From an uncultured Modestobacter sp. (lineage in GTDB: Bacteria; Actinomycetota; Actinomycetes; Mycobacteriales; Geodermatophilaceae), in assembly GCF_947486615.1 (NCBI RefSeq), contig NZ_CANKUD010000007.1, forward strand, positions 51,769 to 115,768: DNA of 64,000 bases. Reading direction: 5' to 3'. Position 1 is the first letter of the stretch. The number at the start of each line of letters is the position of its first letter. Positions 1 through 64,000 of this stretch are shown piece by piece. A program made the position numbers and the translations under genes. Under the pieces are notes generated by a model. That model worked only from the letters and a program-made list of their open reading frames with translations, was not told where the DNA came from and ran no database searches.

Positions 1-1
1 G

Positions 2-61
2 ACGAAGGTCGCGCAGCCCACCGCCGCCGACGTCGCCGAGTCGGTGCCGGCCGGCAGCTGA
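2..61 (+). CDS. 3' end of an upstream gene (TKVAQPTAADVAESVPAGS*), possibly the topA tail
   Basis: Open frame 2-61 ending in TGA with high GC3; the topA guess comes only from usual actinomycete synteny upstream of tmk. Confidence 0.35.
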   Translation, partial: TKVAQPTAADVAESVPAGS

Positions 62-81
62 GCAGTCGGGGGACGAGGGCA

Positions 82-828
82 GTGGTGGACGGCTGGCAGC
101 AGCGGCGCACCTCCTTCGGCTCGGTGGCGGCGGACTACGCCGCCCTGCGGCCGGGCTACCCCGCCGACGTGGTGCCGTTCCTCCTCGGGACGGCGCCACG
201 CCGGGTGCTCGACCTGGGCGCCGGCACCGGGCTGCTCACCGAGCGGCTGCTGGCCGCCGGGCACCAGGTGGTCGCGGTCGACCTGTCCGAGCAGATGCTC
301 GACCAGTTGCGGGCCCGGCTGCCGGGGGTCACCGCGGCGGTGGGCGGGGCCGAGGCGGTCCCGCTGCCCGACGGGAACGTCGACGCGGTGGTCGCCGGTC
401 AGGCGGCGCACTGGTTCGACGTCGTCCCGGCCGCCGCCGAGCTGTGCCGGGTGCTGCGCCCGGGCGGGGTGCTCGGACTGGTCTGGAACACCCGGGACGA
501 GCGGGTGCCGTGGGTCGGTGCGCTGGGTGAGCTGCTCGCCGACGAGGCGCGGGACCACGAGGCCGACCAGACGGTGGTGGTCCGGTTCGCCGCCGAGCTG
601 CCCGCCGAGGTCGAGGTCCTCGACTCCGCGGTCACCCAGCTGGTCACCCCGGACCAGGTGGTCGCCGGCATCGGCACCCGCAGCTACGTCGCCACGATGA
701 CCCCGGCACGGCGAGCGGAGTTCCTCGGCCGGGTCGAGCAGCTGCTGGCCACCCACCCCGACACCCGGGGGCGTGCTGAGCTGGAGCTGCCGTACACCAC
801 CCGGGCGTACCGGCTCACCCCGCGCTGA
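82..828 (+). CDS. Class I SAM-dependent methyltransferase
   Basis: Motif I VLDLGAGTG, post-I VVAVDLS, motif DAVVAGQAAHWF. Confidence 0.9.
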   Translation: MVDGWQQRRTSFGSVAADYAALRPGYPADVVPFLLGTAPRRVLDLGAGTGLLTERLLAAGHQVVAVDLSEQMLDQLRARLPGVTAAVGGAEAVPLPDGNVDAVVAGQAAHWFDVVPAAAELCRVLRPGGVLGLVWNTRDERVPWVGALGELLADEARDHEADQTVVVRFAAELPAEVEVLDSAVTQLVTPDQVVAGIGTRSYVATMTPARRAEFLGRVEQLLATHPDTRGRAELELPYTTRAYRLTPR

Positions 829-965
829 GCCCACCCGTCCCCGGCCGGGAGCCGCCGTCCGCCGGACCGAGTGCACGGGCGGGCAGCCGCTGATCGGCCC
901 GACGCGCCGGGCCCGGGCTCCCCGAGCTCCGGAACCGGGCGTTCCCGTCGGCTCTCCCCGGTACG

Positions 966-3386
966 GTGGCCCCGCCGAGACGCGGCCGGACGCACCGGCA
1001 GCACCGACTGCGCAGCCACACCCTGGGGGTCCCGATCAGCTCCGACCCGACGGACCGCCCGACTCCGGGCGGGTCGTCCGACGCCGCCCCGGCGGACGGG
1101 GCGAGCCGTGCCGTGCCCGGCGCCGGTTCGGGTGGCGTCGTCGACGGTGACCCGGGCGGAGCGCCGGCGTCGGTGCCCGCGGACGGGCTCCCGCCGGCCG
1201 GCTCACCCACGCCGGACGGCGCCGGTGTGCCGCTGTCGGAGTCGCCGGACGGCGGGGCTGGCGAGGACCGGTCCGGCGCTGACGAGGACGAGCACCCCGG
1301 CGCGGGGGCGGTGAGCCAGGTCGCCAAGATCCGCGCGGTGCTGCGGGTCCGGGACTTCCGCAAGCTCTGGCTGTCCACGGCGCTGTCCAGCTTCGGTGAC
1401 TGGCTCGGCCTGCTGGCGATCACCTTCACGGCGTACTCGCTGGTCGACGGCTACGCGGCCAACTTCGCCCTCGGCGGTGTGCTGGCGTTCCGGCTGCTGC
1501 CGGCGATCCTGCTCGGGCCGGTCGCCGGCGCGTTCGCCGACCGGTTCGACCGGCGCAAGACGATGGTCGTCTCCGACCTCCTGCGGTTCGTGCTGTTCGC
1601 CTCGATCCCGCTGGTCGGCGAGCTGTGGTGGCTCTTCGTCGCCCAGTTCCTCATCGAGGCGATCAGCCTGTTCTGGATCCCGGCCAAGGACGCCGCGGTC
1701 CCGAACATGATCCGCCGCGACCAGCTCGAGCCGGCCAACCAGCTGTCGCTGGTCACCACCTACGGGTTCACGCCCGTGCTGGCCGCGGCGGTGTTCGCCG
1801 TGCTGACCGCCGCCGACGGGCTGGGCCAGATGATCCCCGGGCTCGACGAGGCCGACCTCGCCCTCTACCTCAACGCGGTCACCTTCTTGGTCGCAGCTGT
1901 GGTGATCTGGAACCTGCCCTCGATCAGCGGCCGGAGAGCCGCCCGGACGGCGGTCACCGGCGACAGCTTCCTGCAGTCGCTGCGCGAGGGGTTCTCCTTC
2001 GCCGGGCACACCCCGCTGGTCCGCGGCCTGGTCGTCGGCATCACCGGCGCGTTCGTCGCCGCCGGGGTGGTCATCGCCACCGCGCAGGCGTTCGTGGTGT
2101 CCATGGGGGGCGGCGCGGCGGCCTACGCGCTGCTGTTCGGTGCGGTCTTCGTCGGCCTGGGGCTCGGCATCGCACTGGGGCCCAGCGTGGCCCGCGACCT
2201 GTCCCGGGAGCGGTTGTTCGGGGTGGCGATCGTCGGGGCCGGTGCCGCCCTGCTGCTGCTGGTCTGGACGTTCACCCTGTGGCTGGCGCTGGTCCTCGTC
2301 ATCGGGATGGGCTTCTTCGCCGGCATCGCCTACCTGGCCGGCTTCACCCTGCTGGGCACCGAGGTCGACGACGAGCTCCGCGGCCGCACGTTCGCGCTGG
2401 TCCAGTCGCTGGTGCGGGCCGCGCTGATCCTCTCCCTGGCGGTCGCGCCGTTCGGGGTCGGGCTGATCGCCCGGCACACGATCGACCTGGGCCCGGTGGC
2501 GTTCACGATCACCGGGGAGCGACTGATGCTCGGCATCGCCGGGCTGCTCGCCGTCGGCGTCGGCGTGCTGGCCTACCGCCAGATGGACGACGGCCGGCCC
2601 GTGCCGCTCGTCGCCGACGTGGTGACCGCGCTGCGCCGGGACACCACCGCCCGACGCCGGCTCGCCGGCGGCGGGGTGTTCATCGCCTTCGAGGGCGGCG
2701 AGGGCGCCGGCAAGTCCACCCAGGTGCGGCGGCTGCAGGAGTGGCTCACCGAGGAGGGGCTGGTCGCCCGCACCACCCGGGAACCCGGCGGGACGGCCCT
2801 GGGCGGCAAGATCCGCGGGCTGCTGCTCGACCCGGCCAGCGCGGGGCTCTCCCCGCGAGCCGAGGCGCTGATGTACGCCGCCGACCGCGCGCAGCACGTG
2901 CACGACGTGCTGCGCCCCGCGCTGGACACCGGCGAGGTCGTCATCACCGACCGGTTCGTCGACAGCTCGCTGGCCTACCAGGGCGCCGGCCGCACCATCC
3001 CGATGGACGACGTCCGGTCGATCTCCCGCTGGGCGACCCAGGGCCTGCAGCCCGACCTCACCCTGCTCCTGGACCTGCCCCCCGAGGTCGGACTGGCCCG
3101 GGCCCGCGGGCGGGCCGCTGCCGACCGGCTGGAGTCGGAGTCGCTGGACTTCCACCAGCGGGTCCGCCGCACCTTCCTCGCCCTGGCCGAGGCCCAGCCC
3201 GACCGCTACCTGGTGCTCGACGCCCGCCGCTCGCCGGACGAGCTCGCCGCGGCCATCCGCACCCGGGTGAGCGTGCTGCTGGACGGGCTGCCGCTGCAGC
3301 AGCTCCCGGCCGGCGTCCCGGCGCCGCGCGGCCGGCGCGGCGACCACGCCGTCCAGACCGGCCCGACCCCCCAGTTGCACCCTTGA
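966..3386 (+). CDS. tmk: MFS transporter fused to thymidylate (dTMP) kinase; start uncertain
   Basis: About 12 hydrophobic segments with MFS motif A (GAFADRFDRRK), then FIAFEGGEGAGKST P-loop, TREPGG and DRFVDSSLAYQG Tmk motifs; upstream of holB. Confidence 0.9.
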   Translation: MAPPRRGRTHRQHRLRSHTLGVPISSDPTDRPTPGGSSDAAPADGASRAVPGAGSGGVVDGDPGGAPASVPADGLPPAGSPTPDGAGVPLSESPDGGAGEDRSGADEDEHPGAGAVSQVAKIRAVLRVRDFRKLWLSTALSSFGDWLGLLAITFTAYSLVDGYAANFALGGVLAFRLLPAILLGPVAGAFADRFDRRKTMVVSDLLRFVLFASIPLVGELWWLFVAQFLIEAISLFWIPAKDAAVPNMIRRDQLEPANQLSLVTTYGFTPVLAAAVFAVLTAADGLGQMIPGLDEADLALYLNAVTFLVAAVVIWNLPSISGRRAARTAVTGDSFLQSLREGFSFAGHTPLVRGLVVGITGAFVAAGVVIATAQAFVVSMGGGAAAYALLFGAVFVGLGLGIALGPSVARDLSRERLFGVAIVGAGAALLLLVWTFTLWLALVLVIGMGFFAGIAYLAGFTLLGTEVDDELRGRTFALVQSLVRAALILSLAVAPFGVGLIARHTIDLGPVAFTITGERLMLGIAGLLAVGVGVLAYRQMDDGRPVPLVADVVTALRRDTTARRRLAGGGVFIAFEGGEGAGKSTQVRRLQEWLTEEGLVARTTREPGGTALGGKIRGLLLDPASAGLSPRAEALMYAADRAQHVHDVLRPALDTGEVVITDRFVDSSLAYQGAGRTIPMDDVRSISRWATQGLQPDLTLLLDLPPEVGLARARGRAAADRLESESLDFHQRVRRTFLALAEAQPDRYLVLDARRSPDELAAAIRTRVSVLLDGLPLQQLPAGVPAPRGRRGDHAVQTGPTPQLHP

Positions 3387-3400
3387 GCGAGAGTGGAGCG

Positions 3401-4603
3401 GTGACCACCGCAGTGCCCGAGGTCGGCCCGGCGCCCGGGGTGTGGGCCGACGTCGTCGGGCAGCCCGCCGTTGTCGCCGAGCTGCAGGCCGCGGTCGCGC
3501 AGCCGGCCTCGATGACCCACGCCTGGCTGTTCACCGGGCCGCCCGGGTCCGGCCGGTCGGTCGCCGCCCGGGCCTTCGCCGCGGCGCTGCAGTGCCCGGC
3601 CGGCGGCGACGGCAGCTGTCACGAGTGCCGCACCGTGCTGGCCGGCAGCCACGCCGACGTGCACCGCGTCGTCCCCGAGGGCCTGTCGATCGGGGTCGCG
3701 GAGGTGCGGCAGATCGTCCGTACCGCCGGCCGGGCGCCGTCGCAGGGGCGCTGGCAGATCGTGGTCGTCGAGGACGCCGACCGGATGACCGAGCAGGCCT
3801 CGAACACCGTGCTCAAGATGCTGGAGGAGCCGCCGCCGCGCACGGTGTTCCTGCTCTGCGCCCCGTCGCTGCACCCGGACGACGTGCCGGTGACCATCCG
3901 GTCCCGCTGCCGCGTCGTGCCGCTGCGCACCCCGCGGATCGAGGCCGTCGCCGAGGTGCTGGTGCGCCGGGACGGCATCGACCCGGCGCTGGCCGCCTGG
4001 TCGGCCGCAGCCGCCGGGGGACACGTCGGCCGGGCCCGGCACCTGGCCCGGGACGAGGCGGCCCGGCTGTCCCGCAAGGCGGTGCTGGACATCCCGCTCT
4101 CTCTGGTCTCGCTGGCCGCCTGCCTCAACGCCGCGGACGACCTGGTCGCCGCGGCCAAGGACGAGTCGGACAAGACGTCGGCCGAGGTCGACGCCGTCGA
4201 GACCGACGCGGTGAAGGCCAGCCTCGGTGTCGGCGCGCGGGGCCCGGGCGTCGCTGCCGCCAGCCGCGGTGCCGGCCAGCTCAAGGAGCTGGAGAAGCGG
4301 CAGAAGTCCCGGGCCACCCGACTGGGCCGCGACTCCCTAGACCGGGCGCTGGTGGACCTGGCGGCGCTGTACCGGGATGCGCTGGTGGTCAGTGCGGCGG
4401 CCGGCGCGGCGGGGGAGCTCACCGTGCCGCTGGCGCACCCCGACCGCCGGTCCGACGCGGTCGAGCTGGCCCGCCGGATCGGCGCGGAGGGCGCGCTGCG
4501 CCGGATCGACGCCGTGCTGGCCGCCCGCACCGCGCTGGAGCAGAACGTGAAGCCGCAGATCGCGGTGGAGGCGCTCACCGTGGCGCTGCGACTGCCCTCC
4601 TGA
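3401..4603 (+). CDS. holB: DNA polymerase III subunit delta-prime
   Basis: HAWLFTGPPGSGRS, Zn-binding CxxC region, KMLEEPP, TIRSRC motifs; GTG at 3401 after GGAG. Confidence 0.9.
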   Translation: MTTAVPEVGPAPGVWADVVGQPAVVAELQAAVAQPASMTHAWLFTGPPGSGRSVAARAFAAALQCPAGGDGSCHECRTVLAGSHADVHRVVPEGLSIGVAEVRQIVRTAGRAPSQGRWQIVVVEDADRMTEQASNTVLKMLEEPPPRTVFLLCAPSLHPDDVPVTIRSRCRVVPLRTPRIEAVAEVLVRRDGIDPALAAWSAAAAGGHVGRARHLARDEAARLSRKAVLDIPLSLVSLAACLNAADDLVAAAKDESDKTSAEVDAVETDAVKASLGVGARGPGVAAASRGAGQLKELEKRQKSRATRLGRDSLDRALVDLAALYRDALVVSAAAGAAGELTVPLAHPDRRSDAVELARRIGAEGALRRIDAVLAARTALEQNVKPQIAVEALTVALRLPS

Positions 4604-4661
4604 CGCGCCGGGGGGCTCGCAGGGCCGCGGCGGCGGTGCCGTAAGCTCACCCGCGCAGTCC

Positions 4662-4734
4662 GCCGCCTTAGCTCAGTCGGTAGAGCATCTCACTCGTAAT
4701 GAGAAGGTCGTCGGTTCGATTCCGACAGGCGGCT
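4662..4734 (+). tRNA. tRNA-Thr(CGT)
   Basis: Cloverleaf GCCGCCT/AGGCGGC acceptor, TCTCA-CTCGTAA-TGAGA anticodon arm, GTCGG-TTCGATT-CCGAC T arm; CCA not encoded. Confidence 0.97.
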
Positions 4735-4806
4735 CTCCTCCAGCCTCCCCAGCCAACCCCGGGTGCACTGCCCCGCGGTCGCGGCGTCCCGGTCCGGACA
4801 TGCGGA

Positions 4807-4840
4807 ACGGCGGCACGCCCCCGGAGGGGCGCGCCGCCGT
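4807..4840. terminator. Hairpin between convergent tRNA-Thr and ppa
   Basis: acggcggcacgcccc / ggggcgcgccgccgt inverted repeat. Confidence 0.6.
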
Positions 4841-4873
4841 CTGGGTCGGTGCGTGTTCGGCGGGTCGCCGGGG

Positions 4874-5365
4874 TCAGTGGAGCGGGGTGTCCAGGGCGCG
4901 CTGGCGGGAGGCCTCGATCTCGGCCTCGGCCTCGGCGCGGCCCACCCACTCGGCGCCCTCGACCGACTTGCCCGGCTCGAGGTCCTTGTAGGTCTCGAAG
5001 AAGTGCTGGATCTCCAGCCGGTCGAACTCCGAGACGTCGTTGATGTCCTGCAGGTGCGCAACCCGCGGGTCGGTGGCCGGAACGGTGAGGACCTTGTCGT
5101 CCCCGCCCTTCTCGTCGGTCATCCGGAACATCCCGATCGCCCGGCAGGTGATGAGACACCCGGGGAAGGTCGGCTCCTCCAGCAGGACGAGTGCGTCCAA
5201 GGGGTCACCGTCCATCCCGAGCGTCTCCTCGATGTACCCGTAGTCCGCGGGATACCGGGTCGAGGTGAACAGCATCCGGTCCAGGCGGATGCGTCCGGTG
5301 GCGTGGTCCAGCTCGTACTTGTTCCGCTGGCCCTTGGGGATCTCTACCGTCACGTCGAACTGCAC
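4874..5365 (-). CDS. ppa: Inorganic pyrophosphatase (family I)
   Basis: [29 protein letters not shown] motifs. Confidence 0.97.
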
Positions 5366-5419
5366 GCCGATAGTGTGTCCTACGACTGGCCGTCGCGTCG
5401 GCGGAGGTCACCCCGGGGG

Positions 5420-8400
5420 GTGGGAGAGATCGCGTCGAGTCCGCGCGAGGGGTCGTCCGAAGACCAGGCAGGCGAGGCCGGACAGGCCTCCGCCGGGGCG
5501 CCGGACGAGGGAGCCGCCCCCGCTCAGCTGCCGTCCGAGGGCCAGCCGGACCCGGTGGCACCAGTGACTGGTGAGGACGGCGCGGCGGCTGGGGCGACGG
5601 CCCCGAACTCACAGGGAACGCCCTCGGCCACCAGCGCCGCCGATGCGCCCGTGGACGAGCCGGCCGCAGAGGCACAGCCGGCAGCGGCGGCGCCGGACGA
5701 GTCGGACGTCGCAGCGCAACCGGCGGCCGTGGACCCGGCGCCTCCGGCTGAGCCGGCCAGCCCGGCGGAGTCGGTCGCCGAGGAGGCGACGGACCTGCCG
5801 GCGGGCGAGGAGCCCGTGATGGCTGCGACCGCCGACTCGAGCGCGGCACCGGACGTGCCGACCGCCGCGCCAGCGGGAGCCCCGCAGGCGCCGGAGGTCG
5901 TCGCACGTCCCCAGACACCTGGGACCGCGACGGCGCCGACTCCGTCCGACGACGCGACAGAGCCCGCAGGTGCGTCCATCCCGGACAACGGGGAGCAGTC
6001 CGACGTCGCGGCCGCCTCCAGCACGACCGTGACTCCGGACCCCAGCGGGGCCCTGGTTCGCGAGGAGGCCCTGGCGGACAGCGAGGCCCCTGCCGACGGC
6101 GAGGCCCCGACGGACGGCGAGGCGCCGGAACCCGAGGGCGCCACGGCGGATGGCGTTGCCCCCGAACACGGCGTTGCCCCCGAACAGGGCGTTGTATCGG
6201 ACGGCGTTGCACCGGACGGCGGAGTGATCCCGGACGACGGCGGGACGTCGGACGCAGCGGCAGCTGCCGCGACCCCGTCCGGCGCAGCGGTGGGCACCCC
6301 GGACCAGGACGACCCGGTCGACGACCCGGCCACGGCCGCTGCGGCCGCCGCCGAGCAGGCCGCGGCGGCCCAGGCTGCCGCGGACCTGGCCGCGGTCAAG
6401 GAGTGGGCCGCGCAGCGCGCTGCCGCCGAGCAGGCGGCGGCCGCCCAGGCAGAGGCCGACCGCCAAGCCGCCGAGCAGCTGGCCGCGGACGAGGCGGCGG
6501 CCGAGCGCGCCGCCGCCGAGCAGGCCGCCGCAGACCTGGCCGCCGTCCGGGAGTGGGCCGCGCAGCGTGCCGCTGCCGAGCAGGCAGCCGCGGAGCAGGC
6601 CGCGGCGGCAGCCGCCACCGAGGCTGCCGAGCGGGCCGCGGCAGAGCAGGCGGAGGCCGACCGCCTGGCGGTCGAGCGCGCCGCCTTCGACCAGGCAGAG
6701 GCCCAGCGGGCGGCCGCGGCCGAGCAGATGGCCGCCGAGCGGGCCGCGGTCGCCGCACAGATCGCGGCGGAGCGGGCGGCCGCGGAGCGCGAGGCGTCGG
6801 AGCAGGCCGCCGCAGCCGAACGCGCGGCCATCGAGCGGGCCGCGGCGGAGCGGGCGGCTCAGCAGGCGGCGATCGAGCGCGCCACGGCCCAGCAGGCAGC
6901 GGCGGAACGGTCACCCGTCGAGCGCGCGGCGATGGAGCAGCAGGCGGCCCCGCCGCGCCCCGTCCCCGGTCGCCGGCGGGCGGGTGCCGAGGCCTCGGCA
7001 CCGGCCGCGGAGGAGGCCCGGTCCCGGGCAGACCGCGGGCGGGCGGGCGCCACGGCCGTCGGTGCCCCGGCAGAGCCCGGGTCCGGGCGCCGGCTCACCA
7101 AGGTGCTCGTCGCCGCCGTCCTGGCGCTGGTGCTCGTCGCGGCCGGCGTGGTGCTGGCCATCCAGCTGACCGGGGGAACCAGCGACCCGGGCGTCGCAGC
7201 GGACGCCGAGCAGGTGCCCGACGCCGTGCTGCCCGAGCTCAGCGACCCCGCCCCGGTGCTGGCCGCGCTGTCGGCCGAGGCGCCGGTGCCCGACCCGGCT
7301 GCGCTGGCTGCGGTGCTCGACCCCCTGCTCGATGCGCCCGCGCTGGGCAGTGGCCTCTCCGCCCAGGTGGTGGACGTCGCCACCGGCACGGTCCTGCTCG
7401 AGCGCGACGCCACCGACCCGGGCACGCCGGCCTCGACGACCAAGCTGCTGACCGCGCTGGCCGCGGTGACCACGCTGGGCCCGACCGAGCGGATCGACAC
7501 GACCGTCGTGGCCGGCAGCGCGCCGGGGGAGGTGGTGCTCGTCGGTGGCGGGGACCCGACGCTGTCCACGACCGCGCCCTCGGTCGACTACCCGGGTGCC
7601 GCGACCGTGGCCGACCTCGCCGCCCAGGTGCAGCAGGCGCTCGCCGGGCAGCCCGTGACCGGCGTGGTGGTGGACAACTCGCTGTTCACCGGCCCGCTGA
7701 CCGCCACCGGCTGGGGGGAGGGCGACGCGCCCTCGACCTACGCGGCACCGGTCACCGCCACCGCCGTGGACGGCGCCCGGGTCACCCCGGGCCAGACGCA
7801 GCGCAGCGGCCAGCCGGGCACCGACGCCGGCCGCGCCCTCGCCACGGCGCTCGGGGTGCCCGACGCCCCGGTCGCCCTCGGCGCCGCCCCGGCCGGGGCC
7901 CGCACCCTGGGCACGGTGCAGTCCGCGCCGGTCGGTCGGCTGGTGGAGCAGGCGCTCACCGCGTCCGACAACCTGCTGGCCGAGACCCTGGCACGGCACG
8001 TGGCCATGGCCCGGGGGCTGCCGGCCACCTTCGACGGTGCGGGCGCCGCGGTGACCGCGGCGCTGGCCGAGGCGGGGCTGGACACGACGGGGCTGAGCCT
8101 CACCGACGCCAGCGGGCTCTCCCGGGACGACCGGGCGCCGGCCCGGCTGCTGGTCGACGTCCTGCAGGCGGCGGCGGACGGCAGCATCCCGGAGGCCGAC
8201 GTGCTGCTCTCCGGCCTCCCGGTGGCCGGCTACGACGGCACCCTGGCCGAGCGGGTGGCCGCCGGGGCGGGCACGCCCGGTGCAGTGCGGGCCAAGACCG
8301 GCACCCTGCAGAGCGTGAACGACCTGGCCGGCACGGTGCAGACGGCCGACGGCCGGCTGCTGGCCTTCTCCGTGCTGGCCGACGGCACCGCCGGGAGCAT

Positions 8401-8464
8401 CGGCGCCGCCGAGGACGCGCTCGACGAGGTGGCCGCCGCGCTGGCCGCCTGCGGCTGCCGCTGA
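5420..8464 (+). CDS. dacB: D-Ala-D-Ala carboxypeptidase/endopeptidase (peptidase S13, PBP4-like) with ~550 aa N-terminal extension
   Basis: SxxK (ASTTK), SxN (SDN) and KTG motifs after a TM helix at ~7093-7175; GTG 5420 follows GGAGG at 5403-5407; ppa-dacB-tilS synteny. Track ORF start 4763 overlaps ppa and is rejected. Confidence 0.85.
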   Translation: MGEIASSPREGSSEDQAGEAGQASAGAPDEGAAPAQLPSEGQPDPVAPVTGEDGAAAGATAPNSQGTPSATSAADAPVDEPAAEAQPAAAAPDESDVAAQPAAVDPAPPAEPASPAESVAEEATDLPAGEEPVMAATADSSAAPDVPTAAPAGAPQAPEVVARPQTPGTATAPTPSDDATEPAGASIPDNGEQSDVAAASSTTVTPDPSGALVREEALADSEAPADGEAPTDGEAPEPEGATADGVAPEHGVAPEQGVVSDGVAPDGGVIPDDGGTSDAAAAAATPSGAAVGTPDQDDPVDDPATAAAAAAEQAAAAQAAADLAAVKEWAAQRAAAEQAAAAQAEADRQAAEQLAADEAAAERAAAEQAAADLAAVREWAAQRAAAEQAAAEQAAAAAATEAAERAAAEQAEADRLAVERAAFDQAEAQRAAAAEQMAAERAAVAAQIAAERAAAEREASEQAAAAERAAIERAAAERAAQQAAIERATAQQAAAERSPVERAAMEQQAAPPRPVPGRRRAGAEASAPAAEEARSRADRGRAGATAVGAPAEPGSGRRLTKVLVAAVLALVLVAAGVVLAIQLTGGTSDPGVAADAEQVPDAVLPELSDPAPVLAALSAEAPVPDPAALAAVLDPLLDAPALGSGLSAQVVDVATGTVLLERDATDPGTPASTTKLLTALAAVTTLGPTERIDTTVVAGSAPGEVVLVGGGDPTLSTTAPSVDYPGAATVADLAAQVQQALAGQPVTGVVVDNSLFTGPLTATGWGEGDAPSTYAAPVTATAVDGARVTPGQTQRSGQPGTDAGRALATALGVPDAPVALGAAPAGARTLGTVQSAPVGRLVEQALTASDNLLAETLARHVAMARGLPATFDGAGAAVTAALAEAGLDTTGLSLTDASGLSRDDRAPARLLVDVLQAAADGSIPEADVLLSGLPVAGYDGTLAERVAAGAGTPGAVRAKTGTLQSVNDLAGTVQTADGRLLAFSVLADGTAGSIGAAEDALDEVAAALAACGCR
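6079..6240 (+). repeat. Degenerate 15-18 bp tandem repeats (EAPADG/EAPTDG; GVAPEH/GVAPEQ/GVVSD/GVAPD)
   Basis: ggcgttgcccccgaaca repeated directly; gaggcccc..gacggc repeated. Confidence 0.75.
6340..6950 (+). repeat. Ala/Glu/Gln/Arg helical repeats (AAAEQ/AAAER) including a duplicated ADLAAV(K/R)EWAAQRAAAEQAAA unit
   Basis: Direct translation; near-identical DNA units at ~6378-6445 and ~6528-6595. Confidence 0.85.
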
Positions 8465-8506
8465 GGCCCCGTCCCGAGGCTCGGGGCGGGCCCCTGCAGC
8501 AGGGCC
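8465..8506. repeat. Partial/chimeric copy of the dispersed palindromic element
   Basis: ggccccgtcc end as in copies at 27007 and 63331, joined to gctcggggcgggcccctgcagcagggcc resembling the far half of the 23645/53588 copies; directly after the dacB stop. Confidence 0.55.
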
Positions 8507-8541
8507 GGACGGCCGACGGTGCCGCCGCGTACGGTCGGGCC

Positions 8542-9633
8542 ATGAGCCGAGCCTCGTCACTGGTCGACTGGGACCTCGCGGGCCGCACCGCCCGACGCCT
8601 GGTCAGCTCCGGCCCGGAGACCTCGCGCGAGGAGGCTGCCGCGGTCGTGGCCGAGCTGCACGAGGCAGCGGCGACCGCGGTCGCCCACGTGGAGGCGCTG
8701 ACCGGCCTGCGGCCGGTGCCGGGCGGGCCGGTGCCCACCGTCGCCGTCGTCGACCGGCCCGGCTGGGTCGAGGCCAACACCGCCGGCATGGCCGCGCTGC
8801 TGGACCCGCTGTCCGCCGCGCTGCAGAAGGGCCAGGACCGCCCGCCCGGCCCGCTGGCCACCGCGATCGGCTCCCGCGCCACCGGCGTCCAGGCCGGCGG
8901 GGTGCTCGCCTTCCTCTGCACCCGGGTGCTGGGTCAATACGAGGTGTTCGGCTCCGGCGGCCGGCTGCTGCTGGTCGCCCCCAACATCGTGGAGACCGAG
9001 CGGCGGCTGGGCGTGGACCCCAGCGACTTCCGGCTGTGGGTCTGTCTGCACGAGGTCACCCACCAGCTGCAGTTCACCGCCGTGCCGTGGCTGCGCGGCT
9101 ACCTGGAGGAGCAGATCGCCTCCTTCGCCGAGGCCACCGACCTAGATCCCGACGTGCTGCTGGACCGGCTCACCGACCTGGTGCGCAGCCTGGGTGACGT
9201 CGTCCGCGGCGGCCAGGACGACGACGCGCCGCAGGGCCTGATGGCGCTGGTCCGCGACCCCGAGCAGCGCGCCGCCCTGGACCGGGTGACCGCGGTGATG
9301 AGCCTGGTGGAGGGGCACGCCGAGTACGTCATGGACGGCGTGGGGCCCGACGTCGTCCCCTCGGTGCGCACGCTGCGCAAGCGCTTCGCCCAGCGGCGCA
9401 AGGGCCGTGGCCCGATCGACCGGGTGCTGCGCCGGCTGCTGGGCCTGGAGCAGAAGATGCAGCAGTACGCCGACGGCCGGGTGTTCGTCGCCGGCGTGGT
9501 CGACCTGGTCGGGATGGACGGGTTCAACCAGGTGTGGGCCGGGCCGGAGAACCTGCCGCTGAAGGACGAGCTGACCGACCCCGCCCGCTGGGTGACCCGG
9601 GTCCTGGAGACCCGCCCGGCCTTCCCGGCCTGA
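8542..9633 (+). CDS. Zinc-dependent metalloprotease family protein (DUF2342 / F420-biosynthesis-associated)
   Basis: LVDWDLA N-terminus, HEVTH, EGHAEYVMD; conserved position between dacB and tilS; TACGGT 6 nt before ATG. Confidence 0.88.
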   Translation: MSRASSLVDWDLAGRTARRLVSSGPETSREEAAAVVAELHEAAATAVAHVEALTGLRPVPGGPVPTVAVVDRPGWVEANTAGMAALLDPLSAALQKGQDRPPGPLATAIGSRATGVQAGGVLAFLCTRVLGQYEVFGSGGRLLLVAPNIVETERRLGVDPSDFRLWVCLHEVTHQLQFTAVPWLRGYLEEQIASFAEATDLDPDVLLDRLTDLVRSLGDVVRGGQDDDAPQGLMALVRDPEQRAALDRVTAVMSLVEGHAEYVMDGVGPDVVPSVRTLRKRFAQRRKGRGPIDRVLRRLLGLEQKMQQYADGRVFVAGVVDLVGMDGFNQVWAGPENLPLKDELTDPARWVTRVLETRPAFPA

Positions 9634-9647
9634 GCCGGCAGCCGGGG

Positions 9648-10655
9648 ATGACCGGACCTGATCCCGCGGTCGCCGCCCTGCGGACCGCGGTACGCCCCGG
9701 GCTGGCCGCGGGCGCCGGCCCGGTGCTGGTCGCCTGCAGCGGGGGAGCGGACTCGGTGGCCCTCGCGGCCGCGCTCGCCTTCGAGGCGCCCCGGGCCGGC
9801 CGTGCGGTGGGCGCGTTGACCGTCGACCACGGCCTGCAGCCCGGCTCCGCCGACCAGGCCCGTCGCACGGCGGCGCTGCTGACGTCGCTGCGGTTGGCCC
9901 CGGTGCTGGTCGTCCCGGTGGCGGTGGGCACGGACGGCGGGCCGGAGGGCGCCGCGCGGGCCGCGCGCACGGCGGCGCTGACCGCCGCGGCGGCCGATCA
10001 CGGTGCGACGGTCGCGCTCGGCCACACGCTGGATGACCAGGCCGAGACGGTCCTCCTCGGGCTGGCCCGCGGCTCGGGGCCGCGGTCGGTGGCCGGCATG
10101 GTCGAGCACCGGCCGCCGTTCTGGCGCCCCCTGCTGGGGGTCCGCCGGGAGACGACCCGGGCGGCCTGCGCCGCCCAGCAGCTGCCGGTGTGGGACGACC
10201 CGTGGAACACCGACTCCGCCTACACCCGCGTCCGGCTGCGCACCGAGGTGCTGCCGCTGCTGGAGGAGGTGCTCGGGGGTGGGGTCGCCCCGGCGCTGGC
10301 CCGCACCGCCGGCATGCTGCGGGAGGACCTGGACGCCCTCGACGCGCTGGCCGCCACGGAGGCGGCGGCGCTGGTCGGGCCGGACGGCGGGCTCCCGGCC
10401 GCACCGCTGGCCGAGCTCCCGGCGGCCGTGCGCCGCCGGGTGCTGCGCGGCTGGCTGCGGAACGCCGGGGTGCCGGACCTGCAGGCGACCCACCTGGCGG
10501 CCGTCGACGCGCTGCTCACCCGGTGGAGGGGGCAGGGGCGGGCGGACCTGCCCGGTGGTCACGGGGTGGTCCGGGCGTCTGGCAGGCTGGTGGTGCAGCT
10601 CGGCCCTGGTCGCCGCGCCGCGCCTCCCTACGCCTTCCCCTCTGAGGAGCCCTGA
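9648..10655 (+). CDS. tilS: tRNA(Ile)-lysidine synthase
   Basis: PP-loop [26 protein letters not shown]. Confidence 0.93.
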
Positions 10656-10660
10656 CGACC

Positions 10661-11260
10661 GTGAGCGAGCCCGCCACCACCGGAGCGCAGGCACCAGGAC
10701 CGCTGGGCCCCGACCACGGCTACGGCCCGGACATCGACCACGTGCTGCTCTCCGAGGAGCAGATCCAGGACAAGATCACCGAGCTGGCCGGGCAGATCGC
10801 CCACGACTACGCCGGTCGCGAGGTCCTGCTCGTGGGCGTCCTCAAGGGCGCGGTGCTGTTCATGTCCGACTTCGCCAGGGCATTGCAGCTGCCGACCCAG
10901 ATGGAGTTCATGGCGGTCTCCTCCTACGGCAGCGCGACCAGCTCCTCGGGCGTGGTGCGCATCCTGAAGGACCTGGACCGCGACATCGCCGACAAGCACG
11001 TGCTGGTGCTCGAGGACATCATCGACTCGGGGCTGACGCTGTCCTGGCTGCTGAAGAACCTGGGCAGCCGCCGGCCGGCGTCGCTGGAGGTCTGCACGCT
11101 GCTGCGCAAGCCCGACGCGGTGAAGGTCGACGTGCCGGTGCGCTACATCGGCTTCGACATCCCCAACGAGTTCGTCGTGGGCTACGGCCTGGACTACGCC
11201 GAGCGCTACCGGGACCTGCCCTACATCGCCACGCTGAAGCCCGAGGTCTACTCCTCCTGA
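10661..11260 (+). CDS. hpt: Hypoxanthine phosphoribosyltransferase
   Basis: VGVLKGA, PRPP loop [20 protein letters not shown]. Confidence 0.96.
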
Positions 11261-11485
11261 CGGAACGGCACCTCGGGGCTGGACGCCGCAGCGGGGCCGC
11301 CGGTCCACTGTTCCCGGGCGCGGCCAGGCCCTTCGCCCAGCGAGGGCACAGCTCCAGCGGTGTACCTTCGTGCCCAACGACGTCGCCCCGTGATGGGGTG
11401 TTCCTGCCGGTCGCGGGCGGCGTCCCGCGACGATCAGGAGGGTCGACGGGCGCAGCCGGGCCTCCCCGGTGCCCGGCCACGGTGT

Positions 11486-13488
<2,003 letters not shown>

Positions 13489-13492
<4 letters not shown>

Positions 13493-14178
13493 GCGCTGGT
13501 CCCGGGGGAGCTGAGCCGCCGCGGTCGGCGAGCGGGCAGCCCGCCGACCGCGTGGACGCCCTCGGCCAGGACCGGCTGACCGGTGACCCGGTCGCCGACC
13601 TGGCCGACGGCCGGGTCGACACCCCCCGGCTCGAGGCGGCGATCCGCGAGGTGCTGCTCGCGGTCGGTGAGGACCCGGACCGGCCCGGTCTGGTGGACAC
13701 CCCGGCCCGGGTGGCCCGCGCCTACGCCGAGACCTTCGCCGGCCTCGGCCAGGACCCCTACGACGTCCTGGCCACGACGTTCGACGAGGACCACGACGAG
13801 CTCGTGCTGGTCAAGGACATCCCGATGTACTCGACCTGTGAACACCACCTGGTCCCCTTCCACGGCAAGGCGCACGTCGGCTACATCCCCGGCGCGGACG
13901 GCCGGGTGACCGGGCTGTCGAAGGTGGCCCGGCTGGTCGAGGTCTACGCGCGGCGCCCGCAGGTGCAGGAGCGGATGACCCGGCAGGTCGCCGACGCGCT
14001 CTTCGAGGTGCTCAAGCCGCGCGGCGTGATCGTGGTGGTCGAGGCCGAGCACCTGTGCATGGCGATGCGCGGGGTCCGCAAGCCTGGCTCGACGACCGTG
14101 ACCTCGGCGGTGCGCGGCATCTTCCGGGAGAACGCGGCCACCCGCGGCGAGGCCATGAGCCTCATCCTGGGCAGGTGA
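13489..14178 (+). CDS. folE: GTP cyclohydrolase I
   Basis: [31 protein letters not shown]. Confidence 0.96.
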
Positions 14179-15032
14179 GCGCCCTCCTGCCACGGCCGGG
14201 TCGCTGCGTCGTGATGGGCGTCCTCAACGTCACGCCCGACTCGTTCTCCGACGGCGGCTGCTACGCCGACGCCGGGGCGGCGATCGCGCACGGCCTGCAG
14301 ATGCATGCCGCCGGCGCCGACTACGTGGACGTGGGCGGTGAGTCCACCCGCCCCGGCGCCGACCGGGTCGACGCGGCCGAGGAGTGCCGCCGCGTCGTGC
14401 CGGTGGTGCGCGAGCTGACCGAGGCCGGCGTCCGGGTGAGCGTGGACACCACCCGCGCCGAGGTGGCGGCCGCCGCCCTGGACGCCGGCGCCACGCTGGT
14501 CAACGACGTGAGCGGCGGGCTGGCCGACGAGGGCATGGCCCGGCTGGTCGCCGACGCCGGGGTCCCGTGGGTGCTGATGCACTGGCGTGGGCACAGCCGG
14601 GAGATGTATGCCGCGGCGCGCTACGGCGACGTCGTCACCGAGGTGGCGGCCGAGCTGACCGCCCGGGTGGAGGACGTCGTCGCCGCCGGGGTCGACCCCG
14701 GCCAGCTGGTGCTCGACCCGGGCCTGGGCTTCGCCAAGAACGCCGAGCACAACTGGGCGCTGCTGGCCGGGCTGGACCGGTTCGTGGCCCTCGGCCTGCC
14801 GGTGCTGGTCGGCGCCTCGCGTAAGACGTTCCTGGGCCGGCTGCTGGCCGGCCCAGACGGGCAGGTCCGCCCGGTCGAGGGCCGCGAGGCCGCGACCCTG
14901 GCGATCTCGGTGCTGGCCGCGCAGGCCGGCGCCTGGGGCGTGCGGGTGCACGACCCCGTGCAGTCACTCGACGCGATCGCGACCGTGGGCGCCGTGCAGG
15001 CGGCCCGGTCGGGAGGAGGCAGGCGTGCCTGA
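14175..15032 (+). CDS. folP: Dihydropteroate synthase
   Basis: [34 protein letters not shown]. Confidence 0.96.
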
Positions 15033-15384
15033 CCGGATCACCGTCCACGGCCTCACCGGGCACGGCTTCCACGGGGTCTACCCGGCCGAGCGCGAGCGCG
15101 GCCAGACCTTCCGGGTCGACGCGGTGCTGGAGCTGGACACCGCCCCGGCCGCCGCTACCGACGACCTGACCCGGACGGTCAACTACGCCGAGCTCTCCCA
15201 GCGGCTGCACGCCGTGCTGGTCGGCGAGCCGGTCGACCTGCTGGAGACGCTGGCCCAGCGGCTGGCCGACCTGTGCCTGGCCTACCCGATGGTGGACGCG
15301 GTCGAGATCACCGTGCACAAGCCGGACGCCGACCTGGGCGTCCCCGCCGCCGACGTCACGGTCGCCATCCGGCGCGAACGCTGA
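15025..15384 (+). CDS. folB: Dihydroneopterin aldolase
   Basis: HGV..ER..GQ.F.VD, TVNYAE, LLETLA, VHKP. Confidence 0.95.
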   Translation: MPDRITVHGLTGHGFHGVYPAERERGQTFRVDAVLELDTAPAAATDDLTRTVNYAELSQRLHAVLVGEPVDLLETLAQRLADLCLAYPMVDAVEITVHKPDADLGVPAADVTVAIRRER

Positions 15385-15887
15385 TGTCCCGGGCCGTGCT
15401 GTCCCTCGGCGGGAACCTCGGTGACCGCGCCGCGACCCTGCGGCAGGCGCTCACCGCGCTGACCGGCCACGGACTGGTGGCCCGCTCGACGCTGTACGAG
15501 ACCCCGCCCTGGGGCCCGGTCGAGCAGCCGCCCTACCTGAACGCGATCGCCGTCGTCCGCGGGAACCGGGATGCCGCCGGCTGGCTGGCGCTGGCCCACG
15601 AGCTCGAGCAGTCCGCCGGGCGCACCCGGGAGGTGCGCTGGGGCGCGCGCACGCTGGACGTCGACGTGGTGACGGTGACCGGGGACGACGGCACGCCGGT
15701 GCGCTCGGACGACCTGGTGCTCACGCTGCCGCACCCGCGCGCGCACGAGCGGGCCTTCGTGCTCGTGCCGTGGCTCGCGCTCGACCCGTCGGCGGAGCTG
15801 CCCGGGCACGGCCGGGTCGCCGACCTGGTCGCCGCGCTGCCGGCCGACGACGTCGCCGCGGTGACCCGCTGGGAGCAGCTGGCATGA
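15384..15887 (+). CDS. folK: 2-amino-4-hydroxy-6-hydroxymethyldihydropteridine pyrophosphokinase
   Basis: LSLGGNLGD, YLNA, RWGARTLDVD, LPHPRAHERAFV. Confidence 0.94.
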   Translation: MSRAVLSLGGNLGDRAATLRQALTALTGHGLVARSTLYETPPWGPVEQPPYLNAIAVVRGNRDAAGWLALAHELEQSAGRTREVRWGARTLDVDVVTVTGDDGTPVRSDDLVLTLPHPRAHERAFVLVPWLALDPSAELPGHGRVADLVAALPADDVAAVTRWEQLA

Positions 15888-16405
15888 CGGCGGTGCGCCG
15901 CCGGGACCTGCTGTTCCTGGCCGTGGCGGTCGCGGTCGCCGTCTGGCTGGTGGTGCGTGCCGGCTACGGCGACCTGCCCCCGTTCCGGTGGTGGCTGCCG
16001 GTGCCGCTGGGCGTGCTGGCCGTCGCCGAGGCGCTCGGCGCGCGGACGCTGCGGGCGCGGTTGTCGGCCCAGCGGGAGGGTCGCCCGGCTCCGGGCCGGT
16101 CCGCGGCGGCCGCCCGGCCGGTGGAGCCGCTGCTGGTGGCCCGGGTCGCGGTGCTCGCCCAGGCCAGCGCGTGGGTCGGCGCGGTCCTGGCCGGTGCGTG
16201 GGCCGGGCTGCTGCTGCACACCGCGCCGGCGCTCGGCCGGCTGGCCTACGCCCGCGGTGACACGGTCACCGGCGTGATCGGGGTGGTCGTGGCCGCCGGG
16301 CTGGTCGCCGCCGCGCTGTGGCTGGAGCACGTGTGCCGGGTGCCCCCGGACTCCGACGACGAGGACCCGGGAACGGGGTCCGCCCCTGGTCGACGGTCGG
16401 GTTGA
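15884..16405 (+). CDS. DUF3180-type membrane protein
   Basis: Four hydrophobic segments, C-terminal LEHVCRVP; conserved position after folK. Confidence 0.75.
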   Translation: MTAVRRRDLLFLAVAVAVAVWLVVRAGYGDLPPFRWWLPVPLGVLAVAEALGARTLRARLSAQREGRPAPGRSAAAARPVEPLLVARVAVLAQASAWVGAVLAGAWAGLLLHTAPALGRLAYARGDTVTGVIGVVVAAGLVAAALWLEHVCRVPPDSDDEDPGTGSAPGRRSG

Positions 16406-16495
16406 CCCACCTCACCTGAGGTGGAGCCGTGCCACGGCGCGGCCGCACGTCGGCTCGGGTGGGTCAACCCGCGCCGCAGCCGCGCCAGCTCGGCT

Positions 16496-17677
16496 TCAGA
16501 CCACTGCGCCGGCGGTCTCGGGCACCTTCCCCGCGACCGAGCGGCGCAGCGCAGCGTGCAGCGACTCCGGGGTCAGCACCCCGCAGAACCGGTCGCCGTC
16601 CAGCACGGCCACCCAGCCGGCCTCCAGCTGCAGCATGGTGGAGAAGGCCGTCTTCAGGGTGGCGTCGATCGGCACCCAGGCCTCCATCCGGCGCGCTGCG
16701 TCACGGACGGTGCCGCTGCCGGCGGCGCGCTCGTGGGAGACCCAGCCGTGCAGCGCCTGCCGGTCGTCCAGCACCACCGCCCACCGGGCGCCGGAGCGGT
16801 CGAGCGCGGCACGGGCGTCGGCCAGCCGGTCGTCGACGTGCACCACCGGTGGCTGCTCCAGGTCGGCCAGGTCGATCCCGGTGACCGCCAGCCGCTTGAG
16901 GCCGCGGTCGGCGCCGACGAAGTCCGCGACGAACGGGGTGGCCGGTGAGCCCAGCAGCTCGGCGGGCGCGGCGAACTGCTCGACGGTGCCGCCCTCGCTC
17001 ATCACCGCGATCCGGTCGCCGAGCCGCACGGCCTCCTCGATGTCGTGGGTGACGAAGACGATGGTCTTGCGCACCGTCTCCTGCAGCCGCAGGAACTCCG
17101 ACTGCAGCCGTTCCCGCACGATCGGGTCGACGGCGGAGAACGGCTCGTCCATCAGCAGCACCGACGGGTCGGCGGCCAGCGCCCGGGCGACGCCGGCCCG
17201 CTGCCGCTGCCCGCCGGAGAGCTGGTGGGGGTACCGGTCACCGTGCGCGGCGGGGTCCAGCCCGACCAGCTGCAGCAGCTCCTCCACCCGGTCCCGGGTG
17301 CGTGCCTTGTCCCAGCCCAGCAGCCGGGGGACGGTCGCCACGTTGCGGCGCACCGTCTGGTGCGGGAAGAGGCCGACGTTCTGGATGACGTAGCCGATCC
17401 GGCGGCGCAGCTGCACCGGGTCGACCCGGGTGACGTCGTCGGCACCGAGCATGATCCGGCCACTGCTGGGCTCGATGATCCGGTTGATCATCTTCATCGT
17501 GGTCGTCTTGCCGCAGCCCGACGGTCCGACCAGCACGGTCAGCTCGCCGGCGGCGAAGGTCAGGTCCAGCTCACGCACCCCGACGGTGCCGTCGGCGTAG
17601 ACCTTGCCGACGCCCTCGAGCCGGATCTCCTCGGCCCCCGAACCGGCGGGCGAGGTGGGTGGGGCAGTAGCGTCCAC
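16496..17677 (-). CDS. Osmoprotectant (OpuCA/ProV-like) ABC ATPase with C-terminal CBS-like region
   Basis: GPSGCGKT, LSGGQRQR, LLMDEPF, FVTHD; hydrophobic/acidic CBS-like C-terminus. Confidence 0.88.
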   Translation of the reverse strand: MDATAPPTSPAGSGAEEIRLEGVGKVYADGTVGVRELDLTFAAGELTVLVGPSGCGKTTTMKMINRIIEPSSGRIMLGADDVTRVDPVQLRRRIGYVIQNVGLFPHQTVRRNVATVPRLLGWDKARTRDRVEELLQLVGLDPAAHGDRYPHQLSGGQRQRAGVARALAADPSVLLMDEPFSAVDPIVRERLQSEFLRLQETVRKTIVFVTHDIEEAVRLGDRIAVMSEGGTVEQFAAPAELLGSPATPFVADFVGADRGLKRLAVTGIDLADLEQPPVVHVDDRLADARAALDRSGARWAVVLDDRQALHGWVSHERAAGSGTVRDAARRMEAWVPIDATLKTAFSTMLQLEAGWVAVLDGDRFCGVLTPESLHAALRRSVAGKVPETAGAVV

Positions 17678-17703
17678 GAGGTGGCCTTCCTGGCAGGCGC
17701 CCA

Positions 17704-18402
17704 GTGCTGAGCGCGGCGAGCACCATGGTCCTCGCAGTCGATGCGGCGCCGAACCCGTGGTTCGACCCGTCCTACGTGTCGGGCAACTGGAGCTCCATCC
17801 TGCCCCTCCTGGGCGAGCACGTCCGGTTGACCGTCGGCGCGGTGCTGCTCGGCACGCTGCTGGCGTTCCCGCTGGCGCTGCTCGCCCGGCGCAGCCGGTG
17901 GCTGGCCGGGCCGGTGCTCGGGTTCTCCACGCTGATCTACACGATCCCGTCGCTGGCGATGTTCGCCTTCGTCGCCCCGGTCACCGGGCTGACGGCCACC
18001 ACCGTGCTGATCGGGCTGGTGCTGTACTCGCTGGTGATCCTGGTGCGCAACTTCCTGGCCGGGCTGCAGTCGGTGCCGGCCGACGTGCGTGAGGCGGCAC
18101 TCGGCATGGGCTACGGCAAGGCGCGCACCCTCTGGCAGGTCGAGGTGCCGCTGGCCCTGCCCTCGATCATGGCCGGCCTGCGGGTGGCCACCGTCTCCAC
18201 GGTCGCCCTGGTGACGGTGGGCGTGATCGTGGGCCACGGCGGGCTGGGGCAGCTGATCACCGGCGGGTTCGCGGCGAACTTCTACCGGGCCGAGATCGTC
18301 ACCGGCGCGCTCGGCTGCGTGCTGCTGGCCCTGCTGGCCGACCTGCTGCTCGCCGGGGTCGGCCGCGCGCTGACCCCCTGGTCCCGCGGAGCGCGGTCGT
18401 GA
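17704..18402 (+). CDS. Osmoprotectant ABC permease
   Basis: YTIPSLAM, EAA loop (VREAALGMG), GGLGQLI. Confidence 0.88.
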   Translation: MLSAASTMVLAVDAAPNPWFDPSYVSGNWSSILPLLGEHVRLTVGAVLLGTLLAFPLALLARRSRWLAGPVLGFSTLIYTIPSLAMFAFVAPVTGLTATTVLIGLVLYSLVILVRNFLAGLQSVPADVREAALGMGYGKARTLWQVEVPLALPSIMAGLRVATVSTVALVTVGVIVGHGGLGQLITGGFAANFYRAEIVTGALGCVLLALLADLLLAGVGRALTPWSRGARS

Positions 18403-19121
18403 ACCTGCTGCAGGACGCCGTCCGCTACCTCAACGACCCGTTCAACTGGACCCGGGCGAACGGCATCATCGAGCTGCTCGTCCAGCACCTGCGGATCTCC
18501 GCGCTGGCGGTGCTGGCGGCGATGGCGATCGGCATCCCGGTCGGGGCGCTGCTGGGGCACACCGGCCGCGGCGGGGGCTTCGCCGTCGCGCTGTCCAACG
18601 TCTCGCGCGCCGTGCCGACGCTGGCGCTGCTGACCGTCTTCGCGGTCACCCCGATCGGTTTCGGCCCGAATGCGACGACGATCGCGCTGGCCCTGTTCGC
18701 CGTCCCGCCGGTGCTCACCAACACCTACGTCGGGTTCCGGGGCGTCGACCGGGACGTCGTCGAGGCCTCCCGGGCCATGGGGATGAGCGGCCGGCAGGTG
18801 CTGCTGCGCGCGGAGCTCCCGCTGGCGACCCCGCTGATGATGACCGGGGTGCGCACCGCCGCCGTCCAGGTGGTGGCCACCGCCACGCTTGCCGCCCTGG
18901 TGGCCGGTGGAGGGCTCGGCCGGATCATCACCCTGGGCTTCCGCCAGCAGGACTACGGCGCCGTGCTGGCCGGGGCGCTCGTGGTCGCAGCGCTGGCCGT
19001 GCTCACCGAGCTCCTGCTCGCCGCGGTCAGCTGGGCGATCACGCCGGGGGAGAAGCGGGTGCCGTTCGCGCGGGTGCGCCCCCGGCGGGCCGCCGTCGCC
19101 GGGGCGGCCGCTCCGCGCTGA
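18399..19121 (+). CDS. Osmoprotectant ABC permease
   Basis: RAVPTLALL, EAA loop (VVEASRAMG), GGLGRII. Confidence 0.88.
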   Translation: MNLLQDAVRYLNDPFNWTRANGIIELLVQHLRISALAVLAAMAIGIPVGALLGHTGRGGGFAVALSNVSRAVPTLALLTVFAVTPIGFGPNATTIALALFAVPPVLTNTYVGFRGVDRDVVEASRAMGMSGRQVLLRAELPLATPLMMTGVRTAAVQVVATATLAALVAGGGLGRIITLGFRQQDYGAVLAGALVVAALAVLTELLLAAVSWAITPGEKRVPFARVRPRRAAVAGAAAPR

Positions 19122-19267
19122 CCGCTGCGCCGCAGGTCAGGACGGTGGTGCACAACGGACTTGCGATCCGGCGGTCGGGCGAGTTTGATCAGTCGCCGCG
19201 GGAGACCTCCCGCCAGACACGCGTGTCGTCCGACACCGGGCGCCACGGGACACAGAAGGCGGAGCTG

Positions 19268-20281
19268 ATGCGTGCACGCGCCCACTTCCTGACACCTCTC
19301 GCACTGGCCGCCGTCCTCACCACCGCTGCGTGCGGTGAGTCCGGCTCCTCCGGCACCGGTGGCAGCGCCGACGGCGGCGGTTCCGCAGCCGCCGGCGACG
19401 CCTGCGCGCCGGTCGCCGGCGACCAGCTGGTGGTGCTCGACGACGACCAGCAGCTGCAGAACGCCGACAACATCATCCCGGCGGTCAACGCCGAGGCTGC
19501 CGCGGCGAACCCGGCGCTGCTGGAGACGCTGAACAGCGTCTCCGAGGTGCTCACCACCGAGCAGCTGGTCGAGATGAACGCCGCCGTCGACGTGCAGCGG
19601 CAGAGCGCCGAGGACGTCGCCGCGGCCTACGTCGCCGAGCAGGGCCTGGATGCCGGCGTCTCCGGCGGCAGCGGCCCGATCGTGGTCGGCGCCGCCGGCT
19701 TCACCGAGTCGCAGGTGCTGGCCAACGTCTACGCCGACGTGCTGAACGCCGCCGGCTTCACCGCCAGCGTGCAGACCGTGGGCAACCGCGAGCTCTACCT
19801 GCCTGCCCTGCAGCGGGGCGAGATCCAGGCATTCCCGGAGTACCTGGCCACCGTCACGGACATCCTCAACCGCCAGCTCAACGGTACCGAGGCTGAGGGA
19901 GTCGCCTCCGGTGACGTCGACGAGACCCTCGCCGCGCTCACCCCACTGGCCGAGCAAGCCGGGCTGGTGTTCGGCGAGCCGGCCGAGGCCGCCGACCAGA
20001 ACGCCTTCGCGGTGACCACCGCGTTCGCCGACCAGCTCGGGGTCAGCACCCTCTCGGAGTTGGCCGACGCCTGCGGGGACGGGTCCCTGCTGCTCGGTGG
20101 CCCAGGGGAGTGTCCTACCCGGCCTCAGTGCCAGCCCGGCCTGGAGCAGACCTACGACCTGGAGTTCGCTGGCTTCCAGGAGTACGACGAGGGCGGCCCG
20201 CTGACCAAGGCCGCCATCCAGCAGGGCGAGGTCTCGATCGGCCTGGTCTTCAGCTCCGACGGCGCGCTCGCCCAGGGCTGA
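19268..20281 (+). CDS. Glycine betaine/choline ABC substrate-binding lipoprotein
   Basis: Lipobox TAAC, OpuAC-type motifs FTESQVLA, PEYLAT, DQNAFAV. Confidence 0.85.
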   Translation: MRARAHFLTPLALAAVLTTAACGESGSSGTGGSADGGGSAAAGDACAPVAGDQLVVLDDDQQLQNADNIIPAVNAEAAAANPALLETLNSVSEVLTTEQLVEMNAAVDVQRQSAEDVAAAYVAEQGLDAGVSGGSGPIVVGAAGFTESQVLANVYADVLNAAGFTASVQTVGNRELYLPALQRGEIQAFPEYLATVTDILNRQLNGTEAEGVASGDVDETLAALTPLAEQAGLVFGEPAEAADQNAFAVTTAFADQLGVSTLSELADACGDGSLLLGGPGECPTRPQCQPGLEQTYDLEFAGFQEYDEGGPLTKAAIQQGEVSIGLVFSSDGALAQG

Positions 20282-20282
20282 C

Positions 20283-20341
20283 GAAGGGCCCCCTTGCCCC
20301 CCATTGCTCGCAGGCTCGCGGCGGGACCCTGCAAGGGGGCC
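20283..20341 (+). repeat. Dispersed palindromic REP/MITE-like element, copy A
   Basis: 11 bp perfect inverted repeat ggcccccttgc/gcaagggggcc; 52/59 identical to the reverse complement of copy B by manual alignment. Confidence 0.85.
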
Positions 20342-20344
20342 GAC

Positions 20345-20393
20345 TGACACGACGAAGGCCCGCTCCCTCGCGGAGCGGGCCTTCGTCGTGTCA
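20345..20393. terminator. Bidirectional terminator between convergent genes
   Basis: tgacacgacgaaggcccgctcc / ggagcgggccttcgtcgtgtca perfect inverted repeat. Confidence 0.85.
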
Positions 20394-20999
20394 GTACCAG
20401 CCGCCGGGCGGCAGCTGCTCCCCGGCGGCGACCGGGGTCTCCACCCGGTTGCCCTCCGGGGCCAGCGGGCAGGTCCAGCGCGGGTCGTAGGCGCAGGAGG
20501 GGTGGTAGGCGAAGTTGAGGTCCACCACCAGCCGGCCGCCGTCGCCGCCGAGGTCGGCGCTCTTGATCGTGTCGAGCAGGTAGCGGCCGCCGCCGTAGGT
20601 CGTCGTCCCGGCGGTGCCGTCGCGCAGGGGCAGGAACACCCCGCCGGCGTAGCCACCGATCCACCAGACGTCCAGCCGGCCGACGTCGCCGAGGGTCACC
20701 CGGCCGATCCGGTCCAGCACCACGACGCCGTCGGCGGCGGTCGGCACCTCCCGGCGCTCGGGATCCACGTCGGTGTCCAGCGGGACGACGAAGCGCAGGC
20801 CGGGGTCGTAGGGGGCGAACGGCAGACCGGCGAAGGCGTCCCGGGCCGCCGCGTCCAGCGGGGAGTCGGGGTGCCCGGCGAGCAGTGCGTCGCGGCCGGC
20901 CCGCCAGGTGTGCCAGCCGGCCTCGGGGTCGTCGGCGGCGCGGACGTCGGTGTACAGCGCGGCCACCCGGCGCCGCCAGTCCAGCAAGGAGAGGGTCAC
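20391..20999 (-). CDS. DUF1684 family protein
   Basis: LLDWRRRVA, FLPLRDGT, TYGGGRYL, DLNFAYHPSCAY..W.CP; start refined to GTG 20999. Confidence 0.85.
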   Translation of the reverse strand: MTLSLLDWRRRVAALYTDVRAADDPEAGWHTWRAGRDALLAGHPDSPLDAAARDAFAGLPFAPYDPGLRFVVPLDTDVDPERREVPTAADGVVVLDRIGRVTLGDVGRLDVWWIGGYAGGVFLPLRDGTAGTTTYGGGRYLLDTIKSADLGGDGGRLVVDLNFAYHPSCAYDPRWTCPLAPEGNRVETPVAAGEQLPPGGWY

Positions 21000-21093
21000 C
21001 GGCCCCACCCTGCCACCGTCCGGGTAGCTGACCTGCTGCGCCACCGGCGCGGATGACGCCGCGAACGCGGTCGGTCACCGTAAGGTGACGGCC

Positions 21094-23610
21094 ATGGCAG
21101 GTCGTCGGGACGACAGCGGTCCCGGTCGAGGACCCCTCCCACCGGTCCCGCAGCGCCCGGGTGCCGCACGGCCCACCCCTCGTCCCGTCGCCGAGCCCTT
21201 CCAGGCCGAGCCCCTCCAGGCCGACCGCCCGGCCGTGGGCCGAGCCGTCGTCGGCCGCCCTGCTGTGGGCCGCCCTGTCGTGGACCGCCCTGCCGTGGAC
21301 CGGCCGCTGCCCGAGCTGCCGGAGCCCGGCGACGACCTGGTGAGCCCGTCGGGCCGGCGCGGCTGGCTGGCTGCCGGCCTGGTCCTGGCCGGCGGCGCGA
21401 CCGTCGCGGTCTTCTTCACCGACGACCCCCTGTACCTGCGGGTCGCCCTGCTCGCGGTCTGCTGGGCCTTCGTCATCGCCGCCTTCCTGGCCAGCAGCCG
21501 TCGCGGCGACCAGGCGGCCGCCGCGGCCCGCGAGGCGGAGCTCCGCCACGCCTACGAGCTGGAGCTGGAGCGCGAGGTCGCCGCCCGGCACGAGCACCAG
21601 CTCGAGCTGGAGAGCCGGCTGCGGCAGGAGGCCGAGCAGGGGATGCGTGGCGAGCTGACCCGGCTGCGCAGCGAGCTCGCCGGGCTCTCCCGCCTGGAGC
21701 AGGACCTCGCCGCGGTGACCGAACTGCGCACCGAGCTGCGGGCGCTCACCGAGATCCGTGGCGAGCTGGCCGAGCTCGGCCAGGTGCGCGCCGAGCTCGC
21801 CGGGCTGGCGGAGCTGCGCGCCGACCTGGGCCGGATGCGCAGCGAGCTGACCGAGCAGCTGTCCGGCGAGCTGCTGGTCGAGCGCATGGTCATGCGCGCC
21901 CAGTCGGTCCGCGGGCCGGCTCACCCCTCCCCGGAGGCCGGCAGCCCGCGGTCGCTGGACGTCTCGCCCTGGGAGTCACCGGCGGTCGGCTGGGACGTCG
22001 ACTCCTGGGAGTCCACCCGGGTCGACCTCGCCGCCGTGACGCCCGCTCCCGCCGACCCCGCGCCGCGGGTGATCGCGGTGCCCCAGCCGCCGGTGCCCCC
22101 GGCCGCTGCGCCGCGCCGGGCGGCCGAGCCGCCGCCCTCCCCGTTGGCGTGGCTGGTCGAGGAGTCGGTGCTGGAGCCCTGGGTCGAGCCCAGCCCCAAG
22201 TCACCGCTGGAGTGGCTGGGCGACAGGTCCCTGATCGACGACGACCGTCGGGACGATGCACGCGGGGACGATGCACGCGGGGACGACGCACGCCGGGACG
22301 AGATGCTGCCCGACGCGGCGGTGCTGCGCGAGGTCGGCCGCTCGATGGGCGGCCTCCCGGCTGTCCCGCCGCCCGCACCGCCCCGCGAGCCCGTGCTGTC
22401 CCGCGAGCCGGCACCGGTGGTCTCGGTCGACCCGCCGCGGCGCCGGCACCGCCGGGCCGCCGAACCGGAGGACGAGGGCACGGCCCGCCCCGTAGGGCCC
22501 CGGCGCAGCCACGCCGCGGCCGAGCAGACCCCGGGCGCCGCGGCCGATCGGCCGGCCTGGGCGACCTGGACGCCGACGGCGAGCGACGCCGAGACACCCG
22601 CCGAGACACCCGCCGAGACGCCCTGGTGGGAGTCGAGCCCGCTAGCGCAGGAGTCGGTCGCCCCGGCGGCTGCGACCGGTTCGGCGGCGGTCGGGTCCAC
22701 GGGGGAGACGCCCGCGCCGTGGGAGTCGCGGTCCTGGGACCAGTCGTCCTGGGAGCAGGCACCGGGGTCGGTCGACGAGACGCCGTCGTGGGGGTCGCGG
22801 TCGGTGGAGCTGCCGTCGTCCGACGGGTGGGCGACCGACCGGGTCCCCGGGGCGTCGCACGCCGCCCCCGCCAGCGGGACGCCCGCGTGGGAGACGCCCT
22901 CGTGGGGAGCGCCCTCGTGGGGGACGACTCCGGCTGACGTGTCCCACGGGGCGTCGTCGTGGGACTCGCCCTCTTCCGAGGGGTCCCGGCAGGGCACGTC
23001 GTCCTGGGAGTCCTCGTCCACCGGGGCGTCGTCGTGGGACCCCTCGTACGGGTCCGTCACCGACGAGGAACCGTCCTGGACCGCGTCGTCGTGGGGCGCG
23101 CCGTCGTCCGAGCAGCCCTCGTCCGAGCAGCCCTCGTCCGAGCAGCCCTCGTCCGAGGTGTCCTCGTACGGGGAGTCGTCGTACGCGGAGTCGTCCGGGG
23201 AGTCGTCGTGGGGGTCCCCGTCGTCCGGGGCCCCGTCCCACGACACCCCGGCGCACTCGACTCCGTCGTGGGGGACGCCGTCCGACGACGAACCGTCCTG
23301 GCGGCGGGTGTCCCACGGTGCGGGCACCGAGCCGGCGCCCTCGACGGGGGCGTCGTCCTGGTCCGACAGCCCGGCAGAGGCGTGGTCGGCACCGTCGTGG
23401 TCCGGATCCGCCGAGGGCCCGACGGCCACGCCGGACCCGGCACCGCCGGTGGCGGAGCCCGGAGCGCAGGGCCACGCGCGGCTGGAGCAGATCCTGGCCG
23501 AGAGCGGGGTCGAGGCGCCCAGCGGTGCGCGGTCCCGGCGGCGCCGCTACCGCGAGGAGGGCGAGGACGCCGCCGACGACGTCCTCGCCCGGGTGCTCGG
23601 CCAGCGGTAG
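21094..23610 (+). CDS. DUF6779-type membrane protein with coiled coil and long Ser/Pro/Trp-rich disordered C-terminus
   Basis: Two TM helices, ELELEREVAAR coil, decad repeats, xSW repeats; position upstream of the pan cluster as in mycobacterial Rv3604c-like genes; TAAGGT 7 nt before ATG. Confidence 0.75.
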   Translation: MAGRRDDSGPGRGPLPPVPQRPGAARPTPRPVAEPFQAEPLQADRPAVGRAVVGRPAVGRPVVDRPAVDRPLPELPEPGDDLVSPSGRRGWLAAGLVLAGGATVAVFFTDDPLYLRVALLAVCWAFVIAAFLASSRRGDQAAAAAREAELRHAYELELEREVAARHEHQLELESRLRQEAEQGMRGELTRLRSELAGLSRLEQDLAAVTELRTELRALTEIRGELAELGQVRAELAGLAELRADLGRMRSELTEQLSGELLVERMVMRAQSVRGPAHPSPEAGSPRSLDVSPWESPAVGWDVDSWESTRVDLAAVTPAPADPAPRVIAVPQPPVPPAAAPRRAAEPPPSPLAWLVEESVLEPWVEPSPKSPLEWLGDRSLIDDDRRDDARGDDARGDDARRDEMLPDAAVLREVGRSMGGLPAVPPPAPPREPVLSREPAPVVSVDPPRRRHRRAAEPEDEGTARPVGPRRSHAAAEQTPGAAADRPAWATWTPTASDAETPAETPAETPWWESSPLAQESVAPAAATGSAAVGSTGETPAPWESRSWDQSSWEQAPGSVDETPSWGSRSVELPSSDGWATDRVPGASHAAPASGTPAWETPSWGAPSWGTTPADVSHGASSWDSPSSEGSRQGTSSWESSSTGASSWDPSYGSVTDEEPSWTASSWGAPSSEQPSSEQPSSEQPSSEVSSYGESSYAESSGESSWGSPSSGAPSHDTPAHSTPSWGTPSDDEPSWRRVSHGAGTEPAPSTGASSWSDSPAEAWSAPSWSGSAEGPTATPDPAPPVAEPGAQGHARLEQILAESGVEAPSGARSRRRRYREEGEDAADDVLARVLGQR
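23104..23157 (+). repeat. 15 bp tandem repeat (tcgtccgagcagccc) x3, encoding SSEQP
   Basis: Direct reading; further short VNTRs at ~22253-22297 (DDARG x3) and ~22591-22620 (ETPA). Confidence 0.85.
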
Positions 23611-23644
23611 CCGGCTCTCACCATCCCAGCCCTCGGCCCCCGGC

Positions 23645-23704
23645 GGCCCCCTTGCAGGGCCCCGCCGCGAGCTCGCGAGTGGTGGGGGGCAAGGGGGTCC
23701 TTCT
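23645..23704 (-). repeat. Dispersed palindromic element, copy B
   Basis: ggcccccttgc/gcaagggggtcc stem, inner cgcgagctcgcg palindrome; abuts the SDR TGA. Confidence 0.85.
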
Positions 23705-24457
23705 TCAGATCGGGCCGCGGGAGAGCGCGCCGCCGTCGAGCACCAGCGTCTGACCGGTGACCCAGCCCGCCTGGTCGCTGAGCAGGTAGGCGGCCGCCTC
23801 GCCGATGTCCTCGGGCACGCCGAGCCGGCCGACCGGGTACTGGCCGCCCAGCTCGTCCTCGCGGCCGGTGAACAGCGCCTCGGCGAACCGGGTCTTCACC
23901 ACGGCCGGGGCGACGGCGTTGACCCGCACCTTCGGGCCCAGCTCCACGGCCAGCTGCGTGGTCAGGTTGATCAGCGCGGCCTTGCTGACCCCGTAGGCGG
24001 CGATGCCCTCGCTGGACTTGAGCCCGGCCACCGACGCCACGATCAGCACCGAGCCGCCGTGCTCGGACATCCACGCCTTCCAGGCCTCCTGCACCAGGCC
24101 GAGGCTGGAGACGACGTTGGTGTCCAGGATCTTGCGGAAGGCCTCCAGCGGGGCGTCCATCAGCGGCCCGAAGACCGGGTTGATGCCGACGTTGCCGACC
24201 AGCACGTCCAGGCTGCCGAAGGTGTCGATCGCGGTGCGGACGGCCTCCGCCCGGTGCTCGGCGTCCCCGGCGTTGCCCGCGACGGCGACCGCTTTCTCCG
24301 GGCCGCCGAGGGTCTCCACCGCCTCGGCGAGCGCCTCGGGCTTGCGGGCGGTGATCACCACCCGGGCGCCGCGGTCGACCAGTGCCTGGGCGATGCCGAG
24401 ACCGATGCCCCGGCTCGCACCGGTCACCAGTGCGGTGCGTCCCTCGAAGCTGCTCAC
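23705..24457 (-). CDS. Short-chain dehydrogenase/reductase
   Basis: TGASRGIG, YxxxK (YGVSK), NAVAPAVVKT, GQTLVLDGG. Confidence 0.92.
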   Translation of the reverse strand: MSSFEGRTALVTGASRGIGLGIAQALVDRGARVVITARKPEALAEAVETLGGPEKAVAVAGNAGDAEHRAEAVRTAIDTFGSLDVLVGNVGINPVFGPLMDAPLEAFRKILDTNVVSSLGLVQEAWKAWMSEHGGSVLIVASVAGLKSSEGIAAYGVSKAALINLTTQLAVELGPKVRVNAVAPAVVKTRFAEALFTGREDELGGQYPVGRLGVPEDIGEAAAYLLSDQAGWVTGQTLVLDGGALSRGPI

Positions 24458-24769
24458 CGTGCTCCTCCTGCTGGTCCGAGCCGGCTCCGCTGCCGGCGCC
24501 GGCTCAACGTAACGGGCCGTGCGGCCGGGCGTCCGGGCGCCCGGGTGAGTCAGGACACACCCCGGCAGCGTTGCCGGGGGCACCGGGGAGGCACAGACTC
24601 GCCTCCGGCGGCAACCTCCGCGTGGCACACCTCCCGGTGGCCGCAGCGGACCGAACCGCCGGCTCTCCAGCGCCACCGCACCACCAGCTCCACCCCGGTC
24701 CACGACGACGTGGGCCGACGCGATCCGAGTCCGGTACCCGCCAGGGACTGGAACGAGAGGTGCACCGGG

Positions 24770-25735
24770 ATGTCGAACCGTCCCCCGCGCGCGGCCGACC
24801 GCACGCGCCCAGCCGTCCTGCCCGCCGCCGGGCTGCTCCCCGCCGCGGCTGCCCCCGCCCGCCTCCGGGTGGGCGTCGTCGGCGCCGGCCGGGTCGGCGC
24901 CGTGCTCGGCGCCGCGCTCGCCGCCGCGGGCCACGACGTGGTCGCCGCCGCCGGCCTGTCCACCGACTCGCAGCGGCGCGCCGCCCGGCTGCTGCCCGGC
25001 GTCCCCCTGCGCCCCGCCGACGAGGTGGTCGCCACCAGCGACCTGGTCGTGCTCGCCGTCCCCGACGACACGTTGTCCGGGCTGGTCACCGGGCTGGCCG
25101 AGACCGGCGCGTGGCGCCGCGGCCAGCTGCTCTTCCACACCTCGGGCGCGCACGGCCTCGCCGTCCTGGCGCCGGCCGAGCGCGCCGGCGTCCTCTCCCT
25201 CGCGCTGCACCCGGTGATGACCTTCTCCGGCGGGCCCGAGGACCTCGACCGGCTGGTGGCCGCACCCTTCGGCGTGACCAGCCGGCCGGAGCACCGGGCC
25301 GTCGCCGAGACCCTCGTGCTGGAGATGGGCGGCGAGCCGGTCTGGGTCGCCGAGGGCGACCGCGGGCTCTGGCACGTGGCCCTGGTCACCGGCGCCAACC
25401 ACCTGGTCACCCTGGTCGCCGAGGCCGCCGACCTGCTGCGCACCGCCGGAGTCGACGACCCGGCCCGGGTGCTCACCCCGCTGCTGACCGCCGCGCTGGA
25501 GGGCGGTCTGCGCCGCGGTGACCAGGCGCTCACCGGCCCGGTCAGCCGGGGGGACGTCGGCACGGTCGCCGCCCACCTGCAGACGCTCACCGAGCGGGCG
25601 CCGTCCTCGGTCGACGCCTACGTGGCCATGGCCCGGCGGACCACCGAGCGGGCGCTGGCGTCGGGCCGGCTCCGCCGGCACGAGGGGACGCCGCTGCTGG
25701 ACCTGCTCGACTCGGCCGAGGAGGCCGCGCGATGA
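24770..25735 (+). CDS. Rossmann-like/DUF2520 oxidoreductase (putative PanG-type ketopantoate reductase)
   Basis: [36 protein letters not shown]; translationally coupled to panC. Confidence 0.85.
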
Positions 25736-26586
25736 CCGTCACGACCCGCCCGGCGGTCGCCGAGACCACCGCCGAGCTGCAGGCCCGCCGCGCGGAGCTG
25801 CCCGGCCCGGTGGTGCTCGTGCCGACCATGGGCGCGCTGCACGAGGGGCACCGCACGCTGGTGCGCGCCGCCCGGGAACGCGGCGGCAGCGTGGTCGTCT
25901 CGGTGTTCGTCAACCCCACCCAGTTCGGGCCGGGGGAGGACTTCGACCGCTACCCCCGCACCTGGGACGCCGACCTCGCCGCGCTGGCCGAGGAGGGCGC
26001 CGACCTGGTCTTCCACCCGCCGGTCGACGAGGTCTACCCGCCCGGGCCGCTGGGCGTGACCGTGCAGCCCGGCCCGCTGGGCGACGTCCTCGAGGGCGCC
26101 GTCCGGCCCGGCCACTTCGCCGGCGTGCTCACCGTGGTGGCGAAGCTGTTCGGGCTGGTCCGCCCCGACGTCGCGGTGTTCGGCGAGAAGGACTACCAGC
26201 AGCTCACGCTGATCCGGGCGATGGCCCGCGAGCTGGCGCTGGGCACCGAGGTCGTCGGGGTGCCCACGGTCCGCGAGGACGACGGCATGGCGCTGAGCTC
26301 CCGCAACCGCTACCTCTCCCCGGAACAGCGCAGCACCGCGGCGGCGTTGTCCAGGGCACTCCGGGCCGGTGCCGCCGCCGGGCCGGACGGTGCCGGCGCC
26401 GTCCTCGCCGCCGCCCGGGAGGTGCTGGCCGCCGCGCCCGGTCTGCTTCAGGACTACCTGGAACTGACCGATCCAGACCTGGGACCGGCACCCGCCACCG
26501 GCCCCGCTCGACTGCTGGTCGCCGCCCGCGCCGGCAGCACCCGACTGATCGACAACACGGCCGTAGAACTGGGGAGTCCCCGATGA
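25732..26586 (+). CDS. panC: Pantoate--beta-alanine ligase
   Basis: [38 protein letters not shown]. Confidence 0.97.
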
Positions 26587-27089
26587 TGCGCACCATGCTC
26601 AAGAGCAAGATCCACCGCGCCACGGTGACCCAGGCCGACCTGCACTACGTCGGGTCGGTCACCGTCGACGAGGACCTGATGGACGCCGCCGACCTGCTGG
26701 TCGGCGAGCAGGTGGCGATCGTCGACGTGACCAACGGCGCCCGGCTGGAGACCTACGTGATCCCCGGGGAGCGGGGGACCGGCGTGCTCGGCATCAACGG
26801 CGCCGCGGCGCACCTGGTGCACCCCGGTGACCTGGTGATCCTGATCAGCTACGGCCTGATGGACGAGACCGAGGCGAAGTCGTACCTCCCGAAGGTCGTG
26901 CACGTGGACGGCGACAACCGCGTCGTCGAGCTGGGCGCCGACCCCTCCGCCCCGGTGCCCGGGGCCGAGGACCACGAACGGAGCCCGCTGGCGGTCGAGC
27001 GTCCTCGGCCCCGTCCCGGGTTCCCTCGCGAGCCTGCGAGCGGAGGGCAGGACGGGGTCCTTCCACCGCTCGGCGTCCCGATCCGGTGA
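26583..27089 (+). CDS. panD: Aspartate 1-decarboxylase with C-terminal extension containing a repeat element
   Basis: [16 protein letters not shown] autocleavage site, [14 protein letters not shown]. Confidence 0.96.
27006..27062 (-). repeat. Dispersed palindromic element, copy E, inside the panD coding frame
   Basis: ggccccgtcc/ggacggggtcc stem as in copy D; inner cgcgagcctgcgag identical to the reverse complement of copy A; ends gtcctt. Confidence 0.85.
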
Positions 27090-28753
27090 CCCCCGCCGCG
27101 GAGCCGGTGACCGGCCTGCCCCTGCGGCTGCGCGCCCCGGTCCCGGGCTGGGAGCTGACCGCGGACGTCTGCGTGGTGGGGTCCGGGGTCGCCGGGCTCT
27201 GCGTGGCGCTGCACGCCCGCGCCGCCGGGCTGTCGGTCGCCGTCGTCACCAAGGTCGAGGTGGACGACGGCTCCACCCGCTGGGCGCAGGGCGGGATCGC
27301 CGCCGTCCTCGACCCGGCCGACACCCCGGCCGCCCACGCCCAGGACACCGAGGTGGCCGGGGTCGGGCTGTGCGACCCGGCCGCGGTCCAGGCGCTGGTC
27401 ACCGAGGGGCCGGAGCGGCTGCACCAGCTGATCAGCTGGGGCGCCGCCTTCGACCGCGACCCGACCGGCCGGCTGCTGCTGACCCGGGAGGGCGGGCACT
27501 CCACCGACCGGATCGTGCACGCCGGCGGCGACGCCACCGGCGCCGAGGTGCAGCGCGCGCTGCGCGACGCGGTGGCCGCCGACCCCGGGGTGACGCTGGT
27601 CGAGCACGCGATGGTGCTCGACCTGGTGCGGGACGCCGCCGGGCGGGCCGCCGGGGTGACCCTGCACGTGCTGGGCGAGGGCAGCGCGGACGGCGTGGGT
27701 GCGGTGCGCTCCCGGGCGGTGGTGCTGGCCACCGGTGGCATGGGGCAGGTCTACGCCGCGACCACCAACCCGGGCGTCTCCACCGGCGACGGGGTGGCCC
27801 TCGGTCTGCGCGCCGGGGCGGTCGCCACCGACCTGGAGTTCGTGCAGTTCCACCCCACGTCGCTCTACCTGGGCCCGGACGCCCGCGGGCAGCAGCCGCT
27901 GGTCAGCGAGGCGCTGCGCGGGGAGGGCGCCCTGCTGCGGGACGGCGCCGGTGAGCGGTTCATGCCCGGGGTGCACCCGCTGGCCGAGCTGGCGCCGCGC
28001 GACGTGGTGGCCAAGGCGATCACCCGGGTGCAGCTGCGCGACGGCGTCGACCACGTCTGGCTGGACGCCCGCGCGGTCCCCGGCCTCGCCGACCGCTTCC
28101 CGACCATCGTGGCCCGCTGCCGGGCGGCCGGCATCGACCCGGTCACCGACCTGGTGCCGGTCACCCCCGCCGCGCACTACGCCTCCGGGGGGCTGGCCAC
28201 CGACCTGACCGGCCGCACCACCGTCCCGGGGCTCTACGCCTGCGGCGAGGTCGCCTGCACCGGTGTGCACGGGGCCAACCGGCTGGCGTCGAACTCGCTG
28301 CTGGAGGGCCTGGTCTTCGCCGGTCGGATCGGTGCGGCGCTGGCCCGGGAGCTGCCGGTGCCCGCCCCGGACGCCCCGGCCGACGACCGGCCCGAGGGCC
28401 TGGTCGACGTCGCCGCCCGCGGCCCGCTGACCGCGACCATGTCCGCCCGGGTCGCCGCGCTGCGCAGCGGCGCGGGGCTCGCCGAGGCGGCCGGCCGGCT
28501 GGCGGCGCTGGCCGAGCGGACCACCGCCGTCCCGGGGGTGCCCGGCTGGGAGACCACCGACCTGCTCACCGTGGCCACCGCGATCACCGCCGCGGCCGCG
28601 GCCCGGCAGGAGACCCGCGGCTGCCACTGGCGGGAGGACCACCCCGACGCCACCGACGACTGGCGGGTGCACCTGGACGTCCGGCTGGACGCCGACGGCG
28701 TGGTGCAGCTGACCCGCCGTCCGGTCGGCACCCCCGTGGCGGTGGACTGGTGA
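27086..28753 (+). CDS. nadB: L-aspartate oxidase
   Basis: [51 protein letters not shown]. Confidence 0.95.
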
Positions 28754-29703
28754 GCGAGCATGACCCGGTGACCACACCGGCGACCCGCGCGCTGCCCTCC
28801 GACCCCACCGACCTGACCGGCACCGGGCTGGACGCCGGCTGGGTCGGCGAGCTGGTCGAACGGACCCTCACCGAGGACCTCACCGGCGGCGCCCCGCTGC
28901 CCAGCGCCCCCGACGTCGCCGTCGGCTACGACGTGACCAGCGCCGCCACCGTGCCCGGCACCCGGTTCGGCACCGCGGACCTGGTCGCTCGCGCCGACGG
29001 CGTCGTCGCCGGGCTCCCGGTGGCCGCCCGGGTGTTCACCCGGCTGGCCCCCGGCGCGACCCTCACCGCCGGCGCAGCGGACGGCGACCGGGTGCGCCGC
29101 GGCGACGTGCTGCTCACCGTGCGCGGTCCGGTGCGCGCGTTGCTGGCGGCCGAGCGCAGCGCGCTGAACATCGCCAGCCGGGCCAGCGGCATCGCCACCG
29201 CCACCCGGGCCTGGGTCGACGCGGTGGCCGGCACCGGCGCCGTCGTCCTGGACACCCGCAAGACCACGCCGGGGCTGCGGCCACTGGAGAAGTACGCGGT
29301 GCGTTGCGGCGGCGGGTCGAACAAGCGGATGGGCCTCTACGACGTGGCGATGGTCAAGGACAACCACGTCGCCGCGGCCGGCTCGGTGGCCGCGGCCGTG
29401 GCGCTGGTCCGCGAGCGCGCACCCCGGGTCACCGTGCAGGTCGAGTGCGACACCCTGGACCAGGTCGGCGAGGCGATCGACGCGGGCGCGGACTTCCTGC
29501 TGCTGGACAACATGACCCCCGACCAGCTGCGGCAGGCCGTCGCGCTGGTGGGTGACCTGGACGTCGACCTGGAGGCCACCGGCGGGCTGACCCTCGACGT
29601 CGCGCGGGAGGTCGCCGACACCGGCATCGACTACCTCTCCGTCGGCGCGCTCACGCACTCCTCGCCGATCCTCGATCTGGCGCTCGACCTGCGGACGGAC
29701 TGA
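28750..29703 (+). CDS. nadC: Nicotinate-nucleotide pyrophosphorylase (quinolinate phosphoribosyltransferase)
   Basis: DTRKTTPGLR, KDNH, LLDNM, ATGGLT, SVGALTHS. Confidence 0.95.
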   Translation: MSEHDPVTTPATRALPSDPTDLTGTGLDAGWVGELVERTLTEDLTGGAPLPSAPDVAVGYDVTSAATVPGTRFGTADLVARADGVVAGLPVAARVFTRLAPGATLTAGAADGDRVRRGDVLLTVRGPVRALLAAERSALNIASRASGIATATRAWVDAVAGTGAVVLDTRKTTPGLRPLEKYAVRCGGGSNKRMGLYDVAMVKDNHVAAAGSVAAAVALVRERAPRVTVQVECDTLDQVGEAIDAGADFLLLDNMTPDQLRQAVALVGDLDVDLEATGGLTLDVAREVADTGIDYLSVGALTHSSPILDLALDLRTD

Positions 29704-29704
29704 C

Positions 29705-30529
29705 GTGCTGCTCACCGTGGACGTCGGCAACAGCCAGACGGTGCTGGCCACCTTCGACGGCGACCGCCGGGTCGACTGCTGGCGGGTGACCACCGCCCCG
29801 CACGCCACCGCCGACGAGCTGCACATGCTGTGGCGGGCGCTGCTGCGCGACACCGAGGTGACCGGCGTGGCCGCCTGCTCGACCGTCCCGGCCCTGCTGC
29901 CCGCGTTGCGCCAGCTGCTGGACCGGCTCGCCGTCCCGGTGACGCTGATCGGGCCGGGGGTGCGCACCGGCGTGCCGCTGCACGTGGACAACCCGCGCGA
30001 GGTGGGCGCCGACCGCGTGGTCACCGCGCTGGCCGCCCACGAGCTGTACGGGCGGCGCCCCGACGGCACCGGCCGGCCGGTCGTGGTCGTCGACTTCGGC
30101 ACCTCGACCAACGTGGACGCGGTCGGTCCGGACGGGCAGTTCCTGGGCGGTGCGCTGGCCCCCGGGGTGGAGGTGAGCCTGGAGGCGCTGGCCACCCGTG
30201 CCGCCCAGCTGCGGTCGGTGGAGCTCAGCGTGCCGCCGCAGGCGATCGGGAAGAACACCGTGGCCGCGCTGCAGTCCGGGCTGGTCCTGGGCTTCGCCGG
30301 CCTGGTGGACGGGCTGGTCGACCGGATCGCCGCCGAGCTGGTCGTCCAGTTCGGGGCGGCTCCGCTGGTGGTGGCCACCGGCGGGCTGCACCGGCTGATC
30401 GCGGACAGCTGTCGGTCGATCGGGGAGCGTGAGCCGGATCTCACCGTGCACGGCCTGCGGCTGGCCTTCGCCCGCCACCGGTCCTCCGGTGGGGCCAGCG
30501 GTGGCGGGGCGTCGTCCGGTCGCCCGTAG
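29705..30529 (+). CDS. coaX: Type III pantothenate kinase
   Basis: [29 protein letters not shown]. Confidence 0.94.
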
Positions 30530-30539
30530 GCTCGCCCCC

Positions 30540-32045
30540 GTGAGTGAGGAACCGTCCAGCCTGCCCGACGACGAACTCCCGGAGCAGCTGCGGGTCCGGC
30601 GGGCCAAGCTGGACCGGCTGCGCGAGGCCGGCATCGACCCCTACCCGGTGACCGTCGCCCGGACGACGGGCCTGGCGGACGTCCGTGCCGCGCACCCCGA
30701 CCTGGAGCCGGACACGATGACCGGCGACCAGGTCGGCGTGACCGGGCGGGTGATCTTCTCCCGGAACACCGGCAAGCTCTGCTTCGCCACGCTCCGCGAG
30801 GGCGACACCGAGCTGCAGGTCATGCTGTCGATCGACCGGGTCGGCGAGGAAGCGCTCGCGGCCTGGAAGGCCGACGTCGACCTGGGTGACCACGTGCTCG
30901 TCACCGGCGAGGTCGGGACGTCGCGGCGCGGCGAGCTGTCGGTGTTCGCCGACTCGTGGCAGCTGGCGGCCAAGGCGCTGCGGCCGTTGCCGGTGGCGCA
31001 CAAGCCGATGAGCGAGGAGCTGCGGGTCCGCCGCCGCTACGTCGACCTCATCGTGCGCGACGAGGCCCGCCGCACCGTCGCCCAGCGCGCGACCGTGAAC
31101 GCCACGCTGCGGGCCGGGCTGACCCGGCGGCAGTTCCTCGAGGTCGAGACGCCGATGCTGCAGACCGTGCACGGTGGCGCCACCGCCCGGCCGTTCCGCA
31201 CGCACATGAACGCGTTCGACCTCGACCTCTACCTGCGCATCGCCCCCGAGTTGTTCCTCAAGCGCTGCATCGTCGGCGGGCTCGACCGGGTGTTCGAGAT
31301 CAACCGGAACTTCCGCAACGAGGGCGCCGACTCCTCGCACTCGCCGGAGTTCGCGATGCTCGAGTTCTATGCCGCCCACGGCGATTACACCGACGGCGCC
31401 CGCATCACCCGGGAACTCGTCCAGGAATGCTGTGCGGCCCTGTTCGGCGACCACGTGGCGCGACACAACGACGGCACCGAGGTCGACCTCTCCGGGGAAT
31501 GGCCGCAGGTCAAGCTGTACTCGGTGGTCTCGGATGCCGTCGGCGAGGAGGTCACCCCGCAGACCCCGGTCGAGCGGCTGCGTGAGATCGCCGCCCGGCA
31601 CGAGGTGGGCGTCGACCCTGCCTGGTTGCCCGGCAAGGTCGTCGAGGAGCTGTTCGAGGCACTGGTGCAGCACACCCTCCAGGCGCCGACCTTCGTCATC
31701 GACTACCCGATCGACACCTCGCCGCTGACCCGCGCCCACCGCACCGACCCCGGCGTGGCGGAGAAGTGGGACCTCTACATCGGCGGGATCGAGCGCGGCA
31801 CCGGCTACTCGGAGCTGGTCGACCCGGTCGTCCAGCGGGAGCGCCTCACCCAGCAGGCACTGCTGGCCGCGGCCGGTGACGCCGAGGCGATGCAGCTGGA
31901 CGAGGACTTCCTCGAGGCGCTCGAGTACGGGATGCCGCCCACCGCGGGTGTCGGCATGGGGATCGACCGCTTGATGATGACCCTCACCGGACTCGGCATC
32001 AGGGAGACGATCCTGTTCCCCTTGGTGCGCCCACTGCACCAATAG
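30540..32045 (+). CDS. lysS: Lysine--tRNA ligase (class II)
   Basis: OB-fold N-terminus, [31 protein letters not shown]. Confidence 0.97.
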
Positions 32046-32187
32046 GTCACCTGTCCGGGTCATTCTCCTGGGGAAATGCAACGGGATTGGCGGAATTGGC
32101 ACCCACTGTGGTGCAATGGCTGGCGTCGAACACGGGGCAGCAATTTCGACGGTCCACATGCCCGTAGCAACAGGAGTGAGCAGACAA

Positions 32188-32541
32188 ATGGCACGCAAGG
32201 TCCAGGTGATCCTGAGCGACGACCTCGACGACAGCATCTCCGCTGACGAGACGGTCACCTTCGCCCTCGACGGGACGACGTACGAGATCGACCTGTCGGA
32301 GAAGAACGCCTCGGAGATGCGTGACGTCTTCGGGAAGTACGTCTCGGCCGCTCGCAAGGTGAGCAGCCGCGGCACCCGCGCCTCCGGTGCCGGCCGTTCC
32401 CGCGCGACCGGCGGCGGTGGCCGGATGGACCGCGAGCAGGCCGGCGCGATCCGCGACTGGGCGCGCAAGAACGGGCACGAGGTCAGCGACCGCGGCCGCA
32501 TCCCGGCCAGCGTCGTCGAGGCCTACGAGGCCGCGCACTGA
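32188..32541 (+). CDS. lsr2: Nucleoid-associated protein Lsr2
   Basis: [37 protein letters not shown]. Confidence 0.97.
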
Positions 32542-32572
32542 CGAAGAACCCTCCTGTCTGCAGGAGGGGCAT

Positions 32573-32613
32573 CACGACGGCCCGGCACCTCATCGAGGTG
32601 CCGGGCCGTCGTG
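32573..32613 (+). terminator. lsr2 terminator
   Basis: cacgacggcccggcacct / aggtgccgggccgtcgtg perfect inverted repeat. Confidence 0.8.
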
Positions 32614-32638
32614 CGTCCGCTGACGGCGTAACCGCGGC

Positions 32639-32665
32639 GGAACACCACTCCTGGGACGACAGTTG
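32639..32665 (+). promoter_or_regulatory. Putative SigH/SigR (ECF) promoter of clpC1
   Basis: GGAAC-N18-GTTG, matching the actinobacterial SigH/SigR consensus. Confidence 0.65.
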
Positions 32666-32838
32666 TCTCCATCGAGCCCTCCGAGCGGTCCGACGGCCTC
32701 GTCTCGACGCCGATCGGGTGGTGCGAACTACAGTGGAACGACCGGTGCCCCAGCGCGCCGACGTACGTCGGGTGTCCACCGTCCCCTGCTGGGGACACGA
32801 GCACAGCAGGTCCAGCCGGTCAGAGGGAGATACAGCAG

Positions 32839-35382
<2,544 letters not shown>

Positions 35383-35407
35383 CAACACGCCCGTCCTCGG
35401 ACGGGTC

Positions 35408-35455
35408 ATGACGAAGGGCCGTCCTCCGCAGCTGCGGGGGGCGGCCCTTCGTCGT
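35408..35455. terminator. Terminator between convergent clpC and mutY
   Basis: atgacgaagggccgtcctccgca / tgcggggggcggcccttcgtcgt inverted repeat. Confidence 0.8.
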
Positions 35456-35528
35456 GTCAGCCGACGCCAGGAACCCCCGCGCTTTCGCTCGATCAAGCAC
35501 CGCGCTCTCGCGGAGCCGGGTGGGTGGG

Positions 35529-36428
35529 TCAGTGGGGGAGCGTGAACCGGCCGTCGGGGGTCTGCTCGACCAGTCCGTCGACCAGCAGTGAGTCCAGGCA
35601 CCGGGAGCGCTGCGCGGCGTCGTCCCAGGCCGGGGTGAGCGCCTCGGCCGGGACCGGCTCGGGTGCCGCGCGCAGCACGTCCAGCAGCCGCCCGCGGACC
35701 TGCCGGTCGGTGCCGGCGAACTTCTGCACCCGCCGCGCGGGGCCGTCATGGGCGGGGGAGCCGGCCAGCCGCCAGGCGCAGCGCTCGCGCACCGGACAGA
35801 CCCCGCACCGCGGGGTGCCGGCGACGCAGACGAGCGCCCCCAGCTCCATCACCGCGACCGAGAACCGGACGGCGCGGGCGTCGTCGACCGGCGCCAGGGC
35901 GGCGATGTCGGCGAGGTCGGCGGTGCGGGCCGGCGCCGCCTCTGCCCGGCCGTGCACCAGCCGGGCGACGACCCGGCGGACGTTGGTGTCCACCACCGGC
36001 TGGCGGGTGCCGTACCCGAAACAGGCGACCGCCCGGGCGGTGTAGGTGCCGACCCCGGGCAGCGCCTCCAGCTCGGCGACGTCGGCCGGCACGACACCGG
36101 CGTGCCGTTCGCTGATCGCGACGGCGGCCTCCCGCAGCCGCAGGGCACGCCGCGGGTAGCCCAGCTTGCCCCAGGCCCGGATGACGTCGGCCGGGGACGC
36201 GGCGGCCAGGTGGGCAGGGGTCGGCCAGCGTTCCAGCCACGCGCGCCACACCGGCTCGACCCGGGCGACCGGGGTCTGCTGCAGCATCACCTCGCTGACC
36301 AGCACCGCCCACGGGTCGATGCCGGGCGTACGCCAGGGCAGGTCCCGGGCCGCGCCGGCGTACCAGTCGACGACCACCTCACCGACCGGGACGTCCGGGG
36401 CGTCGGCCTCGGGCAGGGGAGTGCTCAC
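35529..36428 (-). CDS. mutY: A/G-specific adenine glycosylase (short actinobacterial form)
   Basis: VSEVMLQQT, LGYPRRA, HhH LPGVGTYTA, VDTNVRRV, 4Fe-4S cysteines C..PRC..CP....C. Confidence 0.93.
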   Translation of the reverse strand: MSTPLPEADAPDVPVGEVVVDWYAGAARDLPWRTPGIDPWAVLVSEVMLQQTPVARVEPVWRAWLERWPTPAHLAAASPADVIRAWGKLGYPRRALRLREAAVAISERHAGVVPADVAELEALPGVGTYTARAVACFGYGTRQPVVDTNVRRVVARLVHGRAEAAPARTADLADIAALAPVDDARAVRFSVAVMELGALVCVAGTPRCGVCPVRERCAWRLAGSPAHDGPARRVQKFAGTDRQVRGRLLDVLRAAPEPVPAEALTPAWDDAAQRSRCLDSLLVDGLVEQTPDGRFTLPH

Positions 36429-36609
36429 AGGGACCCAGTCTGCCCCGGCCCGCGCGGTCGCCGGCGTGGTGGTGGTCGGGTCGTCCCACCACGGTGCGTC
36501 ACCACGCGCCGGGCAGTCGCGGCGGGCGACGGGTGGCCGGAGGACGCACCCCCCGGCGGACGTGGCGTGGCGTGGCGGCGTGCGGTCGGCGGCCGGTTAG
36601 CGTCGCGTC

Positions 36610-37311
36610 GTGCTGCACCCGGTCGGCCCGCTGCCTGCCTCCGTCTACTGGCGGCGGCGTCTGCTGGCTCTCGGCTGTGCGCTGGGCGTCCTCGGCGGTG
36701 GGGGATGGGTGGCCGTGGCCGCCGCGACCGCCGGTGACGAGAGCCCGGCGGACGTCGTGGTGGAGTCCGGGGCAGCGGCTGCCCCGGTCCCCGGCCTGGA
36801 GCAGGTCGTGCCCGCGCTGGCCGCTGTCCAGGTGCCCACGATCCCGCCGACGACCGCGCCGGAGCCGCCTGCCGCAGACCCTCCCGCCGAGGTGGCGGCC
36901 CCGCCGGCGCAGGTGGCCGGCGGACCGTGCGGCGACGAGATGATCGCGGTCGAGGTACGCCCGGACCCGGCCAGCGCACCGGTCGGCAGCAAGCCGACGT
37001 TCGACCTGGTCGTCACGAACACCTCGTCGGTGTCCTGCGTCCGCGACCTGGACAAGGCGCTGCAGGAGATCGTGCTGCTGGACGCGGCGGCGAACCGGGT
37101 GTGGGGCAGCAACGACTGCTTCCCGGAGGCAACGACCGACCAGCGCACGCTGCAGCCGGGGGAGTCCGCGGCCTTCCCGGTGCTGTGGGGCGGGCTGACC
37201 AGCAGCCCGGGCTGTGCCGGTGAGCGGGTGGCCCCGCCGCCCGGCGACTACGTGCTGCGCGGACGGCTCGACACCGACACCAGCTCGGACGCCGCCTTCA
37301 CCCTCACCTGA
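36610..37311 (+). CDS. Conserved actinobacterial membrane protein (Rv3587c-like)
   Basis: PVGPLPASVYWRRR N-terminus, TM helix, Ig-like C-terminal domain with WGSNDC and conserved cysteines; position between mutY and disA. Confidence 0.75.
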   Translation: MLHPVGPLPASVYWRRRLLALGCALGVLGGGGWVAVAAATAGDESPADVVVESGAAAAPVPGLEQVVPALAAVQVPTIPPTTAPEPPAADPPAEVAAPPAQVAGGPCGDEMIAVEVRPDPASAPVGSKPTFDLVVTNTSSVSCVRDLDKALQEIVLLDAAANRVWGSNDCFPEATTDQRTLQPGESAAFPVLWGGLTSSPGCAGERVAPPPGDYVLRGRLDTDTSSDAAFTLT

Positions 37312-37342
37312 GGCGCCGCATAGGCCCCTCGGGAGGGGGAGA

Positions 37343-38425
37343 TCAGGAGTAGCGGTCGAGGATCGAGGTCTCGGCGAGCCGGGACAGGCCCTCGCGGATG
37401 CCTCGGGCCCGGGCCTCGCCCACGCCCTCGACGGCCAGCAGGTCCTCGATGGTGGCGGCCAGCAGCTTCTGCAGCCCACCGAAGTGCCCCACCAGCCGGT
37501 CGATGATGCTGGCCGGCAGCCGGGGCACCCGGGCGAGCAGCCGGTAGCCGCGCGGGCTGACCGGGGAGTCCAGGGCGTCGGGCGAGGTCGGCAGGCCGTA
37601 ACAGCGGGCGACGGCGGAGAGGTCGAGCAGCTCGGTGGCCGACAGCGCCCGCAGGTCGGCGAGCACCTCCTCGCCGGAGCGTTCCCGCCGGCCGCTGGGC
37701 AGGTAGTCGCGGACCAGCAGGCCGCGGTCCTCCTCGACCCCGGCGAGCATCTCGTCCAGCTGCAGGGCCAGCAGGCGGCCGTCGGTGCCCAGCTCGACGA
37801 CGAAGCCCTCGATCTCGTCGGCGATGCGGCGCACCATCTCCAGCCGCTGGCTGACGCTCATCGCGTCGCGCACGGTGACCAGGTCCTCGATCTCCAGCGC
37901 GGAGAGCGTGCTGGCGACCTCATCGAGGCGGAGCTTGTAGCGCTCCAGCGCCGCCAGGGCCTGGTTGGCCCGGGCGAGGATCGTGGTCGGGTGCTCGAGG
38001 GTGTAGCGCCGGCCGGCGACGTACACCGAGATGATGTGCATCGACTGGCTGACCGAGATGACCGGGAACCCGGTCTGCAGCGCCACCCGCTCGGCGGTGC
38101 GGTGCCGGGTGCCGGACTCCTCGGTGGGGATCGTCGGGTCGGGCATCAGGTGCACGCCGGCCCGGACGATCCGGGTGCCGTCGTAGGAGACGATCACCGC
38201 GCCGTCCATCTTGGCCAGCTCGCGGAGCCGGGTGGCCGACAGCGCCACGTCCAGGGCGAACCCACCGGTGCACAGCGACTCGACCACCCGGTCGTAACCG
38301 AGCACGATCAGCGCTCCGGTGCGGCCGGCGAGGATCCGCTCCAGTCCGTCCCGGAGGGCGGTGCCGGGGGCGATCCGACCGAGCAGTTCCCGCAGTGCGG
38401 CCTCAGAGTCCACAGCGGGGGGCAC
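37343..38425 (-). CDS. disA: DNA integrity scanning diadenylate cyclase
   Basis: ELAKMDGAV (DGA), [11 protein letters not shown] (RHR), C-terminal HhH. Confidence 0.96.
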
Positions 38426-38538
38426 GAGCGCTCCTGACGGTCGGTGGTCCGGCCTCCGATTCTACGGGGCGGGGGTGCGGCGCTGACCACCTCGGGTCAT
38501 CCGGAGGGCGGACGGGAGCCGGTGCCGGTCGCACAGCG

Positions 38539-39906
38539 TCACCAGAGCCGGGCGAACGCGGCACCGATGTCGGGCACCTCGATCAGCCGCATGCCCTTCG
38601 GCGCCGGTCCGGAGTCCTCGGGCACCAGTGCGGCGGTGTAGCCCTGCCGGGCGGCCTCGCCCAGCCGGCGGCCGGTGCCGCCGACCCGGCGGATCTCCCC
38701 GGACAACCCGACCTCGCCCAGCGCGATCAGCCCGTGCGGCAGTGGTCGGTCCTTGGACGCCGACGCGATCGCCAGGGCGAGCGCCAGGTCGGCGGCGGGC
38801 TCGACGATCCGCACGCCGCCGACCGAGGCGGTGAAGACGTCCGCGTCGGCGAGGCGGACCCCACCCCGCCGCTCCACCACGGCGTTGATCATGGCGACCC
38901 GCTGCGAGTCCAGCCCGCTGACCGCCCGCCGGGGCGAGCCGCCGCCACCCGCCGTGGCGACCAGCGCCTGCACCTCGGCCAGCAGCGGCCGGCTGCCCTC
39001 CATGGTCACCGTCACGCAGCTGCCGGGCACCGGTGCCGACCGGCGGGACACGAACAGGTGCGAGGGATCGGGCACCCCGACGACGCCGCCGTCCCCGATC
39101 TCGAAGCAGCCGATCTCGTCGGCCGGGCCGAACCGGTTCTTGGTGGCCCGGATCATCCGCAGCGTCGAGTGCCGCTCGCCGTCGAAGGAGATGACCACGT
39201 CCACCAGGTGCTCCAGCGCCCGCGGGCCGGCGATCGCGCCGTCCTTGGTGACGTGGCCGACCAGGATGGTGGTCATCCCGCGCCCCTTGGCGACCGCGGT
39301 GAGCGCGCTGGCCACGGCGCGGACCTGGGTGGCCCCGCCGTCGGTGCCGTCGACCGCGGGGGAGCGGACGGTCTGGACGCTGTCGAGCACCAGCAGGGAG
39401 GGGTTCACGTCGTCCACGTGGGCGAGAACGGCGGACAGCTCGGTCTCCGTGGCGAGGTAGAGGTCGTCGTGCAGGGCACCGATCCGCTCGGCGCGCAGCC
39501 GGACCTGGGCCGCCGACTCCTCACCGGAGACGACGAGGGTCGGGCCGTTGGCCGCGGCGACCCGGTGGGCGACCTCGAGCAGCAGGGTGGACTTGCCGAC
39601 CCCCGGCTCGCCGGCGACCAGGAGGACGGCCCCGGGCACCAGGCCGCCGCCCAGCACCCGGTCGAACTCGGCGATCCCGGTGGGCACGGCGCGGGCCCCG
39701 GCGAGCTCTACCTGGGCGATCGGCCGGGCCTTGGCGCTCACCGGCCCGGCGGAGACGGCACGGAGCGAGGAGGCGACCGCCCCGACCTCCTGGATGCTGC
39801 CCCAGGCCTGGCACTCCGGGCAGCGCCCCACCCACTTGGGCGAGGTGTAGCCGCACTCGGAGCACCGGTGGGCAGGACGGGCGGACTTCACACCGGATGC
39901 TGGCAC
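38539..39906 (-). CDS. radA: DNA repair protein RadA/Sms
   Basis: CSECG..KWVGRCPEC Zn finger, GEPGVGKST, KNRFG, Lon-like C-terminus. Confidence 0.96.
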   Translation of the reverse strand: MPASGVKSARPAHRCSECGYTSPKWVGRCPECQAWGSIQEVGAVASSLRAVSAGPVSAKARPIAQVELAGARAVPTGIAEFDRVLGGGLVPGAVLLVAGEPGVGKSTLLLEVAHRVAAANGPTLVVSGEESAAQVRLRAERIGALHDDLYLATETELSAVLAHVDDVNPSLLVLDSVQTVRSPAVDGTDGGATQVRAVASALTAVAKGRGMTTILVGHVTKDGAIAGPRALEHLVDVVISFDGERHSTLRMIRATKNRFGPADEIGCFEIGDGGVVGVPDPSHLFVSRRSAPVPGSCVTVTMEGSRPLLAEVQALVATAGGGGSPRRAVSGLDSQRVAMINAVVERRGGVRLADADVFTASVGGVRIVEPAADLALALAIASASKDRPLPHGLIALGEVGLSGEIRRVGGTGRRLGEAARQGYTAALVPEDSGPAPKGMRLIEVPDIGAAFARLW

Positions 39907-39912
39907 GCCGCC

Positions 39913-39934
39913 ATGGTGGCGGCGGGGTACGACA
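39913..39934 (-). promoter_or_regulatory. Putative PafBC-type (LexA-independent) DNA-damage promoter of radA, leaderless
   Basis: Minus strand TGTCGT-N10-CACCAT, 6 nt before the GTG; geometry of the TGTCGG-N10-TANNNT motif with mismatches. Confidence 0.45.
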
Positions 39935-39961
39935 GTCCGGGCGGAACGGAGGACGAGCAGG

Positions 39962-40549
39962 TCACTCGGACCCGCCGGCCTCCTCGCCCTCGCCGTGGTG
40001 GAAGTCGAAGCCCTCGCCGCGGGGCAGGTCGCGGGAGGCGATGCCGACGGGCACGGCGACGGTGACCTCGCCGGCCTCCTCGAAGGTGAACGTGACGTCG
40101 ACGTACTGGCCGACGCCGATCTCCTCGGCCAGGCCGACCAGGGTGACCGCGGGGCCCGAGCCGTCGCTGAGGTGCAGCACGCCGTCAGCGGGGACGGTGA
40201 GGCCGAGGTCGTCGCTCGCGGCACCGTCGGCGGCCGCGGCCTCCGCGGAGGGGTCGACGACCTCGACGTCCTCGAACTCCTCGCCGGTGATCGAGACGAG
40301 CGTGTCGTCGCTGGCGGCGGTGCTGGCGACCGCCCCCACCAGCCGGGCGTCGCTGCCGCTGGCGTACTGCCCGCCGGTCGGGTAGGGCAGCTGCAGGTTG
40401 CGCAGGCTCAGCGCGCCGACGTCGGCGCTGTTGCCGACGTTCTGCTCCTGGGTGTTGGTCTGCGCCACCTGGCCTGCGCTGCAGGCGGTGAGCACGACCG
40501 GGGACAGCAGCAGGGCACCCATCGCGGCAGCGCGCAGTGCGCGGTTCAC
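39962..40549 (-). CDS. Lipoprotein, LpqE/PCuAC-like
   Basis: Lipobox LTAC-SAGQ, VTFTFEEAGEVTVAVPV C-terminal strand; upstream of radA. Confidence 0.7.
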   Translation of the reverse strand: MNRALRAAAMGALLLSPVVLTACSAGQVAQTNTQEQNVGNSADVGALSLRNLQLPYPTGGQYASGSDARLVGAVASTAASDDTLVSITGEEFEDVEVVDPSAEAAAADGAASDDLGLTVPADGVLHLSDGSGPAVTLVGLAEEIGVGQYVDVTFTFEEAGEVTVAVPVGIASRDLPRGEGFDFHHGEGEEAGGSE

Positions 40550-40652
40550 AGCGTCGACCTCCAGAAGACGTGATCGACCACCGAGGACGCCGGTGGACGA
40601 GTCGCGCAGAGCGTAACCGTCGGCTGAGGATGTCCGCTGGGAGGTGAGGTCG

Positions 40653-42230
40653 ATGGCGGCACGGCGGTCTGCTCCGGGAGGTGGTCCGGGGCCCGCGGCG
40701 GGGGACCCGGCAGTGGGTGACTTCCCAGCTCACGCGCCCGACACCCGGCGCTGGTGCTTCGCCGACCAGCTCGGTCCGCACTTCCTCGACGCGCCGGGAC
40801 AGCCGGTCCTGCTGGTCGAGTCGCGCGGCGTGTTCCGCCGGCGGCGGTTCCACCGGCAGAAGGCGCACCTGCTGCTGTCGGCGCTGCGGCACCGGGCCGC
40901 CGAGCTCGGCGACCAGGCGGTCTTCCTGCAGACCGACAGCTACGCCGAGGCCCTCGACCGGGTCGGCGAGCCGCTGTCGGTGTGCGCGCCCACGACCTGG
41001 CCGGCCCGGGACTTCGTCCTGCGGCGCCCGGGGGTCACGGTGCTGGAGGCCCGCGGCTTCGTGACCCGGCAGGCGGACTTCCGTCGCTGGGCCGAGGGCC
41101 GGTCCCGGCAGCGGCTGCTGATGGACGACTTCTACCGCGCCGCCCGCCGGGCCCACGACGTCCTGGTGGACGGCGCCGAGCCGGTCGGTGGCACCTGGAA
41201 CCTCGACCACGACAACCGCGAGCCACCGCCGGCCGACGGCCGGGTGCCCGCCCCGCCGCCGGAGTGGCCGGTCGAGGACGAGATCGACGAGCAGGTGCGG
41301 GCCGACCTGGACGCCTGGGAGGCCGCCGGGGACGTCGCCTTCGTCGGTGAGGACGGTCCCCGGCTCTTCCCGGTCACCCACGCCGAGACGGTGCAGCGCC
41401 TGGAGGACTTCCTGGCGCACCGGCTGCGGGCCTTCGGGCCGCACGAGGACGCCATGCTCGCCGGTGACCCGTGGCTGGCCCACTCGATGCTGTCGGCCTC
41501 GATGAACCTCGGGCTGGTCGACCCCGCCGACGTCGTGGCCCGCACCGAGCAGGCCCACCGCGACTCGGTCGCCGAGGGCGACCCGCTGCCGCTGAACTCG
41601 GTCGAGGGCCTCATCCGCCAGGTGATGGGCTGGCGGGACTGGATCTGGCACCTCTACTGGCACCTGGGCCGGGAGTACCGGCACGGCAACGCGCTGCAGG
41701 CGCACGAGGAGGTGCCCGGCTGGATGGGCGAGCTGGCGGCCGAGGCGGTCGACGCGAACTGCCTGTCCTCGGTGCTCTCCGACGTCCGGGAGCGCGGCTG
41801 GGTGCACCACATCCCGCGGTTGATGGTGCTGGGCAACTACGCCCTCCAGCGCGGGATCGAGCCGCTGGCGATGACCGACTGGTTCCACCGCATGTTCGTC
41901 GACGGCTACGACTGGGTGATGGTCGCCAACGTCGTGGGCATGAGCCAGCACGCCGACGGCGGGGTGCTGGCGACCAAGCCCTACGCCGCCGGCGGCGCCT
42001 ACATCGACCGGATGAGCGACTACTGCGGCGGCTGCCGGTACGACCCGAAGAAGCGCGTCGGTGCGGACGCCTGCCCGTTCACGGCGGGCTACTGGTCCTT
42101 CCTCGAACGCAACCGGGAGCGGCTGGCGGGCAACCAGCGGATGCGCCAGCCGTTGGCCGGCCTCGGCCGGCTCACGGACCTCGAGCTGGTCGTGGAGCAG
42201 GAGCAGCTGCGCGGCACGCAGGCCCCCTAG
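40653..42230 (+). CDS. Cryptochrome/photolyase family protein (FeS-BCP, PhrB/CryB-like)
   Basis: FADQL, FHRQKAHL, WNLDHDNR, FGPHEDAM, RQVMGWR, HHIPRLM, KPYAAGG.YIDRMSDYC..C.Y, ACPF; four conserved cysteines. Confidence 0.9.
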   Translation: MAARRSAPGGGPGPAAGDPAVGDFPAHAPDTRRWCFADQLGPHFLDAPGQPVLLVESRGVFRRRRFHRQKAHLLLSALRHRAAELGDQAVFLQTDSYAEALDRVGEPLSVCAPTTWPARDFVLRRPGVTVLEARGFVTRQADFRRWAEGRSRQRLLMDDFYRAARRAHDVLVDGAEPVGGTWNLDHDNREPPPADGRVPAPPPEWPVEDEIDEQVRADLDAWEAAGDVAFVGEDGPRLFPVTHAETVQRLEDFLAHRLRAFGPHEDAMLAGDPWLAHSMLSASMNLGLVDPADVVARTEQAHRDSVAEGDPLPLNSVEGLIRQVMGWRDWIWHLYWHLGREYRHGNALQAHEEVPGWMGELAAEAVDANCLSSVLSDVRERGWVHHIPRLMVLGNYALQRGIEPLAMTDWFHRMFVDGYDWVMVANVVGMSQHADGGVLATKPYAAGGAYIDRMSDYCGGCRYDPKKRVGADACPFTAGYWSFLERNRERLAGNQRMRQPLAGLGRLTDLELVVEQEQLRGTQAP

Positions 42231-43087
42231 GTCAGCGCGGCGCCCCCGGCCAGCAGCAGGACGACGTCCAGCACGGTCAGCAGCATCACCGCGGGGAAGG
42301 CCAGTCGCCGGGCTCGCGGGTCGCCGGCCATCGCCGCGACCACGACGGCCGGGGCGGCGACGATGCAGGCGATCCAGCCCGCGGGGGAGGGGGCACCGGC
42401 CGGGCCGAGGACCAGGAGCAGGGTGGCGGCGCCGAGCAGCAGCGCGCCGGCGACCGCGGAGGGCACGGCACCGACCCGGTGCGGCAGTCCGCGCACGCCG
42501 GTGGCCAGGTCGTCGTCGACGTCCGGGGCGACGTTGGCGACGTGGGCGGCACCGCCGAGGGCGGCGCCGGCGGCGACCAGCCACCAGGGGGCGAGCGGCG
42601 CCCCGGGAGCGGCGGCGACCACGCCGGCGGGCAGTGCGCCGAACCCGGTCAGGTAGGGGAGGGGGGACAGTGCGGTGCGCTTCAGGCCGGCGTCGTAGCC
42701 CAGTCCGCTGGCGACCAGCACGAGCAGCAACAGCCCCGGGACGACGCCCAGGGCCAGCGACGTCAGGACGGCGACGACGACGGCGACCACGGTGGCGTTG
42801 CGCAGCAGGACCGGGCTGACCAGACCGTTGACCACGGGTTTGTCGGTGCGGCCGACGGCCCGGTCGCGGTCGGCGTCCAGCCAGTCGTTGCACCAGCCGA
42901 TCGAGGCCTGACCAGCCAGGACGGCCACCCCGACCAGCGCCGTCCGGCCCGCGGGGACACCGGCCGCGACCGCGAGCAGGACGGCGACCGCCGTCACGGC
43001 CAGCGTGGGCTCGAGGTGGGTCGCGCGGGCCATCGCCGCCGCCCTCGCGAGTGGGCGGGACGGGCCCCCCGTGCCTGTCGACTGCAC
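42227..43087 (-). CDS. UbiA-family prenyltransferase; start uncertain (43087 or 43033)
   Basis: Multiple TM helices, NDWLDADRD and NVAPDVDDD Asp-rich motifs. Confidence 0.8.
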   Translation of the reverse strand: MQSTGTGGPSRPLARAAAMARATHLEPTLAVTAVAVLLAVAAGVPAGRTALVGVAVLAGQASIGWCNDWLDADRDRAVGRTDKPVVNGLVSPVLLRNATVVAVVVAVLTSLALGVVPGLLLLVLVASGLGYDAGLKRTALSPLPYLTGFGALPAGVVAAAPGAPLAPWWLVAAGAALGGAAHVANVAPDVDDDLATGVRGLPHRVGAVPSAVAGALLLGAATLLLVLGPAGAPSPAGWIACIVAAPAVVVAAMAGDPRARRLAFPAVMLLTVLDVVLLLAGGAALT

Positions 43088-43217
43088 ACCGACCACCCCC
43101 CTGTCAACCCCTCGCTGACCTCGGTCAGGCCGCTGACCAGCACTTTTGTCGCGGTCTGCTGAGCCGGACGGCATTCTCCCGTGGTAACCTGGGGTGAGCG
43201 AAAGGGGTCACACACAC

Positions 43218-43700
43218 ATGGGCTTCACTGTCGGCGAGACCGTCGTCTACCCGCACCACGGCGCTGCGCTCATCGAGGCGATCGAGAAGCGGACCATCAA
43301 GGGCGAAGAGAAGGCCTACCTCGTGCTCAAGGTCGCCCAGGGCGACCTCACCGTGCGCGTCCCGGCGGACAACGCCGAGATCGTCGGCGTGCGCGACGTC
43401 GTCGGCCAGGAGGGCCTGAACAAGGTCTTCGAGGTGCTGCGTGCCCCCCACACCGAGGAGCCGACCAACTGGTCGCGCCGCTACAAGGCCAACCTCGAGA
43501 AGCTGGCCTCCGGCGACGTGAACAAGGTCGCCGAGGTCGTGCGTGACCTCTGGCGCCGCGACAAGGACCGCGGCCTGTCCGCCGGCGAGAAGCGCATGCT
43601 CTCCAAGGCCCGGCAGATCCTGGTCAGCGAGCTCGCGCTCGCCGAGGGCACCAACGAGGACAAGGCCGAGATCCTCCTCGACGAGGTCCTGGCCTCCTGA
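43218..43700 (+). CDS. carD: CarD transcriptional regulator
   Basis: [26 protein letters not shown]. Confidence 0.97.
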
Positions 43701-43738
43701 GCCAGCAGTTCGACCGCAGAACCACCCAGACCACTCCC

Positions 43739-44404
43739 GTGCACGCTGTCGGCATCGTCGCAGCGGCCGGGAGTGGTCTGCGTCTGGGGGCGGAACTGCC
43801 CAAGGCGCTGGTCGCCCTCGACGGCCGGCCGCTGGTCTGCTGGGCGGTCGACGCGTTGCGCGCCGGCGGGGTTGACGAGGTCGTCGTCGCCGTCCCGGCG
43901 CCCCAGCGGGCGGCCTTCACCGTCGTCCTCCCGGACGACGTGCACGTCGTGGTCGGCGGCGACACCCGGACCGCCTCGGTCCGCGCGGCGCTGGCCGCTG
44001 CCCGCGAGCAGGCCGACGCCGTCCTGGTGCACGACGCGGCCCGCCCGCTGACCCCGCCGGACGTCGTCGCCCGGGTGCTCGCCGCCCTGGCCGCCGGCGC
44101 CCGGGCGGTCGTCCCGGTCCTGCCGGTCGTCGACACCACGGTCGTCGTCGACGCCGACGGGGTGGTCGGGTCCGACGTCCCGCGGGCGTCGCTGCGCCGG
44201 GTGCAGACGCCGCAGGGCTTCGACCGGGCGACCCTCGTCGAGGCCTATGCGCGGGTCCACGGCGCCGCCGCAGAGTTCACCGACGACGCCTCGGTGGTCC
44301 GCGCGGCCGGCGTCCCGGTGCAGACCGTCGCCGGCGACGAGCGGGCCGCGAAGATCACCGTCGCGCACGACCTGGCGCTGGCCGAGCTGCAGGTGACCCG
44401 GTGA
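43739..44404 (+). CDS. ispD: 2-C-methyl-D-erythritol 4-phosphate cytidylyltransferase
   Basis: [36 protein letters not shown]. Confidence 0.93.
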
Positions 44405-44910
44405 CCTCTCCGCTGCCGCGGGTGGGCATCGGCAGCGACGTCCACCCGATCGAGGCCGGCCGCCCCTGCTGGCTGGCCGGCCTGGAGTGGCCCGGTGTCG
44501 ACGGCTGCGCGGGGCACTCCGACGGCGACGTCGTGGCCCACGCGCTCACCGACGCCCTGCTGTCCGCCGCCGGCCTGGGCGACATCGGCGGGCTGCTCGG
44601 CACCGACGACCCGCGCTGGGCCGGGGCTCGCGGGGCCGCGGTGCTCGGGCACGTCCGGGAGACGCTGGCGGCCGCCGGCTGGACGATCGGGAACGTCGCC
44701 GTTCAGCTGATCGGGAACAGCCCGAAGCTGGGGCCGCGGCGGGCCGAGGCCGAGGGGGTGCTGACCGCGGTGCTCGGCGCACCGGTCAGCGTCACCGCGA
44801 CGACGACCGACGGGCTGGGCCTCACCGGCCGCGGCGAGGGCCGGGCCGCGGTGGCCACGGCGCTCGTGGTCCGGAGCACTGCCTGGTCGCCCGTAGAATC
44901 CATCCGGTGA
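44401..44910 (+). CDS. ispF: 2-C-methyl-D-erythritol 2,4-cyclodiphosphate synthase
   Basis: [31 protein letters not shown]. Confidence 0.95.
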
Positions 44911-46313
44911 GCCTCCGCCTGTACGACACGGCCGCGCGTGCCGTGCGTGACTTCACGCCCCTGCGTGCAGGACGGGTCTCCATGTACGTGTGTGGCCTGA
45001 CCGTGCAGGGCCCGCCGCACATCGGGCACGTGCGCTTCGCCCTCGCCTTCGACGTGCTGCGCCGCTGGCTGCTGCACCGGGGCAACGAGGTCACCTACGT
45101 CCGCAACGTCACCGACGTCGACGACAAGATCCTGGCCAAGGCCGACGCCGCCGGGGTGCCGTGGTGGGCCTGGGCGTACGAGAACGAGCGGGCCGCCACC
45201 CGCGCCTACGACGTCCTCGGCACGTTGCCGCCCACCTACGAGCCGCGGGCGACCGGCCACGTGCCGGAGATGGTGGCGCTGATCGAGCGGCTGATCGCCG
45301 GCGGGCACGCCTACGCCGTCGACGGCGACGTGTACTTCGACGTCCGTTCGTTCCCCGGGTACGGGGAGCTGACCGGGCAGAAGCTCGGCGACCTGCAGCC
45401 GGCCGCCGACACCGAGACCGACGAGCGCAAGCGCGACCCCCGGGACTTCGCGCTGTGGAAGGGCGGCAAGGACGGCGAGCCGCTGACCGCCTCCTGGGCC
45501 ACCCCGTGGGGGCGCGGCCGGCCGGGCTGGCACCTGGAGTGCTCGGCGATGGCCGAGAAGTACCTGGGTGCGGAGTTCGACGTGCACGGCGGTGGGCTGG
45601 ACCTGCGCTTCCCGCACCACGAGAACGAGCGGGCGCAGTCGCAGGCGGCCGGTGACGGGTTCGCCCGCTACTGGCTGCACAACGGCTGGGTGACAATGGG
45701 CGGCGAGAAGATGAGCAAGTCGCTGGGCAACACCGCCCTGGTCGACGAGGTCGTCCGCCGGGTGCGCCCGGTCGAGCTGCGCTACTACCTCGTCGCCCCG
45801 CACTACCGCTCCACGATCGAGTTCACCGAGGCGGCGCTGGCAGAGGCCGGGGTCGCCTACCGGCGGATCGAGTCGTTCGTGACGCGGGCGCAGGAGCGGG
45901 TCGCCGAGGTGGAGCGGCCGGACGCCGGTGCCCTGCCGCAGGAGTTCGTCGCCGCGATGGACGACGACCTGAGCACCCCCGCCGCGATCGCGGTCGTGCA
46001 CGACGCCGTGACCCGGGGCAACACCGCCCTGGCCGCAGGCGACGAGGACGGCGTGGCCGGCGCGCTCCGCGAGGTCCGGGGGATGCTCGGCGTCCTGGGC
46101 CTCGACCCGCTCGACCCGCAGTGGGCCGACGCCGGTGGCGACCGCCGCCTGGCCGAGGCCACCGACGGCCTGGTCCAGCTCGCGTTGGAGCAGCGTGCCG
46201 CGGCGCGCGCCCGCAAGGACTACGCCGCCGCCGATGCCATCCGTGACCAGCTCGGCGCCCTGGGCGTGCAGGTCGAGGACACCCCCCAGGGCACACGATG
46301 GGAGCTGACCTGA
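44907..46313 (+). CDS. cysS: Cysteine--tRNA ligase
   Basis: [39 protein letters not shown]. Confidence 0.97.
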
Positions 46314-47281
46314 TGGCCGGCAACAGCCAGCGACGAGGCCGCACGAGCGGCGCGAGCAAGAAGGGCGCCACCGCCGGCACCGGTGGCAAGAACCGCCGCT
46401 CGCTGGCCGGTCGGGGCGCCACCCCGAAGGCCACCGACCGCCCGCACCACCCGGCGTACAAGGCGGCGAAGGCGGCGGCGGCCCGCCAGGACAACCGGCA
46501 GCGGGTGCAGCGGCGCAACGCCGAGGCCCCGGAGCTGCTGCTCGGCCGCAACCCGGTGCTGGAGGCGCTGCGCGCCAACATCCCGGCCACCGCGCTGTAC
46601 GTGGTCACCGGCGACACCAGCCGTGGCGGGACCGACGAGCGGATCGCCGAGTCCGTGCAGCTGGCCGCCGACCGTGGGCTGCCGCTGCTCGAGGTGGGCA
46701 AGGCCGAGTTCGACCGGATGAGCGACCACGCGCTGCACCAGGGCATCGGCCTGATGGTGCCGCCCTACGACTACGCGCACCCCGACGACCTGCTCGACAT
46801 CGCCCGCGACTCCGGCCGCCCGCCGCTGATCGTGGCGCTGGACGGCGTCACCGACCCCCGCAACCTGGGTGCGGTCATCCGCTCGGCCGCGGCCTTCGAC
46901 GCGCACGGTCTGGTCGTCCCCGAGCGTCGCGCGGTCGGCATGACCGGCTCGGCCTGGCGCACCAGCGCCGGCGCCGCGGCCCGGCTGCGGGTGGCCCGGG
47001 CGGTCAACCTCTCCCGTGCGCTCGCCTCCTACCAGGACGCCGGCCTGCAGACCGTGGGCCTGGCCGCCGACGGCGAGATGGGCATCCACGAGTACGACGG
47101 CTTCGCCGACCCGGTCGCGCTGGTCGTCGGGGCCGAGGGCGCGGGGCTGTCCCGGCTGGTGCGGGAGCGCTGCGACGTGGTGCTGTCCATCCCGATCACC
47201 AAGGACACCGAGTCGCTCAACGTGAGCGTCGCTGCCAGCATCGCCCTGTTCGCGGCGGCCTCCGCCCGCCGGGTGAGCTGA
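46313..47281 (+). CDS. rlmB: 23S rRNA (guanosine-2'-O)-methyltransferase (SpoU/TrmH family)
   Basis: [44 protein letters not shown]. Confidence 0.92.
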
Positions 47282-47305
47282 GCACTCCCCGGCTCCGCGG
47301 CCTGG

Positions 47306-48586
47306 TCAGGACAGCAGCTGCGCCACGGTGTAGATGACCAGGCCGGCGAGGCCGCCGACGACGGTGCCGTTGACCCGGATCCACTGCAGGTCCCGGCCGA
47401 CCTGCAGCTCGATCCGCCGGCTGGTCTCCTCGGTGTCCCAGCGGGCCACCGTGGTGCCGACCAGGTCGGCGACGTCGCCGGCGAAGCGCTCGACGGCGTA
47501 GCCGGCGGCCCGCTGGGACTGCCGCTGCACCAGCTCCCGGATCGTCGGGTCGGTCTGCAGCAGCCGTGCGGCGTGCCGGATCAGGCGGACGACGCGGGTG
47601 CGCAGCTCGGAGTCGGGGTCCGCGGCGGCGGTGACCACGGCGGTCTTCGCGGTGCTCCACAGCGAGCCCGACCAGGTGCGCACCGCCGGGTGGTCGAGCA
47701 GCTCCTCCTTGAACCGCTCGACCCGGGCCGCCGTCGCCGGGTCGGTGCGCAGCGCGTGCACGTAGGCCCGCAGCCGCTTGTCGTAGCTGCGCCGCAGCTC
47801 GTGCCGGGAGTCCGCGCCCACCTCGGCGAGGAAGCCCTGCAGCAGGTCGAACACCCGGTCGAACACCCGGTCGTCGACCCAGTCGGGCACCCACGCCGGT
47901 GACGCGTCGCCCAGCCGGGCACGGAACACCAGCCGGTTGTCGGAGAGGAAGTTGGCCAGGCCGGTCAGGCCGGCGGACAGCACCTCCTGGTGCCGGTCGC
48001 CCTCCACCACGAGCTCGATCCCGCGGGCCACGGCCGGGGCGGCGGGAGTGTCCCGCAGCTTCCGGTCCACCAGCGCTGCCACCGCGGGCTGCAGCTCGTC
48101 GTCCTTGAGCAGGTCGGTCAGCGCGCCCAGCGCGGCGCCGGCGTCGCCGGCCAGCCGCTCGGCGCGGCCCGGGGACTCGAGGAACGCGCCCAGCCGGCCG
48201 GGGACGTCGACGGCGGCGAGCCGCTCGTCGACCACCGCGCGGGTCAGGAAGTTCTCCTGGACGAAGGTGCCCAGGCTGGCGCCGATCTGGTCCTTCTTCC
48301 GCGGGATGATCGCGGTGTGCGGGATGGGCAGCCGCATCGGGTGGCGGAAGAGTGCGGTGACGGCGAACCAGTCGGCCAGCGCCCCGACCATCGAGGCCTC
48401 GGCGGTGGCCCGCACGTAGCCGACCCAGGCGCCGGTCTCCTCACCCAGCAGCACGCAGCCGAGGAACACCACGGCGGCCAGCACGAACAGGCCGGTGGCC
48501 AGCCGTTTCATCTTCGCCAGGTCGCGGGCCCGCTGGGGGTCGTCGAGGGACTCGGCCAGCGGTGCGGTCAGCTCGGGTCCGGGCAC
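47306..48586 (-). CDS. DUF445 family membrane protein
   Basis: EASMVGALADWFAVTALFRHP, GRDLQWIRVNGTVVGGLAG. Confidence 0.9.
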   Translation of the reverse strand: MPGPELTAPLAESLDDPQRARDLAKMKRLATGLFVLAAVVFLGCVLLGEETGAWVGYVRATAEASMVGALADWFAVTALFRHPMRLPIPHTAIIPRKKDQIGASLGTFVQENFLTRAVVDERLAAVDVPGRLGAFLESPGRAERLAGDAGAALGALTDLLKDDELQPAVAALVDRKLRDTPAAPAVARGIELVVEGDRHQEVLSAGLTGLANFLSDNRLVFRARLGDASPAWVPDWVDDRVFDRVFDLLQGFLAEVGADSRHELRRSYDKRLRAYVHALRTDPATAARVERFKEELLDHPAVRTWSGSLWSTAKTAVVTAAADPDSELRTRVVRLIRHAARLLQTDPTIRELVQRQSQRAAGYAVERFAGDVADLVGTTVARWDTEETSRRIELQVGRDLQWIRVNGTVVGGLAGLVIYTVAQLLS

Positions 48587-48699
48587 CCGACCGAGCCTAG
48601 GCGTCGGGCCGGGGCCGCACGTGCGACGACCCCGGGGCCGCGGGGGTCGGCGCCGGGGTCGTCGGTCCGTGGAGGTGGCCCCCGCGGAGGGGGCCTCCC

Positions 48700-50163
48700 T
48701 CAGTCGGTGGTCTCGTCGAGGGTGACGTCGACCTCGGCGGTGTCCTGGCCGCGGCGGACGGTCAGGGTGACCGTGTCGCCGGGCTGGGCGCTGCGCACGG
48801 CGGCGGTGAGCTCCGTGGAGGTGGTGATCGGCCGGTCGCCGACCGCGGTGATCACGTCGCCGGCCTGCAGGCCGGCGTCCCCGGCGGCCGAACCCTCCTG
48901 GACCGAGACCAGCTCGGCGCCGCTGCCCACCGCGGAGCCGGACTCGGCGGCGGTGGTGGCGCTGACCCCCAGCAGGGCGTGGGACGCCGAGCCCGTGTCG
49001 ATGATCTGCTCGGCGATCCGCTGGGCGGTGTTGGACGGGATGGCGAAGCCCACGCCGATGTTGCCGCTCTGCGACTCCTGGCCGGGCAGGCCGGTGCTGG
49101 CGACCGAGGTGATCGCGGTGTTGATCCCGACCACCTCGCCGTCGGCGTTGACCAGCGCGCCACCGGAGTTGCCCGGGTTGATCGCCGCGTCGGTCTGCAG
49201 CGCGTCGATCACCGTGCTGTCGTCCTGGGTGGAGCCGGTCTGCACGGCCCGGTCGGTCGCGCTGATGATCCCGTCGGTGACGGTGTTCGACAGCCCCAGC
49301 GGGGCGCCGATCGCCACGGCGAGATCACCCACCTGGACCTCGTCGGAGTCGGCGAAGGTGGCCGGGCTCAGCCCGCCGGCGTCGGCGAGCTTGACCACGG
49401 CCAGGTCCGAGGACGGGTCGGTGCCCACCACGGTGGCGTCGTACAGCGTCCCGTCGGAGGTGCGCACCTGCACCGTCACGTCACCGGTGCTGCTGTCCAG
49501 GCTGACCACGTGGTTGTTCGTGAGCACGTAGCCGTCCTCGCTGAGGACGACGCCCGACCCGGAACCGGACCCGGCAGCGGCGCTCACGTACAGGGTGACG
49601 ACGCTGGGCGCTGCGGCCGCTGCGGCCGCGGTGGTGCTGGTGGCGGTCTCGGCGTCCTTGATGACCACCGGCTGGGTGGTCGCCCCGCTGGCGGTGGCGA
49701 CGGTGTCGGAGTCGGTCAGCGCGACGACCCCGGCGCCGGCCCCGCCACCGATGAGCGCACCGGCGACCAGGCCGGCCACGCCCAGCCGCCAGCGACCGGC
49801 CCGGGCCGGGGGCGCGGCGGGTGCGGCGGGGGCCTGGAAGGCCGGCGGCACGGCGCCGGTGGGGGCGGAACCGGCGTGGCTGCCCCAGCCGGCCGGGGGC
49901 CACGGCTGGTGCACGGGGGCGGCGGCCGGGAACTGGTGGCCGCCGGAGGCCGGCTGGAACGGCTGGCCGGCCGCCGGGAACTGCTGGGTCTGCTGGCGGT
50001 CCGCCGGCGGACCGAACGCGGACCGGCCGTCGGTCGGGGCGCCCGGCGCGGGGAACTGCTGCGGGGTCGCCGGACCGGTGGGCTGCTGCGCGGCCCAGCT
50101 GACGTCGCCGTTCCGGTCGGTGCCGTGTCCGGTCTCGTCGGCCGGGCGGTTCTGCTCGCTCAC
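48700..50163 (-). CDS. HtrA-like serine protease (S1C) with PDZ domain
   Basis: TM helix, LTNNHVV, SDLAVV, QTDAAINPGNSGGAL, C-terminal PDZ. Confidence 0.93.
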   Translation of the reverse strand: MSEQNRPADETGHGTDRNGDVSWAAQQPTGPATPQQFPAPGAPTDGRSAFGPPADRQQTQQFPAAGQPFQPASGGHQFPAAAPVHQPWPPAGWGSHAGSAPTGAVPPAFQAPAAPAAPPARAGRWRLGVAGLVAGALIGGGAGAGVVALTDSDTVATASGATTQPVVIKDAETATSTTAAAAAAAPSVVTLYVSAAAGSGSGSGVVLSEDGYVLTNNHVVSLDSSTGDVTVQVRTSDGTLYDATVVGTDPSSDLAVVKLADAGGLSPATFADSDEVQVGDLAVAIGAPLGLSNTVTDGIISATDRAVQTGSTQDDSTVIDALQTDAAINPGNSGGALVNADGEVVGINTAITSVASTGLPGQESQSGNIGVGFAIPSNTAQRIAEQIIDTGSASHALLGVSATTAAESGSAVGSGAELVSVQEGSAAGDAGLQAGDVITAVGDRPITTSTELTAAVRSAQPGDTVTLTVRRGQDTAEVDVTLDETTD

Positions 50164-50301
50164 GATCTGGTCCCTCCCCACGGCAGGACCTCCCCGCCGT
50201 GATGAGACCACTGTGCGTCCTGGGACTGGTCCGTGGCTGGTGGTCCGCTGTGAGTTCCCTGGACGTGTCACCCGGCGGGGTCGGTCGTGCGCCCGGCGGG
50301 G

Positions 50302-51066
50302 TCAGTCGTGCAGGGTGCCGCGCGCCACCTGCTCGGTCACCACCCACACGGCGATCGCCTCGGCGGCGAGCAGCCCGACCAGCACGAGCAGCTGGGCGGC
50401 GCCCGCCTGGAGCGCGCTGCCCCCGCCCAGCAGCACCCCGACGAAGGCGCCGGGCAGGGTCACCAGTCCCACGGTGCGGGTCTGGTCGAGCGCCGGGACC
50501 AGGGCGGTGGCCGCCACGGGGCGGGCCACCTCCAGTACGGCGTCCCGGGGCAGGAACCCCAGGGCCAGCGCGGCGTCGACCTCGCCGCGCCGCTGGGTCA
50601 GCTCGTCCCGGAGCCGCCGTCCGGCCAGCGAGGTGGCGGTCATCGCCCCGCCGATGACGATCCCGGCGATCGGCACCACGGCGGCCCCCTGCCGGGGGAC
50701 GGCGCCGCTGAGCAGCACCAGGGTGACCACCGGCGCGCTCCCGGCCACGATCGCCAGCCCCGTCGCGGCGGCCCGGCGCCACGCGCCCGGAGCGCGCAGC
50801 GGGAGCCCGGTGACCCGGCCGGCCGCGGTGACCGCCGCGACGGTCAGCATCAGCAGCACGAACGCCGCCGACAGCGCCAGGGACCGCAGCACCACCACCA
50901 GGACGGCGGACACCGCGGCGAGCTGGACCGTCGCCCGGACCGCGGCGAGCAGGACCGGCCGGTCCTGACCCAGTCCCGACCAGGCGCCCACCCCGACGGC
51001 CAGGGCCGTCAGCGCGAGGAGGGCGACGACCAGCCCCGGTCCCAGGTCGACGACGGAGCTGCCCAC
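50302..51066 (-). CDS. UPF0014/FetB(YbbM)-like ABC permease
   Basis: RATVQL, PIAGIVIGGAM, LDQTRTVGLVTLPGAFVG, QLLVL. Confidence 0.82.
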   Translation of the reverse strand: MGSSVVDLGPGLVVALLALTALAVGVGAWSGLGQDRPVLLAAVRATVQLAAVSAVLVVVLRSLALSAAFVLLMLTVAAVTAAGRVTGLPLRAPGAWRRAAATGLAIVAGSAPVVTLVLLSGAVPRQGAAVVPIAGIVIGGAMTATSLAGRRLRDELTQRRGEVDAALALGFLPRDAVLEVARPVAATALVPALDQTRTVGLVTLPGAFVGVLLGGGSALQAGAAQLLVLVGLLAAEAIAVWVVTEQVARGTLHD

Positions 51067-51216
51067 GGCGGGTCATCGTGCCCGGCTCCGTCGTCCCGCC
51101 GGAGCGCGGGGGACGACCGCCCGCGCGGACGGTGGGTGATCAAGCACCGGCCGGGGAAGGGACGGGCGGCCGGCGCGCGTCGCGCCCGCTCCCGCCCCAC
51201 CGCCCGGAGGCCCCCG

Positions 51217-51867
51217 GTGCCCGTTCGTCTGATCCTCGCCCGGACCGGGCTCGCGCTGCTGGTGCTCACCGGTGGTGCGCTCGCCGCGGTCGGCGGTGTC
51301 TCGCTCGGCCCCTCCGGGCTCGTCGCGGTCGTGCTGGCCGCGATGGTCGCCGGCTGCCTCGGCGCCGGGATCGCCCGGGAGGGCGACGGCCCGCCGTCCC
51401 GTCAGGTGGCGCTGGACGCCGCCTGGCGCACCGCCGCGGTCACCGTGGCGGTGCTCCTGGCGCTCAGCGGGTCGGTGGTGGTCGCCGGCGGTGCGGTGAC
51501 CCTGCTGCTCGTCGTCGGCGTCCTGGGTGGTCTGCTGGCCCGCTGGGCGCTGCGGTCGCTCAGGCGGTCGCGGGGTGCCGCAGTGGCGCCGGTGCTGCCG
51601 CTGCACGCGGTGGACGGCAGCTGGGCGCGGGGTCTGTCGGTGTCCGCGCTCGGCCAGGAGTGGGTGCGCAGCTCGGCCGCCCTCCCGGGCACGTGGGACC
51701 CGGCCGCCCGCCAGGAGCTGGTGCGCCGGCGGCAGGAGGCCCTCGACGAGCTGGAGCGCCGGGACCCGGTCGGGTTCGCGCGCTGGCTGGCCGACGGCGC
51801 CACCGTGGACAGCGACCCGGCGGAGTACGTCTCCGGCGACCCGGCGGCCGGCTCCGACGCGGCCTGA
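51217..51867 (+). CDS. Hypothetical membrane protein with charged C-terminal domain
   Basis: GGAGG RBS, four hydrophobic segments, C-terminal RRQEALDELERRDPVGFARWL; high GC3. Confidence 0.7.
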   Translation: MPVRLILARTGLALLVLTGGALAAVGGVSLGPSGLVAVVLAAMVAGCLGAGIAREGDGPPSRQVALDAAWRTAAVTVAVLLALSGSVVVAGGAVTLLLVVGVLGGLLARWALRSLRRSRGAAVAPVLPLHAVDGSWARGLSVSALGQEWVRSSAALPGTWDPAARQELVRRRQEALDELERRDPVGFARWLADGATVDSDPAEYVSGDPAAGSDAA

Positions 51868-51881
51868 GCCCCGGCCGGGCC

Positions 51882-52736
51882 TCAGAGCCCGGCAACGATC
51901 GCGCTGACGTCGACCGCGGCGGGGTCCTCGACGGAGGCCGCGGCGGCGTCCATGGTGGCCAGCACGGCGGCGTCCAGCCGGTCGGACACCCCGGCGGTGC
52001 GCAGCGCCGCCTGGATGAGCCGGGCGTCCTTCGCCGCCCCGGTCAGGCCGAAGCTGAGCGGGTGCTCCCCGGCAAGCATCTGGGCGCCCTTGGCGTGGGC
52101 ATAGGGGGTGTCCAGCGGGCCGCCGGCGATGGCGGACAGGAAGTCCTGCGGGTCGACGCCGAGCCCGCGGGCCAGTGCGATCGACTGCGCCGCCCCGGCG
52201 GTGACCATGAACAGCCAGGCGTTGCAGGCCATCTTCAGCCGGCTGCCCGCGCCGGCGTGGCCCAGCCACAGCGTCCTCGACCCCAGGGCGTCGAGCACCG
52301 GGGCCAACTCCTGGCGGGTGTGCTCCGGTCCGGAGGCGAGCAGCACCAGCGCACCCTGCTCGGCGGGCTCCCTGGTGCCCAGCACCGGGCAGTCGACGAG
52401 CACCAGGCCCAGCTCGTCGGCCAGCGCCACGGTGCGGTCGGCGCCCTCGACCCCGACCGTGCTGCACTGCAGCCACGTCGTCCCGACCGGTGGGGCCGCC
52501 TGCCGCAGCACGTCGACCACCGCGTCGGCGTCGAACAGCATGGTGAGGACGACGTCGGCGCCGGCGACCGCCTCGGCGGGGGATCCGCACGCCGTGGCCC
52601 CCGTGTCGGTCAGCGCCTGTGCCCTGGCCGGGTCCCGGTTCCACATCTGCACCGGGATCCCGGACCGGCGCAGGGACCGCACCATCCCCGCACCCATCGT
52701 GCCCGTGCCCAGGACCGCCACAACCGGGTTCGTCAT
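51882..52736 (-). CDS. NAD(P)-dependent oxidoreductase, 3-hydroxyisobutyrate/6-PG dehydrogenase family
   Basis: VLGTGTMG, WNRD, DCPVLG, GSRLKMACN, AKDARL. Confidence 0.88.
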   Translation of the reverse strand: MTNPVVAVLGTGTMGAGMVRSLRRSGIPVQMWNRDPARAQALTDTGATACGSPAEAVAGADVVLTMLFDADAVVDVLRQAAPPVGTTWLQCSTVGVEGADRTVALADELGLVLVDCPVLGTREPAEQGALVLLASGPEHTRQELAPVLDALGSRTLWLGHAGAGSRLKMACNAWLFMVTAGAAQSIALARGLGVDPQDFLSAIAGGPLDTPYAHAKGAQMLAGEHPLSFGLTGAAKDARLIQAALRTAGVSDRLDAAVLATMDAAAASVEDPAAVDVSAIVAGL

Positions 52737-52863
52737 GCCCAGATCCTCACCCGGCGACGTCGGCGCGGCAGCGCCGCGGCCACCGGGGATGATCACGGGC
52801 GACGCCGCATTCCCGGGCGGCACGGTGGGCCCGGCACGGTGGGCCCGGCAGGAGGTCGCGGAG

Positions 52864-53157
52864 ATGGACGGACGGCGGAACTGGCCGGCGTGGGTGGCCG
52901 GCGGCTACGCGGTGGCGGTGCTGGCGACCACGGTGTGGGTGCAGGTGGCCGCCGCCGGGGCCGACGACGCCAGCTTCGCCGGCATCTGGCTGATCGCGCT
53001 GACCATCCCCGGGTCGCTGCTGGCCCTGCTGCTGATCCCGGGCGAGCTCGGCTCGCTGCTGACCTTCACGGTCGTGGGCCTGCTCCAGGCACTGGGCACC
53101 TGGTACCTGCTGGAGCGGCTGCGGGTCCGGCGCGCCCGCCGCCCGGCCCGGGGCTGA
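52864..53157 (+). CDS. Small membrane protein
   Basis: GGAG before ATG 52864, three hydrophobic segments, basic tail. Confidence 0.65.
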   Translation: MDGRRNWPAWVAGGYAVAVLATTVWVQVAAAGADDASFAGIWLIALTIPGSLLALLLIPGELGSLLTFTVVGLLQALGTWYLLERLRVRRARRPARG

Positions 53158-53225
53158 GCAGCACCACCGGGCGGTGCGGGCGCCGCCACCGAGCCGGCCG
53201 GCCGGCCCGGTAACCTCGCCGGGTC

Positions 53226-53300
53226 GCCCCATTAGCTCAGTGGTAGAGCACCCGCCTTGTAAGCGGAAGGTCGTCCGTTCAATCCGGACATGGGGCTCCA
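53226..53300 (+). tRNA. tRNA-Thr(TGT)
   Basis: GCCCCAT/ATGGGGC acceptor, CTTGTAA loop, GTCCG-TTCAATC-CGGAC T arm, encoded CCA. Confidence 0.96.
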
Positions 53301-53376
53301 CCTGCGGCCGGTGCCCACGCGTGCCAGGCTCGGCGGGAGCGCTGCCGACCAGGGCAGCCGGCGCTGAGGAGCCCCC

Positions 53377-53586
53377 GTGAGCGACCACGTCTACCGGCTG
53401 AGCGAGATCGTCGGCAGCTCGACCACGAGCGTCGACGACGCCATCCGCACGGCGGTGCGCAAGGCCTCGCAGACGGTGCGCAACATCGAGTGGTTCCAGA
53501 CCTCGGAGATCCGCGGCCAGGTCGTGGACGGCGACGTGGCGTACTTCCAGGTCACCATGAAGATCGGCTTCCGCGTCGAGGACTGA
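53377..53586 (+). CDS. Dodecin (flavin-binding protein)
   Basis: HVY...EIVGSS, IEWF...EIRG, FQVTMKIGF. Confidence 0.93.
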   Translation: MSDHVYRLSEIVGSSTTSVDDAIRTAVRKASQTVRNIEWFQTSEIRGQVVDGDVAYFQVTMKIGFRVED

Positions 53587-53587
53587 C

Positions 53588-53647
53588 GGCCCTCGTGCAG
53601 GGGCCCGCCACGAAATTCGCGAGTGGTGGGGGCACGGGGGTCCTTCT
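53588..53647 (-). repeat. Dispersed palindromic element, copy C
   Basis: ggccctcgtgc/gcacgggggtcc stem, shared gcgagtggtggggg and gtccttctt with copy B; abuts the DUF5313 TGA. Confidence 0.82.
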
Positions 53648-54046
53648 TCAGTCGTAGCTGCCGGCGCCGCCCGACCGGTACCGGGCGCGCTTCTCGATCC
53701 GCTCGCGCTCGGCGCGTTCCGCGCGGCGGGCCGCCGTCGTCCCGGGTGGCCAGCCGGCCTTGACCGCGCGGTGCTCGGTCGTCTCGGTCATGTAGGCGAG
53801 GGAGAACATCAGCCCGATGACGATGCCGCCGCCGGCCGCGGTCACCCGGAACTCCAGCGGCACCGGCGGGACCAGCAGGCACAGCACGATCACCGGGGCG
53901 AGCTGGACGAGCGCGCGGACCAGGTGCCGCTGCACCCAGCTGTGCCGGGTCGTGTCGTCCAGGACCCAGTCCGACAGCGAGCGGGGGAGCCCACCGCCGT
54001 AGGCGTACCAGAGCCACTGGGCCGGGTTCGGGCGTCCAGCGTGCAC
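53648..54046 (-). CDS. DUF5313 family membrane protein
   Basis: RPNPAQWLWYAYGGGLP, WVLDDTT, HRAVKAGWP; TACCGT 6 nt before GTG. Confidence 0.85.
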   Translation of the reverse strand: MHAGRPNPAQWLWYAYGGGLPRSLSDWVLDDTTRHSWVQRHLVRALVQLAPVIVLCLLVPPVPLEFRVTAAGGGIVIGLMFSLAYMTETTEHRAVKAGWPPGTTAARRAERAERERIEKRARYRSGGAGSYD

Positions 54047-54142
54047 GACCCAACGGTAGGCCGCTGCCGGCTGGTGGGCGTGCCGGGCCGGACGCGCGGC
54101 AGCTGGGCCGGGAGCCGCGGATCGCAGGCGTACGGTGCGCCG

Positions 54143-55057
54143 GTGGACGAACGTCGGGTCGGGGTGCTCGCCGGCCTCGGCGCCTACTCCCTGTGGGGCG
54201 TGTTCCCCCTCTACTTCCCGCTGCTCGAGCCGGCCGGCGGGCTGGAGATCGTCGCCCACCGGATCGTCTGGTCGCTGCTGTTCGTCGGCCTGCTGCTGAG
54301 CGTGCGTCGCGGCTGGGGCCAGGTGCGCCGGGTCGTGGGGGACCGGCGTGCGCTGCTCGTGCTCGCCGCCGCCGCCGTCCTCATCGCGGCGAACTGGCTG
54401 GTCTACGTCTACGCGGTGAACTCCGGGCACGTGGTCGAGGCGTCGCTGGGCTACTTCATCAACCCGCTGGTCAGCGTGGTGCTCGGGGTGGTGGTCTTCC
54501 GGGAGCGGCTGCGCCGGCTGCAGTGGGTCGCCGTCGGCACCGCCGTGGTGGCGGTGGTCGTGCTGACCGTCGACCACGGCAGCCCGCCGTGGATCGCCCT
54601 CGCGCTGGCGCTGAGCTTCGGCCTGTACGGGCTGATGAAGAAGCTGGTCCGGGTCGAGGCGGCCCCGGGGCTCTTCGTCGAGACCGCGGTGGTGTTCGTC
54701 CCGGCGCTGGTGGTCATCGGCTTCCTGCAGGCCGACGGGCAGGCCGCCTTCGGGCACGACGGGGCCGGCCACGCCCTGCTCCTGGTGAGCTCGGGGCTGG
54801 CCACCGCGGTGCCGCTGCTGCTCTTCGCCGCGGCCACCCGGCGGGTGCCGCTGTCGACGGTGGGCCTGCTGCAGTACGTGACCCCGCTGATGCAGCTGTC
54901 CATCGGCGTCTTCGTCTACGACGAGCCGATGCCCCCGGCGCGGCTCGCCGGTTTCGCCATCGTCTGGCTGGCCCTGGCGGTCTTCACCGTCGACAGCCTG
55001 CGCCAGGCCCGGACGAACCGCCGGGCCGCGGCCGACCCGCTGCCCGCCGGCATCTGA
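54143..55057 (+). CDS. rarD: EamA/RarD family transporter
   Basis: AYSLWGVFPLYF, HRIVWS, EASLGYFINPL, GLLQYVTP. Confidence 0.9.
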   Translation: MDERRVGVLAGLGAYSLWGVFPLYFPLLEPAGGLEIVAHRIVWSLLFVGLLLSVRRGWGQVRRVVGDRRALLVLAAAAVLIAANWLVYVYAVNSGHVVEASLGYFINPLVSVVLGVVVFRERLRRLQWVAVGTAVVAVVVLTVDHGSPPWIALALALSFGLYGLMKKLVRVEAAPGLFVETAVVFVPALVVIGFLQADGQAAFGHDGAGHALLLVSSGLATAVPLLLFAAATRRVPLSTVGLLQYVTPLMQLSIGVFVYDEPMPPARLAGFAIVWLALAVFTVDSLRQARTNRRAAADPLPAGI

Positions 55058-55195
55058 CCTCTCCCGGACGCCGTCGGCCGCCGGGGCGTCGGGTGCTCCG
55101 CGCACTGCCGGACGCGGCTACCGTCGAGGGGGTCCGGACACCACCGGGCCGCGTCCCGCACGCCGCCCGACGCCCATCGACCGGAGGCCCGTCCC

Positions 55196-55600
55196 GTGAG
55201 CAGCGACCCCGTCCCGACCGCCGGCCCGGAGCCGGACGGCGGGGCGCCCACCCCATCGCCGGCCGGTGCGGGGACGGCGACCGAGGCCGCCCCGGGCGGG
55301 GCTGGTGGGGCGGCTGTGACTGGCGGGGACGACACGGCTGTGAACCTGCCCGCACGTGAGCGGGAGATGCTGGCCTTCGAACGGCAGTGGTGGCGGTTCG
55401 CCGGGGCCAGGGAGGCCGCCATCCGGGAGCGTTTCGGGATGACGCCCACCCGGTATTACCAGGTGCTCAACGCCCTGATCGACCGACCGGAGGCGCTCGC
55501 GGCCGACCCGCTGCTGGTGCGGAGGCTGCGCCGGTTGCGCGGTGCGCGGCAGCGGCAGCGCTCCGGTCGGGTCCTGGGCACGGACCCCGCTCGCGACTAG
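55196..55600 (+). CDS. DUF3263 family protein
   Basis: LAFERQWW, AIRERFGMTPTRYYQVLNALID, DPLLVRRLRR. Confidence 0.9.
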   Translation: MSSDPVPTAGPEPDGGAPTPSPAGAGTATEAAPGGAGGAAVTGGDDTAVNLPAREREMLAFERQWWRFAGAREAAIRERFGMTPTRYYQVLNALIDRPEALAADPLLVRRLRRLRGARQRQRSGRVLGTDPARD

Positions 55601-55611
55601 CCTCTCTCACC

Positions 55612-57162
55612 GTGGGGAGGCATGCGGCACCAGGCAGTGACGGAAGCGCGCCCGAGGTGTCCGCACCGACGGGTCGTCGCCGCGCCGACGCCCGCCCGGA
55701 CGCCGTCCCCGGCCGGCCAGCGGTCGAAGCGCCACTGGAGTCCCGGCCCACCGGCGCCCTGCAGCGGACGGCGGACACCGGGCCGGACAGCGATGCCGCG
55801 ATGACGATGCCGCGGCAGAGCCGGGCCGACCGTCGTCGCGAGGGACTGCTCCCGGCCGGCGAGGACCCCATGGTGCGCCGCCCGCCGGCTCGCCCGGACA
55901 CGCCCGCGCCGGCCGCCGGCCGCCGGCGCTCCGACCTGCCCGCCGCCGCACCCGTCCCCGACCGTCGGGCGACCGGGGAGCGGACGCCCGCCCCACGGAC
56001 GGCACCGCCGGTCTCCGGCCCGATGACCTCGGCCGCACCCCGCCCGGGCACGCCTCGTCCGGCCGCCGCCGCGTCGGCGCCGGCGACGACCGCCAGCCCG
56101 CGTCCCACGCCGCCCGCTCCCTCGGCCCCGCCGCCGGCCGGTTCGGCGATGCCCCCCGTGGCACGGGCCGCCGGAGCGCCGGGCCGGACGGCCGAGCCGG
56201 CCCCCCTGCCCCTGGACGTGACCCAGCGGGTCTCCGGGTCCGCCCCGGCCGAGTCGGCGTGGGGCACGGCCGCCACCACGGCCCCGCCGACGAACGCCGC
56301 ACCCGTGAACGCCGCACCCGTGGACGCCCCGTCCACGGCCACCCCGCCTGCCGCACCCGCCCCGCCGGCCGCCGGGCGCAGCGCTCAGCCCGCCGCCGTG
56401 CCGCCGGTCGCGGGCCGGCGTCCGGCGACGCCGTCCCCCGCCGTGCCGGAGCTGCCGGCCGCCGCTCGCGCCGAGGACGACGGGGGCCCGGCGGCCCCGG
56501 CCCGCCGCGCCGTCGACGTCCCCGTGGGCGGTCGCGCCGCCCTCCGGCTGGAGCGGCAGGCGGCCGAGGCGGCCCGCAAGAAGTCCGGCACCCGGCGCCC
56601 CGCCGCCGAGGCGGCTCCCCGGTCCGACCGGGACGACGCCCCCGCCGAGGACGTGCGTCGCGGCCCCCGCCGCCTGGCGCAGGGGCTGGTCGCCGTCGCG
56701 GTGGTCGCGCTCGCGGTGCTGGGCTGGTGGTCCTTCGCCTCGCCGAGCACCACCGAGACCTCGGCGCAGACCCCGGTACCGAGCATCGCCCCCTCGCCCT
56801 CGGTGTCCCCGGTCCAGGAGAGCGTCGCGCCGGCACCGGAGATCACCCCGGCTCCGGTCGGCCCGGTCTTCGCGCCGATCACCGTGCTGAACAGCACCAC
56901 GATCAACGGCCTGGCCGCCGACGTCGGTGACCAGTTCGCCGCCGGCGGCTGGGAGGTGCTCGACACCGCGGCCTCGCCGGTCGACGACGTCGCCACCACC
57001 ACCGTGTACTTCAGCGAGGGCAACACGGTGCAGCAGCAGGCGGCCACCCAGCTGGTCGAGCAGTTCCCCGACGTCTCCGGCCCGGTCGCCCGCTACTTCG
57101 AGGTGCCCGGCGTCGCCGACCCCGGCCTGGTCGTCGTGGCCACCGGGAACTGGCAGCCCTGA
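55612..57162 (+). CDS. LytR_C-domain membrane protein with long Pro/Ala/Arg-rich N-terminus; start provisional
   Basis: TM helix ~56690-56740, ITVLNSTTINGLAA, TTVYF, LVVVATG; paired with DUF3263; TAGCCT 8 nt before GTG. Confidence 0.75.
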   Translation: MGRHAAPGSDGSAPEVSAPTGRRRADARPDAVPGRPAVEAPLESRPTGALQRTADTGPDSDAAMTMPRQSRADRRREGLLPAGEDPMVRRPPARPDTPAPAAGRRRSDLPAAAPVPDRRATGERTPAPRTAPPVSGPMTSAAPRPGTPRPAAAASAPATTASPRPTPPAPSAPPPAGSAMPPVARAAGAPGRTAEPAPLPLDVTQRVSGSAPAESAWGTAATTAPPTNAAPVNAAPVDAPSTATPPAAPAPPAAGRSAQPAAVPPVAGRRPATPSPAVPELPAAARAEDDGGPAAPARRAVDVPVGGRAALRLERQAAEAARKKSGTRRPAAEAAPRSDRDDAPAEDVRRGPRRLAQGLVAVAVVALAVLGWWSFASPSTTETSAQTPVPSIAPSPSVSPVQESVAPAPEITPAPVGPVFAPITVLNSTTINGLAADVGDQFAAGGWEVLDTAASPVDDVATTTVYFSEGNTVQQQAATQLVEQFPDVSGPVARYFEVPGVADPGLVVVATGNWQP

Positions 57163-57215
57163 CCCGGACCGCCCGGGAGCGGAACCACTCCGCCGCGCCG
57201 TCCGTTGCCGCCTCC

Positions 57216-60092
57216 GTGCGCACCGCCTCCGGGCCGGCGCGGAACGGCTCGCGCTCCGGCGCCCGGCTGCTCCCCGCCGCCCTGCTCGCCCTTCTGCTGA
57301 CCCTCCCGCTCCTGGTGGGCACCGCCCTGCCCGCTCGGGCGGCCGAGGAGGTCACCACCACGGAGGCGACCGTCCCCTCCGGCGCGGGCGCGGACGCGGT
57401 CGAACTGGACACCACGCTGTACCTGCCCGCCTCGGCGACGGCCGACGAGCCGGCGCCCGCGGTGCTCCTCGCGCACGGGTTCGGCGGGAGCAAGGAGTCG
57501 GTCGCCACCGACGCGCGGGACCTGGCCGACCGCGGCTACGTGGTGCTCGCCTGGTCGGCCCGCGGGTTCGGGGCGAGCACCGGCCAGATCGGGCTGGACG
57601 ACCCGCGGTACGAGGTCGCCGACGTCAGCACGCTGCTCGACGTCCTGGCCGAGCGGGACGACGTGCTGCTCGACGGCCCCGGTGACCCACGGGCCGGAAT
57701 CGCCGGCGCCTCCTACGGCGGTGCACTGTCGCTGCTGGCCGCCGCCTACGACCAGCGGGTGGACGCGATCGCCCCGCAGATCACCTGGAACTCCCTCACC
57801 ACCGCCTTCTTCCCCGACCAGACCGGCGTCGTCGCCGACGCCGGCACCCCGGCCGCCGTCCCGCGTACCGAGGACGCCGGGGTGTTCAAGCGCACCTGGG
57901 CGGGCCTGTTCTTCGGCACCGGCTCGGTGCCCGGCGACGGCGGGCTGCTCGGTGGCCGGACCGGCAACGGCACCGCGGGCAGCACGGCCCCGGCGGACGG
58001 TGCGGCGCCGGCGGACGGTGCGGCCCCGGCGGACGGCGTCGACCCGGCCGCGGTGCAGGCGCTCACCTGCGGCCGGTTCCGGGCCGACATCTGCGCGGCC
58101 TACGAGTCGGCCGCCTCGACCGGCACGCTCACCCCGGAGGTCGCCGCCGTCCTGGACCGGAGCAGCCCGGCCGGCGTGCTGGACCGGATCACCGCGCCGA
58201 CCCTGCTGGTGCAGGGCACCCAGGACTCGCTGTTCGGGCTGGGCGAGGCCGACGCCAACGCGCGGGGGATCGCCGCCAACGGCACGGACGTCCGCGTGGT
58301 CTGGTACTCCGGCGGTCACGACAGCTCCGCCTCCGACCGGGTCACCACCGAGCTGCGCGACGAGGTCGCCGACTGGTTCGACCGGCACCTGCGCGACGGG
58401 TCCGGTGCCGACGGGGGCTTCCGGTACCCGGCGCCCACCGGGCTGGCCGGGGGGCTGAGCGCGCAGGGCGGCTCGCAGACCGTCTCCGCGGCCGAGTACC
58501 CGGGGCTGGACGGCGCGGCCCCGGTCGAGCGGCGCGAGGTCGAGCTCGGCGGCGACACCCAGCCGGTGGTGACCCCGGCCGGCGGCAGCCCCGCCGCGCT
58601 GTCGACCGTGCCCGGCCTGGGCGCGGTGTCGGCGGCGCTGGGCGGCAGCACGCTGGAGATCCCCGGCCAGTTCGCCGCCTTCGACAGCCCCGAGCTGACC
58701 GAGGCCGTCGACGTGGTCGGCGCGTCCACCGTCACGCTCACCGTCGCCGTCCCGGCCGGGACGGCGACGATGTTCGCCAAGCTCTACGACGTCGCCCCCG
58801 ACGGCACGATGACGCTGCCCAGCGGCCTCGTCGCCCCGCTCGCGCTCACCGGGCTGTCCGCCGAGCCGACCGAGGTGCCGGTGACGCTGCCGGCGATCGT
58901 GCACCGCTTCGAGGTCGGCCACACCATGCGCGTGCTGGTCTCCTCCACCGACCAGGCCTACGCCCTGCCGGCGGACTCCGCGGTGTCGACCGTGGGGCTC
59001 GCGGAGGGGGCCACCCTCGCCGTCCCGCAGGTCGCCGGTGAGGTGCAGGCGACCGCCGGGTCGGGCCGGTGGTGGGTGCTGCTCGGCGTGCTGGCCGGCC
59101 TGGCCCTGCTGGGCTGGCTGGCCACGGTGCTCCTCGGCCGGCGCCGCCGCAGGCGGGTGTCGGAGTCCGCGCCCGACGGCGAGGACGTGCCGCTGCGGTT
59201 CGAGGGCGTCACCAAGGCCTACTCCGACGGCTTCGTCGCCGTCCGGGACCTCTCCTTCGAGGTGCGCCGCGGCCAGGTGCTCGGCCTGCTGGGGCCCAAC
59301 GGCGCGGGCAAGACGACGTCCCTGCGGATGCTGATGGGCCTGATCCGGCCGACCGAGGGGCGGATCGAGGTGTTCGGTCACGCCGCGGGCCCCGGTGCCC
59401 CGGTGCTGTCCCGGCTGGGCTCGTTCGTGGAGGGCACCGGGCTGCAGCCGCACCTGTCCGGCCGGGACAACCTGACCCTCTACTGGGCCGCCACCGGCCG
59501 GCCGCTGGCCGACGCGCACATGGACGAGGCGATCGAGGTCGCCGGCCTGGGTGCGGCGCTGGACAAGCCGGTGCGCAGCTACAGCCAGGGCATGCGGCAG
59601 CGGGTGGCGATCGCCCAGGCGATGCTCGGCCTGCCCGACCTGCTGGTGCTCGACGAACCCACCAACGGGCTGGACCCGCCGCAGATCCACGCCATGCGCG
59701 ACGTGCTGCGCTCCTACGCCGCCACCGGCCGCACGGTGATCGTCTCCAGCCACCTGCTCAGCGAGATCGAGCAGACCTGCAGCCACGTGGTCGTCATGGC
59801 CAAGGGGCAGAAGATCGTGCAGGGCACGGTGGAGGAGATCGTCGGGACCGGGGGAGCGGTGCTCATCGGGCTGGCCGACCCGGCCGACACCGACCGGGCG
59901 GTCGCCGTGCTCGCCGGCCTGCCCGGCGTCGGCGAGGTCGAGCGGACGGCGGAGGGCCTGGTCGTCGACCTCGGTCAGACCGGCCGGGCGGCTGCGCTGG
60001 CCGCCCTGGTCGAGGCCGAGATCGGCGTCGACCAGCTCACCCCGCGCCGCCGGCTGGAGGATGCGTTCCTGTCACTGGTGGGGGAGTCATGA
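57216..60092 (+). CDS. CocE/NonD (peptidase S15-like) alpha/beta hydrolase fused to ABC ATP-binding domain
   Basis: Signal peptide, HGFGG, GASYGG nucleophile elbow, QGTQDSLF, GGHD, TM then RRRRRR, GPNGAGKT, YSQGMRQR, LVLDEPTNGLD. Confidence 0.88.
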   Translation: MRTASGPARNGSRSGARLLPAALLALLLTLPLLVGTALPARAAEEVTTTEATVPSGAGADAVELDTTLYLPASATADEPAPAVLLAHGFGGSKESVATDARDLADRGYVVLAWSARGFGASTGQIGLDDPRYEVADVSTLLDVLAERDDVLLDGPGDPRAGIAGASYGGALSLLAAAYDQRVDAIAPQITWNSLTTAFFPDQTGVVADAGTPAAVPRTEDAGVFKRTWAGLFFGTGSVPGDGGLLGGRTGNGTAGSTAPADGAAPADGAAPADGVDPAAVQALTCGRFRADICAAYESAASTGTLTPEVAAVLDRSSPAGVLDRITAPTLLVQGTQDSLFGLGEADANARGIAANGTDVRVVWYSGGHDSSASDRVTTELRDEVADWFDRHLRDGSGADGGFRYPAPTGLAGGLSAQGGSQTVSAAEYPGLDGAAPVERREVELGGDTQPVVTPAGGSPAALSTVPGLGAVSAALGGSTLEIPGQFAAFDSPELTEAVDVVGASTVTLTVAVPAGTATMFAKLYDVAPDGTMTLPSGLVAPLALTGLSAEPTEVPVTLPAIVHRFEVGHTMRVLVSSTDQAYALPADSAVSTVGLAEGATLAVPQVAGEVQATAGSGRWWVLLGVLAGLALLGWLATVLLGRRRRRRVSESAPDGEDVPLRFEGVTKAYSDGFVAVRDLSFEVRRGQVLGLLGPNGAGKTTSLRMLMGLIRPTEGRIEVFGHAAGPGAPVLSRLGSFVEGTGLQPHLSGRDNLTLYWAATGRPLADAHMDEAIEVAGLGAALDKPVRSYSQGMRQRVAIAQAMLGLPDLLVLDEPTNGLDPPQIHAMRDVLRSYAATGRTVIVSSHLLSEIEQTCSHVVVMAKGQKIVQGTVEEIVGTGGAVLIGLADPADTDRAVAVLAGLPGVGEVERTAEGLVVDLGQTGRAAALAALVEAEIGVDQLTPRRRLEDAFLSLVGES

Positions 60093-60994
60093 GCCACGCG
60101 ACCGACGATCCGGCCATGGTGGCCAACAAGGCCGGAGCCGGAGCCGGGACGGGGGCGGCGGCAGGGTACCGGCCGGAGCGGACGCTGCGGCTGGGGGTCG
60201 AGCTGCGCCGGCAGTTCAAGCGCCGCCGGACCATCGGCGTGCTGGTGCTGATGGCGGCGCTGCCGCTGCTGCTGATCGGCGCGCTGCAGCTGGGCGGCAC
60301 CGAGGAGGCGTCGGAGAACACCCGGGTCAACCTGGTCGACGTCGCCTCGTCGAGCGGGCTGAACCTCACCCTGTTCACCCTGTTCGCCACCACCGGCTTC
60401 TTCCTCGTGGTCGTCTTCGCGCTGTTCTTCGGCGACACCGTGGCCAGCGAGGCGTCCTGGGGGTCGCTGCGCTACGCGCTGGCCACCCCGGTGCCACGCG
60501 CCCGGCTGCTCAGGCAGAAGTGGCTGGCCGCGCTGATCCTGTCGGTCGGGTCGATGGTGCTGCTGGTCGTCGTCTCGGTGGTCGCCGGTGGGATCGCCTT
60601 CGGCTTCGGGGACGTGCAGACCCCGGTCGGCCTGGCGCTGGACCAGGGGACGGCGCTGGTGCGGCTGGCCGGGATGGTCGGCTACCTCGCCGTCCACCTG
60701 CTGGTGGTGGGCACGCTGGCGTTCTGGCTGTCCACCGTCACCGACGCGCCGCTGGCCGCGGTCGGCGGCGCGGTGTTCACCACCGTGGTGTTCGCGGTGC
60801 TGGAGCAGGTCGAGCAGCTGGACGGCATCCGCGACTGGTTCCCCACGGCGTTCAACTACGCCTGGACCGACCTGCTGCAGACCCCGGTCGACTCCGGTGA
60901 CCTGTTCCGCGGCGTCGTCCAGGGGCTGGTCTACTCCGCCGTCTTCACCGCCCTCGCCGTCCGGCACTTCGCCCGCAAGGACGTCACGAGCTAG
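60089..60994 (+). CDS. ABC-2 type permease
   Basis: Six hydrophobic segments, GDTVASEASWGSLRY, coupled to the preceding gene. Confidence 0.88.
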   Translation: MSHATDDPAMVANKAGAGAGTGAAAGYRPERTLRLGVELRRQFKRRRTIGVLVLMAALPLLLIGALQLGGTEEASENTRVNLVDVASSSGLNLTLFTLFATTGFFLVVVFALFFGDTVASEASWGSLRYALATPVPRARLLRQKWLAALILSVGSMVLLVVVSVVAGGIAFGFGDVQTPVGLALDQGTALVRLAGMVGYLAVHLLVVGTLAFWLSTVTDAPLAAVGGAVFTTVVFAVLEQVEQLDGIRDWFPTAFNYAWTDLLQTPVDSGDLFRGVVQGLVYSAVFTALAVRHFARKDVTS

Positions 60995-61007
60995 CGGTCG
61001 GAGCGGA

Positions 61008-61832
61008 TCAGCCGAGGCTGGTCAGCACCGCCTGGGCCCAGCCCTCGCCCATCGGCGCGTCGGTGACGGTGGCGTTCGGGACGGCGGCGATCCGGTCGGC
61101 CATCCCGGTCACCGCCGCGCCGTTGGCGGTGACCCACAGCCGGCCGACCGCCGGTGCCATCTCCAGGTCGCTGACGCTGTCGCCGACCGCCACCGCGTCC
61201 GCAGCGTCCAGCCCTCGGCGGGCGAGGTCCCAGCGGATCGCCTCGCCCTTGGAGATCCCGCGCGGCATCAGGTGGTAGACGTGCGGCGGCAGCGCGTCGG
61301 CGTCCAGCGTCATCCGCGGGGTGGCCGGCACCGCGCCGTTGTCGTTCATCGTCAGCCAGCCCCAGCCGCGCTCGGCCAGCCAGTCGTCGACCGCGGCGGC
61401 ATCGACCCGGCCGCGCAGCAGCGCGTCGGCGGAGTGGGTGGCGTGCCAGGGCTCGTGCCACTCGATCCGCCCCGGGTGCGCGGCGATCAGCTGCTCCACC
61501 ACGCCGAGCTCGGCCAGCACGTCCATCGGCGTCCGGCCGGCGTACTGCTCGGGCAGGTCGCCGGTGAGCAGATGGGTCTCCCGGCCGCCGGCCCAGCTGA
61601 CCAGCGAGCCGAGCTCGGCGATCGCGCCGTCGGCGGCGAAGATGCGGCCGGCCTCCAGCAGCTGGGCGTGGGTGCGGCCGCTGACCAGCACCAACGGGAC
61701 GCCGGCCCGGTGCAGCTCCAGGAGCGCGGCGGCGGGAGAGGCGGTCGGCACGCGGTCGGCGGTGTGCCAGAACGAGCCCCGCGGGCCCACCATCGTGCCG
61801 TCGAGGTCGGTGTAGACGATGCGGGTGGCCAC
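61008..61832 (-). CDS. HAD superfamily (Cof/MPGP-like, IIB) phosphatase
   Basis: YTDLDGT, VSGR, SKGEA, AVGDSVSDLEM; start refined to GTG 61832. Confidence 0.85.
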   Translation of the reverse strand: MATRIVYTDLDGTMVGPRGSFWHTADRVPTASPAAALLELHRAGVPLVLVSGRTHAQLLEAGRIFAADGAIAELGSLVSWAGGRETHLLTGDLPEQYAGRTPMDVLAELGVVEQLIAAHPGRIEWHEPWHATHSADALLRGRVDAAAVDDWLAERGWGWLTMNDNGAVPATPRMTLDADALPPHVYHLMPRGISKGEAIRWDLARRGLDAADAVAVGDSVSDLEMAPAVGRLWVTANGAAVTGMADRIAAVPNATVTDAPMGEGWAQAVLTSLG

Positions 61833-61893
61833 GGGCCCATCCTGTCGGTGCCGGGCGGGCAGGGCGGCTCCGGGTAGAGTCGGTGACGTTCCA

Positions 61894-62015
61894 CTCATCC
61901 AGAGGGGCAGAGGGACACGGCCCGATGAAGCCCCGGCAACCGCCGTCGCACTCCCGCGACGGAAGGTGCCAATTCCGTCTCGCGCGGCTCGACGGCCCGG
62001 CGCGGGGAAGATGAG
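61894..62015 (+). ncRNA. SAM-I (S-box) riboswitch
   Basis: CTCATCCAGAG..GAGGGA..GGCCCGATGAAGCCCCGGCAACC..GGTGCCAATTCC..GAAGATGAG; P1 3' strand overlaps the GAGGAGG RBS. Confidence 0.92.
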
Positions 62016-62029
62016 GAGGTAGTCGTCGC

Positions 62030-63331
62030 ATGACCATGACCGCTCCCGGCTCCGCCCAGGCAGACGTCACCGAGGGTGGGCCGGTCCCGCCGAACCCCGC
62101 CCGCGGGCTGGTCTGTCGCAACTGCGGCGCCACCTTCGCACTGATCGCCGAGCACGCCTGCGCCGAGTGCTTCGGCCCGCTGGAGGTCGACTACGACCCC
62201 GAGCTGATGCGCGCGGTGACCCGCCAGCAGATCGAGGCCGGCCCGCAGAACATCTGGCGCTACGCCGCCCTCCTGCCGGTCGGGCAGGACCCGGCCGACC
62301 GGGTCACCCTCGACCCGGGCATGACCCCGCTGGTCCGCGCCGACCGGCTGGCCGCCGAGCTCGGCCTCACCGGTGGGCTGTGGGTCAAGGACGACTCGGC
62401 CAACCCCACGCACTCCTTCAAGGACCGGGTGGTGAGCCTGGCCGCGACCGCGGCGAAGAGCTTCGGCTACGCCAAGATCGCCTGCGCCTCCACCGGCAAC
62501 CTGGCCAACTCCGTCGCCGCGCACGCCGCGCGGATGGGGCTGCCCTCCTTCGTGTTCGTGCCCAGCGACCTGGAGCCGGGCAAGATCACCCAGTCCGCGG
62601 TCTACGGGCAGGCGCTGGTCGCCGTCGACGGCAACTACGACGACGTCAACCGGCTGACCAGCGAGCTCGCCGAGACCGACGAGTTCGAGGACACCGCCTT
62701 CGTCAACCAGAACGTCCGGCCGTACTACGCCGAGGGCTCCAAGACGATGGGCTACGAGATCGCCGAGCAGCTGGGCTGGCGGATCCCGGCCCAGGTGGTC
62801 ATCCCGATGGCGTCCGGCTCGCTGCTCACCAAGGTGGACAAGGCCTGGCGCGAGCTGGTCGCCGCCGGCATCGTCGAGGACACCGGCTGGAAGGTCTTCG
62901 GCGCCCAGTCCGCCGGCTGCGACCCGATCGCGACCGCCTTCGACAACGGCTGGGACGTCGTCAAGCCGGTCAAGCCCACCGGGATCGCGAAGTCGCTGAA
63001 CATCGGCAACCCCGCCGACGGGCCCTACGCCCTGGACGCCATCCGGCGCACCGGCGGCTCGGTCGGCCGGGTCGGGGACGACGAGATCGTCGCCGGCATC
63101 CGCGACCTGGCCCGCACCACCGGCGTCTTCGCCGAGACGGCCGGTGGCGTGACCACCGCGGTGCTGCGGCAGCTGGTGGAGAAGGGGCTGATCGACCCCA
63201 CGCAGGAGGTCGTCGTGCTGAACACCGGCGAGGGTCTGAAGACCCTGGACCCGCTGCTGCCGGTGGTCGGGCCCTCGCACCACGTGCAGCCGTCGCTGAG
63301 GTCGCTCCGCGAGGCCGGCCTCATCGCTTAG
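62030..63331 (+). CDS. thrC: PLP-dependent threonine synthase-like enzyme (fold type II)
   Basis: N-terminal CxxC..CxxC, NPTHSFKDR PLP lysine, ASTGN, EGSKTM, PMASGSL, NTGEGLK. Confidence 0.88.
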   Translation: MTMTAPGSAQADVTEGGPVPPNPARGLVCRNCGATFALIAEHACAECFGPLEVDYDPELMRAVTRQQIEAGPQNIWRYAALLPVGQDPADRVTLDPGMTPLVRADRLAAELGLTGGLWVKDDSANPTHSFKDRVVSLAATAAKSFGYAKIACASTGNLANSVAAHAARMGLPSFVFVPSDLEPGKITQSAVYGQALVAVDGNYDDVNRLTSELAETDEFEDTAFVNQNVRPYYAEGSKTMGYEIAEQLGWRIPAQVVIPMASGSLLTKVDKAWRELVAAGIVEDTGWKVFGAQSAGCDPIATAFDNGWDVVKPVKPTGIAKSLNIGNPADGPYALDAIRRTGGSVGRVGDDEIVAGIRDLARTTGVFAETAGGVTTAVLRQLVEKGLIDPTQEVVVLNTGEGLKTLDPLLPVVGPSHHVQPSLRSLREAGLIA

Positions 63332-63387
63332 GCCCCGTCCGGAGGCTCGCCCCGAGCTTGCGAGGGGTGAGGGGGACGGGGTCCTTT
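63331..63387 (-). repeat. Dispersed palindromic element, copy D
   Basis: ggccccgtcc/ggacggggtcc stem, inner cgagcttgcg, gtcctt end; starts at the thrC stop. Confidence 0.8.
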
Positions 63388-63552
63388 AACACACGGGAGG
63401 GTGATCCGCGTGCGGGTCAGTGACCAAGAACACCCCGCTCCTGTACCGTTCCGCGCGGTTTCAGTTCCACGTTCGTGTTCGGCGGGCGGAAGGGCGAGAC
63501 CCGGCTCCCGGATGCCGGGGGTCGTCCGCACGCACTGAACGTGGGAGCACAC

Positions 63553-63753
63553 GTGGCACAGGGCACCGTGAAGTGGTTCAACGCCGAGAAGGGCTTCGGC
63601 TTCATCGCCGTGGACGGCGGCCAGGACGTCTTCGTCCACTACTCGGCCATCCAGATGGACGGGTACAAGAGCCTCGAGGAGGGCCAGCGGGTCAGCTTCG
63701 AGGTCGTCCAGGGCGAGAAGGGGCCGCAGGCCGACGCCGTCCAGAGCGCCTGA
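63553..63753 (+). CDS. cspA: Cold-shock protein (CspA family)
   Basis: [15 protein letters not shown] (RNP1), VFVHYSAI (RNP2), GEKGPQA. Confidence 0.97.
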
Positions 63754-63793
63754 TCTGAGGCAGCGCCGCCGTCCGCACGGCGACCACGGACCG

Positions 63794-63830
63794 AGCGAGG
63801 CCCGGTCCCCACGGGGGGCCGGGCCTCGCT
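63794..63830 (+). terminator. csp terminator
   Basis: agcgaggcccggtccc / ggggccgggcctcgct inverted repeat. Confidence 0.8.
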
Positions 63831-63864
63831 GCGTCTACCGACGGGATCGCGGCCCCTGCCTGCG

Positions 63865-63890
63865 GGAACAGTCCCGGGCCACCCCCCGTT
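63865..63890 (+). promoter_or_regulatory. Putative SigH/SigR promoter upstream of the CIRCE pair
   Basis: GGAAC-N18-GTT (CGTT). Confidence 0.55.
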
Positions 63891-63917
63891 CTTGCACTCG
63901 CACAGGCCGAGTGCCAG
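63891..63917. promoter_or_regulatory. CIRCE element 1 (HrcA operator) overlapping a TTGCAC-N17-CAGACT promoter
   Basis: CTTGCACTC-N9-GAGTGCCAG versus consensus TTAGCACTC-N9-GAGTGCTAA. Confidence 0.88.
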
Positions 63918-63925
63918 ACTCCTTC

Positions 63926-63952
63926 TTGGCACTCACGCCTGTCGAGTGCCAA
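63926..63952. promoter_or_regulatory. CIRCE element 2 (HrcA operator)
   Basis: TTGGCACTC-N9-GAGTGCCAA perfect palindrome; implies a groEL/groES gene just beyond the window. Confidence 0.92.
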
Positions 63953-64000
63953 CCAGGTCGGAACGGTGAGGTACCGGGACGTGGGCCGCAGGAGCGTCCA

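What the first reader, a model, noticed from the sequence alone, without database searches (positions are those of the whole stretch)
20283..63387. Dispersed 56-60 bp palindromic element family (REP/MITE-like) with covarying stems and a fixed AAGG end
Seen: five full copies (20283, 23645, 27006, 53588, 63331) in 64 kb. Each has a 10-11 bp terminal stem, an inner CGAG..TCG/TGCG palindrome and a conserved AAGG(A/G)CCCC end. Copies A and B are 52/59 identical. Copy C swaps a T-A stem pair for G-C (ttgc/gcaa to gtgc/gcac) and its inner palindrome changes to cgaaattcg, so structure is conserved over sequence. Copies A, B and C begin immediately after a TGA stop (TGA-(C/A)GAAGG) between convergent genes. 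Knowledge: REPs in Proteobacteria are spread by RAYT/IS200-like HUH transposases recognising a hairpin plus short terminal motif. Inference: an actinobacterial REP-like system, probably hundreds of copies genome-wide, whose cognate transposase is not in this window.
Basis: partly seen in the sequence, partly recalled or inferred. Interest (0 to 1): 0.65.

Follow-up and report, generated by a model that had tools for sequence, protein, structure and literature searches.

The report
Stop-codon-anchored hairpin repeat family
The five look-alike hairpins belong to an apparently undescribed repeat family of about 200 copies per genome, found only in Geodermatophilaceae, that usually sits one base after a gene's stop codon; it resembles the mycobacterial TRIT gene-end hairpins, not a REP/transposase system.

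Summary
A covariance model finds exactly the five listed copies in the window. Iterated nhmmer finds about 203 copies in the 4.7-Mb genome.

- **Distribution:** every sampled genome of the family carries the element (5 genera, named Geodermatophilus, Blastococcus, Modestobacter, Trujillonella). None of 139 genomes from other families of the order does.
- **Structure:** two stems are kept by massive covariation (95.7% of cells paired, 58 different 9-nt arms).
- **Position:** the asymmetric AAGGA end is locked to real stop codons. Of 148 copies, 110 have a genuine stop within -3 to +12 nt, and 76 have it at exactly +1 (C-TGA-N-GAAGGA).
- **Turnover:** orthologous gene ends in related species show gain, loss and orientation flips. 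Unrelated private hairpins often occupy the empty sites.
- **Insertion marks:** no target-site duplication is detectable.
- **Transposase:** no Y1 HUH (RAYT/IS200) gene exists in any of 25 carrier genomes, so the REP/RAYT reading fails.
- **Strand asymmetry:** the strand opposite the abutted gene folds better in 146 of 148 copies.

My best reading is a TRIT-like gene-end hairpin repeat. It is inserted next to C-TGA by an unidentified factor that leaves no duplication, and is kept as a two-way transcript-end structure. RNA evidence could not be obtained.

The parts
20283..20341 (+). Copy A. Full element, GAAGGG...GGGGGCC. It starts 1 nt after the TGA (20279-20281) of an OpuAC-type binding-protein gene (19145-20281).
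   Evidence: Sequence. Covariance model 78.5 bits, E=5e-15. Gene. The orthologous site in 19 same-genus genomes is analysed.
23645..23703 (-). Copy B. Full element on the minus strand. It starts 1 nt after the TGA (23707-23705, minus strand) of a short-chain dehydrogenase gene and lies between convergent genes.
   Evidence: Sequence. Covariance model 84.2 bits, E=3e-16. Gene. In several relatives the site is empty and the two convergent stop codons overlap as cTAg.
26990..27070 (-). An 81-nt in-frame insertion in the C-terminal tail of panD. It contains copy D (27006-27063, minus strand), plus TG on the element's 5' side and 16-17 nt on its 3' side. The 5-nt repeat ccgct flanks it.
   Evidence: Sequence. 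Covariance model 49.3 bits, E=1.3e-8. The Asp_decarbox domain ends before the insertion. Of the same-genus loci that could be aligned at this site, only one (L141, genome G013) shares the insertion; the rest show a clean join.
53588..53646 (-). Copy C. The element fills the whole 61-nt space between the TGA of a dodecin gene (53584-53586, plus strand) and the TGA of a DUF5313 gene (53650-53648, minus strand). Its AAGGA end faces the DUF5313 gene.
   Evidence: Sequence. Covariance model 62.6 bits. Genes. Relatives show the same site empty, or filled in either orientation.
63330..63387 (-). Copy E, of the second subfamily (..GTCC-CCCTCACCCC..GGGGCGAGCCTCCGGAC..). Its plain GGCC end overlaps the TAG (63329-63331) of a PLP-enzyme gene on the plus strand. 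Its AAGGA end faces the csp leader, and no stop codon lies at that end.
   Evidence: Sequence. Covariance model 72.4 bits. Gene.
8466..8506 (+). Partial, chimeric remnant directly after a TGA (8462-8464). It joins half of a flipped subfamily-2 copy to the 3' half of a subfamily-1 copy.
   Evidence: Solo right-half nhmmer hit. Sequence. Covariance model hit to model positions 17-48 only, E=0.2.
20346..20392 (.). An ordinary, private hairpin (gacacgacgaaggcccgctcc...ggagcgggccttcgtcgtgtc) between copy A and the stop of the convergent DUF1684 gene. It is not a family member.
   Evidence: Sequence. The same hairpin is conserved next to the element in three relatives (L151, L152, L159).

Best explanation
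**What it is.** This is a family-specific dispersed repeat of Geodermatophilaceae, about 59 nt long and up to about 75 nt with optional flanks. It is of the same kind as the mycobacterial TRIT hairpins.

**Anatomy (shown):**
- A one-sided tail, N-R-A-G-G-A.
- An 11-bp outer stem whose central 5 bp are hypervariable but almost always Watson-Crick paired.
- An asymmetric internal loop.
- An 8-bp inner stem with a fixed A.C mismatch.
- A conserved apical loop, CTCGC-R-N-GCTCG.

**How it behaves (shown):**
- The AAGGA end is locked to the stop codon of a real gene, typically as C-TGA-N-GAAGGA.
- Copies come and go, and flip orientation, at the same gene ends between species.
- No target duplication is detectable.
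- No HUH transposase exists in the carrier genomes.

**How it most likely works (inferred):**
1. An unidentified trans-acting factor places the element next to C-TGA. The factor probably reads a folded single strand. The strand opposite the gene folds about 7 kcal/mol better because it carries G.U/G.T where the gene strand has A.C.
2. Once in place, the element is retained because it supplies the stable helix that gene ends in this genome generally carry. On the gene's own transcript, the interrupted helix of about 20 bp would block 3' exonucleases or be processed (RNase III-like, as proposed for TRIT), and so define the mRNA 3' end. On the opposite strand, the stronger helix followed by UCCUUC-N-UCA would stop convergent or antisense transcription at the gene border.
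For: **Abundance and distribution**
- 203 copies by nhmmer and at least 149 by covariance model.
- Present in 25 of 25 same-genus genomes and in all 12 family genomes sampled, covering 5 genera. Absent from 139 genomes of other families of the order.
- Named hosts are Geodermatophilus, Blastococcus, Modestobacter and Trujillonella.

**Structure**
- Covariation statistics support both stems.
- 160 copies carry 58 distinct 9-nt arms, and the outer stem is 94% Watson-Crick paired.

**Stop-codon anchoring**
- 110 of 148 copies have a genuine stop within -3 to +12 nt of the AAGGA end, and 76 have it at exactly +1. Only 25 of 148 have a stop that close at the other end.
- The base before the TGA is C in 91 of 94 cases, against 63% genome-wide (p=3e-15). 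The base after the TGA also departs from background (p=8e-13).
- The same rule holds in other genera: 79 of 166 copies have TGA at +1.

**Mobility and turnover**
- Of syntenic sites between other family genomes and this genome, 31 are filled and 38 empty.
- At empty sites the native stop codon is in the same place.
- Site A across 19 genomes has 7 copies in plus orientation, 6 in minus orientation and 7 with none. Site C shows the same pattern.
- There is a clean 81-nt insertion in panD.

**Evidence for a gene-end role**
- At least five of the seven element-free site-A genomes carry unrelated private hairpins in the same place.
- The 70 nt after stop codons folds better than coding interior genome-wide: -33.2 against -29.9 kcal/mol.
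- Copies are enriched between convergent genes: 49% against a background of 32% (p=5e-5).

**Strand asymmetry**
- The opposite strand is more stable in 146 of 148 copies: -37.5 against -30.5 kcal/mol, with 300 G.U (G-then-U) pairs against 5, or 342 against 59 counting both orders.

**Precedent**
- TRIT has 147 copies in M. tuberculosis, a very narrow distance to the stop codon and is mostly bidirectional (PMC3152330). It is now read as a probable RNase III substrate that shapes 3' ends (PMC13714241).
Against:
- **Not a canonical terminator on the gene strand.** No U-tract follows the hairpin there: T is 6-20% over the first 8 nt.
- **Half the copies have no opposite-strand gene to terminate.** 73 of 148 lie between same-direction genes.
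- **The better-folding strand is opposite the abutted gene.** That is unexpected for a pure 3'-UTR element.
- **No mobilising protein was identified.** Targeted insertion cannot be separated from selection after insertion. Junctions vary (TGA-N-GAAGGA, T-GAAGGA, TAA-GGA, TAG-GAGGA, TAG-GACC).
- **Homology to TRIT was not tested directly.** The model finds nothing outside the family.
Confidence: 0.55

Rival explanations
1. REP/REPIN-like system. The hairpins are non-autonomous elements mobilised by a RAYT or IS200/IS605-type Y1 HUH transposase that recognises the hairpin plus a short conserved flank.
For: - It is a hairpin with a conserved one-sided flank.
- A constant tetranucleotide (CTGA) lies next to one end only.
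- No target duplication is detectable.
- Folding is strand-asymmetric.
- There are hundreds of extragenic copies.

All of these are typical of single-strand HUH transposition (established knowledge of IS608 and REP/RAYT).
Against: - PF01797 is absent from the genome and from all 25 same-genus carriers. It is present only in two element-free families, and the positive controls were found.
- Copies are mostly single rather than inverted doublets.
- No replication-strand bias was detectable, though power was low.
Confidence: 0.05
2. A purely selfish miniature element. It is moved in trans by some other, unidentified transposase or recombinase with target preference C-TGA-N. It gives the host no benefit, and stop-codon adjacency only reflects where insertions are harmless.
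For: - Gain, loss and orientation flips occur at the same sites.
- The enrichment of C before TGA points to a DNA-level target.
- There are in-frame insertions inside genes.
- There are nested or chimeric copies and recurrent GAAGG-TG-GAAGGA junctions.
- TG at the 5' boundary and an occasional GTTCCAG extension at the 3' end suggest terminal inverted repeats.
Against: - There is no target-site duplication: 3 exact 5-mers observed against 3.3 expected.
- No longer element carries these ends: no pairs of solo half-copies were found, and nearby copies rarely share the same arm.
- The stems are kept almost perfectly paired in 58 arm variants, and empty sites tend to hold replacement hairpins. This suggests the helix itself is under selection.
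Confidence: 0.2
3. The working strand is the one opposite the abutted gene. On this reading the element is essentially an intrinsic-type terminator (strong hairpin plus UCCUUC-N-UCA) for transcription running towards the gene's 3' end, shielding it from convergent or antisense transcription.
For: - The opposite strand is more stable in 146 of 148 copies and carries conserved G.U pairs.
- The only pyrimidine/U-rich tail lies 3' of the hairpin on that strand.
- Copies are enriched between convergent genes.
- The distance from the convergent gene's stop to the hairpin is broad, as for ordinary terminators: median 31 nt.
Against: - 73 of 148 copies have no gene on that strand.
- The tail has only 3-4 U in 8-10 nt, and mycobacterial RNA polymerase needs a U-tract in vitro (PMC3993855, abstract listed).
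- This reading does not explain the fixed C-TGA-N register.
Confidence: 0.15
4. An attC-like single-strand recombination site. A tyrosine recombinase reads the folded bottom strand, as in integron cassettes, where attC begins at or overlaps the stop codon of the cassette gene.
For: - It is an imperfect palindrome of about 59 nt with a conserved bulge and mismatch.
- It begins at the stop codon.
- It folds better on the strand opposite the gene.
Against: - Copies are dispersed singly behind core genes whose neighbours are the same in empty-site genomes, so the genes are not cassettes.
- There are no arrays.
- The ends do not match the RYYYAAC/GTTRRRY core sites (read).
Confidence: 0.03

Closest known systems
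TRIT ('Tuberculosis Rho-independent terminator') motif of Mycobacterium (Gardner et al. 2011, PMC3152330; re-read as a probable RNase III substrate in PMC13714241)
   Same: - It is a lineage-restricted hairpin with conserved sequence and structure.
- It has about 150-200 copies per genome.
- It is palindromic, so both strands fold.
- Its distance to the nearest stop codon is very narrow.
- It has no canonical U-tract, and no mobilising enzyme is known.
   Different: - The host family differs.
- The covariance model of this element finds nothing in 139 genomes of other families of the same order, so it is not detectably the same family.
- This element has a one-sided AAGGA tail, a hypervariable paired stem segment and a marked strand asymmetry. 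I could not check these features against TRIT, because no TRIT alignment was available.
REP/REPIN elements with RAYT transposases of Proteobacteria (PMC2817692)
   Same: They are abundant extragenic imperfect palindromes with a short conserved head next to the stem. Some REPs lie close to stop codons and affect mRNA stability.
   Different: - No RAYT or Y1 HUH gene is present in any carrier.
- There is no GTAG-type head.
- Copies are mostly single rather than inverted doublets or BIME arrays.
- The register to the stop codon is fixed at +1.
IS200/IS605-derived palindrome-associated elements (PATEs)
   Same: A constant tetranucleotide flanks one end, there is no target duplication, and folding is hairpin-centred and strand-specific.
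   Different: It has one central hairpin rather than two subterminal ones. No TnpA(Y1) is present in the carriers.
Integron attC sites (59-base elements)
   Same: The length is similar. It is an imperfect palindrome with unpaired marker bases, it begins at or overlaps the stop codon, and the bottom strand is the better-folding one.
   Different: It is not in cassette arrays, it lies behind syntenic core genes, and the core-site consensus is absent.

Membership tests
REP/RAYT (REPIN) system | A cognate RAYT (Y1 HUH transposase, Pfam PF01797) is encoded in the genome, typically flanked by REPs. | tested here: not met
   No match in this genome or in 25 of 25 same-genus carrier genomes. Matches occur only in two element-free families, and the controls were positive.
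REP/RAYT (REPIN) system | A short imperfect palindrome with a conserved head tetranucleotide, in hundreds of extragenic copies. | tested here: inconclusive
   The element is a palindrome with about 200 extragenic copies. But the conserved flank is C-TGA-N/AAGGA and the element is about 59 nt long with two stems.
REP/RAYT (REPIN) system | Copies are commonly arranged as inverted doublets (REPINs) or BIME arrays. | tested here: not met
   Only 14 of 188 loci hold more than one copy, and most of those are direct or truncated dimers.
TRIT (Mycobacterium) | A conserved sequence-plus-structure hairpin in about 150 copies, closely tied to gene termini, with a very narrow distance to the stop codon. 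| tested here: met
   203 copies. In 76 of 148 the stop codon ends exactly 1 nt before the element, and in 110 of 148 it lies within -3 to +12 nt.
TRIT (Mycobacterium) | Sequence or structure homology to the TRIT covariance model; occurrence in Mycobacterium. | tested here: inconclusive
   No TRIT alignment was available: the paper has no supplement held as text and Rfam gave no match. The reverse test, model R1 against 139 genomes of other families of the order, found nothing.
TRIT (Mycobacterium) | Transcript 3' ends inside the element (RNase III-like dual cuts). | not testable with these tools
MITE of a DDE transposon | Target-site duplication flanking each copy. | tested here: not met
   Exact 3- to 6-mer repeats of the 5' flank near the 3' end occur no more often than with permuted pairings. 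For 5-mers, 3 were observed against 3.3 expected. Only the panD insertion shows a 5-nt repeat.
MITE of a DDE transposon | A longer autonomous element carries the same terminal repeats. | tested here: not met
   No solo left-half and right-half hits pair up within 60-8000 nt. Nearby copies rarely share the same arm. No match in the plasmid or phage collections.
Canonical intrinsic terminator | A GC-rich hairpin followed directly by a U-tract of about 7-9 nt. | tested here: not met
   On the gene strand, T is 6-20% at the first 8 positions after the stem. On the opposite strand, the tail UCCUUC-N-UCA has 3-4 U.
Integron attC | RYYYAAC and GTTRRRY core sites at the ends, in cassette arrays next to an integrase. 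| tested here: not met
   The ends are GAAGGACCCC and GGGGCC(G). Copies are dispersed behind syntenic core genes.
Any Rfam family | A match at the gathering score. | tested here: not met
   None of the five copies is hit at gathering score. At E up to 10 there are only chance hits of 14-16 bits.

The most novel reading that the evidence does not exclude
The element is the visible product of an undescribed insertion machinery that uses no HUH transposase and leaves no target duplication. This machinery would read a folded single strand (the strand opposite the gene) and place hairpins at C-TGA-N, that is, on stop codons. The same kind of machinery would then underlie TRIT in mycobacteria. It might also underlie the stop-codon-hugging palindromes that this scan has noted in several other actinobacterial orders; those are unverified AI notes. 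The hypervariable but always paired stem segment would arise because one arm is copied or corrected from the other during this process.
Probability: 0.3. Interest if true: 0.8.

Novelty: new member of a known kind. Interest (0 to 1): 0.55.

Why it matters
- **A tractable model for TRIT-like elements.** TRIT-like gene-end hairpins have been unexplained since 2011: neither their function (terminator or processing site) nor how they spread is known. This family gives a second, sharply defined example in cultivable, non-pathogenic actinobacteria (Modestobacter, Blastococcus, Geodermatophilus).
- **Clear handles for experiments.** It has about 200 copies, a fixed register to the stop codon, a strand asymmetry and frequent gain and loss between species. 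Reporter assays, 3'-end mapping and pull-downs could therefore address both open questions directly.
- **Annotation.** About 8% of sampled gene ends carry a copy. Copies can remodel stop codons and C-termini and occasionally add in-frame residues, as in panD.
- **A negative result worth having.** It shows that a REP-like appearance does not imply a RAYT system.

Tried and rejected
- **HUH/RAYT partner:** searched in this genome and in 40 relatives. Absent from all carriers, so rejected.
- **Target-site duplication:** permutation test negative.
- **Autonomous parent element or composite transposon:** half-element searches and same-arm neighbour pairs gave nothing. The extra 17-nt flank of the panD insertion has no second copy in the genome.
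- **DUF559/AbiEi-like nuclease genes as mobilisers** (a lead from earlier notes). Six such genes exist, and most are bracketed by their own private palindromes. Only one touches a copy of this family, and that copy belongs to the convergent neighbour. No link was shown.
- **Plasmid or phage carriage:** no BLAST match. The low-complexity filter may hide short GC-rich hits.
- **Replication-strand bias:** 47% against 53%, p=0.35. The test had low power on a draft genome with weak skew.
- **Small ORF or SD-start reading of GAAGGA + NTG:** the putative start position is not conserved (read). Rejected.
- **SECIS-like or read-through reading:** TAG and TAA junctions, and the lack of any conserved downstream frame, argue against it.
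- **TRIT sequence for a direct comparison:** not available in the papers held.
- **Look-alike stretches in earlier scan notes:** none.
Full report
**1. The observation**

In a common orientation they read GAAGGACCCC-N5-CCCCCCACC.CTCGC..GCTCG.GGCGGG.CCCT-N5-GGGGCC. Copy A is on the plus strand and the other four are on the minus strand.

I built a covariance model (R1) from 59 genomic copies (alignment A1). Run without filters over the whole window, it returns exactly these five (E=3e-16 to 1.3e-8). The next hit is at E=0.079. A sixth, partial and chimeric remnant lies at 8466-8506, directly after a TGA.

- A and B are 52/59 identical.
- C carries a compensated stem change and an altered loop.
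- A, B and C each start one base after the TGA of a real gene, between convergent genes.

**2. Size and spread of the family**

The genome is 4.70 Mb, 74% G+C, in 37 contigs, and 99.98% complete. Iterated nhmmer converges on 203 non-overlapping copies. R1 confirms at least 149, with only 150 candidates scored.

- R1 hits all 25 genomes of the genus and none of 16 other families.
- In a wider sample of 151 genomes of the order, it hits all 12 genomes of the family (5 genera) and none of the 139 others.
- An exact-pattern scan of named genomes finds the element in Geodermatophilus, Blastococcus, Modestobacter, Trujillonella and related MAGs, which is the family Geodermatophilaceae. By flank identity this genome is probably a Modestobacter.
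- No Rfam family matches.
- Nothing matches in the plasmid or phage collections.
- Literature searches found no description of the element in this family.

**3. Anatomy**

The proposed structure has these parts:
- an 11-bp outer stem with a bulged A;
- an internal loop of 2 nt on the 5' side and 5 nt on the 3' side;
- an 8-bp inner stem with a fixed A.C mismatch;
- a 10-nt apical loop.

It is strongly supported. 95.7% of cells are paired, against 81% in shuffles. 136 cells have a change on both sides, against 39 in shuffles, and 0 of 500 shuffles reach the observed values. Slid registers fall to 42-54% paired.

The centre of the outer stem is hypervariable: 160 copies carry 58 different 9-nt arms. 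Yet it is 94% Watson-Crick paired, with no excess of G.U over A.C. Two subfamilies differ in the inner stem. The loop motif CTCGC[AG]NGCTCG occurs 135 times in the genome, 116 of them inside copies.

**4. The anchor to stop codons**

I called genes as long ORFs with a coding GC3/GC2 pattern.
- 110 of 148 canonical copies have a genuine same-strand stop codon within -3 to +12 nt of the AAGGA end. For 76 the distance is exactly +1.
- Only 25 of 148 have a convergent stop that close to the other end, and those distances are broad.
- The base before the TGA is C in 91 of 94 cases, against 63% in all long ORFs (p=3e-15). The base after the TGA also departs from background (p=8e-13).
- TAG stops sit mostly at +2.
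- The same rule holds in 166 copies from other genera: 79 have TGA at +1.
- The context is convergent for 70 copies and same-direction for 73. That is an enrichment of convergent sites (49% against 32% of all gene ends, p=5e-5).

**5. Turnover**

I used 117 loci from other family members as probes. 69 orthologous sites could be placed in this genome: 31 filled and 38 empty. At the well-aligned empty sites the native stop codon is mostly in the same place (L041 is an exception), so the element lies just behind a pre-existing stop.

- **Site A (19 genomes of the genus):** 7 have a copy on the OpuAC gene's stop. 6 have a copy in the opposite orientation on the convergent gene's stop. 7 have none, and most of those carry unrelated private hairpins, while one has only 8 nt between the two stops. 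Junctions differ between species (TGA-N-GAAGGA, TAG-AAGGA, TAG-GAGGA, TAG-GACC), and the stop-codon type of the same gene changes with them.
- **Site C:** the same behaviour.
- **Site B:** the empty sites have overlapping convergent stops.
- **Site D:** a clean 81-nt in-frame insertion in the C-terminal tail of PanD. Among the relatives that could be aligned at this site it is shared with only one (G013), and it is flanked by ccgct repeats.

Across the family, however, no target-site duplication is detectable.

**6. How it spreads: what is excluded**

The REP/RAYT idea fails its defining test. PF01797 is absent from this genome and from all 25 carrier genomes of the genus. It was detected in two element-free families and in the control genomes.

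- No longer element with these ends exists.
- Following a lead from earlier scan notes, I looked at DUF559 nuclease-fold genes. Six exist, and most are bracketed by private palindromes of their own, but not by this element.
- No replication-strand bias was detectable, at low power.

The C-TGA-N preference, the lack of a duplication, and the recurring TG-GAAGGA and GAAGG-TG-GAAGGA junctions point to a sequence-targeted mechanism whose enzyme is unknown.

**7. Strand asymmetry**

Folded as RNA, the strand opposite the AAGGA strand is more stable in 146 of 148 copies: -37.5 against -30.5 kcal/mol, Wilcoxon p=7e-26. The fixed A.C mismatch, and a frequent second one, become G.U on that strand, giving 300 G.U (G-then-U) pairs against 5.

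On that strand the helix is followed by UCCUUC-N-UCA, where UCA is the complement of the neighbour's stop codon. On the gene strand no U-rich tract follows the helix. So the better-folding strand is the one opposite the abutted gene.

This fits either of two readings: a single-strand DNA substrate, or a terminator-like role against convergent transcription. It does not fit a simple 3'-UTR-only reading. But half the copies have no gene on that strand.

**8. What it most likely does**

Gene ends in this genome generally carry stable structure. The 70 nt after a stop codon folds at -33.2 kcal/mol, against -29.9 for coding interior. Empty orthologous sites tend to hold private hairpins.

I therefore read the element as a portable gene-end helix, useful in both directions. 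On the gene strand it would block exonucleases or be processed. On the opposite strand it would stop incoming transcription. These steps are inferred, because no RNA data could be obtained.

**9. Comparison with known systems**

The closest known thing is TRIT of Mycobacterium. It has 147 copies, conserved sequence and structure, is mostly bidirectional, has a very narrow distance to the stop codon, and is restricted to one genus. It overlaps little with mapped termination sites and is now proposed to be an RNase III substrate that shapes 3' ends.

This element works like TRIT in every respect I could test. It is not detectably homologous to it, since the model finds nothing outside the family, and I could not obtain a TRIT alignment. 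It is not a REP/RAYT member, a MITE with duplications, an attC site or a canonical terminator; see the membership table.

**10. Verdict**

This is a real, abundant, apparently undescribed family: a new member of the known kind 'lineage-specific gene-end hairpin repeat' (TRIT-like). Its mechanistic inference (HUH/RAYT) is not supported.

Interest is moderate. The class has a precedent. But the sharp stop-codon register, the strand asymmetry, the absence of any known transposase and the cultivable hosts make this a good system for the open TRIT questions.

Noticed in passing
window 26990-27070: An 81-nt (27-codon) in-frame insertion carrying copy D sits in the C-terminal tail of PanD, just before the panD/nadB GTGA overlap. 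Of the same-genus loci that could be aligned at this site, only one (genome G013) shares it.
   Followed up: yes
genome contigs C4:278450-279487, C3:482233-483204, C4:326237-327211, C2:330706-331752, C7:230583-231497, C8:121787-122812 (all outside the window): Six genes encoding a protein with a C-terminal DUF559 nuclease-fold domain. Most are bracketed at both ends by a private palindrome (the same hairpin upstream and just after the stop); C8 has two different hairpins. They look like hairpin-ended single-gene cassettes. Their hairpins are unrelated to the family studied here.
   Followed up: partly
genome C3:482256 and C3:483205 (cassette ends), C3:254878, C3:466139, C5:70368; relatives L124, L125, L127-L129 and L135 just after the panD stop: A second palindrome family, CCGC(A/C)(A/G)AAATGGCCATTT(C/T)(T/G)GCGG, has 5 copies in this genome. 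The same palindrome sits directly after the panD stop codon in several relatives, where this genome has copy D instead.
   Followed up: partly
genome C5:~46600-46715 and 48 other places (e.g. C1:204012, C4:48644, C4:48687): A third palindromic repeat, GGCCATGTT(G/C)GC(G/C)AACATGGCC, occurs 49 times. It is sometimes in tandem triplets directly after a stop codon, and at one orthologous site it stands where another genus has the AAGGA element.
   Followed up: partly
genome C2:~482330-482430, C4:~81590-81690, C5:~269300-269400, C11:~11830-11930 (loci L208-L211): Four copies of a conserved non-coding stretch of about 95 nt. On the opposite strand it ends in GAGGAG plus a start codon, so it looks like a leader. 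One downstream gene begins MSTFSGLNTA, which resembles a flagellar hook-associated protein. There is no Rfam match at E<=0.01. It shares only the GCTCGC..GCTCG loop motif with the element.
   Followed up: partly
relatives L127, L128, L132, L136 (orthologues of window 23600-23710): Where copy B is absent, the two convergent genes end in overlapping stop codons (..gccgCTAGatc..), which leaves a negative intergenic distance. This shows how compact these gene ends are.
   Followed up: no
genome C3:139301-139459; also C2:138042-138142, C9:26579-26679, C6:236257-236358: Direct dimers and a trimer. The later units lack the GAAGGA head, and in some also the 5' outer arm. They are joined by CTGA(C/T) or GGAG linkers. 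Four loci share the junction TGA-N-GAAGG-TG-GAAGGACC.
   Followed up: partly
genome, about 15-20 copies (e.g. C2:114831, C2:484310, C8:22034): A subset of copies continues past GGGGCC with GTTCCAGCACGTCACC. The GTTCCAG part mirrors the CTG..GAA..GG of the 5' side, which suggests a longer ancestral palindrome.
   Followed up: partly

What the first reader, a model, noticed from the sequence alone, without database searches (positions are those of the whole stretch)
61894..63387. SAM-I riboswitch on a threonine-synthase-like gene with no adjacent sulfur-carrier gene
Seen: canonical SAM-I whose P1 overlaps the RBS (translational control) drives a ThrC-fold enzyme with an N-terminal Zn-ribbon; only 221 bp, holding repeat copy D and the csp leader, separate it from csp. 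Knowledge: SAM control points to methionine/sulfur metabolism rather than threonine, and from memory related actinomycete loci place a MoaD/ThiS-like sulfur carrier directly after this gene for homocysteine synthesis from O-phosphohomoserine. Inference: a mis-annotated sulfhydrylase that either uses a carrier encoded elsewhere or free sulfide; the repeat may mark the deletion point.
Basis: partly seen in the sequence, partly recalled or inferred. Interest (0 to 1): 0.55.

Follow-up and report, generated by a model that had tools for sequence, protein, structure and literature searches.

The report
SAM-controlled MetM homocysteine synthase without MetO
A gene labelled "threonine synthase" behind a SAM-sensing RNA switch in a Modestobacter genome is most likely a MetM-type enzyme that makes the methionine precursor homocysteine; its dedicated sulfur-carrier gene metO was not found anywhere in the genome, as in about a third of related actinomycetes, so it probably borrows the cysteine-pathway carrier CysO.

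Summary
A SAM-I riboswitch (Rfam 75.7 bits, window 61892-62017) ends 12 nt before a 433-aa ThrC-fold PLP enzyme with an N-terminal four-Cys ribbon. Helix P1 pairs with the Shine-Dalgarno sequence, and 221 bp separate the gene from csp.

The gene is an orthologue (60% identity) of the Streptomyces metM genes that lie in SAM-I/metM/metO operons. This is the O-phosphohomoserine plus protein-thiocarboxylate route of Hasebe et al. 2024. A canonical hom-thrC-thrB operon and a SAM-IV-controlled metY-metX pair lie elsewhere.

The missing carrier is a lineage-wide state, not a local deletion:
- None of the 80 closest loci has metO.
- MetM occurs in 226 of 301 sampled Actinomycetes, but a MetO-type tail in only 140.
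- Whole families have MetM and no MetO.

In 13 of 13 such genomes examined, metO was not found anywhere. A mec-cysO-cysM cluster is always present, here together with a MoeZ-type activator. CysO, whose PAVAGG tail matches MetO's, is therefore the most likely donor; this is an inference.

The 55-nt repeat is a dispersed REP-like hairpin (65 copies) that relatives lack at this site. It is not a deletion scar.

This scan has reported SAM/MetM/MetO operons many times before. Only the MetO-less state is new here.

The parts
61892..62017 (+). SAM-I (S-box) riboswitch aptamer, four-way junction. It is the only SAM-I in the genome.
   Evidence: Rfam RF00162, 75.7 bits, E 8e-17, model 1-108. Genome-wide scan. 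The minimum-free-energy fold reproduces P1-P4.
62013..62019 (+). Shine-Dalgarno GAGGAGG. It overlaps the 3' strand of P1 (62010-62015) and its 2-bp extension (62018-62019), giving a translational OFF switch.
   Evidence: Sequence, cmscan alignment, fold. No terminator-like site.
62030..63331 (+). metM-type gene (annotated 'threonine synthase' in relatives), 433 aa. Inferred function: homocysteine synthase that uses O-phosphohomoserine.
   Evidence: PALP and TIGR00260 matches. 60% identity to Streptomyces metM-operon proteins. Keeps 152 of 159 columns that are >=95% conserved in MetO-coupled MetM, and 75 of 80 MetM-specific ones. Tree placement.
62114..62170 (+). N-terminal four-cysteine (CxxC-x11-CxxC) Zn-ribbon motif, residues 29-47.
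   Evidence: Translation. The four Cys are invariant in 85 of 85 homologues and gapped in canonical ThrC.
62420..62422 (+). Codon of the PLP-binding lysine (K131, in the SFKDR motif).
   Evidence: Invariant in all homologues and in canonical ThrC. Aligns to the ThrC structures 2zsj and 1uim.
63332..63386 (.). Copy of a dispersed 55-nt palindromic REP-like repeat (hairpin, -34.9 kcal/mol). A recent insertion that probably also acts as a transcript-end hairpin.
   Evidence: 65 copies of >=45 nt in the genome, on both strands. Absent from this site in L010-L025.
63387..63552 (+). Conserved 5' leader of csp.
   Evidence: 80-88% identical over 104-170 nt in 16 Geodermatophilaceae loci. No Rfam family match.
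63553..63753 (+). Cold-shock protein gene (csp). Not part of the metM unit.
   Evidence: PF00313 CSD, E 7e-31. Follows metM in the Geodermatophilaceae loci.

Best explanation
The unit is a SAM-repressed metM gene.

Regulation. When SAM is abundant, the SAM-I aptamer closes helix P1. P1 pairs with the Shine-Dalgarno sequence and blocks translation. The structure is shown; the regulation is inferred.

Enzyme. The product is a MetM-type, ThrC-fold PLP enzyme with a Zn ribbon. It replaces the phosphate of O-phosphohomoserine, supplied by the hom-thrC-thrB operon, with sulfur to give homocysteine. This route runs in parallel to the SAM-IV-controlled MetX/MetY route. The activity is inferred from orthology to the Streptomyces system.

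Sulfur donor. Neither this genome nor its whole clade shows a metO gene. The donor is therefore most likely the thiocarboxylate of CysO, the single CysO/MetO-type carrier left. CysO is encoded in mec-cysO-cysM at G000:C4:465714-467625. It would be activated by the MoeZ-type ThiF-rhodanese protein (C2:164034-165275) and released or trimmed by the JAMM peptidase Mec. On this reading one carrier serves both cysteine and homocysteine synthesis. This last step is inference.
For: Riboswitch and RBS overlap.

Not the housekeeping ThrC:
- A second thrC scores 314 bits and lies beside thrB and hom.
- The tree branch to it is 6.2 substitutions per site.

MetM orthology:
- 60% identity over 422 aa to a Streptomyces protein whose gene is followed by a 91-aa carrier ending IPAVAGG and preceded by SAM-I.
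- 152 of 159 conserved columns are kept.
- SAM-I lies upstream in 20 of 20 MetO-less and 20 of 20 MetO-coupled loci.
- GapMind 2026 (PMC13759103) lists MetM, MetO, Mec and MoeZ as the experimentally supported Streptomyces pathway.

metO not found rather than relocated:
- 0 of 80 closest loci have it.
- 13 of 13 MetO-less genomes hold only the CysO of mec-cysO-cysM, while 13 of 13 MetO-coupled genomes hold both carriers.
- The MetO-tail pattern gives 0 hits in G000 and in families f16 (MetM 20/20), f26, f3 and f7. The CysO-tail pattern is present in all of these.

CysO as a plausible substitute:
- Own CysO is 47-58% identical to MetO proteins and has the same PAVAGG C-terminus.
- Mec and a ThiF+rhodanese MoeZ-type protein are present.

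No sign of functional drift:
- No convergent substitutions in independent MetO-less clades.
Against: - No biochemical data exist for any MetO-less MetM.
- I could not read the primary paper (PMC11497804 is not held). I therefore do not know whether MetM accepts free sulfide or CysO in vitro, or whether MetO-less genomes were already discussed.
- I did not have the characterised S. albulus protein itself. Orthology is to other Streptomyces species.
- This genome also holds a second, MetO-like carrier (40-54% identical to MetO proteins) beside a propeller protein.
- A complete MetX/MetY route exists, so the gene is not needed to explain prototrophy.
- The rooting of the MetM tree on a very long branch is unreliable. 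Whether the clade lost metO or never had it is therefore not settled.
Confidence: 0.68

Rival explanations
1. It is a MetM-type homocysteine synthase, but in MetO-less lineages it takes free sulfide (or another small sulfur donor) directly, without any carrier protein.
For: metO was not found in the genome. No carrier gene is co-regulated: this is the only SAM-I in the genome, and the only SAM-IV drives metY-metX. The related enzyme CysM of M. tuberculosis is known, from general knowledge, to accept sulfide less efficiently.
Against: Positions conserved in MetO-coupled MetM are kept, and no convergent change is seen in independent MetO-less clades. Every wholly MetO-less family examined keeps CysO, Mec and CysM.
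Confidence: 0.17
2. The donor is the other CysO/MetO-like carrier of this genome (94 aa, G000:C7:31187-31468). On this reading it is a diverged MetO that moved next to a propeller gene.
For: It is closer to MetO proteins (40-54%, best 54%) than to CysO proteins (33-47%) and falls near MetO in the carrier tree.
Against: It is always paired with the same BNR/Asp-box-like propeller protein, in 5 of 5 genomes. Two of these also have metM-metO. Only 3 of 13 MetO-less genomes have it. Its tail (QSVAGG) differs from the PAVAGG shared by MetO and CysO. Its tree branch is long (1.28).
Confidence: 0.08
3. It is a genuine second threonine synthase, or a ThrC-like enzyme with another gamma-replacement chemistry, placed under SAM control for a reason unrelated to homocysteine synthesis.
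For: It passes the TIGR00260 thrC cut-off. Its best solved relatives are all threonine synthases. A cyanobacterial homologue was reported to show threonine synthase and deaminase activities (PMC12172450).
Against: A canonical thrC sits in hom-thrC-thrB. SAM-I control is universal for this family in 40 of 40 loci. The protein belongs to one tight family with the metO-coupled Streptomyces genes.
Confidence: 0.05
4. metO was deleted recently at this locus, and the 55-nt repeat is the scar.
For: The repeat lies exactly where metO begins in other families, directly after the stop codon.
Against: The repeat has about 65 dispersed copies. It is absent from the same site in 16 related Geodermatophilaceae loci, which also lack metO and share the csp leader. 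The whole 20-member clade in the tree is MetO-less.
Confidence: 0.02

Closest known systems
MetM/MetO (with Mec and MoeZ) O-phospho-L-homoserine route to homocysteine, Streptomyces albulus (Hasebe et al. 2024, Appl Environ Microbiol 90:e01247-24; as listed in GapMind 2026, PMC13759103)
   Same: ThrC-like PLP enzyme with an N-terminal Cys4 ribbon. 60% identity to Streptomyces orthologues. SAM-I riboswitch directly upstream. Mec, a MoeZ-type protein and homoserine kinase are present in the genome.
   Different: metO was not found, adjacent or elsewhere. The only close relative of MetO is the CysO of the mec-cysO-cysM cluster. The gene is monocistronic and is followed by a REP-like hairpin and csp.
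CysO-CysM-Mec+ / MoeZ protein-thiocarboxylate cysteine pathway of Mycobacterium tuberculosis
   Same: The same kind of chemistry: a PLP enzyme, a phosphorylated hydroxy-amino acid and a carrier thiocarboxylate. The genome has a complete mec-cysO-cysM cluster and a ThiF-rhodanese activator.
   Different: That pathway makes cysteine from O-phosphoserine with a CysM-fold enzyme. Here a ThrC-fold enzyme would act on O-phosphohomoserine. Use of CysO by MetM is a proposal, not a known fact.
Canonical threonine synthase ThrC (TIGR00260; structures 2zsj, 1uim, 2d1f)
   Same: Fold, PLP lysine motif SFKDR, and substrate O-phosphohomoserine. 32-34% identity.
   Different: It has the extra Zn ribbon and SAM control, and it lies outside the thr operon. 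The genome has a separate true thrC. It shares only 79 of 159 positions conserved in MetM.
HcyS/HcyD/HcyF/MetY thiocarboxylate-dependent homocysteine synthesis of Wolinella succinogenes (from general knowledge)
   Same: A ubiquitin-like carrier thiocarboxylate donates the sulfur of homocysteine.
   Different: That system uses a MetY-fold enzyme and O-acetylhomoserine, not a ThrC-fold enzyme and O-phosphohomoserine.

Membership tests
SAM-I riboswitch (RF00162) | Score above the Rfam gathering threshold, with the full four-helix aptamer. | tested here: met
   75.7 bits against 44.4, model positions 1-108. P1-P4 recovered by the minimum-free-energy fold.
SAM-I riboswitch (RF00162) | An expression platform that couples ligand binding to gene expression. 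| tested here: met
   The P1 3' strand and its extension pair with the SD GAGGAGG. There is no terminator. Ligand response itself was not tested.
MetM homocysteine synthase | ThrC-fold PLP enzyme with the catalytic Lys. | tested here: met
   PALP E 3e-68. K131 in SFKDR is invariant. ThrC structures are the best fold matches (the model is only pLDDT 65).
MetM homocysteine synthase | N-terminal four-Cys ribbon that canonical actinobacterial ThrC lacks. | tested here: met
   C29, C32, C44 and C47 are invariant in 85 of 85 homologues and gapped in the genome's own canonical ThrC.
MetM homocysteine synthase | Orthology to the characterised Streptomyces enzyme. | tested here: met
   60% identity over 422 aa to Streptomyces proteins encoded in SAM-I/metM/metO operons. 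One tight clade in the tree. The S. albulus sequence itself was not available, so this is orthology at genus level.
MetM homocysteine synthase | A dedicated carrier gene metO adjacent and co-transcribed. | tested here: not met
   No ThiS/MoaD-like ORF lies in the 221-bp spacer. The MetO-type tail pattern gives 0 hits in G000. The only CysO-type gene lies in mec-cysO-cysM.
MetM homocysteine synthase | Accessory enzymes Mec (JAMM) and MoeZ (E1-rhodanese) present in the genome. | tested here: met
   Mec-like JAMM protein upstream of cysO. A 413-aa ThiF+Rhodanese protein.
MetM homocysteine synthase | Forms homocysteine from O-phosphohomoserine and a carrier thiocarboxylate. | not testable with these tools
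   Needs an enzyme assay.
Threonine synthase ThrC (TIGR00260 / NF006050) | Scores above the curated equivalog cut-off and is the thr-operon gene. | tested here: inconclusive
   Above the TIGR00260 cut-off (240.9 against 167.1) but below NF006050 (282.8 against 303). The thr operon holds another gene that scores 314 bits.

The most novel reading that the evidence does not exclude
In roughly a third of MetM-bearing Actinomycetes, one ubiquitin-like carrier, CysO, feeds sulfur to two different PLP enzymes: CysM for cysteine and MetM for homocysteine. This includes whole families such as Geodermatophilaceae and Micromonosporaceae. The dedicated MetO of Streptomyces would then be a dispensable paralogue, lost or gained several times. 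The reverse single-carrier state also seems to exist: family f42 has MetM and a MetO-type tail but no CysO-type tail.
Probability: 0.5. Interest if true: 0.45.

Novelty: new variant of a known kind. Interest (0 to 1): 0.36.

Why it matters
- Annotation. This family is named 'threonine synthase' in every database record I saw. Pathway tools that require MetO would call the MetM route incomplete in about a third of the actinomycetes that carry it.
- Biology. If CysO really serves both CysM and MetM, the two protein-thiocarboxylate pathways form one sulfur relay with a single carrier pool. That bears on how sulfur is partitioned between cysteine and methionine, and on how specific carrier-enzyme recognition is.
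- Limits. The enzyme and the riboswitch are otherwise ordinary. This scan has met SAM/MetM/MetO operons in more than 200 genomes.

Tried and rejected
- The primary paper (PMC11497804) is not held, and the GapMind supplements are not held. What Hasebe et al. say about sulfide, CysO or MetO-less genomes could not be checked.
- A literature search for CysO/MetM cross-use found nothing relevant.
- I looked for a relocated metO. Four PF02597 genes exist: ThiS in thiO-thiS-thiG, MoaD after moaA, CysO, and a propeller-linked carrier. None is SAM-controlled.
- I tested whether the propeller-linked carrier is a moved MetO. I rejected this as the main reading because the propeller-carrier pair is a conserved module also present in MetO-coupled genomes.
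- I looked for convergent substitutions in independent MetO-less MetM clades that might show adaptation to another donor. None was found.
- I asked whether CysO proteins of MetO-less genomes are more MetO-like than those of MetO-coupled genomes. They are not (54.0% against 55.3% mean identity).
- No MetM structure is in the PDB by sequence.
- The AlphaFold model from a 24-sequence alignment was mediocre (pLDDT 65, Zn-ribbon region 37-64). It was used only to confirm the ThrC fold.
- Two first-pass carrier translations were in the wrong frame. They were corrected.

Full report
**Source and locus.** The window is G000:C7:51769-115768 of a 4.7-Mb, 99.98%-complete genome. The closest public loci are Modestobacter (96% protein identity), then Blastococcus and Geodermatophilus, so the organism belongs to the Geodermatophilaceae.

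**The observation.**
- cmscan finds one family in 55000-64000: SAM-I (RF00162) at 61892-62017 on the + strand, 75.7 bits against a gathering score of 44.4, full length. It is the only SAM-I in the genome.
- Helix P1 is C61894-C61899 paired with G62010-G62015. After two mismatches it continues with U61890/C61891 paired with G62018/G62019. The purine tract GAGGAGG (62013-62019), 11 nt before ATG 62030, is therefore inside P1 when the aptamer is closed. No terminator-like site was found.
- The ORF 62030-63331 encodes 433 aa with a PALP domain (E 3e-68). It passes TIGR00260 thrC (240.9 against 167.1 bits) but not the more specific NF006050 (282.8 against 303).
- Residues 29-47 carry CxxC-x11-CxxC. 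The four Cys are invariant in 85 of 85 homologues and missing from the genome's canonical ThrC.
- The stop at 63331 and the csp start at 63553 leave exactly 221 bp.

**It is not the housekeeping threonine synthase.**
- The genome has a better thrC (314 bits) at C2:77650-78603, flanked by thrB (C2:76763-77542) and a homoserine dehydrogenase ORF.
- In a tree, that protein joins the window's family by a branch of 6.2 substitutions per site.
- The best solved relatives, by sequence and by fold, are canonical threonine synthases at 32-34% identity. No closer structure exists (the model has pLDDT 65 only).

**What is known.**
- GapMind 2026 (PMC13759103) lists four proteins as an experimentally supported Streptomyces pathway, citing Hasebe et al. 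[quoted passage not shown]
- PMC12172450 adds that metM of S. albulus has an upstream SAM riboswitch and that metO lies next to it.
- The primary paper is not held.

**Orthology to MetM.**
- In a sample of 301 Actinomycetes genomes, a homologue with about 60% identity or more is present in 226.
- In genus g28 the gene is followed, at -3 to +107 nt, by a 91-92-aa ORF ending IPAVAGG, and it is preceded by SAM-I. Exact look-up identifies these proteins as Streptomyces 'threonine synthase' and 'MoaD/ThiS family protein'.
- The window protein is 60% identical to one of them over 422 aa.
- It keeps 152 of the 159 columns that are >=95% conserved among 38 carrier-coupled homologues, and 75 of the 80 that differ from the canonical ThrC.
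- SAM-I lies directly upstream in 20 of 20 carrier-less and 20 of 20 carrier-coupled loci tested.

I therefore file the gene as a MetM orthologue. The one caveat is that the S. albulus sequence itself was not in hand.

**The missing carrier is a lineage state.**
- None of the 80 closest loci has a CysO-like ORF after the gene. These are Geodermatophilaceae, Micromonosporaceae, Glycomyces, Jatrophihabitans and related MAGs.
- Of 70 loci from the class sample, 38 have the adjacent carrier and 32 do not.
- In the tree, the window sits in an all-carrier-less group of 20. Other carrier-less clades (f39, f16, f38, f7, f26 and others) lie among coupled ones. At least 7-8 changes of state are needed, and 3-4 are forced by well-supported branches. 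The root lies on a very long branch, so the direction (loss or gain) is not settled for the window's clade.
- A pattern for the MetO-type tail (S-[VI]-I-P-A-V-A-G-G) hits 140 of 301 genomes, once each, with 0 control hits. It misses a few variant tails, so this is a lower bound.
- Whole families have MetM but no such tail: f16 (MetM 20/20, tail 0/20), f26 (7/7, 0/7), f3 (3/3, 0/3) and f7 (3/4, 0/4).

**Absent, not moved.** I searched 26 genomes with the window genome's CysO.
- The 13 with metM-metO each have two close carriers. One is next to metM (47-58% identical to the query). The other is in a mec-cysO-cysM cluster (61-74%).
- The 13 without an adjacent metO, including G000, each have only the mec-cysO-cysM copy.
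- The CysO-type tail (T-[VI]-L-P-A-V-A-G-G) is present in 241 of 301 genomes and in every genome of the wholly carrier-less families f16, f26, f3 and f7.

**The likely donor in this genome.** Four PF02597 genes exist:
- ThiS, in thiO-thiS-thiG.
- MoaD, after moaA.
- CysO, 92 aa ending VTILPAVAGG-C, in mec-cysO-cysM at C4:465714-467625.
- A 94-aa carrier at C7:31187-31468, behind a 359-aa propeller protein.

CysO shares the PAVAGG tail with MetO. A MoeZ-type ThiF+rhodanese protein is present.

The propeller-linked carrier is closer to MetO proteins (40-54%) than to CysO proteins (33-47%). However, it is paired with the same propeller in 5 of 5 genomes, two of which also have metM-metO. Only 3 of 13 carrier-less genomes have it, and its tail is QSVAGG.

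CysO is therefore the best candidate, and free sulfide the main rival. No convergent substitutions mark the carrier-less MetM clades. CysO proteins of carrier-less genomes are not more MetO-like than the others. The sequences therefore neither show nor exclude a change of partner.

**Metabolic context.**
- The genome's single SAM-IV riboswitch (C3:267524-267640) precedes metY (NF005872, 825 bits) and metX.
- A cystathionine beta-synthase/gamma-synthase-type pair and a gamma-lyase-type gene are also present.

MetM is thus a second, separately SAM-controlled entry to homocysteine, not the only one.

**The repeat.**
- Bases 63332-63386 are one copy of a 55-nt palindromic element (-34.9 kcal/mol) with 65 copies of >=45 nt spread over the contigs on both strands.
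- It is absent from the same spacer in 16 related loci. There the conserved csp leader (80-88% identity over 104-170 nt) starts 17-139 nt after the metM stop.
- It is a recent REP-like insertion, not a deletion scar.

**Verdict.** The reading 'mis-annotated sulfhydrylase whose carrier is elsewhere or absent' is supported, and the deletion-scar idea is not. The system is the known MetM route under a known riboswitch, which this scan has reported in more than 200 genomes. The new element is that it runs without MetO in whole actinomycete families where CysO is the only carrier of that type.

**Unpublished genomes.** G024 (locus L109) is one of the 38 carrier-coupled loci and one tree row. G019, G031 and G244 enter only the tallies. 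No conclusion depends on them.

Noticed in passing
G000:C7:30111-31468 (locus L008:410-1767), about 20 kb before the window start: A two-gene module: a 359-aa BNR/Asp-box-like propeller protein followed by a 94-aa GG-ended carrier that is closer to MetO than to CysO. The pair recurs in 5 of 26 genomes regardless of metO state. Function unknown.
   Followed up: partly
L179 (G206:C1:8127885-8128222); also G063, G240, G251 and G272: In five genomes of family f39, CysO carries a tandem duplicate of its tail, 20 aa apart (...VTILPAVAGG-SAMMPATLGK-VTILPAVAGG). Other CysO proteins have 1-23-residue extensions after GG. This implies obligatory trimming, presumably by Mec.
   Followed up: no
window 63332-63386 and about 65 further sites in G000: A 55-nt GC-rich palindromic REP-like element, on both orientations and often directly after stop codons. 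It is strain- or species-specific at this site.
   Followed up: partly
family f42 (genera g55 and g68): The opposite single-carrier state. MetM and a MetO-type tail are present in nearly all genomes, but no CysO-type tail was found in any of them.
   Followed up: no
window 63387-63552: A long csp 5' leader conserved across Geodermatophilaceae (80-88% over 104-170 nt) with no Rfam match. Possibly a cold-shock mRNA thermosensor.
   Followed up: no
family f2 (16 genomes, same order; Mycobacterium-like sizes): No MetM homologue was found in 0 of 16 genomes of the sister family, although 9 of 16 have a CysO-type tail. The MetM route is missing from that family in the sample.
   Followed up: no
L152:1361-1510 and L153:1-151: A c-di-AMP riboswitch lies about 1 kb upstream of the SAM-I/metM/metO operon in two genomes of family f28.
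   Followed up: no
L027-L070 (Micromonosporaceae loci), downstream of metM: A conserved 340-410-aa ORF ending W-x-N/D-W-Q-L-T follows metM, in place of csp or metO. It was not identified.
   Followed up: no
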